DNA from: Moniliella sp. 'wahieum'
Lineage: Eukaryota
Assembly (NCBI GenBank): GCA_003971905.1
Contig: RSEE01000008.1
Location: 744,001 to 808,000, forward strand
DNA length: 64,000 nt
Direction: 5' to 3'
Shown here one piece after another: positions 1-64,000 of the stretch; the stretch's first letter is position 1, and each line of letters opens with the position of its first letter. Position numbers and translations under genes: made by a program. The notes below the pieces were generated by a model. It made no database searches. It was not told the origin of the DNA and saw only the letters and a list, made by a program, of their open reading frames with translations.

Positions 1-1352
1 TTGCTGTCCTTTTGTTGTCGTGTACCTTGTTCCATCTGCGGGGAGCATTGAACGTCTATCGTCGAAAGTTGAACGTCGAACGCTGATCGCCGCAATCCTG
101 CTTCTCTCTGGGACGTACTTGATCTTCTTGTAGGCTGCTGTTATGATCAGTTGGCCTCTTTATTCTGTGGTAGTTATGGAGCACTCGCAGAAATATTGTG
201 TTGACCACCACGAGTCCACAGCCCATCATCTTCGCTTTCAGTCGCGCATGCCTCGATGCAGCGCGTCGGGCCAGGCATGCGGGGACGTCGACGGAGTTCC
301 GGCTTCAGAACTTGTCCCAGGTCATAGGTCTAGCTCTCCATTGCCTTTCGCCAACCCCGCTAGCTAGCCCGGTGACAAAATGGAATAGAGTACCCATCAG
401 TTTTGAAGTTTTTTTACAAGAGACCGCTTGACGATATCCGTCTCCACTATACTCACGCACCATCTGGAGTTTATGAGTGAAGGAGATGGAAGCCAGAGGG
501 TCCTGACATCGTGGTGACTGCACTGACCTCTTCACTGTATTAACACGAACAAGCAGCGCATGCCGGTTCATTGAGTGGGCTCGTTTATCCTGCGAATGGT
601 ATCAATTCAGAGTGTATAGGTGTGCGCTATATAGATTCCAACAGAGGAGTGGCGTCACGCGTCGAAGCTTCGTCTGGTCCAAGAATTCGGTTGAGCTGCG
701 CCGAAAGAGCGCATTATGCACGTACTCTCCTAGGACCGCAGCGCATCTTCTCTCCCGCTTGCAACTTCAAGCTGCGGAAGCGCAAGTGCTGCACTGCAAA
801 CGCCACCCCCCTAGCCGAAGCGATCGACACTACATTAGCCGATGAAAAGCGGAGATCGACAAGGGAGAAACCCATCGAAGAGAAGGGGGGTTGCCGTCGT
901 TGGGCCTAAGCGGCCTAACCACGGCCTAACCGCGCGGTGGCAAGATCGAGTAACCCACTGCAGAGGGTATATGTATACCTGGTCTAGCACAACCGTCGTC
1001 GTGCGACCGGTTGTATATAGGACAGCTGATACACAACGCTGTTGAGAAACGAGACGTGAAAAAGAGACTATTAAGGGGAGGGGTGCTGTACATCACAGAG
1101 AAAGTATACCCCAGTACCCTCTGAAGGACGTATAGGTGCGATGCATGTGAGCGAGCATTGTTGCGAGCAGGGGCTGATCTCCAGCCACAGCGCACAATAA
1201 CGTCGGCAAAAGTGGGGGCACTGACGGGATTGAATATCGACAGACTGCACACGCCAACGTTATAACATTTGAGGAAGGGTCTCCGGGTCATGCTGCCCCG
1301 GGCAAAAAAGGGAGGGTAGAAAATTGCCGCTGCACGGTTGACTCGGGGGGCT

Positions 1353-1377
1353 AGCGCTTAGCGCTTACCGTTACCGG
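1353..1377. repeat. Palindromic heptamer array (AGCGCT-T)2 followed by ACCG(T/G) units
   Basis: agcgcttagcgcttaccgttaccgg read directly. Confidence 0.6.
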
Positions 1378-1796
1378 CGGATACCAGTTTCGGCTATTAG
1401 GCGTTATGGGTATTAGGTGCATCGGGCCTGGCGGGACAGAGGTGTGGCTGAGAGCTGCGATTGAGAGCCGAGAGCTGGGAGAGCTGAAATCGCTGCCACA
1501 GGCCACGAGGGAGAAGGATGGGCTGAGACGTGCGCGTCGTAGCTCGCGAATTAGAACCACAACTCTATATCGCAACCACTTTTGTTGGCGGGGATGAAAG
1601 CGGGGGAGCGGGCATATTAAGGTACATCGAATGCTGGATGGAAACATAGGTACGTACGTGCGCAGTGGAGCATGGTGCCTGGGGCGTGGTGCGGGGAGAG
1701 GGAGATCGGCGGGGCAAGGGGGCGCAGTGGGCGGAGCTGCTGGGCGCGGGAGGAAGGGGCAGTGTGTGGCATGGAGGGAGGGGCGACTGTGTGGGA

Positions 1797-1841
1797 GTGG
1801 CAGTGGCAGTGGCAGTGGCAGTGGCGGTGGCGGTGGCGGTG
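1797..1841. repeat. (GTGGCR)n hexanucleotide microsatellite
   Basis: About 7 tandem GTGGCA/GTGGCG units in the G-rich region upstream of the RhoGAP gene. Confidence 0.85.
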
Positions 1842-2231
1842 AAGGCGACCCAGCGGGAGGGGTGCGAATAGAGAGGGTGTGCTGCTAGGGGATCCTGCCA
1901 TGCGCTGCGTCGGCTGCCCAGCTGCCCCGGATCATCCATCGACGCTTGGGCGGCGCCGTGCCAGCGAGTGGAGTGATGCGGGGCCTGGCCGGTGATCTGC
2001 CCTGGGATGATCTCGATGATCGATGATCGCTGCTCGATGTCGATTAGGCTCAGACCTGCGCCGACGGCCCGCAGGCGCCCCCTCGTGCCCAGGCACTGCA
2101 GGGCGCCAGCCAGAGAGCAGCGTGGTGCAGCAGCCCACCCCCCTCCCCCACCCCACCCCCCCTCCGTCTGCCTCTCCTCCCCCCGTCTGCTCCTGCCCAC
2201 CACCACCACCACCACCACCACAACCCTCGCC

Positions 2232-4943
2232 ATGAGGAGCAGCCGCCCTCGCACGCGCTCTCCCCCGCCCCCGCACGCCCAGCAGCCCCGCTCCCGCTAC
2301 CCCACACGCCCTCCCCCGTCCCACCACCCCAGCCTCAATCCCAATCTCAAACCCAACCCCCATCCCAAACCCAACCGCCCTGGTCCGCCGCCGCCGCCGT
2401 CATGCGCTTCGGCCGCACTCTTGCCCGCCGCCCTCGTCCCCGTACTGAGCCCGACCCATCAACTCATCCTGCAGCCGCTCGTCGCCCCACCTTGTCTGAC
2501 CTCCCCTCCCCCTCCGCATCCACCGTATTTGGTGTGCCCCTCAACCAGTCGCTCGCCCTTGCCAGTGTCCTCATCAACTCGCCCTCCCTCCCACCACCCC
2601 AATGCTCCTGCCCAGACGCCGCGTGTCTGAGGCCTCCTACAGCTGCTGCAGTCCACTCTGCCTCGACCCCTGCTTCAACTTCATCACCCTCTTGGAACGC
2701 ATGGGGTCGTGTGCCTCTCGTTGTGGCCAAGCTTGGCAACCTGCTCAAAACCGAGGCAGTTGAGACCGAAGGTATTTTCCGCAAGGTGGGGTCACAGCGA
2801 CGTATGAAGCTGCTACAGCAGGCCTTTGAGTGTGCCCCCGACTATGGTCGTCGGCTCCAATGGGCTAGCGAGTCATTTACCGTCCATGACGCCGCCTGCG
2901 TTTTACGCCGTTATATCACTTCCCTCCCTGAGCCCTGGTGCCCGTCACGCTCTGGGAGTCTTTCCGTGAGGTTGTGTGGATGATCACGTGGCGCCCCTAC
3001 CTCCCCTCTGGTCTTACGCTCAGCCCGACAGGTGTGCATCGGGGTTAGTTGGCTCGGCCAACAGGTGGGCGGCTGCTTCGGCAGCAGCAGGGGGACATAC
3101 GATGACCGCTTCGCAGTCCAACTTGTCTATTGCCCCACCCCGTTCGGCTCCAGCATCCGTCCCAGCGTCCCAATCTCAAACCCCCCCACTCGACCGCATC
3201 GGGGGCCACCATTGCGACGAATCCGCGCGAGGCAATTGCTCGATTCGACCAATTGATCCAACAGTGTCCCATCGCAAACCGGGATTTACTCCTCTATCTG
3301 CTTGACATGCTCTCTGTCTTTGCAAGCAAAGCCGATGCAAACCGCATGACGGCCAAGAACTTGGCCGTCATTTTCCAGCCCGGTTTCTTTTACCACCCCT
3401 CACTCCTCACCAAGCCCGAAGAACATCAGTTGGCCGTCTTGGCCCTCGAGTTTCTCATTAACCAGCAATCCTTCTTCACCTGCGGTTACCAACCTGCTGG
3501 ACAACCTGGTGCCACTAAGGCAGGCGAATCTGCCAACCTGTCCTCGTCCAATGACCGGGGCGGTGGGGGTGGGAGTGGGGGTAGGACTGGCCGAAGTAAT
3601 TCAGCCGGCCCACCGTCCTCTGTTCCCTCTGCAGGTGGAGGAAACTGTGCCCCTTACCGATCTAATCCATCTTCCCGCCCAACCTCGGGTCCATCGGGCT
3701 CTTCTCAGCATTCTACCCAACGCACACCTCATCTGGGTCTCCCCAACGCATCGTCGACGAAGGGCTTGCCCCCCCCCGTCGCATATGCACCCAACCTCCT
3801 CCGTGTCTCTTCCAAACAAGCGTCGTTTTTGTCCGAGAGTTCTTCCAAGACAGAATATTCTGGTGCACATGCCCACCCCCAGGGACGAGCCGACACCGAC
3901 AATATCCACCGAGGTATCTGAGATGTCGCGAGTGAACACCAGCGAGAATGATTCTGACCTCACCGGTCTCGCTGGTTCCAAACAAACCGCTACCCCTTCG
4001 CACCGGTACGAGTGGCGTCCCCGTCCTCGTTCGTTCGTCCTCTCTCACCAACGCTGGTCCTCGCTCCGGAAAAGAAGAGGCTATGGCGTTCTCAATCGGC
4101 GCGTGTGCCTACCACTTCGCATCGACTCAGCACCGGAGCCAGTCCGCGGCGTTCCGACCCCCCATCCGGGAAAGAACCTTCTCCTGTATCCGGTGGCGTA
4201 CACTTGCTTAAGAGGCACCATTCAGCTCCCTCGCAGCTCGAGTCCGGCCGTAGGCCCGTTCCCTTTCCCGATGCTCCTCCACTGACCAAGATGAATCAGT
4301 CGCGTTCCCCTCTTCGAGTTGAACCACCTCGTTCTACACCTGCACCTGCACCCACACTCGCTCCCGCGCCAGTCCCACCTCCAGCATCCAATCCACCCGC
4401 CGTTTTAAAGTCCACATCCGTCGACTCGTCAAACATCCCAAAGACTGGCAATTGCTCCTTTTCCCTTTCGGGCCCGGTGTTGGACGAGAAAAAAGAGGGG
4501 ACAGCTCGCTCTGCCAAGAAGAATTGGCGCAGTACGCTGTCCAGCCTCTTTGCTGTGGCTCAACCGGCTGGGAAACAGAGGTAGGGCCACCCAAATCCTG
4601 GGCCCGCAGGAACAAAGCCGACGGTTCCTTCCCTCAGATTGGGCCACCGTTACTTCCTACGGCTTCGCCTCGCCTGCCTCGCCTGCCTCCTCTCAAATTG
4701 GATGAACCTGTCCGTGCGCGTACTCCACTTGGCTCTGCAGCCCGAGCACAAACCCTACGTCCAAACTTTCTTCCTAAAGCAGAGGAACCGGAACAGGGGG
4801 GTATCACACCTCGGCCCCTGCACGAGCCCAAACTCTTCTCCCCCTTCCTGGGCCTCAGAAGACCCAACAGTCCACAGCTCTACTGCCTACTTCGGGCGAC
4901 GCTTTGCATTCTCACTCTCGACTGGATCGAGAGGATCGGATGA
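2232..4943 (+). CDS. Rho GTPase-activating protein (Sac7/Bag7-like), frameshifted in this sequence
   Basis: VFGVPLNQSL...VPLVVAKLGNLLK..ETEGIFRKVGS (arginine finger)...FTVHDAACVLRRYITSLPEP in ORF 2402..2983. Continues as LLYLLDMLSVFAS..NRMTAKNLAVIFQPG in ORF 3130..3921, then a long S/P-rich tail. Start and stop are approximate. Confidence 0.8.
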
Positions 4944-6046
4944 AGCGGGCAGAAGAATGGGGATGCAATGGTCATCTCCGTTCCCATTCTCTTCATCCTC
5001 TCGTCCCACGCATGTCCGTCGGTCCAGGATGAGTGTGGTGGTGAAGGTGTAAGGTAAAAGGCCCGACGAAACGGCGGGACCGATTCGTCTTGCTTTCAAT
5101 TGCTTGCACCTTGCTCTTTGCACTTTGCTTTCGAACATTACACCTTGCGCCTTGCTCTTTCTTTCATTTTCCCACTCTTCCCTCTTTCCTACACTTTGCT
5201 CGCCCCGCCCACGACGGTCAATCCACTCTGGTGCTTTGCTACGGACGAGATGTTTCTCTCAACCAACGTTTTACGGTTTTTCTTTTTTACCCTCACTCGC
5301 ATCTCCTGCGTCACGGATCCCGGTTTTTTTTCTTTATATCTAAGCCCATCTCTTCGTGTGTTGCACCTACCGAGTAGACTGCTTCTCTCTTTACGTTTCC
5401 ACCCAACGTTCCTTTCCTCTGGGCATGCCATTGCAGAAGGAATTTGCTGTATGCGATGCCCGCATGTCTGTCTCTCCCCCTCTCTCGATCGGCTGGTCCA
5501 GCGTACTGTAGGCACAGGGAGGACACACGGTCATTTCCCATACGTCGTTTTGTTGTAGTGCATAAACAGGATAGATCTGGGATCCGTCTGCGCACGACAG
5601 CGCATATGAGAACCCAGAGGGCAGTTGTGTTGGCCGCGCGTCTGGGTGTGCGCGTTCCAGGGGAGGCTTTGCACATGCAACCTTGATCTCACAATAAAAG
5701 GGCCGGTGGTCCAGCCCTTATAAAGTATTCTCCTCTCGTCTTCCCGGCACCCCCAAACTGCCGAACTTGTAGGACGTCCACCGTTCCATCTTTTGCTGGT
5801 GAACGCGGGGGTAACGCGTTTATTCTCTCCGCAAAAAAGGTGGAATCAGTGGCATCAACATCACATGCATCACACTGTGTGTGTCACGTGCTGGTCGTCA
5901 CACATCACGTGTCACATGTCACATCCGCTCTGTCATGTGTCACGTGACAGGATGGTGCACTGCCCTTACGTAAGTATGCGCGTCGTGTTGATCCAATGGG
6001 ACGCGTCGAGGCAACGAAGCGGTGGACGACCACAACAGTTGCCTCC

Positions 6047-6776
6047 ATGTCGGACCTGCGCAAGTCGATGGCATCCTCGCGGCCCTCGGTGTTCCTCCCG
6101 GCGCCTGCCGGTCGCCCGAGCGTCTTCCTTGGCAACAACGCGTCGTCTGCTCGCCCATCAGTGTTTCTCGGCAATGCTGGCGCCCCTGCTGCCCCTGGCG
6201 CCGCCGGCAGCAGCAGTACCGGCAGCTTTGGCTTTGGTTCGTCCTCCGCCGCGGAAAAGCGATGGGCATCGAAGCAGGCGGAGCTACAGGGATTGCTCAT
6301 GCTGGAGAACCAAGCAGCTAAGCTGGTGAGCGAAATCAAGACCTTGGACGAACGGGTGGGTGAGATTGTCGATGGCGCCGAGACGTTTGCCTCGGTCATG
6401 GCTTCTTGGCAGGGTGTCTTTCGTGCCATCCAAATCTCTCGAGGTACGTCTCCTTCCCGTTTGGTATTGCGACACTGTTCGTACTAACCAATGGATCGAT
6501 CCAGCCGATTTGGCCATGCTCTCCACGGAGACGGCCGGCATCATGATGAACACGGCTGCCGCTAGCGAAGCCGAGGCCCAAGCCGCTGCCCAGGAGAAAA
6601 AGGCCGGCGCGCCTGGGGCTGGCACTGAGGCGCCCGAGGAGGAAGATCCTTTGGCGACACTCGATGAAGACCAAGTCCAGGTCAACACACTGGTCCGTAT
6701 TCCCGTTGATGAGGGGGTTTGTGTCGTTGCCAACCCCGGCGAAGCTGAGGCATCAGCGGGCGCACTGCAAGAGTAG
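6047..6776 (+). CDS. DAD2: DASH/Dam1 kinetochore complex subunit Dad2; exons 6047-6443 and 6505-6776
   Basis: KQAELQGL...LDERVGEIVDGAETFASVMASWQGVFRAI and C-terminal TLVRIP motif. Intron GTACGT..ACTAAC..CAG (6444-6504) joins the two ORFs in frame. Confidence 0.8.
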
Positions 6777-7235
6777 ATTCGCTCTGCCTCTCTGTTGAGG
6801 GGAGCATGACCACTCGTGTTGCTGTGGTCCCGTTCGACTTCTTCCACGCTCTGCTCTTGCCCCCTGATGGCAGGTTAGGCGTTCCGTGTGTTCGTTTTGC
6901 TTCTCGCGCTGCTGTAGCTGTCATTGATACCCTGCTCCACTACGTTCCATTGGGCTTCGTCTATAGGTTACAAAGGTTGTGACATTGGCACATCATATGA
7001 TCTGAAGGAGAGTGGGTCGGTGCCAACGATGAGGTTAAACGTTGGAGAGACATCCACTTGGCAGAAATTGTACTTGACAATCCACCAGGGGGGTAATCAG
7101 GTGAAACAAAATGCGAGTATGCAGGCGACGATATCGGGTGAATATGGGAGCAACGGCGGGAGTCGAGCGAGCAGGGGTAAAGGAACAAGTCTTTACCTAC
7201 GCCGTTCGCAGCGCTTGGCCCGTTGACGGACTTCT

Positions 7236-10200
7236 TCAATGCCCAATCGGAGCAAATCCAGTGCTTCGATCGTGTCCGTGCGGGGCGATCGCGGTCCGAG
7301 GTGGCGACCCCGCCAAGTCAAGTGAGGTAAAGTTGAAAATTCCATGACTGGCAAGGGGCTTCATCTGGCGAAGTTGGGCCTTTGACCGAGCTTTCACAGG
7401 TTGCAGGGGATGCGTCTCACGAAGGGTAGCCATAGTGGTGGAAATGTGAGCCGGGGTCCCGGTTACGTCTGATCCGGACTCATTCTCCCCCCCTGTTCCG
7501 ATTCCCATATTGGAAAGGCCCACATTAGGCGATTCTAACTCGGCAAGTGACTGACGGAGAGCCGACTTGTGGGTGGGAGGTGATGCAGGAGGAAACGGAT
7601 GGAGATGGGAATATGGCTGCTGGTGCTGATGCTGGCGTTGATGCTGATGCTCGCGGCGGGGATAAAAGTTGCTATCTCCCGGATGAAAGGAAAGAGGAAG
7701 GGCCGCCTTGACCCCTCGTACGACATCCTTATCTGCTTTGGCGAGATTAAGAGCAGCTTGGGCTTGGAGTCGAATCTCGTTGCGTACAGCCGCAATCCGC
7801 TTGGGCTCGCGCTTAAATCGATGGTCCCAAACGCGATGTACCTCTTCGAACAACGCGGCCGGGCCAGGCTGGATGACCCCGACATGATGGCGTGGGACAG
7901 TGAGGGCGGTCATGAGGTGTTCCGGCTCCATCGGACGTACAATCCCATGTACCGACACCCTTTCACGAATCATGTTGTTGTGAAGCTGTGGCCGCTCAAT
8001 CGGTTCTTGTTTTGAGTAAGTAAACTTGTGCCGTCCAGGGCCATTGTCGGGATCACCCGTCCCGTCAGAGGGGTCCTCGGGAACCCACTCTTCTGTTCCA
8101 TCCGTTCGAGCGAGTCGTTTCACTGCGCGCCTGTGACCGCCTTGCAGAATGATGCGATGGCATGGTACATCAAATGGCCAGGGTAGGTAAACGCAAATGT
8201 TGGCATCACATGCACGCCATCATCCCATACTTGTAAGTGAACCTGGGTTGGTTGACCATCGAACCGTTTCTGAGCCTCAACCATGGGCTACCCCGCTTGA
8301 CCAAGTGAGGTGGGAGTGGATACTTGCCAGGGTTCGCAGCACGATGGGCCGTCCATATGATTTCGTCTCGGAGCGCTTCGTTGTTTCCCCCAAAATGTAG
8401 AGGGGAGGCAGGCCGCCCAAACTTCCGGCAAAGCGGGGGAGACGAGCGCATGGGTGAGCTGGCCATTAGTCGCATACAATTGAATCTGGTCATGGATCTT
8501 CAGCACCCGCGCCTCTGTCCCTCCCCGCCCTGAGCTCATGGTAACCGTCACGATCGGGTCATGCAAATGAGACCGTGGCCCAACGCGTCAGAAAGAGCTT
8601 GTTTGACTGCAGCAGGGCTAGGGCTGGGCAAGTTTGGGGGAGCCCACTCCCGTGTTTGAATTGCTCCCCATTTCCTCCAAGTTACACGGATTCGGCGAAA
8701 GGTCGGTATCTTCCTTGACCGCGCCGGAGGCTGGGACGGAAGCCTCTCTGCCCTGGCCGAAAGAAGGGGAAGAAGTACTGCGTCTAGCCTGGGCATCTTC
8801 TTTGTCCAAAACAGACGCCATAACGGAGTGTCCCAGTGGATGGTGTTCCTCTTGTGGTACCTGTTCCTTCACCTTCGTTGGACGCTTGAAAAAATGCGAA
8901 GCGGAAGGACGTATCGAGGGGGTGGGGGCTGGAACATCTTCTGTATCTTTTGGTGGGGGCCAGAGCGTCGATGGCTTGTGGATGAATCCATGATCTGGGA
9001 TATAGTCCTTTTTGAGGTTGGGTACGATGGAAGGGAACGAGTGAGTCAAGTCGCACCATGGAGAGAAAGACCGCGCCGGCAGGAAGGGGGTGACCCGTGT
9101 CGCGCAAAACTTGTAGCAAAGCAAGTATCATGCCCCCACCAGCAGAGTCGCCAGACAAGATAATTTTGCTAGGGTCCACGCCCAATCCCCATTTAGACCC
9201 ACGTGAATTGGAAGGATTGGAGGAAGACCCTTCCCTAGCCGCCATGCTTGTGTCCGAATCGGGAGCAGGGGAAATGAGGTAGAAGTAGGCAGCCAGCATG
9301 TCGTGCAAGCCACAGGGAAAGGGGTACTGCGGTGCAAGACGGTATGTGACGGACAGAGCTGCTCCGTCCATGTCTCGCGCATAGCGAGCGAACATCATGC
9401 GGTGAGTATCGTTAGAGCCAAAGCTAAGGTCGGAATGAATGTCAGACTCATGTAGCAAAGCGAAACAAAATACGCACTAATACGCCCACCATGACAGTAA
9501 AGCATGATGCGGTTCAACGTCCGGGGATCAATGTCGAACAGGTCAAGATCGGTCCTGGCTTCACCAGCTGCCGCCTCATCTCCCGAGTCGAATTCGTTCG
9601 AATCAACATCTGAGGCATCTCCAACTGGCCCGTTCTTCCACCAGGTTCACTTGCTGGGGATGTGAGGGGGGAATGTCCAGACAAGAACACGCAGTAACTG
9701 GTGGACATCGTGTGTGGCATTTTGCCCATCATCTGATAGGACTCATCTTCCTCCTCATCGGAAACAACAGCTGGTTCGGCGGTTAGTACATCGTCCCCAA
9801 GATGGGAGGCAATGCTCTTTCTGCCGTAGAGGGTGATCCAGGATGGGAAGTGAAAGAGCGGTCAGTATGGTCCGCATCAGAGCCACGGGCACTGAGTAAC
9901 TGGACTCCTTGGATGCCTTTCGGAAGGTCGACATGCCCTTCCGGGCTCCACGGACTATTTGGCCAAGTTTAATATCGGGGTGTCGTTCTGTTGCTTGTGG
10001 GAGGATCCGCGGGAGCGTTCAGGCATAGAGAGATATGGCCCCCGTCTTCGTTTTGCTGTACTCGCTTCAGCAATTGGTTTTGCTTCGGCAGAATCAGGGC
10101 GAGACGCGGAAGCTTCAAATGGGGTCGACGCCTCTGTTTTCCCATTTCTTGGGCCGCTGCAAAGATCCCGAAGGCAGCGACGTAGCCAAAGAGGTGCGAC

Positions 10201-10808
10201 TGGTATCGAGAACGGAAGCGGGTCTAAACATAGCACGGAAGCGGTCGCGCTTGCGCGTCCCCATCTCAGCTGCACGGCGACGGATCGTTTCGGCTGGGAC
10301 GATCCACTCGGCTTGCAGCGGGCAAGGTCGAACCTGCCACCAGCGGGGTCCGCCCAGCAGAGGGTCCAAGCCATGCGGATCCCCCGGAATGCCAACAGTA
10401 AAATGGTCGGTAATCACGGCTGCGGCCTTGCGGATGGCTTGGGAAGGAACTTGGGTGGTCTGCGCACGTACATGGGCCGGCACGGGAAGGGGCATGCTGG
10501 CAAAGCGCTGGATAGACTCGACCGTATCAAGGCACATGGCCCTAACGAATATGCGGGCGACAGAGAGGGAGAGGTCGTATAAGACCTCCTCATTGGCCAA
10601 GTCCGATCCTTCATGGGCATGAGAACGGGATTTGCGAGGGCGGGTATTGCGTCGAGAGAGGGGCGAGCGGAAGAGCGCTTGGTGGGACCGAGAGAGCGTG
10701 AGGCGGAAGAGGAGTTAGGGCGAGACGGATCAGAGGAGGTGCGGGCAATAGGGTGTGAGTCGGGGGAGCTGCGACGTCTTCGGGAGTGGTGTGCGAGGCG
10801 ACGGGCAT
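7236..10808 (-). CDS. Alpha/beta hydrolase (HSL/Abhydrolase_3 type, lipase/esterase), frameshifted
   Basis: GGPRWWQVR..LQAEWI; HGG oxyanion motif at about 9487 next to a short intron; YRLAPQYPFPCGLHD; nucleophile GDSAGGG; PWCDLTHSFPS; GGNNEALRDEI. Start is uncertain. Confidence 0.8.
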
Positions 10809-11080
10809 AATGGGAGAGAAGGGAGCGGACGACGGCTGGTAGATGCGTGTGCTGAGCGCAACAGCATTGAGAGCCATCTCCAAGCGGACGTCGTGTGGAT
10901 GGTGGTATGGATGCTACGGGCACAAGTGTGGCTAACGACCGAGGCAAGGAGGGGCTGTGCGACAATGGATCATCGACGGCAATGCCGACGCCCACTAGCA
11001 CTGCTGGGGGTCTTCGCAACACAAAAGTGACGTTCTGACGTTCCTGGTCGGCGCCAACTTCTAGATGGCCGTCACGGGCA

Positions 11081-11330
11081 TGTTGAACGTTGAAGTTGAA
11101 CGTTCAGTTGAACGTTGAACGTTTCGAACCGGCGCGCGCACTGGGGCAACGCGCACTGGGGCAAGCCCTGGCAAGCCAGGAAAGCCACCAGGCCAAGCCG
11201 CTGCCCAGGGTTCGACATTCGGCAGCACTATCTGTATCTGGTGTCTTTGATCCGTAAGTCTGTGCGTACGATCGATGATCGATGATCCCAGCGTTCGAGG
11301 TTCATATTTCAACGTTCAACGTTCAACGTT
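11081..11330. repeat. Cluster of palindromic heptamer arrays (AACGTT-N)n and (ATCGAT-G)n
   Basis: AACGTT units at 11085-11122; (AACGTT-C)3 at 11311-11330; ATCGAT at 11271-76 and 11278-83. Confidence 0.8.
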
Positions 11331-12317
11331 GCAGATTTACATGTTGAAAGTTCAGATGTCGATTGCCCGCTCTGCTGCTCGCCTGCATCCATTTCACATT
11401 AGCTGCTTCGGCCGCGATCAATGCGATCAAGACGCAACAACTAATCCATCCAACGTTTTGGCAACGTTTAATGGCAACAGCAAGTCCGTGCCCCCTTGCA
11501 CTACATTCACTTTGGAATCCAAATGGGGAGAAGCCCGAGGGTTTCCCTCTGAAAGAGTCTATGCCTTTCTTCATTCCACATCTCCAGAAAGGCTCTGATT
11601 ATCGCGATCCACAGTCGGTCTGAACGCCGCCCTCTCGCTTGTTTTTATTCATCCTGCCACTGAGCGTAGCACCCAACGTATTCTCGACATTCTCTCGCCC
11701 TCATTCAACAAAAAGAAAGGTGTGACCTGAAGACATGTAGTCAACGAAATGTGGGCCGTTTGGGGTAGTTGTGACCTGTAGGGTAGCAATACTATGTGTG
11801 CAAGCCGCGGCCGACGTACCTCCTCTTGATCCTCTGGAGCCGCCTACCACTGTCATTTTCTAGTCTGTCTGTATCGATGCCAACCATATCTGAAGCGAGC
11901 CATCCAACTCACGGAAATGCCCATATGCGACTTCTTCTCATTTAGGGCGACAGGGTTCCCACTGACCTCATCTGTCCACCTCCTCGATTCATCCACGAAC
12001 AGGAGACGTCGCTGTTACGAATTGGAGACGCTACAAAGGTACAGTGACCACTGGTTGTGGTATGAAAATACCAATTGAGAGGAGCATAGCATAGAGCCTA
12101 CGTTTTTGGGGGGAAGGAAGCAGTGTCCGTGAAGACAGGACCCTGAACGTGGTACAACTTCCTCTTGCCTGGTCTGGGCTAAGGAGTACGGGGTAGGAGA
12201 GGACATGGATCATGAGCCAGGCATGAACAAAAACCAGTTCATGGAACTCACTCTCTGGTCAGTCAAGGCCATATGTGGATGTGGGATGTTGCGCTGGGGC
12301 ACAACCTCAACACCAAC

Positions 12318-13049
12318 TTAGGCCGTCTGGGCCTTGGCCGCAGCGACGGCGACACGGTGGGCGTGGTGAGCCGCAGCCTTCTCCGCGCTGCGCGAAGCAA
12401 GGAGCTTCTCGTAGTCTGCCTTCTGGGCGGCCTGCTCACGCTGCTTGCGCACCTTGAGCGCAAAGAGGTGGCGCTTGTGTTGGAGGCGCACGGGGGTGAT
12501 GAGACGCTGGATCTTGGGCGCCTTGGTGTAGGGCTTCTTGCCCTCTGCCTTGGGCACAACCTCGCGACGGATCACGTACTGGCGCACGTCATCTTCCTTG
12601 GTCAAGTTGAAGAACTTGCGGATGTGGTTGGCACGCTTGGGGCCGAGACGCTTGGGCACAATGCTCGCCTCGTCCGTAAGACCGGGGATCTCCTGCTCGC
12701 CCTGCTTGACAATAACAAGGTGAAGAGCAGCAATGTCGGCAGCGACGATGCAGCCGCGGACCGACTTGCGCCGGCGCTCACCGGTGCGACGCTGGCGGTA
12801 GCACGAGTGGCCCTCGCTGAGCAGCAGACGGACACGGTGGGGCACAAGCACACCCTGCTTCATAGGGAAGCCCTGCTTGTCGTTACCACCGCCAATGCGA
12901 ACGACGTAGCCCTTGAACTCGTCGCCAAGAGCGTCAATCTCGACGTCCTGGCCCATCCGTTTCTCCCAGAAGATGCGGGTCTTGCGGTCATCGTCAATCT
13001 CGAAGCTCTTCTGAGCCCCGGTCGCAGGGTTAGCAAAGTTGAGCTTCAT
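12318..13049 (-). CDS. RPS6: 40S ribosomal protein S6 (eS6), 243 aa, intronless CDS
   Basis: [14 protein letters not shown]...[15 protein letters not shown]...[11 protein letters not shown]...[11 protein letters not shown]. Confidence 0.97.
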
Positions 13050-13067
13050 GTTGGGCCAAAAAGAGAA

Positions 13068-13157
13068 CTGGAGCAACAGAGTCAGCACATCGGCATCCAC
13101 GAAATAAGAGCGGGCGGACTGGGAGGGAAGGGGCGTTCATCTCCCCAGGCAACGCAC
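13068..13157 (-). other. 5'-UTR intron of RPS6 (90 nt)
   Basis: Minus strand CAG|GTGCGT...GCTGAC...CTCCAG, ending 18 nt before the ATG. Confidence 0.7.
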
Positions 13158-13424
13158 CTGAGCGCCTGAGCTTGGTGTCGGTGGAGAACAATTCCGTAGC
13201 TGGGACGTGCCATCAGCGTCCGGCGGCCACGGCCTGCAGCACAGCACCCGAGTGCCGGAAATAAAACCCTACCACCCAATAGCCGCACCAGCCCAGTGTG
13301 AGCCGCCGTAACCCTATATCGGCATGGCGTATTCATGCCGCAGCAATAACGACGTGCATCCATCGCTGCCCTTCGTGTTCACCGCTCCCCCTGTCACCAG
13401 ACACACGCAAGCCGTTCAACTTTA
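13158..13424. promoter_or_regulatory. Shared bidirectional promoter of RPS6 and RPS13 with AACCCTA motifs
   Basis: Divergent genes with ATGs about 470 bp apart; AAACCCTA at 13264-71 and AACCCTA at 13310-16. Confidence 0.65.
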
Positions 13425-13514
13425 GTGAGTTGACGCCCACGTTGCTATCTTGGCACGTTGTGCAGCAGGATCTTTTGACTAACCCGCGTTGCCTTGCTCT
13501 CTGCTCTCCACTAG
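13425..13514 (+). other. 5'-UTR intron of RPS13 (90 nt)
   Basis: GTGAGT...GACTAAC...CTAG, ending 6 nt before the ATG. Confidence 0.75.
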
Positions 13515-13520
13515 TTCAAC

Positions 13521-13976
13521 ATGGGTCGTATGTACGGTAAGGGTAAGGGCATTTCGTCCTCGGCGTTGCCCTACAGGCGCTCGCCTCCCTCCTGGCTCAA
13601 GGCCACCCCTGAGGAGGTTGCCAACCAGATCTTTAAGCTGGCGCGCAAGGGTCTTACCCCCTCGCAGATTGGTGTTCAGCTCCGTGACTCGCAGGGCATT
13701 GCTCAGGTGCGCTTTGTGACGGGTAACAAGATCCTCCGTATCCTCAAGTCGGAGGGCCTTGCGCCCCAGATCCCTGAGGACTTGTACCACCTCATCAAGA
13801 AGGCTGTGTCTGTGCGCAAGCACCTCGAGCGCAACCGCAAGGACATGGACTCGAAATTCCGCCTGATTCTCATCGAGTCGCGCATCCACCGCCTGACGCG
13901 TTACTACAAGGCCAAGGGCGCCGTGCCCCCTACCTTCAAGTACGAGTCGGCGACCGCCTCCACGCTGGTTGCCTAA
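13521..13976 (+). CDS. RPS13: 40S ribosomal protein S13 (uS15), 151 aa
   Basis: [18 protein letters not shown]...[19 protein letters not shown]...[11 protein letters not shown]. Confidence 0.98.
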
Positions 13977-15108
13977 GCCCGTCCAGCACCCCTTTTCATG
14001 TCGCTTTGGACGAAGAATCGGCTTGTTCCGGGACCTGCATATGTTGGAGAGGACGAGGCCAACAAGCCTGGTGAAAGGGCGCCGCGAAGCCGGCTCTTCT
14101 TGGGAGTCTGGCTGGTGCTTGCTTCCATGGTTTCCTATTGGGAGCCATTTACTGTCCACGCGGCAAGGATATTCATTCTATGCCATTACTGCCCCTTCCC
14201 CTCCCTCACTACACGCCTTTCCGTAACCTGGGACAGGCGTGGCGACAAAATATGGAGGTCATGCTCTCGAAGACTATGTGTTGTAGGACAATATGCAGGT
14301 GTGATCTTCTTGGCCTCGAGCGTCGCGACAGATGAAGAGTGGCTTGGTCAAAATCATTTTGGCTGCCATCTGGCCTGCCAAGAACGAAACAGCACTGCTC
14401 GAGGGCGGTCGACGTAGCAACTCGAGATGACGCAGAAGAAATGCTCCACATCAAGCCATGGGCCACAGGGCAGCACAGCTTGGACGGTCCTGCGAGTGCC
14501 GGATCCCACACGGCAGGCGTAGTCTCCATGAGCGACAGCCATTCCCGGATGCTCTGGCCCATCGGCGACCACCTTAGCCAGTCGCTCTGGAGGCCCTCCA
14601 TGCCGGTTGGCCTTAATTTATGCTTGCTGTACAGATTTGCCCAGGTTTGCCCCAAGAGCTGGTTACTAGTTACTGCGGATTGCGCTGAGCTGTCGCATGT
14701 TTTTGGCGTGACAGGTGAGGCGGAGGCGGTGACCGGTGACCCGGGGTGCGCCCTGGTGCCGACGCAGAAGTTTTTGGCTGCAGGGGGAGACACCGCCCCT
14801 GTGCACCTGCCGACAGCCAATCAGCGTCGGGGCTGCGGGCCCGCACAGCGCCAGCCAACCCGGCGGCTCCTGGCCGTAATGGAGCAGGGCCCTCGTGCCT
14901 GTGGCGAGAAGCCCGTACTGGTCCAGTACAAGCCCAAGAGAGGCCACGCCCCCTGGCTGCCCCACAGATGCGTGCTGCCGAGCACGCAACGGTAGAGACT
15001 GGGCCAAGCCAAACCCAACAAGCACAAAGATGCGCAGCTTTTTTCCCATCCCATCCCATCCCATCCGCATCCGCATCCGCATCCCCACCCCAACGGCCCT
15101 CCTCCGCT

Positions 15109-15906
15109 ATGGCTCTTGGCTCTGGTCTCCCTGACCAGCCCGCTGATGAGCCCCGTGGCCGCGTGGCCAGCGTGCACACCGGTCGCGGGGGCGCAGGCAA
15201 CGTATGTCCCTTCCCTTGTGCTTCTGAACTCAACAAGGACACTGACCTTGGCGTGCTCCCTAGATGCTTCACGCTTCTTCACGAGGCTACTCTGGTCCTG
15301 AGCCGGAAGAAATTGCAGCGTACCAACTGACTGCTGACAACCCCCCGGCAACTGTTTCCTCGGGCCGCGGCGGCGTAGGCAATGTACGTTCCCCCTCGCG
15401 CGACCCGCTCGACCGTGCTCGGATTGCGAACCAAGAACAGAGAGATCAAGAGTTGCAGGAAGAGTATCGCAAACACAAGGCCGCCGCGCCGCATTATTCC
15501 CCAGCGGGCCGAGGGGGCCGCGGCAACCTCCACCGCGAAGGTTCGCTCGATCAGCCGCGCGGGGCGAGTCAGGAGCGCGGCCGCAAGGAAGGCCCGGTGG
15601 GATCGGTACGTTCCCTCCGCTTTCACTCCTCCTTCAGATTGAAGGAGCACGAGTGATTCGCATTTGAGGTACTGACCCATTCTGTTGTTGTGTATAGATT
15701 CTTCGTTCCTTCTCCCGCTCCCGATCTCGCGATACCTCGGCACCGCAGCGAAGGGACACGAGCGAGTTGCCCCAGCGCTCGGTGGCGACACCCCAGTCTG
15801 GCTCGGGACCAAGTTTGAGGCGAGCCGTGTTCCACCTACTGGGCCTCTGGCGGATGTGGAAGAAGGTCTTGAGACGGGAGAGAGCGCGGAGCACTTGCCC
15901 CGGTAA
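15109..15906 (+). CDS. DUF3602/Par32-like protein with GRGGAGN repeats; 3 exons (introns 15202-15263 and 15606-15697)
   Basis: HTGRGGAGN, SSGRGGVGNVRSPSRDP and AGRGGRGNL repeats; canonical GTATGT/GTACGT..CTGAC..AG introns; 3' end uncertain. Confidence 0.7.
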
Positions 15907-18178
15907 ACCCAGCCTGGGTCTGTCTAACCCTGTCCTCCCTCCTCCCTCTACCGCCTTCCCTCGCGTTTGCATGACCACCACCTTCAACGGCCTATCTCTT
16001 CCTCCAACCTCTTATTTGATTTTGAGCCGGGTCTCCGACCCGTTCACACTCTCGCCTGTCTTGGTCCGAACTCAATCATTTCCTCCCTAACGGTCATAGT
16101 CACTGCGGCACTGGTTCTTTTCTTTTGTCAATGTTACGTTTCACCCCACTCATACTTCTTTCCCGTTTTACCCAGCTCTCCCTTTTTTGTCCGCTTCAGC
16201 TCATGGTAGGTCCGGCCCACCTTACCCCCTCGTCGATTCTGATGTATCGACTGTTGGGGAAAATAACGAAAATGGGGGAGGTGAGGATTGGCAATGGCTC
16301 AGTGTGGGTATTGATCTTACAACCAAATTCAACAGGGACTCGGTGCGACAATGGGAAAAAAAGTGACAGGCAAGCAGGTCGATAGACGACAACGTTGGAC
16401 CATCTGAGCATTGCGCAGGATAGGGTAACGATACAAGCGCTGGAAGGGTGATGATAGGCACAAACTTGCTTCCCTGGCGCACTCTGCTCTCCGCAATACA
16501 CACCCCGATCATACTTAATCGCGGGGATGCTGACTACGAGTATGAACTGCCCCTCTCAGAACTAGGATGAACCCGGTTTTCGCTCCTGTTTTTTTTTGTT
16601 TGCGGGATAAATGTTGACTTGTCCGCGCGCCTGTCAACGGGGCTAGGGGGGAAGGGAAGATGCTGCCCAGCTTCTCCGATCCTCAATGGCGTTGCATACA
16701 CCCTCCCTTGCATTGCCATTGTCTACGGCACATCCTGCCGAAGTGGTACACCTACTAATGTTCTCGTCCCATACTCTACAGACAAGCAAGATGCACACAT
16801 TGGTGACCGGTGAAGACCCAGGAGGATTGTGGTGTAACGGAGTGCAGTTCATTGACTAGAAGGGGAATGGAACGTACCAGTTTGGATTGTTCTTGATCTC
16901 TGCGAAGTGGGAGTAAGGAGCGGTAGAGGTCTGAGCAAAACAAGCGGGGGGTTAGCATGATCGCCATTGATTGTTGATTCAGCAACACAACGGGATAGGC
17001 TGGGAAGTCTCAGACTTCCAAGGAAGGTCTGTGGGCCGTCACAGGGCAAGGCAGGCTTCAACTCAAAGCCAATGCAAACGAGCCAACTCAATGGGCCGCT
17101 GGAGACGCATAACTGGGTTCGTACACGCCTCCACCCCGCACCCAAAGGCCAGAGGGGATGGACACCATCGACGTGCCAACGACACGAGCCCTCTTGGCCA
17201 AGAGGAGCACTATTGCCCCCGCCACAGAGGGCGGCTTGCGTGCCCTACAGTGGAAACTGCGAATTTGGTTGGATACCAGGGATATCGATCATCGACAACC
17301 AGCCTGCAGAATGATGGGTTGAACGTACCAGTCAGTCTTGACAAGATGTGGTTCAACCGGAACGGCAAATGTTGGCGGCGGAAGCAAGTTGGTGCTAGCA
17401 GAAGCAAACAACCCATGTCAGCAGCCGTGAATCAGGGCAAGGCAAAGGATCAGACAACGAGGTGCTGGCAAGCACCGAAGAAACAATCGTGCCGAAGCAC
17501 GTAGCGCCGACGAGACGCCGCCTTGTCGTTTCGGCATGGTCATATAGGCCGGGGCAAGGAAGATGAAGACATCATGAAGGGGATGACAATGGGCACAAAC
17601 ATACCTTAAGACGAAGGCGAAAATGGGGGTGGAGAAATCCGGTGATCGGCAGTCGGGAATACAGCAAGACTTGAGCAAATGGGGGGATGGGCGAAGAGAC
17701 GATGTAGAAGTGGACACATCAGACGGATACGGGGGCCTTTATACCAAACCCCAAAGCAGGGAGAAAAAAAAAGTGCATGAGGCCATGCCTCCACATCAAC
17801 TGTTACATAAGCGACTGTTCCGCTGGGACTGCCTGTTCCGCCGGCTATCACCTCCCTAAGGCCTTAGCTAAGGCCTTAGGCCTCATGCCAATAACCCTAA
17901 CATTAACCCAACCCTTAGGCAGGTCTGGCTCAGGCCTATGGCCCTGAGGGCTTGTGGCATGTGACAGGTACACGACTTTCAGTAATGTAACAGTCGGGGG
18001 TATAGACGAGGGAGACCAAGGTCCTGTCAGGGACGGGGAAAATGGCAAGATCGTTCGTACGAGGAAACAGAAGGCATCGGGCAGAGAGCAGCAAAAAGGA
18101 AAAGGAAGAGCGAGAAACACAAGATGCAGAATTGGAAATTGGAGCTAGCTTTTAGTCATTCGGTGGCAAGTACTAGCC

Positions 18179-19516
18179 ACGGCAACCAGACGCAGGAAGA
18201 CATCAAATCCATTCCAAATAACACGAAAGATGGAATAGAGATTGTGGGCTTTGGGAAGAGAGAATGTAAAAAAACAAAGAAAACACGCCTACCAAACGAT
18301 GCCAGTGTCGAAGTACATAACCCTGTTGTTCTGAGGGACACTGTAGCCCGCCTCGACAGTTTCGTGCCCTGCCGAAATAGAGGGTAAGGGAAGAGAGTCA
18401 GTATACGCGACGTGCCACGGGGAGAAATATAGGGCACTTACCTGAGTTGCTAAGCTGCCAACTGTAATAACCGTCGCTGTTGGGGCCTTCCGTGTTTCCC
18501 GTAAAAGAAATGTGGTTGCGATAGAAGGGTGCGGATGGGGCGTCAGGGTTGCCGCTACCGCTGAGGAAGAAAAATTGGTCACTGTAGTGGGCGTCACCGC
18601 TGTTCTTGACACAGGGTGCCGCATCAAAGTGAGTTGTGGTGCCATTGTTATTCGTGCGGGCCCGAATGCACTTCCCGGGATGGTCCGCACTCTCAAAGTA
18701 CCCAGTTGCACTGAAGCCTCCTCCTTCAGCAAAGCTCATAATGTTCGACGCGTGCATGTAGAACTTCTCGGCACGAGCCGGCGCACCATTTGCACCCTGT
18801 TGGGAAAGCACTTGATACCCAAGCGTGTCACGGAAGCCATTGAAGGAGACTGTGTGGTTCACCGAGTTGTTGTCGGTCAGCAGCAAGCCGGCGGGGCCCC
18901 ATGTGGCGGTATATTCGTCACGGGGATTGAAGGACGTAGGCGCGGCCCAGACGAGTGCAGCGGTGGTAGCAACAGCGGCGAATAGGATGCTCTTCATTGT
19001 CGAGTGCCGATGTGGAACAAAAGGCAAAAACGGGGTGTGAGGAGAGTAGGTGGTGGGTAGTGGTGGGTGCGAGAGCGGAGTGATGGCCCCAATGAGTTGG
19101 TGATGGAGGGATGGAGAGAAGCTGCGCAGATTCAAAAGGGGCCCCTTTAAATATACCTGTCATTCAGGCGTTTTCCCACCCGCCACATCATGTAAGTAGA
19201 CCGACGCTATGCGCGTGAGAATGTAGGTAGATCCCCGAGCGGCACCCATTGCCAACCGCCCTCAGGCCTCAGGCTGAGGCCTTACGGCTTACGGCGTCCG
19301 AGGGTTAGGGGCCTAAGGCCTAAAAGGGGTAACTCGTAACGCGTGCCGCGTAAGACCGAAAGCCTCAACGCGCCTGGACGAGATTGGGAGACCTTCCGGG
19401 CGCAGATGGGGCAGTGGCCTGCTGTGGCTCCTGCGGCATTTGGGCTGCTGTGGCCCGCCACAGATTGTGCACCTGCGTACATAATGTTGCCGGACTTCCG
19501 CACCGCGTGTCCTCAA
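18179..19516 (-). repeat. Left arm of ~1.35-kb inverted duplication (partner 23745-25115)
   Basis: Reverse-complement match with constant coordinate sum 43261 from 19516/23745 to the first mismatch seen at 18477/24784; diverged but alignable out to 18179/25115. Confidence 0.95.
18289..18997 (-). CDS. Secreted protein, copy A (211 aa; exons 18997-18442 and 18368-18289)
   Basis: Signal peptide MKSILFAAVATTAALVWA; TATA-like TATATTTAAA upstream; 73-nt GTAAGT..ACTGAC..CAG intron; two Cys in GKCIRART..DAAPC..Q-F-F. Confidence 0.85.
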
Positions 19517-19803
19517 TGATTAATGATTAATGATTAACGAGGAGACCACCGGGCCTACGGCCCGGTCAGCTGGGGCTTCGCCCCAGCTTGGTGCTGCGTC
19601 GCAGCCGCCACCGTAGCCACCGTTCCCCCGTCGCCACCTTAGCCACCGTTCCCCCGGTCCACCATTGCCACTTTAGCCACCGTTCCCCCGGTCCCCCGTC
19701 GCCACCTTAGCCACCGTTCCCCCCTTCGCCACCGTAGTTATAATATCACCGATACGCGCTGGCTGCGGGTGGCTGGGAACGTGGCACCGGTCGGCACGTG
19801 CCT
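19517..19803. mobile_element. Possible non-autonomous element remnant: (ATTAATG)n, three hairpins and a GC-rich minisatellite
   Basis: Hairpins at 19548-66, 19568-88 and 19593-605; about 4 copies of a ~26-bp unit cgccaccKtagccaccgttcccccg at 19606-19736; inverted partial unit near 19768-86; palindrome GGCACGTGCC near 19794-803. No transposase or TSD seen. Confidence 0.35.
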
Positions 19804-21437
19804 ATGACGTAAAAGATGCACGGCGGATCAATTTTGCATATGACATAGAGCACTCAAGAACCGTTTTTCCCCCTGGTTTTGACGACGCGAGGATACTACG
19901 GCACCAAGACGGCGGGCAAGTTGTTTGCGCATTGGAAGGAGTTGGCTACTAAGTCTCAGTGGAAATGGTTCCTCGCTCGTATGTCAACCACGTTCCTCCG
20001 TGTCCACACGCGCTTCCTAGGGTACGGGACCGGATGGCGTGAGCCGGAGGGTCCTGATATCCTGGCGATCCCCCTGGTCCCTTAATCTTGGTGGCGCTTC
20101 CAAGTAACCCCCGCAAGATGAACGGTTCGGTTTAGACGTAGCGTTCCCCCTGTCCCAGCCTTAAGCTCTGTCAATGGAATGCACACAACATAGAGATGAC
20201 TGGCTCCAGACGGCCAAGTGTGGCATGTGATGCATGATGTATGATGCATGCGCATGATTCCTGCTGAGCTTGATGATCAATGAGGTCTCAGTCTGAGATC
20301 AGAGACCTGGAGTCCGGATGGTGCTCGAAGCTCGTGGAGGATGCAATCGCACTGGGTACTGATGATCAGTTCTAAGCCAGCCAGCAACGCCTACAGAGGA
20401 GCATCAAGCAGCGAGTCGCCACACCATGTGGCGCAAGCTGCAGAACAAGGAAACACAGGAGTGACTAGTGACTAGTGATAGTGAGGAAACAACTGAACTC
20501 CTATAGGAGAAGGCTGGGGCGCTCAGGCCTCAGCCTGAGGAGGAACTGAGGCTTGAAGGGGCGTTGGCCAAAGCACAAGCCACTCGGCGGCTCAGCTGAT
20601 GAGCTTGAAGGTCCTCGCGCTCCGGATCGTCGGAGACCCGCTATATACGTGGTGTCTCAAACGGCCGTGCGGAAGACTGTCGACATAAGTATCAGTCTAT
20701 TCGCAGTGCAGCCGGGCCGTATAGGCCCGATGGCCTCCTAGTACATACTATACACGCACACCACTTTGCTGTGGGGCCCCAAAGGCTGTGGAGGAGGCAT
20801 CTGTGACCGATCTGACCAGATGACTTCGATGACTAGTGACTAGTAACTAATGACTATAGATGACAATCACAGTGTGACTATAATAGTGGGACTAGTGCCG
20901 GTATAGGGCATATTAATTGGTACAATTGTGGCCGAGACCAGCCAACAAACAAAATATGTCGGCGTCGAGGCCGGACGTTCAGTAGCATCCATACATCAAC
21001 GTCAAATGAGTTGAACGAAGAATGCTAAGTACAAGTGCTGAGTGCTCAGTGAGTGCTTGCCGAGTGCGCTGAGTACTACTCAACTGAGTACTCAGACTGC
21101 TGTGGCTGAGTACATTCGGTACCTATACGTTCTCGATAGTGCATGTGGTCCCTTGGGAGCCAACATTTTCAATTGCATAACGGAAGCGGTAGTCCGGCAA
21201 CAAGCGTATAAGTGCTGCTGGGCCCCTGGTCTCCATCGGACCCTGTCGCCGATTCGCCGGCGTCACTACTGAGAATCTGAGCTGAGCCTCAGCACTCAAA
21301 CGCTTCAATAAAACACTTCAATAGCCGTGGCCATCTAAGCTCCTGGCCATCATCCCCCTCCACCATTACACCTCCCTCTTTTCTTCCCAACTCACAGTTC
21401 CACTCCCCCTCCATCAACGCATCACTACCACACAAAC

Positions 21438-22204
21438 ATGAAGGCCATCCTTCTCGCCGTTACCGCCACCACAGCTGCGCTGGTTTCGGCCGCGCCTACG
21501 CACTTCAAGCGGCAAGACAACGTCTGGGGCCCCGGGGGCTTACTACTGAGTGACCCAACCAACACGGTAAACCACACGGTCTCCTTCAATGGCTTCCGGG
21601 ACTCACTCGGGTACCAAGTCCTGTCTCAACAAGGTGCAGATGGCGCGCCGGCCCGTGCCGAACAGTTTAACTTCAAAACTGTGAGTGCATGGAAGTCTGG
21701 TGAATCTTCTGATACTTCTGTCATCAATGGCGTGGGTATTTTGGAAAGTGCCGACCATGCTGGCCGGTGCATTCGGGCTCGCACGCTCACCGGCTCTACC
21801 ACCCACTTTGACGCTGCACCTTGTCTTTGGGACGGTGTTGATGACCCCAACGGTTACAGTGCACAAATGTTCTTCCTCCAAGGAAAAACCTTCCCCCCGG
21901 ATGAGGCCGTCTACTACAATCACAACACGCTTACGTTTACGGGTACTACCAATGCGGCTGGGCCAAGCGATTACCATTTCCAGCTCAGTAACTCTGGTAC
22001 GCCCCCACACCCCCTCCTTTTCCTTTCGATCTCTCATCTCTGAGTGAACCTCACACCGCATGTATATACATACATACATGTAATACTGAGTATACTGACT
22101 CTCACCTGCTACCCACATTTGCAGGACACGAGACCGTCGAAGCGGGCAAAGATGTCACTCCGAGCGGCTCAACCCTTACGTTCGACGCCATTCTCAGTTT
22201 CTAA
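21438..22204 (+). CDS. Secreted protein, diverged paralog B (212 aa; exons 21438-21996 and 22125-22204)
   Basis: MKAILLAVTATTAALVSA signal peptide followed by a KR (Kex2-like) site; shares VNHTVSFNGFRD.LGYQVLSQQGA.GAPARAE and CIRART..THFDAAPC with copies A/A'; intron at the same position (SNSG/HETVEAG). Confidence 0.85.
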
Positions 22205-23056
22205 CCGTATCGACCTCGTTCCTCTTGCAAATAACCCTGCTGATCTCTTCCACTGGTTTTCTTTTTTTGCTGCGTAATGCGCCATGTTCATCATTGATGA
22301 TGTGACTTTTACCACCACGCCCAACAACAAACCGACCCCTTCTTTTTTGGTGCATCTACCGCTGTTGTGACACCACAGCTACCGAGAACAGCCTGTGGGT
22401 CCTTGACACCCTCTTTTGAGGAGGGGGAGGGCTGAATACAGCCGCAAGGACGGCAATGTGTATTCTCCTCTGGCCTCCTTCTTTCTGTGCATATTTCCTT
22501 CGGAACTGTGCATTTCCCTCGGAACAACTCCCCTTGTTTGCCCTTCTCGACTCTTCCAGCTTAACTAGGTCCATTACACATTAACCGTAAAATCCACGTA
22601 CTGTTGCCAAACCTCTCTCATATGCGTATAGAGGATCCGTGGACACTTTGCATGCCGGGATCGGGCAGTCAGCGCCTGGCCATCATACATCAGCGCTCAG
22701 CAGCTCCCACAAGCAATCCTCAACCTTTAAAGGATCTGACCTCAGACGGGTCATGTGTAAAATCAGTCCTTCGAACGATATCTTCGAAGAGAAAGGGGAT
22801 ATATGTGTTACGGCGGGGGCAATGTCCCACTGGCGGCTTGTTACATGTTCGCAGCGACGATATATGGGGCGGGGTTACCGGGGCTACCGCGGCTATTGGA
22901 GTCATGTGGAACCCTCCCCTCCCTTTTGGCGACTGTTATGTAGTCACTATGTAGTCACGGGCTAGTCAGCACAGGGCTTCTTTTCCTTTCAGATCCCAGG
23001 ATCTCGTTGAATATTGACGCGGACGAGATATATATTGACGCGGATCTCCTGACTAT

Positions 23057-23104
23057 AGGCCTTAGGCCTTAGGCCTTACTGGTTACCGGTTACCGGTTAT
23101 CGAG
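23057..23104. repeat. In-register heptamer lattice (AGGCCT-T)3 ACTGGT-T (ACCGGT-T)2 ATCGAG
   Basis: TTA recurs every 7 bp while the 4-bp core changes. Confidence 0.85.
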
Positions 23105-23744
23105 ATTATCATGGCTCGTGATGTACGTGACGCGTGATGCATGATGATCGACGAGACCTTCCAACTCCGCCGACGCGCTCCACACTTTCGTGCGACTATG
23201 TGACCGCGGAGTGCCGGTGACCGGTGACCCGTGACCCGTGACCGTCAACACGCCACGTTGTTCGTTCGCGCGCAAGGTCGTTCGCTTGGGTTTAAAATTT
23301 AACCGTTCCGATTCCGATGGTTTACATGTTCACATGGTCGCAATATGAACTTCACCCCTCTGAGGCTAAGCCCCGCGCGGAGGCTCAGCAGGGGCTCAAT
23401 GTTCAACTGTACTGAACGTTCAACGTACTCAACTGAGCAGCAGGACTGGTGAAGCGCTGAGCACACCTAGCGACGGTGCTGAGGGTGCCGAGGCGCTGAA
23501 GCCTGCCCCGGCGCCAAGTCTCGTTGAGCGCCGTGCCATGTGCCGGACTATACGATGGGCAACATGTATGTATCATCCCCCCATCGGCTGTGTGGCATGT
23601 GTGGGGAGAGCGGGGCTTGCGAATGGGATGGCAGACTTGGATGCGTGCGCTCCGCACTGCCGTTCGAGACAAGGTGCAGGCACCCCCCGATCCTACGCGC
23701 GAGGGGCTTCAAGTTTCACCCTTGGCTGCCTGGAGCCAGAGTCT

Positions 23745-25115
23745 TTGAGGACACGCGGTGCGGAAGTCCGGCAACATTATGTACGCAGGTGCACAATCTG
23801 TGGCGGGCCACAGCAGCCCAAATGCCGCAGGAGCCACAGCAGGCCACTGCCCCATCTGCGCCCGGAAGGTCTCCCAATCTCGTCCAGGCGCGTTGAGGCT
23901 TTCGGTCTTACGCGGCACGCGTTACGAGTTACCCCTTTTAGGCCTTAGGCCCCTAACCCTCGGACGCCGTAAGCCGTAAGGCCTCAGCCTGAGGCCTGAG
24001 GGCGGTTGGCAATGGGTGCCGCTCGGGGATCTACCTACATTCTCACGCGCATAGCGTCGGTCTACTTACATGATGTGGCGGGTGGGAAAACGCCTGAATG
24101 ACAGGTATATTTAAAGGGGCCCCTTTTGAATCTGCGCAGCTTCTCTCCATCCCTCCATCACCAACTCATTGGGGCCATCACTCCGCTCTCGCACCCACCA
24201 CTACCCACCACCTACTCTCCTCACACCCCGTTTTTGCCTTTTGTTCCACATCGGCACTCGACAATGAAGAGCATCCTATTCGCCGCTGTTGCTACCACCG
24301 CTGCACTCGTCTGGGCCGCGCCTACGTCCTTCAATCCCCGTGACGAATATACCGCCACATGGGGCCCCGCCGGCTTGCTGCTGACCGACAACAACTCGGT
24401 GAACCACACAGTCTCCTTCAATGGCTTCCGTGACACGCTTGGGTATCAAGTGCTTTCCCAACAGGGTGCAAATGGTGCGCCGGCTCGTGCCGAGAAGTTC
24501 TACATGCACGCGTCGAACATTATGAGCTTTGCTGAAGGAGGAGGCTTCAGTGCAACTGGGTACTTTGAGAGTGCGGACCATCCCGGGAAGTGCATTCGGG
24601 CCCGCACGAATAACAATGGCACCACAACTCACTTTGATGCGGCACCCTGTGTCAAGAACAGCGGTGACGCCCACTACAGTGACCAATTTTTCTTCCTCAG
24701 CGGTAGCGGCAACCCTGACGCCCCATCCGCACCCTTCTATCGCAACCACATTTCTTTTACGGGAAACACGGAAGGCCCCAACAACGACGGTTCTGTTTAC
24801 AATTGGCAACTTAGCAACTCAGGTAGGTGCCCTATATTTCTCCCCCCGTTGCACATCGCCTATATAAATGACCCACACCACAACGGGTATACTGACTCTC
24901 TTATTCCCTTACCCTCTATTTCGGCAGGGCACGAAACTGTCGAGGCGGGCTATAGTGTCCCTCAGAGCAACAGGGTTATGTACTTCGACACTGGCATCGT
25001 TTGGTAGGCGCGTTTTCTTCGTTTTTTTACATTCTCTCTTCCGAAAGCCCAATCTCTGTTCCATCCTTCGTGTTATTTGGAACGGATTTGATGCCTGTCT
25101 TTGTCTGGTTGCCGT
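23745..25115 (+). repeat. Right arm of inverted duplication (partner 18179-19516)
   Basis: See left arm; the ORF track gives identical translations on opposite strands (19282..19503 and 23758..23979). Confidence 0.95.
24264..25007 (+). CDS. Secreted protein, copy A' (212 aa; exons 24264-24822 and 24928-25007)
   Basis: Identical to copy A up to ..EGPN, then NDGSVYNWQ versus SDGYYSWQ and PQSNR versus PQNNR; 105-nt intron GTAGGT..ACTGAC..CAG. Confidence 0.85.
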   Translation: MKSILFAAVATTAALVWAAPTSFNPRDEYTATWGPAGLLLTDNNSVNHTVSFNGFRDTLGYQVLSQQGANGAPARAEKFYMHASNIMSFAEGGGFSATGYFESADHPGKCIRARTNNNGTTTHFDAAPCVKNSGDAHYSDQFFFLSGSGNPDAPSAPFYRNHISFTGNTEGPNNDGSVYNWQLSNSGRCPIFLPPLHIAYINDPHHNGYTDSLIPLPSISAGHETVEAGYSVPQSNRVMYFDTGIVW

Positions 25116-26202
25116 CTTAAATGCGCAAACCATTTCAATTCAATCTACGTGCGACTGCCATTGATGCACCACACCTTTTGGGGCCGGGGCATCGCCCCCT
25201 TAAACTTCTTGTCTTCTATACTTTCGGCAAGTGGAATGATGAGATTTAGACTAGATGGGGGGATTAGAGCAGAGGAAGCAGAGGTGGGGAAGCGGATGGG
25301 GCAGCCTAAGGCTTTATGATCAGTCCCCTCCATTGGTTAGTCCAGTATCCTCAATGCCTTCATCCATTTTGGCATGTTTCAGCCGCAGACGGGAACCTGC
25401 GTGTACCATATATGGTGGAGCCGTTGTAAAGAGAATATCAGTGACTTTTGCTCCCATTCAGCAGGTATCTTCCATAACGCAGCCTGTAGTGTGCCTTTTT
25501 GGGGGGTGCGAGGCAGGCCCAGGAGCCTCCTGTTGTACCATAGGGCCGGGGGTTGGCTCACGCTCGAGAGAGATCAGGCTGATGAGGACGTATCGTGGGG
25601 AAGAAGCAAGAAGAGAGGACATGGTGCGAAGTGGAAGGAACAGGGAAGGAGCGAGACGCTCGAGACGAAGAAATTGGAAATGGGAGCGAGATCAGCCAAA
25701 TTATGACAGATAATGCACGAAATAATGCACAAGGAAGGGGATGTGGAGGTGCGATCATAACGTGGTGGCTCTGCGGCAGCGCCACAGTGCAACTCTCCGG
25801 AGAAGCGATTGTCTCCACGCCGCAGCAGCTACTATAGCAACCCATTGAACTCCCGACGTCTATAAACGGACACATAGGATGTGCATGCGGGGAGGCGAAA
25901 CTAGTTTTATATGCGAGCAATGAAGACAGTCTCACAGAAATTGCCCCGCACAAACTGCATAACTCTCGGATTCTCAGATTTCGAATCTGGGATCCCGCAA
26001 AGCCATAAATCAAACCCTAGTTAAAATGCTGCGGCGCGGCGGAAAATAAACATACACTGACCTTGTGCGATACTGGCCAAAAACAATAGGGCACACTGCT
26101 ACAGAGCCTTGACCTTTCGCTTGGCCGGCGACGGCGAAGCAGGCCGCTATCCCTCCTTGGTCCCGCACGCGATTTTGGACACCACCAGCCAAGACTAGTT
26201 AA

Positions 26203-26377
26203 GTGCGTATCCTACCTTGTTACACGCCCGGGGAAGGACGCGGCATGAACGGGGTGCCTGTGCATACTCCTTGTGTGCCGTGCTGGCCGTTTGGCTGTGC
26301 CGGTCTCGCCCCGTTCGCTTTGTGGAGGCGAGGAGGTGGCGCAGAACGAGGGAAACTGACCATTAAGGGATTTGCAG
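26203..26377 (+). other. 5'-UTR intron of RPL13 (175 nt)
   Basis: GTGCGT...ACTGAC...TGCAG, ending 1 nt before the ATG. Confidence 0.65.
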
Positions 26378-26378
26378 G

Positions 26379-26999
26379 ATGGGTTTCCGCCACAACAACA
26401 TCCTTCACAACAACCACTTCCGCAAGGACTGGCAGCGCCGGGTCAACGTGTGGTTTGACCAGCCCGGTGCCAAGAAGCGCAGGCGCAATGCCCGCGCTGA
26501 GAAGGTGGCGCGCTCGGGTCTCAAGCCCGTTGACTCGCTCCGCCCCGTTGTGCGGTGCCCTACGCTCAAGTACAACCGCAAGCTGCGTGCTGGCCGTGGG
26601 TTCACCCTTGAGGAGCTCAAGGCTGCTGGCATTCCCCAAAAGCTTGCTCGCGTGATTGGTATCGCGGTGGACCACCGCCGCAAGAACCGCTCGGAGGAGG
26701 GTCTCCGTCTCAACATCGAGCGCGTCAAGGCGTACCGTGAGCGTGTGGTTGTCATCCCGGCCAAGGGCAAGGGTGCCAAGCTCGCTGAGCTTGCCTCGGC
26801 GCCCAAGGTTGAGAATGTTGCTGCTGCTTTCCCCATCCCTGCTGGCACGGTCGCCGAGAAGCCTCGCGCAATTACCCAGGAGGAGAAGGACTTCGAAGCC
26901 TTCAAGACTCTTCGCCACGCCCGCAACACCCACCGCCAGGCTGGCTTCCGCGCTGCTCACCAGGCCAAGAAGGAGGCTGAGGAGAAGGCCAAGAAGTAA
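26379..26999 (+). CDS. RPL13: 60S ribosomal protein L13 (eL13), 206 aa
   Basis: NNHFRKDWQRRVNVWFDQPG...LRPVVRCPTLKYNRKLRAGRGFTLEELKAAGI...IAVDHRRKNRSEE. Confidence 0.97.
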   Translation: MGFRHNNILHNNHFRKDWQRRVNVWFDQPGAKKRRRNARAEKVARSGLKPVDSLRPVVRCPTLKYNRKLRAGRGFTLEELKAAGIPQKLARVIGIAVDHRRKNRSEEGLRLNIERVKAYRERVVVIPAKGKGAKLAELASAPKVENVAAAFPIPAGTVAEKPRAITQEEKDFEAFKTLRHARNTHRQAGFRAAHQAKKEAEEKAKK

Positions 27000-27347
27000 T
27001 TGGCGTTGCTGCTGCGTAAGTGGTAGACCACCATTGGGTCAAATGACTGTTCTCGGATCGTTTGCGGCCTGGTGGTTGGATGCCTTCTCTCTTCTTTCAT
27101 TTCCCTTCTCACCATGCACCCCCCCAAAAACCGATGCCTGTCTGCCATCTCCGTTTCGGATCAGGTTCGCCTTACTCCATGGCCCTGGGCTGCCATGCGA
27201 GATGGGTGAAGTTTTGCGTTTTAGTTGGAGGACTTGTCCCATTGCCCGGTCACGGGACACAGCTTTCTCTCACTGTTCCTGGCCCACCCGTATGCCCATC
27301 TCTTTACCTACCATTTTCCATCGCTTCGGACATAGTCTGGTAGCTAT

Positions 27348-28802
27348 TTATCTTTTTGCCAGCGGAAGGGTGGAAATGTATTTCGAGAAACCCGCAGGTT
27401 GGGGCCTGAACGTTTGGGTAATCTCCATCGGCTTCTTTCCCTTTGGCATTATGGTCGGTTTCTTGGCTCGCTTTGCCAATGCGTCTACCATCGCCGCATC
27501 GCTTGGCCATTCTCTTTCCACATACCACCGCCTTGATGAAGTTTCTCTCGCCTTCATAGCACACTTGCCCCTTGGTATCTCAGTAACATATTGGCAAGCG
27601 CCCTGGTCATTTTGCTCTACACTGCCAGATCAGTGGGATGATGACAGGCAGTGGCATGTGACAGGTGGCCTCCGATGACATGTGACAACAGGTGTCATGG
27701 CGATGCGAACAAACCTTGACGATAAGAAATCCAGAGGCGGTAGAACAGAAAACGACGAACAGGCCGAGAGCCGGAAAGGAACCTGATCCTTCGGGCGCCC
27801 TTCGTGTTACAACATGGACTCGTGTAAAATAGTTGAGGCGGTAATCAGCGCTCGACCAAGCCAACAGATTCATGTTCGGTCTTGGGTGGGCTCTTGGACA
27901 TATTAAGCAAAGAGAGATAGATGGTCCAAAACACCTGTTACCCGTCCCGTCAGTCTTTGTCGCTGCATTCCACAATTGTAGCAAGATTTGGACTTAGTAC
28001 TTACACCACAAGTCGATACAAACGGCACCCGTACTTGAGGGGCATGAAGCGGAAGTTTATCAGCTGGACCAGTGGCCATACTTTCCAATTTGACAGTAAT
28101 GTCTTCGAGTACATCTGTCCACCGCCCACCATCACCACACCCACATACTAGGTTAGCATCCGCTTCGTCACTGATGTCAACCTTAGAGAACGTACGGTAC
28201 GGTACTTCTCAGTAACTTCTGCCTGAGAGCGGCCCTCCAGGATAGAGATGATGCCAATGAAAGCAGCAATGCCAAAGGGTGAACTGCATCGGAAGAAGAG
28301 GTTTGCGGGATTCCACATGCGGAGTCAGAGGCGAGAAGGACGTACGGGGGAAAGGGGTGGCGTACAATAATCCTTGATCAACCGCCACACGACGCAGCAA
28401 GAGAGGAAACCGCACTTGCCCGGCTTTGACCACAGGAAAGCGCCGCTCCAAAAACTTATTCCACATGTCCAGTGGAGGCGCATGATCACGCCAAAACTGA
28501 GGAAACGGAGAGAGCGCATCAAATCATAGCTTGGAACTAACGCCAGAGAGGAAGGGTGGTGTAGTAATGAGGAGCCCACCCTTGGCCCGATGGCTCGGTG
28601 ACGGGACGAGGAGAGACGGTGTTGCCAGAGGCCTCTTTGTCGGCAGAGGGCTGATGCCCAGAATGCTTGGCATCGTACAACTCAAAGCCCTGGGCGCAAG
28701 CATCGGCGAGCATGCTAAGCGCGCCGTTGGCGACAGCGAGGGTGATCCAAGGACGGCGGTCAAAGGAACGGGCGTAGAAGGTGGAAAGACGGCGAACATG
28801 AT
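27348..28802 (-). CDS. Possible multi-exon hypothetical protein
   Basis: TATATA near 28855-60, several consecutive minus-strand ORFs, and an intron-like GTACGT..GCTAAC..TAG near 28150-28200; no recognisable domain. Confidence 0.25.
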
Positions 28803-31056
28803 GGTGGTGGAGTTAGGGGGGGGGGGGGGGGGGGTCAAATGCACAGCGCTGTTGTATATAGGTGTTGGTGCGATTGGGCTGAACACCTCAGCGTGCGCTG
28901 AGAGGATCCTCAGTGGTGGAGTATCAAGTGTGCGATTGTGAAAGGTGGGTAGGACGGGGTGATCGGTCTAGTATGGGCGAAGCAAGAGGAGGGATCGTGT
29001 GGCTTTCGTTTAATGAACACGTTCATAACAGAATGGACAGAGCACAGACCACTTGCCTCAGCGGCTCTATCTCGCAAACCATAATTTACTGTCGGCCGGT
29101 GAGTGTGGTGATCGGTGAGAATTGATCGAAGCAAAGAGAAGGGGCCGAATCGGGGTTGGAAGCTGGGACGTCACGCGCGTCACGACAGCACGGGACCACT
29201 ACCACGCCAACATTCAATGCACGCTCCACGAAGGCCATCAGGGCATGCCCGATAGGTATGGGTAGGGAGGGACAGGGATAATCGACAATGCTAGTTACTG
29301 AGACCACCGTGCTGAGACTTTTGGACACGCCCCATGCCGTGCGCTCAGCCTGACAGCCTCAGCCCGACGGCGCCTCAGCCTGAGAGGCGCATCGGACACC
29401 AAAGCCGAGTGATTGAGTCCACCTGGCTGGCGAATTCTCCTGGGTCGGAACCAACGACGGATGAAAGCCCCGCGCCGGCCCAGTTTCTGGCTAACCAACC
29501 CCCCGTGTCAGGTCCCACAAGTCCACAAGTCAACATCTCCAAGCCATATGACCTATTATCCTCAAGGTGAATCCAACAGTGAGGGGTCTCGAGTCGATAT
29601 GGATTGGACACGGGCCTAGAGGGGTCGTATATGGATCACAGGTCTAGGATGAATGGTTCGGCGGTTCGAGAGACGCGCCGCTGCCGGCAGAGTTTTTGAC
29701 AAATGCGTCATTGGGTGCAGTGATGGTGACCCACAGATGACCGCAACCTGACACTACGGCCTCTGAGGATCACACTGATCCTCGACGGTGATGCAATCGC
29801 ACTTTGGGCGGTGGTTGTGGTTAAGTCAACCAACAGCACCAGCCGAGAGACATCCCGAGCAAGTCGCCGCTGGGCCAGTGGCCGTGGAACTGTAAGACGG
29901 AAGTGAGAAAACGGCGGAGCTCCTAGGCTTGAGGATGGACAGAAGGGATTTTTGTCCAAACGCATGAGCCACCCTACGGCACACACATGCGTGGCCGAGA
30001 TGCACATATCGTTCTCACTTATTTGACGGTGGGGACATATTGGAATACGAGTGCTATTTCCGCGGCCGGCTGGGATACCAGAGCATACACCTATTATAAC
30101 TTCCGTCTTATCCTCCTGACCACCTGATACGCTTCTCATCCGCCAAGGTACGCCGAACTTCACACAGGACTATACCCCTTCTGGTCTGAGATAGGAGATG
30201 GCCAACGAGTGCTACATCAAAGCTATTGTCTGATGTCTGATCAGATAGCCGTCATTGATTCTTTAGTGCAGACAGCCAACTTGAGGCGAAAGCGGTCGGA
30301 AACGGTCGAGAGTGGGGGTTGCTCCCTCCTTCGTCGACAGTGGAGGAGAGAGAGCCAGGGTATATCACGACCATGGGCAAAAGCTATCAATCTTTAAGAA
30401 TGGAAGACGCCCAGTGTGACACCATTGACCCTGTGGCCCAAACCGTGACAGAAGGATGGTGAGTGGTGAGTGTGTTTTGTCTGCCGTCCAAAGGCCTGAC
30501 CTCAGGGGTGTTCCCGATTGAAGAATAGCATCCGATACCACTTTTTGCTCGTAGCGCGCAATCGATAGCCACAGTTAATCAAGGAGGCCCCGGTGTCGGA
30601 AAAGGGGCTGCTCGTGAAATTTGACCGCAGTTTCCCGCGGGCCTGCTTAGCGCTTAGCGCTTCTGAGCGCCCAATCGCTTGCGGCCGATGGGCTGGCGCG
30701 GGGGGGCACTGGGACGCTCCCGCGGTCAGCGGAACGCCGGGCTGAAATTTTGCGTAGGGTTGCAGACTTACACGCGGCTCGACACTGGTGCGGTGCCCCG
30801 CTTTTTTTTATGCCACGTTCCCGCGTCGCCGCCTAGTCCCCATCAGCGCGGAGGCTCAGCGCCCAGCCTCGCACGGGGCCAGCGTCAGGTGGTGCCCAGC
30901 CACAGCGACGCGCGGCTGGGCGATTGCTCTGCGCTGCGTTTCTCTTCTCTCCTCTCCCCACCACCGCCACCCCCCTCCGCCCTCACCGTCCCCTCGCCTC
31001 TTCTTCAGAGCACGCCCTCGAGACGTCTGCTCTGCCCTAGAGTGTAAAAACAAAAA

Positions 31057-31142
31057 GTATGTTCTCCCCCAGTGTCCTGTCTACTGCTCTCCCTTGCACT
31101 GTCGTGCTGGTTGTTGACCTTCTTTTCCTTCTCCCGCTGCAG
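31057..31142 (+). other. 5'-UTR intron of PAB1 (86 nt) flanked by A-rich tracts
   Basis: GTATGT...GTTGAC...pyrimidine tract...TGCAG. Confidence 0.65.
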
Positions 31143-31242
31143 CCCACAAAAAAGCAGAAAACTTGAAAACCCAAGCAACTCATTTTCCTCAGTTCTATTG
31201 AGCCTGCCGCATCGTTCAACTCTGCTTCTTCCTTTGCCCCCC

Positions 31243-33146
31243 ATGTCTGCCGCCGAACAAGCCACTGCTACTTCTCCCGCCCCGCTGAGGCCCCCGCTAC
31301 CGCGGCGCCGGCGGCTGCGCCTGCCTCTTCCTCTGCCCCTGAGAGCACTCCTGCTCCCAGCAGCGATGCCGTCACTGCCCCGTCGTCAGATGCGGCCGCT
31401 GCATCCAACCCCTCCTCGCTGTATGTGGGCGAGCTGGACCCTGTCGTGACGGAAGCCCTGCTTTTCCAGATCTTCAACATGATCGGCACCGTGCAGAGCA
31501 TCCGTGTCTGCCGTGATGCACAAACCCGCCGCTCCCTCGGCTACGCCTATGTCAACTTCAACGAGCCTGCTGACGCTGCAAAGGCGCTCGAGGAGCTTAA
31601 CTACTCTGCCATTCGTGGTCGGCCGTGCCGCATCATGTACTCGCAGCGCGACCCTGCCCTGCGCCGTACGGGTGCTGGTAACATCTTTATCAAGAACCTC
31701 GACGAGAGTATTGACAACAAGACTCTCCACGACACGTTCTCTGCCTTTGGCAAGATCCTCTCGTGCAAGGTGGCCACGGACGAGCGTGGCCAGGGCCTGG
31801 GATACGGCTTTGTCCACTACGAGACCAAAGAGGCAGCGGACCAGGCGATTGAGCATGTCAATGGAATGCTGATTAACGACAAGAAGGTGTACGTGGGTCC
31901 CCACGTACCGAAGAAGGAGCGTATGGCCAAGTACGAAGCAGCCAAGGCCAAATTCACCAACGTCTACGTCAAGAACTTGGACCCGGAGACGACTGACGAT
32001 GAGTTTGAGGCGCTCTTTGCCAATTTGGTGAAATTACCTCGTGGCACATGGCCAAGACTGCCGAGGGCAAGTCTGTCGGCTTTGGCTTTGTTAACTTTGC
32101 TTCGCACGACGCGGCTCAGACGGCGGTGAACGAGCTGAACGACAAGGAGTTCAAGGGCCAGAACCTGTTTGTTGCCCGTGCCCAGAAGAAGTCTGAACGT
32201 GAGGCCGAGTTGCGCCGCAACTACGAGTCGGCGCGCAACGAGCGTCAGTCGCAGCTGCAGGGCGTCAACCTTTACGTCAAGAACTTGCCTGAGGACTTTG
32301 ACGATGAGCGTATTAAGGCCGAGTTTGATGCCTTTGGCACGATCACTTCGACCAAGGTCATGCGCGAGCCTACGGGTGTTTCTCGCGGCTTTGGCTTTGT
32401 CTGCTACTCTACGCCTGACGAGGCCAACAAGGCTATTGTGGAAATGAACGGCAAGATGTTTGACAACAAGCCGCTTTATGTCACGCATGCTCAGCCCCGT
32501 GAAGTGCGTCGTCAGCAGCTCGAAGCTCAGATGCTGCAGCGCCAGCAGCTGCGCCTGCAACAGCAGGCTAGCCAAGGCATGGGATACGGTGCTCCCAACT
32601 TGTACTACGGCCAACCTTTCCTGGCCAAGCGGCGCCGATCCCCCGTGGTGCTCGCTACCCCGCTGGTGTCGTGCCTAGCCATGCCCATGCCCCCCTACGG
32701 ACAGGTGCTGCAATTCCAGCCCGGTGGTCTTCCCCCCATGGCCTTCCCGCCCGCCCGCCGCGTGGCCCTCGCGGTGCCCCGGCTGGCCCTTGGCTCGGCC
32801 CGGTGCCTCAGGACCCGTCTCGCTCGGGGCCTAGCCTTCTCGTGGTGTGCCTGTGCCCATGCCTGTGGCGCCGTGGGGTGGAAGGAGTGCTCAACCCGGC
32901 GCTTTGCTGCTGCCCCGATTGAGGAGCAGAAGCAGATGCTCGGCGAGGCGATTTACCCGCAGATTGCCGAGACGCAGCCTGAGCTGGCGGGAAAGTTGAC
33001 GGGAATGTTGCTCGAGATGCCAGTGGAAGAGCTTCTCCACTTGGTCGAGAACCGTGCTGCCTCGATGCCAAGGTGGAAGAGGGTCTGCTTGTTTGCAGGA
33101 GCACGTTTCCTCGGCGGCCCCGCCGGCCGTGGAGGCCAGCGCTTAA
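31243..33146 (+). CDS. PAB1: Polyadenylate-binding protein (4 RRM + MLLE/PABC), frameshifted
   Basis: [90 protein letters not shown]. Confidence 0.95.
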
Positions 33147-33761
33147 GTGCGTCGTGGCTTCACCTATGTACTTGCCCCTTGACTTTTTTTAGGCCTTAGG
33201 GCGGGTTTGGGCCTTGGTAACATCTTCCATCCAGTCCTCGGCCTGTGATGGTAGTGTTGTGATGGTCTGCTGTCTCTTTCTCTTATCTTTCCTGGCACGG
33301 TGAGCGTTTGAACGATCGCGGCTTGCTCTTTTGACTGTTGTATCGAGACGGGCGGGAGGCAGGGTGGAATGGGCCAGAGTAGATTCTAGCTATGCCGCGC
33401 GTACGGACAGGGATGCGCAGGCGACTTGGTGACTCCACGGGTGTTCGGTGGGGGGAGGGTGGGAGCGAAGGCAGGTGCAAGGAACGCGCGACGGACAGCG
33501 GCTGAGGCTCAACACTCAAAGCTCCTGCGCGGCGGCCATCGGCGGCGGCCAGACAGGCGCTGTGCTGCCCGGGTGCCTACGCGCCAACCAACGCAGGGGC
33601 TCCGCACGGGGGCAGTGCTGTGGCGCTTACGTAGAGTGGCCGCGAGATAGATCGCATGGCCGCGGGGTCACTCGTACGCCTTTGCCTGCATCCCCGCCCC
33701 CCCCCCACGCGACTACCTCTACCACCGCCACCACCGCTACCACCGCCACCACCCCCTTGCC

Positions 33762-35575
33762 ATGGGTAACCTCTGCAGCTGCGCCCGCTCGCGCCACGCG
33801 CAGTACGAGCCCCTGCTGCTCGACAACGAGCGCGATGCCGTCGCGGACCTGCTCCAGTATCGAGAACCGCTCGGAGACCGACTTTTTCCAGGGCGAGCCG
33901 CTCAAGGCGCTCTCCCCTTTCGTACAGCGACAATGTCGACCTTCAGCGAAGCGCCGCCCTTGCCTTTGCCGAGATCACCGAGAAGGAGGTCCGTGCTGTG
34001 GGCCCCGACACACTCAAGCCCATCATGTTCCTTCTCAAAAGCCACGACGTGGAGGTGCAGCGCGCGGCGAGCGCCGCGTTGGGCAACTTGGCTGTTAACA
34101 GTGCGTCCCCCTTCCGCCCTTCCGCCCTTCCGCCCTTTCCCCTTTCGCCTGTGTGCAGATGGTGCTGACACGGCACGATATGCTAGCGGAAAACAAGCTG
34201 CTCATTGTTCGCCTGGATGGGCTTGAGCCGCTTATCCGCCAGATGCTCAGCCACAATGTCGAGGTCCAGTGCAACGCTGTCGGCTGCATCACCAACCTGG
34301 CCACTCACGATGAAAACAAGACGAAGATTGCCCAGTCAGGAGCACTCGTGCCTCTGACCAAGCTGGCCCGTTCCAAAGACATGCGTGTGCAGCGCAACGC
34401 CACGGGTGCGCTCAACATGACCACAGCGACGAAAATCGGCAGCAGCTAGTGGCTGCCAACGCCATTCCAGCCCTCGTCAGCCTTCTGTCGAGCAATGACA
34501 CGGATGTGCAGTACTACTGCACCACTGCTCTGAGCAACATTGCTGTGGATGCGGAGAACCGTAAGAGGCTTGTATGGGATGAGCCCACGCTGGTTCAACG
34601 TCTCATCGCTTTAATGGACAGCAACAGCCTTCGTGTTCAGTGCCAGGCCGCCCTGGCGTTGCGCAATCTGGCTAGCGACGAGAGGTACCAAGTTGACATT
34701 GTGCGATATGGGGGGCTGACCCCGCTATTGCGTTTACTCCAAAGCTCCTTCCTCCCTCTCATCCTCTCGGGGCAGCATATGCGCGCAACGTCTCGATTGC
34801 CCCCACAACGAGACGGCCATCATCGAGGCTGGTTTCCTCCACCCCTTGATCGAACTCTTGAGCCACGACGATAACGAAGAGATCCAGTGCCACGCCATCT
34901 CCACCCTGCGCAACCTTGCTGCCAGCAACGAGCGCAACAAGGCCGAGATTGTCGCGGCTGGTGCGGTGCAGCGGATAAAGCAGCTCGTCTTCACGTGCCC
35001 CTGAGTGTCCAGGCCGAGATGACGGCCTGCGTTGCCGTCTTGGCCTTGAGCGAGGACCTTAAGCCTCAACTCTTGGGCATGGGCATCTGCGAGGTCCTCA
35101 TCCCCCTCACCGCTAGCGAAAGTATAGAGGTGCAGGGCAACTCGGCTGCCGCCCTGGGCAACTTGGCGAGCAAGAGCGAAGACTATGCGCCGTTCAATGC
35201 TGTCTGGGACCACCCCGCTGGCGGCTTGGAGGCGTACCTTGTCCGTTTCCTTGAAAGCGGCGACTCGACCTTCCAACATATTGCTGTCTGGACCATTCTC
35301 CAGCTGCTCGAAGGTAAGGACCCGGAACTGGAAGGCCACTTCCGTGCCTCGAAAAAGATTTTGCCGTTGGTCCGTCAGTTGGCGTTTGCCCCGTCCGATC
35401 CTACTCCCAGCGCTGCAGGTGACAGGGATACGAGTCGGTGCAAGACGAGTCCGTCTCCCCCGAGGGTTCCTCAATTGTGCCCTCCAACTCGGGATCGGAC
35501 GAACAGGGAGCTGAGGCTGAAATTGCCAACTTGGCTCAGCGTCTCGTCTCCATGTTGGAGGAAGACCAACAGTGA
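33762..35575 (+). CDS. VAC8: Vacuolar armadillo-repeat protein Vac8, intron 34101-34186, frameshifted
   Basis: MGNLCSC (myristoyl/palmitoyl motif); [85 protein letters not shown]. Confidence 0.95.
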
Positions 35576-36207
35576 GTCTCACCCTCCTATCGTGACAAGC
35601 GACGTGGCGGTGTTACCTGTTCACCTCCGGAAAGCGGCTGGAGGGCACCCCGCCGCTTTGATATACGTCCTTCTCCTGTAGTTGTTCTTATCCTTTCTCT
35701 TTCCCCGCACTGCTGCTAAGCGGCTGAGCCGTTATGGTTCGATCCCTGCTTTGCCCCTACTTTTTTGTTCCAGGGGTTCCTTTCTTGTTTGACCTTGTAC
35801 GCCCACCCTTTTTTCTCTATGCCATGCCACGCCACGCCCAATAAGCCGCTGTGCTGAAAGTCCCCCCTTGAGCTTACTCCTAGCCTTTACTGGTACTTCC
35901 CAAACGGTTGCTGTGCATTGTGACGGTTACTTCTAGTTGCCGCAAAGGAGATGCAGCATTCAAATATAAAGATTGAAGGGTAACAGATGGAGACCGGGGA
36001 AGAAAGTGGAAGCCAGGGAGGGCGACAGGGCACCAGCCAGATGGAAGCTTGGAGCTCATTCGCACATGGTGAACAAGGGAAAGTCTCACCATCACGCGAA
36101 TGCAATGCACCGTATGGACGAAGTAAAAAAATTGACCCAACACAAGGTAGTAGAACAGTGGAGCTGGTAAGGTCCAGGTAGTGGGGGGGGGGGGAACAAG
36201 AGGACCG

Positions 36208-38823
36208 TTAAGAGATGAAGCACTTGTCTGCGTTCCTTCTTCTGCTCTTGCTTCCGGTCCGTCTCGTTTTCTCTTTCCTTCTCGCGTACCTCTCTCGGGA
36301 ACCAAACTTTCAGCACATTGCCGTTGCCTCGTCCAAATTACCTAGCAACGACAGTGCACAAGTCAGAGTCAACCAAACACTAAACCAAACCGTTCCGCGT
36401 CACGGCAGGGCAGGACAAAGGGGAGCAACGTACGTTCGTCAGCCGAGCTCACAGCGTTCGGCGCCCGACACAAGGGGCAGTCATGCCAGCCTTGTTTTTG
36501 GAGCTTGACCATGCACCGCATGCAGAACAAGTGGGAGCAATCCAGGCGGATCGGGCGCCAAGCCACATCAGTGCAGATGGAGCACGAGACTTCGTCCAAA
36601 GAAGGCAGGATTGGAAGCAGCTGACTGCTCATGAGAGAGAAAAGCATGTGACCAAAGACTCTTCCGCCTCCTTTTTCACAGCCTGAGCTGGGGCGGAAGA
36701 GGTGGTCGAGGGCGGGCACCAACGCCTCGATCGACGGTTGAGGGGGGGCGGCGGGCGTTGTTGAGACAGATGTCGTCGCGCTGGGGTGGAAGGCGTAGGC
36801 GAAGGAAGGACCGACGAGCCTGTAGGGGGCGTCTTGTTATTCGACCCACCCAGGCTGAGCCCAGCAACGTTGATTGGTTTCTTCCACCGTTTGAGTGCCG
36901 AGCGAACGCGGTGCGACTCTTCCGTAGACCCACCACTGGCGAGCGCATTGGCAATCGCCACAGGATCCGGCAGGACTGGCAGTTTCTCAACACTGCCATC
37001 ATCGAGATCCGAGGGCAGGGGAGACTTGCCCAATCCGGCAGAAACAACAAAAACTGCTTCAAATCGGTCCCAGCTGAAAGAGCGGTACGCTTATCGTGCT
37101 TCTTGAGGATCTTGCGTGCGCCTCGAGGTTGACTTGCTGGTACTTCTTGACGTCCAGAAGAGTTACATTGAGTGCCATAAAGTCATTTAACGCTTGCTCC
37201 GACTGGGCCGACAGTTTATGCGGTTCGGGCGAGGCGGTATGGAAGTGAGAGCCAGGCAGATGAAACGCCGGAATCCGGCTGGCCGAGTGGTCATGACCTG
37301 CATCGTGATGATTGGGCACATCCGACGCAGAGTGGACCCGGTGCAGTGCTGCGGGCACTTTCCAGTCCTGTGGCGAAGACGCGGAGAGGACTTGGGACGA
37401 GGAAGTGTATCAGTCGTATCAATGCGAGAGGCTTGGACAGGTTCATGGAGCCAACCGCGCTGATGAAGTTGATCGGCAAACTTGTGCAGCCTACGCTCCG
37501 ATTCATCGGGCGGCAGTTCACCTGCATCGGCCTCCCGTGTCGACTCAAAGATCTGCGCATCAGTCCAGAGCTGGAAGATCTCCCGCCAGGCATACAGGTC
37601 TTGGGCTTTCCTGTGGGGGCTGGTGGCTTGGCCAATTGCCTGGGTCAGGCGCTGAGTGGCGGCGATAAACTCTTTGCGTTGCAGCGACTGAACCGACTGC
37701 ACAGCAACGAGGGCTTGGGTCAAGATATCGAGGAATTGGGCATCGGCCAAGAGGGGAATCACGACTTGCCGCCGACGCACCTTCCGAATACGAGGGCGGA
37801 TCCTACTCACTTCAGGGCTGGCCGTGTTCGACTGCAAGTGGGTAGAACGGGCCTTGGCAGCATGGCGGTGCAGCCGCGGGCTCATTGAAAACTCCTTGGT
37901 GCTGGTGCCCGAATCCAGCACCAGGTTGTCTTGCAGCGCCAGTTCCAGTTCCGTTTTGGCCAGTGAGGGGGAGGAGCAGCTCGGGGCGTGCTCTTGTTGA
38001 TGTGCGAAAACGCATGAGGGGTACGCTCCTGCGTCTCGTCCGGTTCCGAATCAGCCTCGGCGTCCGCTTCAGCCGCCGCTTGCTCTTGGGCCTGTACTGA
38101 GGTCCGGTCACGATGCCTCTTGCGAATGGAGGAGGAAACGGAGGCAGGGTAGTTGCCAAGCGATGGGGATGGGAGTCGGACCGAGGGAGGAGGTGAAGGC
38201 TCGGCATCGCTCTCGTCGGAAGCGTCCGAAGTAACGGCGACTCGATCGTGATGCGGATACGGGGGGGTACTGGGTGGTCTGCGTCACCCGACAACTCATA
38301 CGCGCATGAGCACGGCGCCCGCCCGCACCATGAACCCAGTCTTCATGCGCATCGGGGGACGAGTCTGCGCACCTCGACCACTTCAGGCTCGGTCGCATAG
38401 TCGGATTCTAAGAGCTTGCTCAAGGCGGGAGGCGGTGAGGATTTGGCCTTGTCCGGCTCGTCTTCCGACGATTCCAGCCGGGTACCATTAGCCGGGTCTG
38501 ACATGGCAGTGTCCGCCGCCGATCCAGTGTCAGAAGACTTGTGGTGTGAGGGGTGCTTGTGGGGGACGTGCTCGAGCCAATCTTGGCAGTGTGGGGTACA
38601 CTCCCCTCTGGAGTGGAGACAGCAGTCTTGCGATCCTTTTTGGCGCGGTCCTGCTGATCAAGAAGTTCACTCAGGACCGACTGGGACAATCCCAAGCCCT
38701 CGAGTTCGGCCACCACACCATTGATGAGCTTTTTGAGTGCTTGTATTCAATCGCACCCTTGCGCCACTCCTCGGGGAAGTTGGGCCGGGCGAGAGCGTCA
38801 AGGTAGGACTTGCCAAACTTCAT
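36208..38823 (-). CDS. SPX-RING E3 ubiquitin ligase (S. pombe Pqr1/Spx1-like), intron 36342-36433, frameshifted
   Basis: N-terminal MKFGKSYL (SPX start); DLYAWREIFQLWTDAQIFES; KKYQQVN..RKILKKHDKRT; RING CSICTDVAWRPIRLDCSHLFCMRCMVKLQ..CPLCRAP; last exon WFPREVREK..DKCFIS*. Confidence 0.85.
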
Positions 38824-39471
38824 CCTGGTCTGGTAAGCGTCAGCAACGCGGGAATGGGGTGATAAGGGGTGTAGGTTCGGTGCAGGGGCAGGTGCGGGCG
38901 GTGCGGAGGGAGCTGGGGGTGGTGGTGGTGGTGGGGAGACAGGAGAAAAGGACCAGCAAAACGGCTATGTGACCGAGAGTTTTTGTGCGTTGCCTGGCTG
39001 CGACCGCATGTTCCTGGCGGCTGGGTAGCCTAGCCATCCAGCCGCTGACAGTGCTGACTAGCCTACTGCCCTCAGTCGGCGTGGATTTCAATTCTTCAGT
39101 CCCGCCCCACGCACTTTTCAAGCTCAAGCTTGATCAATTATCGCTTTGTGATTGATTTTGCCACCTCCGACTCTAATCGATCTCAGCGCCCATGCTTTCT
39201 TCACTAGTGACAAGCACTGGATCCAGCTACTGGTATGGCCTAAGGCAGAGAATTGTCCCACCGTCGAGCGGCAGTTCAAAGGAGTCCCTCCGCAGCCCGC
39301 CTCTCTCCCATCGACGCTCAACCTGTCATCGTTCAGCAAAAAGAGTAATACACTGCACAGGGGCACAGATATTAATACTTTTTCTCTATCGCAACACACA
39401 ACGTCCACACAGCCACCACGCACCTGCCCAACTTGTGCTGCCACAACCGCACTCTCCCCCTAGCATGTGAA

Positions 39472-39991
39472 ATGGAATCAGTTACTCATCCACCTTATCT
39501 ACGTCATACGCGCCATGTTTATGGAACGCAGCCTGTATACTCTGGGGAGACGCGTTCTGAAATCTGTCGCGAGGAGCAAACCATACCAGAGACTTATCAT
39601 GATGAGATGCTTGATCGTTATCGAAGCCACAAATACGTCCGCTGCTTTGCCAAGCCCGTGCCAGACACCCAGGCACTCAGTACTCAAATGTCAAGCGGGG
39701 TGCCTATGCTTGACGTCAAAAAGCCACAGGCAAAAAACGATGGAGTGGAGCGTCTCGTCTCCTTCGAGGTATGTGCGATCAGCGGATGAGCGAGACGCGC
39801 TATGAGTGTGTACCCAACATGACAGCTACTGTTGATCCTTCATCCGTCCATTACAGACCCGTCATAGACCAGCCCGCTTGCAAATTGTGTCCCGTTCTTC
39901 TTGGTTGGAGTTAGATACCGCTGCACGTGGCCTTTCGCCAGCAGATCTGCCCAAATTACCTCACGCAGCAAAAGAAAAATCCAGATGGTGA
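39472..39991 (+). CDS. Possible small hypothetical protein (exons 39472-39768 and 39857-39991)
   Basis: GAG|GTATGT donor and TTACAG acceptor give an open spliced frame of 143 aa; no domain recognised. Confidence 0.25.
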
Positions 39992-40387
39992 AGATCGAAA
40001 CCGCAAGAATCGGGGGGGGAAAGATCTTCAAAAGATCTTGAGCGGGCCTCGGCCCTCAAATTCTGCAAGGTCCACGGATCCTTCAGGCGCGGAACGTGCG
40101 GGGGATGTGTGGAGCAGTCACTAGCTAGCGTGAAGAAGCTCTTGACTAGTCAAGCTAGTCATGGGTCCTTGAAGTGATTGGCACTACTCACAACGTCGTC
40201 ACTGCCGTCACAAGCGTAGCACCACAGTATGGAAACAAGACCGGGAGAGCAGAAACGTCGAGCCAGCGTGGTGTCCTCCGACGGAGGGTGCAGCGTTCTT
40301 ACCACCGGGCGAAAAAAGCCAACGTGCCCTTTCGGGGTTGAACGTACGTTGAACGTTCAAGTTATCAGGTGGTTCTGATCGATGGCC

Positions 40388-40414
40388 ATGCATCATGCAT
40401 CATGCATCATGCAT
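40388..40414. repeat. (ATGCAT-C)4 palindromic heptamer array
   Basis: Direct reading. Confidence 0.85.
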
Positions 40415-40792
40415 CATGTCCAGGTCAGGTTGAAAGTTGAAAGCAGCAAAGCGTCGCTGGCCACTCGCCGTTGCAAAATGCGCCAGCGGCCGCTGCGTGG
40501 GCAGCTACTCACGTGACCACCATTACATTCGCCCAGTAGCTTCCATCGCTACCGAACCCAAACTGCTTCCCCAGGCTGGCATGAGTTCTGGCTGCTGCTC
40601 ACCGCTGGTTGCTTGCCGCCCATGTCGGCCTGATTCCACAGCAAAAGAACTCCCAGGGCGGCAGGCTGCCAATCTAAAGAGTGAAGTTAAGTAAACAAAC
40701 TGAGCAGCGAACATGATGATTGATTTTTTGTGCGAATAAGTTGTGCTATAGAGATACAGATGCAACCAGAGTCCCGTGAAATAACGAGTGCT

Positions 40793-43314
40793 TTAATCGT
40801 GGCGAAGCACACGCCCTTCCACCACTTCGTCGTCGTCGTTAGACGCCGTCTGTTTCTGCTGCGCCTTGGGCACAGGTTCCGAGGCGGTGGTGTGGATAAG
40901 AGCGCATTGTACTCATCGTCGCCCAGCTTCCAATCCGGGTTGGTCTCCACGCTGACCGTGTCGCCATCCCGAATGTCGCCCTCGATGATGAGGTTGGCCA
41001 CCTTGTTGAGCACCGCGCTCTGGATCAACCGGTTCAACGGACGAGCACCAAATACTTCACTGTACCCGTTTGTCGCCAACCAGAGCCGTGTCGCTTCGCT
41101 CACCTCGAGCTTGATCCGGCGCTCATCTGCCAACCGTTTCTCCACCTTGGCCAAACGAATATCGACAATGCCTTCAAGCGCCTTTGGTGGCAGCGCGTTG
41201 TACACCAACGTGGCGTCAATCCGGTTCAGCAGCTCCAGCGGCAACGCCTTTTGCAACTCGCTGTCCAATGCCTTGCGCCCGCTTGCGGTCAGACTGCCAT
41301 CGTCGTTTGTCGCCCCCCACCCACGGTACGCCTCCACGCCAATATTGGAAGTCATGGCGATGATAGTGTTGGTAAAGTCGACCTTGCGTCCTTGCGAGTC
41401 GGTCAGGTGGCCTTCATCGAGCAACTGCAAAAGCGACATTTGCACGTTGCGCGCCGCCTTTTCAAACTCGTCGAACAACACAATCGCATACGGCCGCCGA
41501 CGCACTTGTTCCGTCAAGGCACCGCCAGCGTCGTAACCCACGTACCCGGGAGGAGCACCGAGCAACTTGCTGATCGCGTGGTTCTCCGACAGCTCAGAGC
41601 AATCGATCCGGATCAACGCATCCTGCGAGTCAAACAGTTGTTGGGCCAGCACCTTGCACGTCTCGGTTTTGCCCGTGCCGGTAGGGCCGAGCATGAGTGC
41701 CGAGGCAAGCGGTCGGCCGGGCTGGTGGAGACCTGCGCGGCTCAACCGGATGGCCTGCGCAAGCGATTTGAGTGCCTGGTCTTGCCCAACAATCGCCTTG
41801 CGCATCACATCCTCCAGATGAAGCAGACGTTCCCTCTCCCCGCGCAGGAGTGAGCGGAGCGGGACACCCGTCAGCCGCGCTACCACGGCCGCAATGTCCT
41901 CCGACGTCACCCGGTCGTGCAAGAGCGTTCCACGGGCATCATCTCCCCGTGCTTCTGCCTCCTCGTTGGCCCGCGCCTCAGCAGCCTCCTCTTCCTCAGT
42001 GGGAATCTGCTTGCGCAATTCGGGAATGACGGCATACTGCAGCTCGGCGACGCGTTGGAGATTGCCCTCGCGAGTTTGGCGCTCAAGCTCCACAGTCGCC
42101 TCTTCCAATCGCTCTTTCAGAGACCGCACATCCTCCAGACGCCGACGCTCTTGTTGCCAACGTTCTGAGAGCTGCTCGAGCTCCGCCTGCTTCGATGCGA
42201 GGTGCTCTTCAAGCGTCTCGCGCCGAGTTGCGCTGGCCGCATCTTTTTCCATCCGAAGCGATTCGAGCTCGATTTGCATCGTCAGTACCTCCCTCCAACG
42301 ATTCGATCCCTTCTGGTTTGGATTCTTGTTGCAGACGCAATGCAGCAGCGGCTTCATCGACCAGGTCCAAAGCCGCATCCGGGTTCTTGCGCTCGGAAAT
42401 GTAGCGTTCGGCATAGCGGGCTGCCGTCACCAAGGCCGAGTCGGCAATGCCAATGCCGTGGAAGGTCTCGTAGCGTGTCCGCAGGCCACGCAGGATGGAA
42501 ATGGTGGCCGGAAGCGAGGGCTCAAACACGCTGACCGGTTGGAACCGACGGGCCAGGGCAGAGTCCTTCTCGATGGTGTTGCGGTACTCGTCAAACGTCG
42601 TAGCTCCCGCAACGTTCAACACGCCCCGGGCCAACAATGGCTTCATCATGTTGGCCGCATCGAGGCTGCCCTCGCTCTTGCCCAGGTTGAACAGCATGTG
42701 CATCTCATCAATGAAGAGAATCACCTTGCCTTCCTTTTTCTCAATTTCTTGCAGCAGCGACTTGATCCGCGCTTCAAATTGACCGCGCACCGCAGTGCCC
42801 GACATGAGCCCAGCCAAGTCGAGAGAAAGGATCTTCTTGTCCAGCAACGAGTCGGGCACTTCTCGGTTCACGATCCGTTGTGCCAGACCTTCCATGATCG
42901 CTGTCTTTCCGACACCAGCCGGACCGAGCAACACAGGATTCGACTTGGTCCGTCGCGACAGAACTTGCAAAGTCCGACGGATCTCGCTATCGCGGCCAAT
43001 GACAGGATCCAGCTTGCCTTCGGCGGCAAGTTGGGTCAAGTCTGTGGTAAACTCCTCCAGTACCGAAGGTTCTTGGTTCTGTGCGCCAGGACCACCGGGA
43101 CCTCCGGGCCCATGCCGCCCATAAAGGGGGGGAAGCCCATTCCGTTCCAGTTGTTGTTGTTGGCCAAACGGCGAGGAGTCGTGCTGAGCATGCGGCGGGC
43201 GGACAGCGAGACGAAGGGAAGCGCCTTGGAGCAGCGCAGCAGAGGGGTGGAGAAGGTGCGAGGTGCCGCACGTGTGGCCGCAGCCAAAGTGCGATGTGCA
43301 GGAAGCATTCGCAT
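40793..43314 (-). CDS. HSP78: Mitochondrial ClpB-family disaggregase Hsp78, frameshifted
   Basis: R/S/A-rich presequence and no Clp N-domain; [79 protein letters not shown]. Confidence 0.92.
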
Positions 43315-43980
43315 GGTGGGGAAGGAGAAGGGGGTGTAGACAGAAGGCAGGGCAGGCTGTCGTGCGCTGCTGTATATATACTTGCCAACGGGCCCCAGTG
43401 GCGGAAACACAAACCACAACCGAAGCTACGCGAAACATCGAGAGCTTACGTAAGTGGCTTCTCCGCTTGTCTCGGGCTCTCCGAACGTTCGACAATCAAT
43501 TAATCAAAGTGTCAGCGCGTCAGCACTGACCAGCAGCGGGCCTCAGCTTCTCCTCGGTACACTCTCCAGTACCTTCAGTGCTGGCCCCCAGCTTTCCTAG
43601 TGACGTCTGTGGCGAGTCACTGCCCACACCAGCCACGCCCCTGCTCTTAGCCTTCGACATTCAACGCGCAGTATTCAATGCGGCCCGGATGTCACGCCAC
43701 TATATCATCCGTCCCACAGCCATCATTGCTGGGGGCGGCAATGCATTGCGTCTCCTGACCAAGTCGAAGGGCAAGGGGATGTGAATGGAGGTGTTCCATT
43801 GCAGGCTCGGCACACAACGGAACCCCCCAGAATCAAGTAGCAAAAGTCCAACCGAACAGAGAAAACGAAAGAGTGATAGATAATTCATCGATGAATACAA
43901 TGGTGACCAGGGAAAGGCTTGTAATATAGATGACGCGGACGGCTCCCATCTGTCCTATCTGGGATTAACCCAACCCCATC

Positions 43981-45170
43981 TCAACGTGGACGACGTTCAC
44001 GCGAATGAGCGCTAGGCGCAGCACCAATGTTAGCCTCGTGGTGGTGCATGCGTGTCACGGCCGAGGTAGGTGGACGAAGAGCAAATGTGGACCGTGGTAG
44101 TTCGCCGTATCCCTCAGCTTCGCCATAACCCCTCCGAATAAAGATGGGCACGAGATTCGTCCATCCCAGCCTCTTCTTCGTCACGGGAACCATCATAAGA
44201 ATAGGGAGGGCAACTCCCCCTCCTCGTGGCCGTATGGTACCTTGAGATCCTCGTCCATGTCATCCGAGTCGTTGGAGTCGTACAACATAAAGTCCTTGCG
44301 CCCCTGTTCGCTCGCCCGGGGCGGGCGGAAGGAAGAAGGCTTGCTCCGCCGCGGTGGCCGCTCGTCCATGTCATACTCTTCCGTCACAAATCCATAGGGA
44401 CCGAGATCACTCTCGTTCAATTGACGCGCTGAAGTGGAACGTGGCGCGGCGGAGCGTGGGGCGGTGGGCAGCGCAACAGATACCTTATCCTTGCGCCGCC
44501 GGCGCCTCTCCTTGCCAGGTGGCTTGGAAGGCTTGGCAAGAACAGAGCGGATTGGGGTCCAGATGTGGCCGCTGCGGCGGCGGCGAACAATGTAGAAAAT
44601 GAGCATCGCTACCAAGATCAGCACCACCACCGGCACGACCACCGAGGGAACAATCGTCCCTGTCTTGGGTTTGGCATCAGGAGTGGTAGAGGTGGAGGCA
44701 GTTGGACTTGAATTCACAGGGGATTTGTAGGCAGGGACAGGAGAGGTGATCATGCTGTTCGCCCAGCAGGACTTGTTGTCCTTGGGTGGCAGGAGTTCAA
44801 ACGGGGTGCTGTTGGCGCTCAAGCCCGACTCTTGGTCGAGGATGTAGAGATGGTACATGCCCGGAGGCACCATGATCTGGCCCCATTCATAGTAGCGGAT
44901 GTCAGTGCCAATGTTGAGCGTGATGGTCTGGAACTGGGGGACAGCGGCGGTGGTGTAGATACGCAAGAGCGCGACATCTTCTTCGGTGGCGGTGTTCTCG
45001 TAGGCCCACTGGATGCCAGCCGAGTCGCACGCGCGGGCACCGGTGAGGGGGCAATGAACAAGTTGCCTGCTTGGCCGTTGTATGCGTCGCCCATGGCTGG
45101 CTGGGGGGGGAGAGATCGAGGAGCAGAGGCGACGGGGCGGGATCGCTGCGCCCCAGATAGACATGGGCAT
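43981..45170 (-). CDS. Single-pass type I membrane protein with S/T-rich stalk (Mid2/Wsc-like topology)
   Basis: Cys-containing extracellular region, S/T/P-rich linker, TM segment IVPSVVVPVVVLILVAMLIFYIV followed by RRRR; ends uncertain. Confidence 0.6.
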
Positions 45171-46090
45171 CAACCATCGACGGCTGCAACCGTTGCTTCC
45201 CAGCCCGCCCGCGGCTGCTTGCTTGCGCCCCGCACGACGCCGCCCAGGCCACCGCACCCCAGGGGCAGTGTGCCTGCACGCTGGGGGTCTGATGCAATTG
45301 CACATTTCAAGAGCTTCACGTTTCAACGTTCAATCATCGGCCAGAGGCTGGCTGGCGCTTGGTTGGTCCTGCGCTAGCTAGCATCCATCATGCAACAGAC
45401 TCCGTACTCACTCAGTGCAGAGGCACGCCACGGCCCTGTGGCACATTCCCCCTGGAGGGTTACGAGCACATTTATATCTTGTAGGTGGGCAAGCACAAAG
45501 ATACCGTGTGTGCGAGGAATGCCAATCGACGAGGGCGGGTCAGGACCGAAGCAGGCAACGTGAGGCAAGCTAGCCCCCGCTCTGTTTGCCCTTTGGATTC
45601 TTCGTTGCTTGGTCAACACACTCTCTGAATCGGCTTATCATGTCGATGCAAAGCGTCTCTGCTCTGGTTCGGTGCTGGGCCACCACCCGCGCGGTGATAT
45701 TCTGCCACCGGCAAAGAAAAGAGTCAGCCAAGTCCCTTGGGTCCTGTTGGGGAGGTTTGACCTGGGTTTGGTGGACAGGCGGCAACAGCAAGAGCTATCA
45801 ATCGTGGAGGGTGTATGTATGAGCATGTGACCTACTCGCCCCCGGGGGGATCCCTTGCACAAGCAACGTTGGAAGATCTGCCCACCCAGTTCGCGTATGG
45901 AGCAGATAAAGAATGGTCGTAGCAACGTCATGCAATGAAATTAGATACCCAGTCCAGCAGTAGGACGCATCCAAATAAAAATAAGAACATGCGCGTGGAA
46001 CAGTTCGGGCAGAGCAGCACACAGTACCCAGCTTCTTGTCGTGAAGGTGTTCCAAGTCGGGCAAGTGCGCGAAAAAAGACCACGACTTCG

Positions 46091-46891
46091 TCATCTCAAT
46101 CGAGCGAAAAAAGCGAGGATTGAGGAAGCTCCCCCTCCCCTATGGAGAGGGAGCGACGGGAGCACCCAACGAAACCCCAGCCTGGACTTGAGCCGCATCC
46201 GCTCTCCCCCACAGCGCTTGAAGTACAGTCGAGAGACCCAACTTGCCCTTCCCAGCGTTATCGCCAAATCGGACGACAGACCAGTCCTCGATGCGGTGCT
46301 CGAGCTTATGCAGCATACGCTGCGGCACAAACGAGTGGGTATTTGAGGTTCCAATCCGAGCCTCAATGTCGGCCAGCTGAGCGAAGCTGGTCCAAGGGCT
46401 GTCAAGGGGAAAAGTAGGTAGGACATCTTTTCGTTTAGGCAGGCCAGCACTGCGGGACGGGGGAGAGAGATTCTCATCCTCACTGTCCTCACTGTTGTGC
46501 AATGGGCTAAAAGGCGAAGGAGATGGGACAATGGGTTTGCTTGGATCCCCCGGAGAATAGACCACGTGTTCCCGTACTAATAGGTACTCAGCCAGGGACA
46601 TGTTGGTCGAAGTTTGCTCCATCTTGGCCGCCATGGGATCCACCAACGTCACTTCACGTACAAACGTGTCTGCCAACCCACCTAACAGACGTTGTGCCCA
46701 CCCAGGAGCCGCCTGGCGCACGCCCAGAATCCGCTCCAGTCGCAATCGTCCCGAGTCTGGGTCGTACCTTTGGTCCAACACGTCCATCGACACCACATGG
46801 GCGCGCATGGGTTGGGGTACTTGTTCAGCACCCCGAGCGCGGTCTCGGCCCATGTGTAGGGAAAGAAGGTGGTGTGGAGGAATTCGCGCAT
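46091..46891 (-). CDS. UPS1: PRELI/MSF1-family mitochondrial lipid transfer protein (Ups1-like), frameshifted
   Basis: FPYTWAETALGVLNKYPNP..HVVSMDVLDQR..LRLERILGVRQAAPGW..STNMSL..RFGDNAGKGKLGL. Ups1 versus Ups2/3 is not certain. Confidence 0.75.
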
Positions 46892-47280
46892 GGTGCTAAT
46901 GCGGGTGGTAGATCGTGTTGCGCGAACACGAGGCGCTGAGAGCGCTGCGAAGAGCTGAGATCAGCTCTGAGAGGTGGTTGCTGGTTTAAGTTTGGCTGAG
47001 GCCGCAGTGACAGTTGCCGACTGGCCTAGTAGGGTGTTTTTTATTTCTTTTTTCACATTGCCCCAGGCACTGGTGCCGTGCGGCGGGCGGAGCTGACTCG
47101 TCTCGGCAGCGTACTCGGCATTAAATATCGAGTGCCTAAATACGAACAGTGACTATCAGTGACGTACCTGCCTGACTACATCATGATCCCTTTTACGGGA
47201 CATGTCCTCGCGCTTCTGTGGGTGGGATGAGACGCTCTTTTTTGTCCGACTGCATGACTGCCGAGACACCTATAATCTTG

Positions 47281-47307
47281 AAGCTTGAAGCTTGAAGCTT
47301 GAAGCTT
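47281..47307. repeat. (AAGCTT-G)4 palindromic heptamer array
   Basis: Direct reading. Confidence 0.85.
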
Positions 47308-47761
47308 GAGAAGCGGTCAACTGGTTACATGTAACGAGGAGTCGCCATGCCGTGGATTTCACCAACAACGCTTTCCATATTACTACACACCGCCACACCC
47401 ACACCACTGCGCTCTCGACCGGTTCGCCTCCCGTTTCCCCCTCGGCGTTCATTAGGACGAAGAATCTAGGGTAGTCCCTCCGTACAATTTTGGTGTGCTT
47501 CGGTCGATAGTGGGAGAGGGTGGCATGAATTTTTCCGCGGTCGGTACAGGGAGCCCGACAGGATGACCCCCCTCGCCCCTTTGCATTTTTCTCTCGTTGC
47601 AGTGTGGTTGTCGCCAATGAGAGAAAGACGTCGTCAACCGAGTTACGGACGGGGTGTCTCCTGGCGACGTTCTCTGCTCCCTTGTTGGCCTTCTTCTTTC
47701 CTGCGCCGACCGAACCGCAAAAGAGCCGGAGACAGGGCGCTGGCATAACTAGCAGGACTAG

Positions 47762-50244
47762 TTACTCAAGAGGCGAAAAGGGTTGCCGCATCCAGGTAAT
47801 CTCCCGCATCACATGCAGATGCTCCAGGGAGGAAGCTGGGATATCGTCGTCTCGGGTAGCGTCAGCCCACAGTTGGTCAGGGTCACAATCCTCAAAGCGA
47901 CGGATGATTGTGTCAATCCCATTTTCCGATGTGTCATTGAACGGCGCGTGAAGTGCATGCAAGAAATGGAGGTCGTCCCGAGCCTCACGCGAGATGATGG
48001 CCAACGGCATCTGGTTGTAACGGGCGGCCTGCTGAAGGTCGAATAACCAACCGGCGAGTGGGTGCGGGCTCCCCCTTCCAGATGACGATGACGAGCCGGG
48101 CCAAACATAATGTGATGAAGGAGCTCTATTACATCGAAGGAGTCAGGGTCGAGGTCTGCTGGAAGATCCTTCTTGGAGTGCTTATCAAGTGTGTGGAGCC
48201 AACCGTCCAACTTTCACGGTTCGGGGCGCCGAACATTGCAGAGCGCAGTGGGAACGAGCAGGCGCTCCTGCTGCATCTGCATCTTCGTGTGGGACGACCG
48301 AACCACGGCCAGTTGCTCGTCAAACCGACAAGTTCGGCAGCGTGGACACGGCAGGGACATCCTCGCGCTACGCGCGAATCTCGTCCAGAATCGAAATCGT
48401 GAGCGTTTCGAAACGATGAAGGCCAGCTGTTGTTTCCCCCACAGCGGCTTCTTCGGGCGAGGCCGGACAAGCGTCCCACAGTGTCTTACACTAGTCAGCC
48501 TTGTGGTCGTCAGCCTGGCGGTCGAAAGCACCCATTGGGAAGATGGGCTGACAGTATGCCAGCAGGTGGCAGGAGGGAGACCAAGCGAACGAGATCTCCC
48601 CAAACCTATCACCACATGCCTCACAGCCCCACAACCCGACCGTTCGGGGTATCTGCCGCTCCTGCCGCCCCGCGACAAAGGTGGGTGATGCCGCTCAAGG
48701 TCTGGGCTGAGATTCTCCGCGCAATTCATCCTAAGTCTTGTTGTCACTGCGTTGAGAGCCTGATGAGGGAATCACGAAGGAGACGCAGGCCTGGCTGTCT
48801 TCGCGCAAAAATGGGGTTTGAATGATGAGACAGGAAGACGGTACATATACCAGGGATAGGCTGAAGAAGACAAATTTGCACTACTGTACATTAACCGTAG
48901 TAAACAGATCCAATTCGTCCGATTCGCGTGAAGCGCACAGGAGAGTAATGAATTTAGGATGCATGCCATCTGGTTGGCAGGTGAAAAACAGAGATGTTGG
49001 AGGATAGAAGGAAAGAACATGAAGGATATATAACAGAGGGGGGATGAAGTGAGGAAGAGGGTCAGAAAAGTGTGCTTCAAGCACTAAAGGTTCACAAGAA
49101 GGCAGGCTGCAGCAAGAGTAAAAGCGGCCATAGAGGAAACCCATCGTCACCACACGACGTGTTGCGAGGAACGTGAGGCATAAGGAATAGGAATGCCCCC
49201 TCCTTCCTCCTTGGACAGACTTTTTCGGCGCGGGGGCCAGCCCCGGGGGAACCTACGAGACCGATCATGGGATACGTCGATGGGATCGATCCCCAACATA
49301 GTAGAACGGCTCATGCTCTGGCTCTCACGGTGGGACGGTGGAATGGGATTGTGAGGCACCACGGGGCCCAAGTCCCCGGCAGCGCTTGGTCGTCGACTGG
49401 CCTTAGAACCGTACGTGGGCTTCAAGACCGGGGTAGAGAGTTTGCGCGTACTGTGGGGGTTTCGCAGTATGGTACGTGGTGTACCTATTGGTAGGTGAGT
49501 GTGGGCACGTGGACGGAGAACAGCAGATGGTGGGGGCAGGAACGGCGAGGGCGCAGGGCCCATCTCCATCTCCATATTGAGATCGAGGTCGAACATGTCC
49601 GGATGGTCCACTGGCTCCACGGGCCTTTCCCGCGGGGGAATAGGTGGTTGGGACCTTGGATCTTGTCCCCATGTCCATACTCCAGTTTCGACCAGGGGGT
49701 GATCAGGCGCTGAGGGCCCCGCAGAGAGATTTATCTTGGCGCCCGGATGGATAGGGGAGATGGACACGGACTGAACGGGCACAGCAGAGAAGCCTTGGGT
49801 CGGGGCACGACGCTGTGGTTCGCGTCCACGCTGGATGGATGTATTGCGGACCATGTTGCGGCCCCGACTGTTGTAGCTAGGGAACGGGGGTAATTGACCT
49901 TCGTCCGTTGGGGTTGAGAGAGGGGCGTCTGCATGGTTGCACGGGGAAAAAGGGGGAAAGGGGGGTCAGCGTTGGTACATTATATGCATGTGAGAGGAGT
50001 GGGACGACCTACCATCTTCGAGTGATGAAGCGCCAATCGATAGTGTGTGGGTGCATATAGAGGCAAGGGGGGAGTTTGCAGTAGCAGCCGCGGGAATATC
50101 GATGGCAGATAAGCAAGGCAAGGGTGTAGACGAGGAGGCGGGAAGAGACTGCTGAGGACGAGCCGGAGCGGCCGGCGTGTGTTGTTTTTGGATGTGGTGA
50201 AGATGGTATACGGAGACGGGGTGTGTGCCGTCGGGGCGTGCCAT
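47762..50244 (-). CDS. Hypothetical multi-exon protein with P/S-rich N-terminus
   Basis: ATG at 50244 (MARPDG..), intron-like GTAGGT..GCTGAC..CAG near 50012-49930, and consecutive minus-strand ORFs down to 47762; no family recognised. Confidence 0.4.
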
Positions 50245-51497
50245 GGTGGACAGTCTGGGGGGGGGAGAGGGAGGAGGAGGAGGAGGAGGTGGTGGTGGTG
50301 GTGGTGGTAGTCGCAGCGGTAAAGGTGGCCAGGGATGAGATATGAGTGAGAAAGCGGACAGGGTCAAAGAGGGTGGGCTGCCGATGGTGCCATCGATGCG
50401 GGGGAAAATTTCAACCTCCCAGCCCACTGCCCCCCCTGTTGGACTGCGTGGGCGCCGGGGTCCTGGCGCGTCACGTGCAGCGCTCTGATGTGGCAACCAC
50501 CCAATGGCTACTGGGGCATAGCGTCAGCCTGATGCCATCTGACTGGGGCCAGCTTCGGCCGCCGAAATGGAGCAAGATGAGGCCGATGAAGATAGGCCGA
50601 CCACATGAATGTCGAAGCCAGCAAGTAATCGATATCGACGCACAACCTCCATCTCCATCTGCATGATCCCCTGGCTGGAGCTCACATGCTCAGCGCTCAC
50701 AGCGCTTACACGCTCATACCTGTGATGGGCATTGTATCTTACGCAATACACCTCTGAGGGTGTCACGCATGAGCAGACGTGAGCGTTTGTGACATGTGAG
50801 CCCGCAGCATCCTGACCGGCCGGTGACCGGTGACCCTGGGATAACGCAGGTACTGAATACACCTGCCGATTGACATGCATGACAAGATCTACGTGACTAA
50901 GTCCCGTCTCTGATACCGATACCGATAGTTGTGGTGAAGCTTGAGTGACTAGTGAAGCTTGAAGCTTGAAGCTTGAAGTACTTTTGAACGAAGAAAGAAC
51001 TCTGGGTCTGAATGTGAGGATGAGGCGCTGGGGGCGATAGCAAGTCCCGTCTATTCTGTCATTGAGACAGATGGAGATGGGCTGGGGCTGAAGCTCTGAA
51101 GCTTGAAACGCAGCTCACTGATGTACTGATGGAGGATGCACTGTTGTTGGGGAGTGGAGGTCATGTCGACGATCATCGATCATCGCTCAATAGATGATCA
51201 CCCGGTTATCGACTGCCGCTTGCAAGTGAACACGACTAATTATAACAGGGCCTAGCAGCGGCTGGCGTTGACCGATGATCAATCGATCAATATCAATATC
51301 GTGGTTCCTGATGAAGCAGCGCCGACACTGCTCGGGTGGCTCGGGTGGCTCGGGTGCGTTTGTGCGCAGCACACTTCCTCTGCGCAGCATGAATGCCAAG
51401 CGTCTCACGCTGAGGCGCACCCGGGCGTTGCTGGCGGCACTTGGGCGTCTAACCCCACGGCTGCTTCCGCCTCTCCTCCTCCAACCCTTTCCTCACC

Positions 51498-52693
51498 ATG
51501 GCCGACAGCGGTCCACTCGGGCCACCGTCCCTCTCGAAGGAACGGCCACCCTGCTCGCTGCCCCCTTCGCCGCTCCCCTCACCGCCGCCTCCCGCTCCAC
51601 TCTCCTGTCCCCGGCCTCCTCCGACGCCTCGTCGTCTTACGCTTCAGTTCTGCCAGGCCCCCTGCCGGCGTGGCGAGCCTCGACACCGCTTTGGTCCCTT
51701 GCCTCCCTTCGTATCGTGCTTCGTGTCGGCCTGCTGTTCTCCTTTACCGCCGTGGTAGTGGGCAGCCTGCTGAGCCTGCCTGTGAGCCTGCCCACAACAC
51801 ACGGACACGGCCTCATGCTCTGACCCACCTCACCCTTCCTGAAATTCGCGCCATGGCCAGTGGACTCAGGACCTACGCCCATCTACGTGGTCCGCCGCCG
51901 TCCACACTTGGCTCGCCCTCGCCTTGCTTTACCTGTGGAAGCAGGCTTGGACCATTCCCGGCGCTGATTCTCAACGTATTTCGGTATGCTATGGCACCTA
52001 TGCCGCCACCCTGACACATCGTTCCTCACTTCCACGGGGGGGGTCCTCTGTTATCTCCTTTGCCTCCCGCTGGGCCCCGTGCTGGACCAGCTGCCGGGCG
52101 TGCAAAAGCCTTTGAGGGCCGTGCGTAGTGCTTTACCTGCCAAGGGGGAACCCCGTTCGATCGGCACCTACCTTCTTCTCCTTCGCCTTGTGCCCGTGGT
52201 TCCGTGGGGCCCCATGAACATGTGCTGTGCGATGCTTCGCATTCCTCTTCTGGCCTTTTGGTCTTCCTTCCTGCTGGGAAGTGTGCCGTGGAACGTGGTC
52301 ACGACCCAGGTAGGCGAAATCCTGCACGATCTATTGGACGCGACGGCCCAGTCAGCCATGGAACCGGGTACGACTGGCATGCACTTTATCACAGCCAAAT
52401 TGTATTCCCCTGAGATGGTGATCAAGCTGGTTTTGTTGACCGTAGCCTCGCTCGTGCCGATGGCTGTGCAGTACCTGCTCAAGCGCCGACGCCAACAGGA
52501 ACCTGACCCAGCCCCTTACGGTCGCCTCGACAATCTCGTTCCAGCTGAGAACGAGGCCGACCTGTCGTCGTCTTCACTCGCTCCATGGCATGCTCCCATC
52601 CCCCTCTCCCTCTTTCCCCCGCACCATCGTTCGACCCATACCAAATCACCTTCATTTCCTCCCCGCACGCCTTCCCCTCGCACCACCTTTTGA
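51498..52693 (+). CDS. VTT/DedA (SNARE-associated) membrane protein, TMEM41/Tvp38-like, frameshifted
   Basis: QAWTIPG; YLLLLRLVPVVPWGPMNMCCAMLRIPLLAFWSSFLLGSVPW motif; several hydrophobic segments. Confidence 0.75.
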
Positions 52694-53692
52694 CCCCACA
52701 CCTGCACGCATGGCACCCTCTTGGTCACCGTGTCCTTGTTCCTGCCCAGCGTCTGGTACGCACAGGCTTTCCATTTCTCTTCTATGCACCTGCCCCCCCC
52801 TCGAAGCTCCACTGCCTCGATGGCCAGCCACCCCCTGTTCCATTGTACAGTAATATTCACATGCCATTGCATCTTCCTTTTCCCGCGCCGCACACCTCCA
52901 TTGCACAACCGTCAATCCGTCCCCTCACTTGGGGTTGAAGAACGTGTCCAATAGGGCGCCTGTGCTCAGTGAACTTGCCCGCAGTGTCACGGGCGGGCCC
53001 CGCCAGGGGTTCGCCCGGGGTTTGGGGGTACAATCCCTTAGGAGACGGTAGGTCGACTCACGGTAGTTCGGGGCTTCTTGGGCTGGTTGGTGAATCCGAG
53101 CGGGGCGAGGGACGAGGATGATGCAGAGGTGGACAAGCACTGCCTCAAATGAGACGGGATAGAGACTGGAAATAGACGCGGCCGAAGGAGGGCTCGCGGA
53201 CTGGACTGGTAGAGTGCTGGAGGACGAGGTCGGGAGAGTAATCGGGAGCTAACACAAGAGGATCCTGCCCGTGCTGGATCAATTGGTTGGAAAACGGGCA
53301 GGAGTCGGACAGGATAGGTGGGAAAGGACGAGAGGGTGGAAGAGAGGGATGCCGAGAGAGGACGAGAAGGGAAGGTGGGGGAACGGATCCACATCAACCT
53401 GGGGTACAGGCAAAATCAAAAGGGAAACGGACACAAGAGGGGGTGTAGAAAGGAAGGCCCGTCAAAAGAGAGGTTGGTCACCGCAGGCGCGACCGAGAAA
53501 CGAAAAGGAAACGGGGACTCCCCCACGTCCGGGAGCGTATGGTGTGATAAGTAGACGGGCAGAATAGGGGAATGGAGGCGATTAGTGCAATGGGGGCGAT
53601 TGAGGCGATTGAGGTGAGGTATCTTGCCGTGGCTGGTCAGTCGAGTTGGCCGGGGCTGGGACTGACAAGAAGAGAAGAAAGGTAGTTAGGTC

Positions 53693-55652
53693 CTAGGTCC
53701 CCCCGCACGTCACAGCGTCGCCATCTCGCTCTACCTGAGCCAACCGGTATACTGTCGGGAAATACAACATACCGAACGGAGTGACCAATGTAAGGTTGGA
53801 ATCGCCCCTGCCAAAAAGTAAGGTAACTGGCCGCCTTGCAGACTCGCTTGTTCTCCCGCTCGGCATCCCTGCCATGTTGCCCCTATCTGTGGATCCCCAA
53901 GAGCTGCCTAGGAGGGAAGACTGAGCAGCGCGCCACGGTTGCAAGGTGCTCTTGTGCCTCCGTTCGCTCTGGTCCAACGTGCGAGGTGGTGCATGACCCG
54001 TCAGGGCCGTCTTCATTGGCTTGGACACCGCACGAGGGAGCAACGAGGCTGATTCCACACGATGCGCATCCAGTGCCTTTGCGATACTAGCCAAAGTCAG
54101 CGGGACTGGCAACGTCGATTCGGGCACCTTCTGGGCGTCGCTGATGAGCGGATATATCACTTGGCCGTACGCGCGCGTGCGCAGGGGCAGGGTGATCACG
54201 TTGCGTTCCAAGTTGGCGCTTTTGGCCGCCTCGTCCAATTGGAACTGGCTGATTTTGAACCACCTGGTGTCCGTGCCTTGCGTCCTAACCGCTGGCCCCA
54301 TTCCAACGATTACGATCGACAGACTGATCGCCACGCTCGGCCAGAAGAGAAAGGTAATCGGATCGGTGGACCAAGAAGCCGCGGAAAACAGGCCCAGACG
54401 GGCAGGGGCAGGCCCATTATGTATCCAATTCCTTGCTTCCTGATTCGGCCGGATCCACTCCATATCAACCCGAACAGCTGCATTAGCGCGCATGTCCTCC
54501 GAGACTGAAGAAAAAACCACCATCGTATCGCCCCAGTGCCCTAACGCCTGGATCAGCTCGTCCCAGCTCTCGGCACGAACGACAAAGAACGGATACTGGG
54601 ATTCCCCTTCAGTTGGTCCGATCATTAGGGGGGCACCCTGCCGGGGATCCCGGAAGAGGGGAATGGTGTTGGGAAGGGCGGAACAGGTCTCTGCGGATGT
54701 GGATGTGGATGCGGATGCGGATGCGGAGATGTCGGGTCGAGCCCACACAGACGTCCGTGTCGCAGCTGGATTTTGCGGGAAGGAGAGAGGTTGAGGCTCA
54801 AATGGTGTCCGGGTCCAGCCCCATTCGATGAAGGGACCCGAGCCCGTCCGTGATTGGACCCGGTGGGGAGCCTCCCTGGTGATTGCGCTAGCATCAGTAC
54901 CAGAAAGGGGATGCTCGTTGGGAGACCGAACCGAAGCCTGCCGAGCTCGTGAGTGTGGGTCCGAAATGGAGCGTTGGGCCGAGGAGGGAGACGGCGGGCG
55001 CGGTTTGCGGAAAGGAAGAGACTGGCTCCGCCCAACACCTTCGTGATGTGAGGATTCTTGGTTTCCCATGGCCGCCCCGAGGAAGAGATGGGTGAGTCGT
55101 AGAGAATTGGGGAACACATGGGCTGATATGAGGGGCGTAATGGGGGGAGATGGATGAGAGTTACTTTGGGGTTGTGCACACAGCACTTCAGCCCAAAACG
55201 CGTCTTCTGCCTGGTCACGCCGCCAGCATTCGGCCTGGTACTCGTGTTGACTCGCTTCCATGGCTCGCTTCGTATCGCGTTCAAACGCTTCTTCTTCTGT
55301 TGCCTATCGAATTCCCGGGGTTTTGCTGCTTCCGCACGCGAAGCGGCCAAGGCGAGATGTAACTCCCATTCCTCACGTGGGTTTTCGCGCGCTTGCTCTT
55401 GCGCTTCACGGCGTGAATTCTCTAGGGCCAACGCCAGCTCAGGGTCAGGGTCCGAGTCAGGCTCAGGGTCCCAAAAGTCATCATGTGTTTGACCTTGCTC
55501 TTCCTCCTCCCGTAGAGCAGGGGCCATAGTAACAACTTGCTGCTGCGCCATTCGTTCCGCTTCTCGTCGCGCTTCTTCCTCCTTCCTATTAGTCGTCAAA
55601 GAAGCAGCAATAGCTCTGCGCAAGTCAGGATCTTCATCTTCGGGTGTGCGCT

Positions 55653-55697
<45 letters not shown>

Positions 55698-55906
55698 CCA
55701 TCGTCATCGCCATCGTCATCGCCATCGTCATCGCCATCGTCATCGCCATCGTCATCGTCATCGTCATGGCCATTGTCGGCCTCGTTATTGTCCGCGTCTT
55801 CGTAATGAGCGACATCCTTGTCATAATGACCATCGCTTTGAGCACAGTGGTTGGCGTCGTTGGCGTCGGTGATACCAAACATATCGTGTGTCGTTGTTGT
55901 CTTCAT
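53693..55906 (-). CDS. Hypothetical protein with poly-Asp tract and 3-4 ubiquitin-interacting motifs; frameshifted, may be two genes
   Basis: EDEDPDLRRAIAASL, DPDPELALALENSRREA, EEWELHLALAASRAEA and RDTKRAMEASQHE; continuous ORF 53693..55261 downstream. Confidence 0.55.
55655..55767. repeat. (TCATCG)/(CCATCG) hexamer microsatellite encoding D/DG repeats on the minus strand
   Basis: About 19 hexamer units. Confidence 0.9.
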
Positions 55907-57159
55907 CGTGGTCCCTGAGGGAGACCAAGGAATCGTGAGAGATGTGAGGAAGAGGATAATTCCAAACAGAATGATGAGGGAAGGGGAAGGGGAAGGGAAG
56001 AGGAAGAGGAAGAGATGGGCACAGCAGAAGAGACAGCCACAGGGGAAGTAGAGGTTGGTTCCGAGTCGATTCTGGAATGGGCTGGACACTCTTCCTGCTC
56101 CAGCGATGCGCCAGGCGGGTCTTCAATCACCCGGATTGTTGCCAGCCTTGACAGCAGGGGCGTTGTTGTGCGATGGCGCTGCGACATGTGGGTAGAGTAG
56201 TGGAGCGTATAGTAGTTGTGGAGAGAGCCGATGTGGAGGAGGGGTGTGGGGGGGTTAGACCAGCGTGGGTAGTGAGCTTGCTATCACTGGAATGTGTGTT
56301 TGGGTTATTGGTGGTGGGGAGGAGTGGTAGTGAAGATGGAGTGGTAGTGAAGATGGAGTGGTTGAAGGGGAGGTGTGTTGGAGACAGTAAATCAGGGGCC
56401 TGATCGGCAGAAGGGTCTATATATACTCTCTCGGGTCAGAGAGAGGAGAATGAAGACTGGAGAGTGTTCCAGTGTGAGAGGGCCGCGATGAAATATGCTG
56501 CCATTGAGCTTGAAGCCTGTGGGCCACACGGTTCGGAGCTTATTCTCTCCTCCTTGATATATACACACACACCAACACACTACCCTGTGGGTATTCCTAC
56601 AGTGTACGTGCACCGCCCTCTCCCTATATTATCCATCACAACGTCTTCTCGACGCTGTTGCGGTCGCTACAGCTGTCGCATCTGTGACATGTGACAAAAG
56701 AACCAGTGGTATAGATAGTCCGCGTGAGAGGGAGAGGAGATGAGGGTTTGGATCCAAGAGACTGAGGAAAGAGAGAGAGGTGCCCTGTTAGACGTTAGGG
56801 GCAGAACATATAGGGGAGAGTCGTCTAGACCAGCGCCACAACCGACCGGTGATGTGGAACCAGCTATACAGGCGTGATGCATGGCGCATGATGTATGATG
56901 CATGATGCATGATGCATGATGGCGCTGACAGCACCGCGACTGCCGCTGCAGTTTTTGCTTATTCAGTTGTCTCCTGGGCCGATTAGGCGCAGCCTGTCTC
57001 TTTGTCCCAGCCTGAAGGTCTGAAAATGATGTGGCTGCTGTACGGTGTAGACACGAGCATGGCATTCTAGATGGGCCTTGTTGAGCCGCGGGTGCCTCGT
57101 GCTTTGGCCCATGTCCCTTCACTTCCTCCTCAGGCCTAGAAGTACCGCTGTTTTCTCCT

Positions 57160-57160
<1 letters not shown>

Positions 57161-57192
<32 letters not shown>
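57161..57192. repeat. Poly(T) tract of 32 nt
   Basis: Direct reading. Confidence 0.9.
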
Positions 57193-57196
<4 letters not shown>

Positions 57197-57513
57197 GTCC
57201 CGCAGCTTAGCCCCTGATGGCGACTCGCTGCTTGATGTTTCTGTACTAAGGCATTGCTGGTTGCCACACCACCACCACTAGTGCGGTTGCATCACTCTTG
57301 AGGACCATCCGGACTACAGATCTCATCAGGCCTCATGTTCTCAGACCTCTCTCCTGTCTTCAACGCGTCGGCTTCAGTACCTGCTACGTACTCGAATCCC
57401 GCCTGCAAAGCTCATCAAGCAACACCACAGCGTCCTCGCGTCAACCCCCCATCATCAATTCCAGTCAAAAAAGCAGCCTTGAAGGCTTTGGTAGGAGGGA
57501 GAGAAAAAGAGAA

Positions 57514-57609
57514 TGACGAGAGTGGGATTCGAACCCACGCCCCGGAGGACTGCGGTTAAAGGTTGGAGCCACCTTAACACAGCGCGTTAGACCACTTCGC
57601 TATCTCGCC
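57514..57609 (-). tRNA. tRNA-Leu(AAG) with 16-nt intron (57556-57571)
   Basis: GGCGAGA/TCTCGTC acceptor stem, A73, D-loop GG, anticodon stem CTGTG/CGCAG around TT-AAG-G, long variable arm, GGTTCGAATCC T-loop, and a downstream TTTTT Pol III terminator. Confidence 0.93.
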
Positions 57610-57989
57610 GCATGAGATGCCAGAGTGGGATCATGGGGGGCAGGACGGATGGAGGTGCGACGGGTGTATACGCGGTGGGCCATGTGGGTAGGAGTGGGCG
57701 TGAGGATGAGGACCGTCAATCAAGTTGGTCAGCCCATCAATCAGCCTCTCTCATGCCGCCTACTACTTCTACCACGTTCGGCGTCCGCCCAGGCACTCCA
57801 TGGCCCTGCCTCAGGTGCCCTCTCAGATCTCAGGCCTCTCATCCTGCCTCTCACGGCCCCGCACGGCTGCTGTATGGTGCTGCCACGCCCAGGTAGGGTT
57901 CGCACCTGCGCGGCCCCCTGCGTCGGGTACTGCTGTGCTTGCGTGTTCTTCTTCTTCCTTGTTGCAGTCATCGATCTCTTCGGACGCAA

Positions 57990-58620
57990 AACACTTCAGC
58001 CCAAACGCTTCCTCCCGGCCCGGCTGGCGTTCAGCCAGGTACAGGTCATGGTCGTATTGACTCAGATCCATGGCTAGCCTCAGCTCCCAGACAAACTCCA
58101 GCTCTTTTGTGCATGGCGTTCCAGGGATTCTACTTCCATATGCGAAGCGGCCAAGGCGACCTGTAACTCCCTTTCCTCGAGTGTTGTTTCACGCGCTTGC
58201 TTTCTTGCGCTTCACGGCGTGAATTCTCTAGGGCCAACGCCAGCTCAGGGTCAGGGCCCCAAATGTCATCATGTGTCTGACCTTGCTCTTCCTCCTCCAC
58301 TGGAGCAGGGGCCATAGTAACAACTTGCTGCTGCGCCATTCGTCCGTTTCTCGTCGCGCTTCTTCCCGTTCAGTTTGCTCTCGCGCTGACTCGGCCAGAG
58401 CATCGTTCAGAGCCCGTTGCGCTTCCTCCTGCTCCCTTGTATCCGCAAAGAGGCAGCGATAGCTCTGAGAACTCGGGATTTCGTCTTCGGTTTCGGTTTC
58501 GTTTCGGTTTCGGTTTCGTCTTCGGTTTCGGTTTCATCATCGTCATGGTCATCGTACATCGAGTGAGCGGTGTTATTGGCGTGTTGGCATCGTTCAGGCC
58601 AAAATATCTCACGTCGTCAG
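57990..58620 (-). pseudogene. Truncated or degenerate duplicate of the 5' part of the UIM gene
   Basis: Shares MAQQQVVTMAPA..EEEEQGQTHDD.W..DPELALALENSRREAQE with 55180-55640; (GAAACC)n replaces the poly-Asp repeat; homology ends near 57990. Confidence 0.6.
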
Positions 58621-60393
58621 GAGGGAGAGGAGGGAAGGGGGGGGGAAAACGGGTGGGGTAGAGAAGGGAGGGGAAGGGAAGAAGGGGGAGGGGAATAAGC
58701 AGGGCATCGTCCACTGGGGTCGTTTCGGGAAATAGGGAGGAAGCTCTTCGTACTCCGCCAATACGCGAGGCTCAGGATCATACACTCGGATTGATGGCAG
58801 CCTTGTCAGAAATATGATCTGGCGCGGGGGCGATAGGGCATAATGAATAAGAGCAAGTGGAGAATAGATGCGGGGCCGGTGTGGAGGGGGAAGACCAGCG
58901 CGGGCGATATGCGCTGCCACAGAATTGTTTATTGGTTTGGTGGAGAACAGAGACCGAGGATGAGCGATGAGATCTGAGAGCGAATGGAGGAGTGCGGGAG
59001 GAAATAAACCAAGAGAGGATAAAGCTACTAAGCTGGATATCGACAGGGTCATATATACTTGGCGTTTCTACTTCAATTCTCTGCACATAGTGTGGCCCCC
59101 GGTGGGATGGATTTTGGGTCCCAGCACGACTAGTGAGACGCAAAAGGGGGATGAAGACTGATATGTGCTCGATTAACTAGTAACATGAGAGGGTCGAGAA
59201 AGACGCTTCCATTGGGTGTACCTGGGCCACACGATTCGGAGCTTACGCGCTTGGTGATGCATCCTCATATTGTACATTCTGATATGATTTACAGAACTTA
59301 ACTGGCTGCGCCAAACAAACGCTGCACCTAAACCGTCCTGCTCACATCCGGCGTGTGCTGCTTTTATTGTTGGCATCAAATCCCAAAGTTAGGACACCAC
59401 CGCGGGGTCGCCAATAGACCAGTGCCTCTGGCTCCACCGCCCTTTGCTCTCAAACTGGATGTAGCGCGCGTGGATAAGAATGAGCGTGTGTGGTAGACAT
59501 GTTTGCCATATAAGTGGTGAATGTCGGCCGGGTGAACCACATCTCCAACGAGATCAATGAGACTCTTCATCAGTTAATTATATACTAAAGGGTAAGTAGG
59601 ATCTTATATATAGCCGAGATTATACTATTAGTAGGACGGCGTTAGGCATCGCCCCAACAGCTCCGCCACGACGCATGCGGACGAGGCGGTGAGGGGCGAA
59701 GGGCACCATGGCCAAGTAGCACCACACCACCAGCCTCGTGTGGGAAGAGAGCATGGGCGCAGGACGAAGGTGCCGAAATTTATTATTGGCAAACGTCTTT
59801 TCTTCAATGACAGCCTCCCCCCCTCAGGGAGGGCAACTCGGACCGCGTACGGTTGGAAGAGCGCGAAGAGGTGGTGTCCGGGTTGACGAGGCATACACCG
59901 GCGTTGCGGTCCCAAGGTTGCGTTGGCCTCTATGCGGACAGAGGAACATCAAGCAGCCAGTCGCCACCAGAGTCTAACTTGCGGAACAAGGAAAACAGGA
60001 GGGAGAAAAACAATGGAACTCCTACGCTGCGGACTAAAGGAGACGTTACCACCCACATATCACACGAGCGACCCACGGTGGCTCAAACGTGGGTGGCTCA
60101 ACACACCAATAATTATGCGCAGTCCGATTGAGAGACGCTTCGGTGCTGTGTGTGATAATAGAAAAAAACGGTCTGCCCCCTCTCTCCTTGGACGAGGGAG
60201 GGTAGCTGGGCCGCAGGAGGGCCAAAAGGCGCTGAATGCCGGCAGGGGCAGCAAGCTAGAGGCCAGAAAGACGTTGGCTGCGGTGTGGAGGGTGTGTGCC
60301 TGTTGGTACAGAGGGCTTTGCACTGTGCGCCGCGCCTGATGAGTCGCGGACGGTCGTTGCCAGGAAGCGTCAGGAGGGGAATGAAAAAGAAAG

Positions 60394-60487
60394 TGACGAG
60401 AGTGGGATTCGAACCCACGCCCCGGAGGACTGCGGTTAGGGGGGGAGCTCCTTAACACAGCGCGTTAGACCACTTCGCTATCTCGCC
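60394..60487 (-). tRNA. tRNA-Leu(AAG) with 14-nt intron (60436-60449)
   Basis: Exons identical to the 57514-57609 copy; different intron; T-run terminator downstream. Confidence 0.93.
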
Positions 60488-60573
60488 GCGTGGGGGCTGG
60501 TCAATGTGCAGGTGGGGGGGATGGATGGGGTGCAACGGGGATATGCGCTGGTGGTCCATGTGCGTGGTGAGAG

Positions 60574-60728
60574 CGCTAGTGAGTACTGAGTACCACTGAG
60601 TACCGCTGAGTCTCAGTGTACGCCTCACTAGCTTCACTAGTTACTAGTTACTAGTCACTAGTCACTGCTCAGCTGAGCCTCAGCGTTGAGCAGCAGTGTC
60701 GTGGGCGCGCGCTGAGCCTGAGCGCTGA
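60574..60728. repeat. Dense palindromic heptamer cluster including (ACTAGT-Y)4
   Basis: ACTAGT at 60636, 60643, 60650 and 60657; AGTACT-G units near 60582; GCTCAGCTGAGC. Confidence 0.85.
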
Positions 60729-61224
60729 CGCGGGAGAGACGCGTGATGCGTGAGGACGAGGACCGTCGATCATCGATCACGCTTCCGAGCGGAGGGCTGG
60801 GGGCGGCTGCTGAACGCGATTGCACCGATTGGTGCGGCGGGATGTCACATGCTTCATCACATGCCGCCTGCAACTTCTACCAGCGTTCGGTATCCGCGGA
60901 GGCACTGTCGGGCGCTGTCCAGCACTGCCTTGCACGGCCGCGCGCGGCGGCTGTGTGCTGCAGCCGCCCGGTAGGGTTCGCTTCGGCGCAGCCCCCTGCG
61001 TCTGACGTCATGTCAGCGATCGCCCCCGCGCACCGGGGCGCTGTGGGGCGCGGGCGGCTGCGCTGCTGCTGTGCGGGCACCCGCCCGCTGTTCCCCCTGC
61101 GTCGCCCGGGCTCTCGCGGCGGCGGCCAGCGCAGGCAGCTGCCCTCCGCTTCCTCGCCTAGCCCTCGCCTCTACACTCGCCCACGCCCCGCCCCCCCCCC
61201 CACCACCCATCCCCATCCCCACGC

Positions 61225-64000
61225 ATGGAGCCTTCTCCCCTCGGGGGCAGGCGGCGGCGGCAGTGCGCCCGCCCGACACCATGCCGCCGACAGCCGTCTG
61301 CTCGCCAACCTCATCCGCGCCGAGAAGACTCGATGGGCGCCCTCGCCACGCCGACCCTGCCCTCCACACCGCCGCCTCGGCCCTCGTGCCTGGGGCGCCG
61401 CTGAGGGCTCCGGCGGCGTCGGCGCCACCGCCGACATGGCCAGCACCGCCGCCGTCGCCGGCCTCCTCCACGCCGTCGCCGACTCGCAGCGCACCCACGT
61501 CGCCGCCATCGACGGCTACCGCGCTGCGCTCAAGGACGTCTTGGCCCGCGAAGATTCCATCCGCGACGTGCTCCGTGACCGCGACATCCTGGTCAGCCGC
61601 TTGATCAAGGCCAGCAAGAAGCGTGTCAAGGACACCCGCGTCGATGCGCAGGCCGAGAAGATCAACGAGGCCCAGCGCGAGCTGCGCGCCTGCGAAACTG
61701 TCCTCGCCGCCGAACAGGCCGCCTTGGTCGGTGTCAAGCGCCGCACCTTTAAGGAGGCTCTTACCATGCGCGCCAAGACCATGGGTGACGTGGGCAACGC
61801 CATGGTCGAGGCCGCCCAGGAAACCATTATGCTCCTTGATGGCTTTGACTCGCAACGCCCCACGTTTTATCCCGACGATGCCTCCACCTACCCTGCCTCG
61901 CCCGACCACCAACGCGCCCCCCGAGTTTTACTCCCAACCGCCCCCGATGATCCAGCCTGCGTATGAACCTGGCTCGACGTTCCCGGACACGGCGTCCTAC
62001 GCCGACCCCGGATACGCGCGTACGTTTTCTCTCCTCCCCCCCATTCTCGCATGCAACTAACCCCCCCTTCTCTGTCCGCGCCCATGTCAAAAGTCACCGC
62101 AGTACCCCCCGTCCATGTATGCGAATGTTCCTCCCGGCCAACAATTTGGCGCTTCTGACCCACCTGGCGTGCACCCCCCGGCTCCGAGCCGTACGATGCA
62201 ACGCCGGTGAGTGAAGCTCCCTCGGTTTCTGTTCCTGGTTCTACTGGTTTCCCATCTGCGTCCAACTCTCCCCCTTCGCTGCGGGGTGCGGTTGCCACGC
62301 CTGTCGAACGTCCTTCCATCCCTGCCCCGCACCGCCTCAACTCCCAAACTGGAGTTGGCTCTGACGCCTTCTTCCCATCTGTGTCCGATCCTAACGATGT
62401 CCCGCCCGATCCGGCGGGCGCGAACGAGGAAGAGAATACGAGAATGGCGTGCCCTTGGACCTCGCCGCTTTAAAAGCCTATCCGGCGCCCGCGAATGAAC
62501 ACACTGCCCCACCGCCCCCTTAGCGCTGGTGGGGTCAGTGGCGGTGCGCCGGTCCTGTCTTCCCCCCACAGCGTTGCCCCTCTTTCCGCTCCCTTAGGTC
62601 CCGGGACTCAAACCGGAACCGGGACTGGGAGCGGTGCCCACTTGGCCCCCACAACAGGCCATTTTAGTGCCTCCTCCTCCTCCATCCCTACCCCCTCTCT
62701 CTTCTTTCCCACCAACAACTGCAACACCTCTCTCCCGAACAACAACAGTATTTCGCACAACAACAACAGTTTGCGTCCCCTTCCCCAGGCTCGGTCCATC
62801 AACTCTATCCTGGCCCCCCTGGCTCCGGCTTGCAGCAATCCCGGGGTAGCTACTACGACGAGTCATATGCGCCGTATGAGCAGCCAGGCTTCCCGTCGCC
62901 GTATAGCGGGGCTGCAGCTTCTACCTTTTCGGCTTCCGTCAGCGGTGCAGGCGGCCGAGCGAGCAGCCTGACCAACCCGGCCTATCTGCCTCACCAGAAC
63001 AATTATCAACCGGGAACGTTCCAGAACAGCTCGAGCTACCAGCAGGCGCTACAGGGCATCACTTCGAACGAAGAAGGTGGCGATCCACCTGCCACTGGTC
63101 GCCCTGGACCGTCGAAAAAGCCATCGGGCCTTTTGGGACGAATGAGCAAACTTTTCCGTCCTGATAATGTTCCTTCTCTTCTCCCCGGTGCGGGAGGCAG
63201 GCGTGCTTCTCGTGAGGAACCCCAGGAAGAGGACAGTTCCGGGGACGAAAGCGCTCGTTTGCCTGAACCTACCGGCGACGGTTGGCACACTCGCACTGCT
63301 GGTAACCTTCGTTCGATTAAGGGCGAGAGTTCCCGTTCCTTTTTGGCTCGGGCTACTGGCCGAGGAGGTGGTGGCTCCTCCTCAGACGAGGACGAGGGGG
63401 AGGTGACCGAGAGACATGTCAATGGCCATTTCGCCTCGGACGCCGCGTCGACGCGGACGGGCAAACGTTCTCTGCTAAGCCGCATGGCTGGCAAGCCGGC
63501 CGCTGCTACCGAGGAGGTCTCGATATCTAACCGGAGCACACGCGACGAAGACGCGGAAGTGCAACGGCGGGTGCACGAGTCGGTGGTAGGTGCTGGGATT
63601 GGGCGACAACCTGTTCCGCCTGCCCAGAAAGAGCAGGCAGACGGTAGGTTGGTTCGCTCTGTCTCCAATCCCACCGGTGCCACCCCCCGGTCAAACGCAA
63701 GGTGACCAAGAAGGTCAAACGTCCTGCTCGCCCTAGTTCGCGCGCCACGTCGGAACCAGGTAGTGGTGCTGGCGCCAAGCCCGCCGGGGCTGCCACCACC
63801 ACCACTGTGAAACGTTCGACCAGTGTGGCGACCAAGCCACGCACTGTGACCGTAACCGGCGATGCTAGCACAGGGACCCGCCACTCGCGCATCTCTTCCG
63901 CCGGGCATGGATCCGCGGCCGGTAAGCATTCGTCTGTTACCCCGTTGTTGCCGCCAGGGAAGTATGCCATCTCGAACTGGGTGGCCAACTCCAAGGATGT
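61225..64000 (+). CDS. Pil1/Lsp1-like eisosome BAR-domain protein with long low-complexity tail; frameshifted, probably runs off the window
   Basis: ADSRLLANLIRAEK..AWG..YRAALKDVLAREDSIRDVLRDRDILVSRLIKASKK..AQRELRACETVLAAEQ..KRRTFKEAL coiled-coil pattern. Confidence 0.6.

Follow-up and report, generated by a model that had tools for sequence, protein, structure and literature searches.

Regular 7-nt insertions at TNA sites in the non-coding DNA of Moniliella sp. 'wahieum' as possible scars of transposon excision

A 7-nt insertion rule at T.A sites

We analysed one 64-kb window of DNA, referred to as the window throughout, from the smut-related fungus Moniliella sp. 'wahieum'. The DNA between its genes is dotted with a very regular 7-base insertion at T.A sites (T.A denotes the triplet T-any-A, TNA), which is in part a forward copy and in part a mirror copy of the adjoining bases. 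At sites of the form ab-T-N-A-cd, non-coding DNA has repeatedly gained exactly 7 nt, made up of five bases in direct orientation (abTNA or TNAcd) and the two adjoining flank bases in inverse orientation. The products are ab-TNA-b'a'-ab-TNA-cd or the mirror form ab-TNA-cd-d'c'-TNA-cd, and repeated hits at one spot build short arrays (Table 1). As judged from the sequence, we hold with a little more belief than doubt that the arrays were left as scars by a cut-and-paste transposon that duplicated a 7-bp, T.A-centred target and was excised via perfect flank hairpins opened 2 nt off the tip. A literature search found no published description of this T.A palindromic heptamer pattern.

Table 1 Arrays and related palindromes in the window
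Position	Sequence or units	Context
1352..1367	TAGCGCT x2.3	One-sided event GC-TTA-GCGC-TTA-cc
11082..11330	AACGTT and ATCGAT units	Five-chain cluster between two minus-strand genes
19260..19537	AGGCCT units, non-palindromic CTTACGG x2, (AATGATT)x3.3	Cluster; the AATGATT array adjoins the end of a 100%-identical inverted duplication
20228..21094	Chains with ATGCAT, AGGCCT, ACTAGT and AGTACT units	Between the arms of the inverted duplication (4.2-kb spacer); chain density highest in the window
20460..20484	AG-TGA-CTAG-TGA-CTAG-TGA-TAG-TGA-GG	19-20 nt extra compared with the paralogous repeat copy 59938-60040, which has AG-GGA-GA (GGA for TGA) at the equivalent place and no array
20528..20540	CCTCAG-c-CTGAGG	13-bp odd palindrome; example of the odd inverted class
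23056..23099	(TAGGCCT)x3.3 and (TTACCGG)x2.7-3.4	Adjoining arrays in register, joined via one hybrid unit
23126..23146	CG-TGA-CGCG-TGA-TGCA-TGA-TG	Core-switching; CGCG and TGCA both predicted from the single site CG-TGA-TG
23214..23243	CCGGTGA x2.3, then CCCGTGA x2.9	CCCGTGA is a non-palindromic variant
30645..30662	GCTTAGC x2.6	Upstream of a poly(A)-binding-protein gene
40141..40154	CTTGACT|AGTCAAG	14-bp perfect palindrome; example of the inverted class
40387..40418	(CATGCAT)x4.6	Three links
47277..47309	(CTTGAAG)x4.7, i.e. TGA-AGCT repeated	Longest array; four links
50688..51185		Seven-chain cluster upstream of a VTT-domain gene
50944..50978	AG-TGA-CTAG-TGA-AGCT-TGA-AGCT-TGA-AGCT-TGA	Core-switching; CTAG (left-type event) and AGCT (right-type event) are both palindromes predicted from one original site AG-TGA-AG
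56895..56921	(ATGATGC)x3.9	Three links
60634..60666	TCA/TTA-CTAG array	Four links; spacers C,T,T,C,C
60766..60779	TCGATCA x2	Paralogue at ~57712-57722 has a single TCAATCA; homology stops just beyond

Enrichment and grammar of the palindromic links

A link was defined as the 10-mer T.A-[4-bp palindrome]-T.A, and counts were compared with an order-3 Markov null (100 simulations). The window contains 87 links, where ~6.2-6.4 were expected and the simulation maximum was 12. Only T.A flanks were enriched, as an earlier note on this DNA had anticipated; the other 15 flank classes (P.R-pal4-P.R) were near the null, including A.T (5 vs 5.7), C.G (16 vs 20.7), G.C (14 vs 22.2) and the highest of them, G.G (36 vs 25.3). 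The core length is sharply 4 nt (gap 2, 27 vs 24.8; gap 6, 4 vs 1.5). Exact runs of at least 14 nt numbered 42 with period 7 and 5 each with periods 8 and 9; the 78 with period 6 include coding triplet repeats. The arrays had been described as restricted to A..T palindromes and, indeed, a hexamer followed by one base and the same hexamer was found 26 times for this class and never for T..A, C..G or G..C palindromes (null, 0.05-0.08 per class). Units were present as claimed at all 20 positions cited by the earlier note, and its 13 cores were all recovered; with AATT and ATAT, 15 of the 16 possible cores are in use, TATA being the sole core without an occurrence in the whole window. Its statement that the arrays are self-complementary about core and spacer is right as a description and follows trivially from a palindromic core flanked by T.A. 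The proposed window-wide lattice did not hold: chains at most 70 bp apart share the 7-bp register in 2 of 24 cases, with ~3.4 expected by chance.

The 87 links form 66 chains, of which 53 have one link, 8 two, 2 three and 3 four, and the spacer base is identical across the link in 69 of the 87. Exact 14-mer duplications numbered 35 against 0.05 expected; five have a non-palindromic core, and just 3 of the 35 are real non-palindromic duplications. The variant units duplicated in this way are CCCGTGA, GGTGAGT and GTTGAAA, and the CCCGTGA array (23214..23243) shows the duplication of a unit without a palindrome.

Templating of the core by the flanks

The two bases next to T.A serve as template for the core in 36 of the 53 single-link chains, compared with ~12% by chance: 12 chains have an outer dinucleotide equal to the adjoining core half at both ends, 24 at one end and 17 at neither. 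Such inverted flank copies at a junction have the form of P nucleotides, and the 5-nt direct repeat at a fixed 7-nt spacing has that of a retained target duplication. Isolated 14-mers with up to two mismatches to the ideal unit dimer numbered 48 against 6.15 in the null. Their mismatches by position were 9,9,0,3,5,3,4,2,4,5,1,0,9,17, the null profile being flat, and both bases of one outer dinucleotide were mismatched in 12 of the 32 two-mismatch 14-mers. The smallest product of an event is not a 14-mer but a 12-mer, one flank of which is unrelated. Whole-unit duplication or slippage was rejected as the source of this outer-dinucleotide pattern because it cannot yield a 12-mer product. Furthermore, both core-switching chains (23128 and 50946) consist of exactly one left-type and one right-type event at a single site. 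The 87 links among 1855 non-coding T.A sites correspond to ~4.7% per site, from which random re-hitting would produce ~8, 2 and 1 chains with at least two, three and four links; 13, 5 and 3 were seen. Array sizes are explained by little beyond random re-hitting, multi-link chains being somewhat over-represented.

Position relative to genes and occurrence elsewhere

Coding segments were assigned with a rough codon-bias map and cover 34% of the window. Just 2 of the 66 chains lie in likely coding segments. These segments are separated by 30 gaps of 300 bp or more, and 17 of the gaps contain chains. On the same rough map, the nearest likely exon has the chain on its 5' side in 48 cases and on its 3' side in 16, and divergent gaps hold 25 chains in 10.7 kb, tandem gaps 34 in 22.4 kb and convergent gaps 5 in 7.1 kb. 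A promoter-side bias exists, which could also be compatible with a function. The chains are clustered (25 neighbour gaps below 100 bp vs 8.8 expected, a value reached in 0 of 2000 permutations).

Arrays of the unit TGAAGCT are present in at least 120 metagenome stretches. Pooled over 46 metagenome loci that carry a (TGAAGCT)n array and measure 5 kb or more, the density of other T.A links was 0.15 per kb (maximum 0.50), compared with 1.20 T.A links per kb in the window. By this comparison the T.A palindrome pattern is lineage-specific, the metagenome loci lacking the other cores.

Proposed origin by insertion and excision

On the transposon reading, a cut-and-paste DNA transposon would have been inserted and excised once per event and would have left the scar behind. 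Its targets would be centred on T.A and duplicated over 7 bp, and excision would leave the two flanks sealed covalently as perfect hairpins without an offset base. Each hairpin would then be nicked by a host nuclease 2 nt 3' of its tip, the opened duplexes would finish with TNA followed by a 4-nt self-complementary 3' overhang (cdd'c' on one flank, b'a'ab on the other), and end joining that retains one overhang and drops the other would give a net gain of 7 nt with a flank-templated palindromic core. In coding DNA such 7-nt insertions would be frameshifts and be purged, and a preference of the element for open promoter DNA would account for the 5'-side bias and the clustering. The second reading of the earlier note, scars of iterative hairpin-opening repair, fits the flank-templated cores, the outer-dinucleotide mismatches and the array-less paralogue.

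A T.A-centred duplication of 7 bp is compatible with the scar geometry; the window showed no occupied site. A resident element with matching duplication and target was not found within the 64 kb, nor was a transposase domain in the 209 ORFs of at least 110 aa in the window, and direct repeats of 5-9 bp bracketing inverted termini were absent from it except for the arrays themselves and a gene duplication. A 5-bp duplication as the alternative gave 2 unambiguous cases among 13 candidate hits, compared with 24 one-sided chains of the main class.

Comparison with known systems

The main filler is a 4-nt even palindrome, as hairpin opening at +2 would produce. Artemis:DNA-PKcs opens hairpins mainly at this position and leaves mostly 4-nt inverted-repeat 3' overhangs, according to the hairpin-opening passages of PMC2175297. 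The same passages describe for V(D)J joints, where RAG hairpins are opened by Artemis:DNA-PKcs, the perfect flank hairpin and 4-nt self-complementary 3' overhang proposed here but no target duplication, and most P nucleotides are lost to nibbling (PMC2175297). The scars in the window, unlike V(D)J joints, are uniform and located at T.A sites. This fungus is not known to have RAG.

Hairpins on flanking DNA that are opened by host enzymes are described for hAT, Transib, MULE and RAG in the relevant section of PMC5499845. Ac/Ds (hAT) footprints in plants, budding yeast and Candida albicans, as far as the footprint section of PMC5873905 describes them, likewise keep the flanking target duplication and have P-nucleotide insertions from flank hairpins, followed by host repair. 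Ac/Ds makes 8-bp duplications, however, whereas the period here is 7, and its palindromes are odd-centred, with the complement of the element-adjacent base in the middle, whereas our main class has even 4-bp cores without a central base. Ac/Ds footprints are also heterogeneous (28 types among 128 Ds excisions in Candida albicans; same section of PMC5873905), while the main class here is nearly uniform. More generally, the scars here are far more uniform than published excision footprints, which speaks against the transposon reading, as does the absence of an element from the window. In Muta1, a MULE, both hairpin strands have equal length (43 + 43 nt), which matches even-centred palindromes, but the duplications of MULEs span 8-10 bp, and in yeast Muta1 was excised precisely in >90% of cases (part on Muta1 in PMC5499845). 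That the scars are even-centred fits classical hAT chemistry poorly and suggests instead a perfect hairpin of the RAG/Transib or MULE type, which narrows the search for the putative element. Cut-and-paste elements of Basidiomycota with 7-bp target-site duplications, as proposed here, are hAT7 of Pucciniales and Kyakuja of Agaricomycotina; the entries on them in PMC12730594 give no Ustilaginomycotina record and no T.A preference, and no element or transposase of either type was found in the 64-kb window. Ordinary heptanucleotide microsatellites resemble our arrays as short head-to-tail 7-bp repeats but differ in that the units here obey a single grammar and two-unit arrays are born as flank-templated 12-mers. 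A connection with heptamer arrays of Ustilago maydis, suggested by the earlier note, is not supported; a literature search for it found nothing.

Alternative explanations

An unlikely alternative to the transposon is a host-encoded, T.A-specific hairpin-forming nuclease, e.g. a domesticated transposase, that makes breaks without a mobile element, so that the scars would record an endogenous site-specific mutation process. The absence of an element from the window, the unusual uniformity of the scars and their clustering would suit it. A single hairpin break, however, adds inverted bases only; a direct copy of 5 nt spaced by exactly 7 nt would take two staggered joints and something in between, as insertion followed by excision would provide, and fill-in of a staggered cut would yield non-palindromic 14-mer duplications, of which just the three real ones exist. 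The same low weight is given to the broader statement that the scars stem from a host-retained, T.A-specific hairpin-forming transposase-like enzyme without an element or from a very active, cleanly excised element that left scars alone. We consider it improbable that replication errors, be it heptamer slippage or quasi-palindrome template switching, created and lengthened the arrays, even though arrays reach 4.7 copies, non-palindromic units were duplicated too and multi-link chains slightly exceed the re-hitting expectation. A.T, C.G and G.C flanks would be just as self-complementary as T.A, yet T.A alone is used, arrays are absent from the other palindrome classes, the minimal product has one unrelated flank and TGAAGCT arrays elsewhere come without other cores. 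Slippage microsatellites would grow by whole units and share no grammar across loci, whereas one grammar covers 15 cores here. Moreover, a free 3' end that folds back should be unable to make a loopless 4-bp palindrome; zero-spacer 4-bp palindromes need a covalent hairpin. Slippage may well contribute to the growth of the longer arrays.

Less probable again, and not required by the data, is the first reading of the earlier note, that the arrays are selected binding sites of a regulatory or chromatin factor that reads TNA-N4-TNA at 7-bp spacing. The 5'-side bias, the high density in divergent gaps and the clustering would be expected of such sites, but the cores are arbitrary and set by the local flank and neighbouring arrays share no register, which argues against this origin; in addition, two-unit arrays are the majority and one paralogue lacks the array. 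We know of no factor that reads just T and A two bases apart. Later co-option of the arrays for regulation is possible. Very improbable is an origin as canonical footprints, in which a PIF/Harbinger- or Tc1-like element duplicates the 3-bp TNA and leaves this duplication together with two terminal bases per inverted end. TNA is the target of Harbinger elements, and the form TNA-xy-y'x'-TNA resembles the expected footprint. Canonical Harbinger elements make 3-bp duplications according to their entry in PMC12730594. However, ~15 element families with differing termini would be required, and a core independent of the flank is predicted, whereas most single-link cores match the flank and both core-switching chains are predictable from theirs; flank templating already contradicts footprints of this type. 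That assembly or sequencing errors generated the arrays is hardly conceivable, given their short length (at most 33 nt), the base-specific rule, the avoidance of coding DNA and the fact that the two arms of a 1051-nt inverted duplication carry them in identical form.

If the transposon reading is true, the genome would be rich in a single, stereotyped repair product, with tens of thousands of links when 87 per 64 kb are extrapolated genome-wide. The mostly +2 hairpin opening of a basidiomycete yeast, and its joining of non-matching 3' overhangs, would then be readable from scars without an experiment, transposon traffic alone could seed heptanucleotide repeats, and palindromic motifs created preferentially near gene starts would be raw material for promoter evolution. 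If instead a host enzyme or a hyperactive element is responsible, new 7-bp palindromic repeats would be written into promoters by a site-specific mutation process endogenous to this lineage. The genome would then document, naturally and throughout its length, how a fungus opens hairpins and joins ends.

Inverted palindrome classes

Besides the main class, T.A with complementary spacers (inverted class, even palindromes) was seen 11 times vs 1.9 expected. A third T.A after palindromes of the even or odd inverted class was not consistently present, and both classes are only loosely accounted for as long P tracts. The 17 single-link chains that match neither flank compare with ~6 expected by chance, and several of them are perfect palindromes; these chains and the inverted classes also count against the transposon reading. 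The odd inverted class (odd palindromes) was seen 27 times vs 7.0 expected and is the sole class with a hAT-like geometry.

Palindromes flanked by T.A sites in the non-coding DNA

With 14 nt as the minimum length, the window contained 42 exact runs of period 7, 5 of period 8 and 5 of period 9, and at every coordinate cited in an earlier note, made from the sequence alone, the unit named there was present. The count against a Markov background which that note had proposed was run on the window for links, 10-mers in which two T.A sites (T-N-A triplets, N being the spacer base) enclose a 4-bp palindromic core. It gave 87 links where 6.2 were expected (order-3 Markov null; no more than 12 in any of 100 simulations). 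With any of the 15 other base pairs flanking it, a 4-bp palindrome had a count near its own null. The absence of equivalent arrays of other palindrome classes, which the note had remarked on, was borne out as well: a palindromic hexamer, one base and the same hexamer occurred 26 times for the A..T class and never for T..A, C..G or G..C. The 87 links formed 66 chains, 53 with one, 8 with two, 2 with three and 3 with four links, and 15 of the 16 possible cores were in use. Adjacent spacer bases were identical in 69 links, complementary in 11 and neither in 7. On the plus strand the spacers were G (75), C (42), T (25) and A (11), and counting by eye in tandem gaps revealed no clear link between the excess of G over C or T over A and gene orientation.

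The note had seen no arrays inside the conserved CDSs, and 2 of 66 chains lay in likely coding segments, which span 34% of the window on a rough map trained on its Pfam-supported ORFs; of the 30 gaps that separate these segments by 300 bp or more, 17 held chains. The notion of a window-wide lattice had to be dropped, as the arrays are local and a 7-bp register was shared by 2 of 24 neighbouring chain pairs. Chains were clustered, with 25 neighbour gaps below 100 bp versus 8.8 expected, a number reached in 0 of 2000 permutations. By a rough gene map, 48 chains were on the 5' side of genes versus 16 on the 3' side, and divergent gaps had the highest chain density, convergent gaps the lowest. For 87 links spread over the 1855 T.A sites in non-coding DNA, random re-hitting predicted about 8 chains of two or more links, 2 of three or more and 1 of four or more, and the window has 13, 5 and 3; modest hot-spotting or some slippage suffices for this growth. 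As a control, metagenome loci were used: arrays of the unit TGAAGCT were present in at least 120 stretches, and the 46 loci that reach 5 kb or more were analysed, together 580 kb, with an overlap between two of them on one contig. Other T.A links amounted to 0.15 per kb in these loci (maximum 0.50) versus 1.20 in the window, and to 0.035 versus 0.32 relative to the 15 control classes. The T.A pattern is not general to such heptamers. Literature searches found no published description of genome-wide, array-building T.A scars.

The elementary event is a 7-nt insertion

Of the 53 single-link chains, 12 had outer dinucleotides equal to the adjoining core half at both ends, 24 at one end and 17 at neither, the chance of a match being about 6% per side. 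Each 14-mer of the window was then compared with the 64 ideal dimers of ab-TNA-b'a', where b'a' is the inverse copy of ab. Among 48 isolated 14-mers with at most two mismatches, positions 1, 2, 13 and 14 were mismatched 9, 9, 9 and 17 times and the inner positions 0-5 times each; both bases of one outer dinucleotide were mismatched in 12 of the 32 two-mismatch 14-mers. Simulated sequence gave 6.15 two-mismatch matches with a flat position profile. Because the mismatches concentrate at the outer positions, the primary product is well shown to be a 12-mer, ab-TNA-b'a'-ab-TNA with unrelated cd behind it, or the mirror image of this. The elementary event, equally well shown, is a 7-nt insertion at a T.A site, five bases being a direct and two an inverse copy. 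Such a product cannot result from whole-heptamer duplication or slippage. Two chains that switch cores in register fitted exactly the flank rule, by which the core is templated by the bases adjoining T.A (see table). Exact 14-mer duplications numbered 35, 5 with a non-palindromic core, of which 3 were real; 7-nt duplications without a palindrome are rare. Other core spacings were mildly enriched (gap 3, 55 versus 23.9 expected; gap 5, 16 versus 6.5), a pattern that a one-base loss or gain during end joining would produce. Among 31 reconstructed targets nothing clear was seen of a preference beyond T and A, and the spacer G/C preference there equalled the background of non-coding T.A sites.

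Inverted palindromes formed secondary classes. Perfect even palindromes with T.A two bases from the centre occurred 11 times versus 1.9 expected, and perfect odd ones with T.A one base from the centre 27 times versus 7.0; their arms seldom exceeded seven bases (abTNAcd). They may be long P tracts, the palindromic bases left by hairpin opening, or hAT-like offset hairpins, with a clean fit to neither. Much of the odd class consists of recurrent CTSAG-N-CTSAG palindromes, which could be a separate motif family.

Insertion and excision of a transposon as the probable source of the scars

T.A alone works, and A.T, C.G and G.C are equally self-complementary; the site is therefore chosen by a base-specific protein, and the births of the arrays are not accounted for by general template switching or slippage. 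A 4-bp palindrome with zero spacer could not be formed by the folding back of a free end; it would be a sign that the hairpin end was covalently closed. A hairpin alone adds inverted bases only, and a 5-nt direct copy at a fixed distance of 7 nt requires two joints, 7 bp apart, between which something lay. The best reading, which we hold with moderate confidence, is that the scars come from insertion and excision of a cut-and-paste transposon with a 7-bp duplication, the element itself being unseen. The element would insert at abTNAcd and duplicate the 7-bp target, and excision would close each flank as a perfect hairpin. Nicking of the hairpins 2 nt 3' of the tip would give duplexes ending at TNA with the overhangs cdd'c' and b'a'ab, and if one overhang were kept and the other discarded, exactly the two observed products would result. 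Hairpins left on flanking DNA and opened by host enzymes are described for hAT, Transib, MULE and RAG (PMC5499845). A 5-bp duplication predicts equally many TNA-TN'-ab-TNA products; of 13 candidate matches (mirror images included) 2 were unambiguous and 11 were ambiguous with the cores TCGA or TGCA, and the symmetric 7-bp model is preferred. Retention of both overhangs (TNA-pal4-pal4-TNA) was seen 2 times versus 0.4 expected, neither case obeying the flank rule, and a Tc1-like footprint is contradicted by the match of core and flank.

The main rival to a transposon is a host enzyme that would make the scars free of any element. Among the 209 ORFs in the window that are 110 aa or longer, none had a transposase domain by Pfam, and a scan for 5-9 bp direct repeats bracketing inverted termini found no element there; its matches were array against array, a gene inverted duplication and scattered 12-of-14 terminal matches at 5-bp and 7-bp repeats, which were taken for chance. 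A relaxed scan of the window, for T.A-centred 7-bp repeats whose termini agreed at 9 or more of 12 positions, returned 8 candidates and no element: 6 array artefacts, 1 partial array match and 1 spanning two housekeeping genes. The RAG hairpin is a perfect hairpin. The even-centred geometry of the T.A scars fits such a hairpin, as in RAG and Muta1, the Muta1 product being 43 + 43 nt (PMC5499845). In Ac/Ds, by contrast, the complement of the base adjoining the element forms the centre of the palindrome, and footprints are heterogeneous, with 28 kinds among 128 excisions reported from Candida albicans (PMC5873905), whereas the main T.A class is even-centred and almost uniform; this difference in centring would argue against classical hAT chemistry for the main class. 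Among Basidiomycota, hAT7 (rusts) and Kyakuja (Agaricomycotina) are known transposons with 7-bp duplications (PMC12730594).

Genome setting

The DNA is nuclear and fungal with a G+C content of 57.3%. Pfam matches included an eisosome Pil1-like protein, a ClpB/Hsp78-type chaperone, poly(A)-binding protein, Dad2, RhoGAP and the ribosomal proteins S6e, S13/S15 and L13e, besides others. The closest named relative of the Hsp78 chaperone was that of Tilletiaria anomala (62% identity), followed by Malassezia, Exobasidium, Meira and Tilletia (52-57%); therefore, the organism belongs within Ustilaginomycotina, probably near Exobasidiomycetes. Two further assemblies matched this chaperone at 91% and 85%.

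Sites with and without an array

A short dispersed repeat (~60-120 bp) is present in three copies of 81-83% identity. Where one copy has its heptamer array, another has a poly-A/T run of 32 bases. The array AG-TGA-CTAG-TGA-CTAG-TGA-TAG-TGA-GG of copy 1 amounts to 19-20 nt extra versus copy 2, which reads AG-GGA-GA at this position, without T.A and without array; the CTAG core copies the left flank AG in inverse, in keeping with the flank rule. In an old tandem duplication of ~2.8-2.9 kb (three blocks of 81-84% identity) the array zone was mostly unalignable. Opposite TCGATCA x2 at 60766 the paralogue has one TCAATCA near 57713, with homology stopping just beyond; this pair is a weaker, suggestive before/after case at the homology edge. 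Each tandem copy carries an intron-containing tRNA gene and both score as tRNA with Rfam; the four-base anticodon that ARAGORN gave for one is probably due to the intron. An inverted gene duplication encloses a 4.2-kb spacer that is the stretch of the window richest in arrays.

Coordinates of chains, repeats and other features in the window
Position	Feature	Remark
23128	Core-switching chain	CG-TGA-CGCG-TGA-TGCA-TGA-TG; one left-type (ab-side) and one right-type (cd-side) event, single original site
50946	Core-switching chain	AG-TGA-CTAG-TGA-AGCT-TGA-AG; one left-type and one right-type event, single original site
17855-17880	26-bp perfect palindrome	Two copies of CTAAGGCCTTAG, all T.A units
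53687-53700	TAGGTCC x2 (CCTAGG + one base)	Sole detected repeat of period 7 and 14 nt or more with a non-A..T palindromic hexamer
21281-21293, 60672-60684, 20528-20540, 19264-19282, 29345-29383	CTSAG-N-CTSAG palindromes	Example GCTGAGcCTCAGC, present twice
20393-20461	Dispersed repeat, copy 1	
59938-60001	Dispersed repeat, copy 2	
57189-57244	Dispersed repeat, copy 3	Inverted
55326-57924, 58130-61002	Tandem duplication	
57514-57609	tRNA gene	tRNA-Pro AGG
60393-60487	tRNA gene	Four-base anticodon by ARAGORN
18179-19519, 23742-25115	Inverted gene duplication	1051 nt 100% identical, flanks 88-97%; identity ends exactly at (AATGATT)x3.3 array, 19515
21438-21824	Third copy of the duplicated gene	Coding part, diverged
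57161-57192	Homopolymer	32 T
28816-28834	Homopolymer	19 G
55653-55777	Imperfect TCGTCA/TCGCCA hexamer repeat	~19 units; likely minus-strand coding segment (acidic low-complexity tract)
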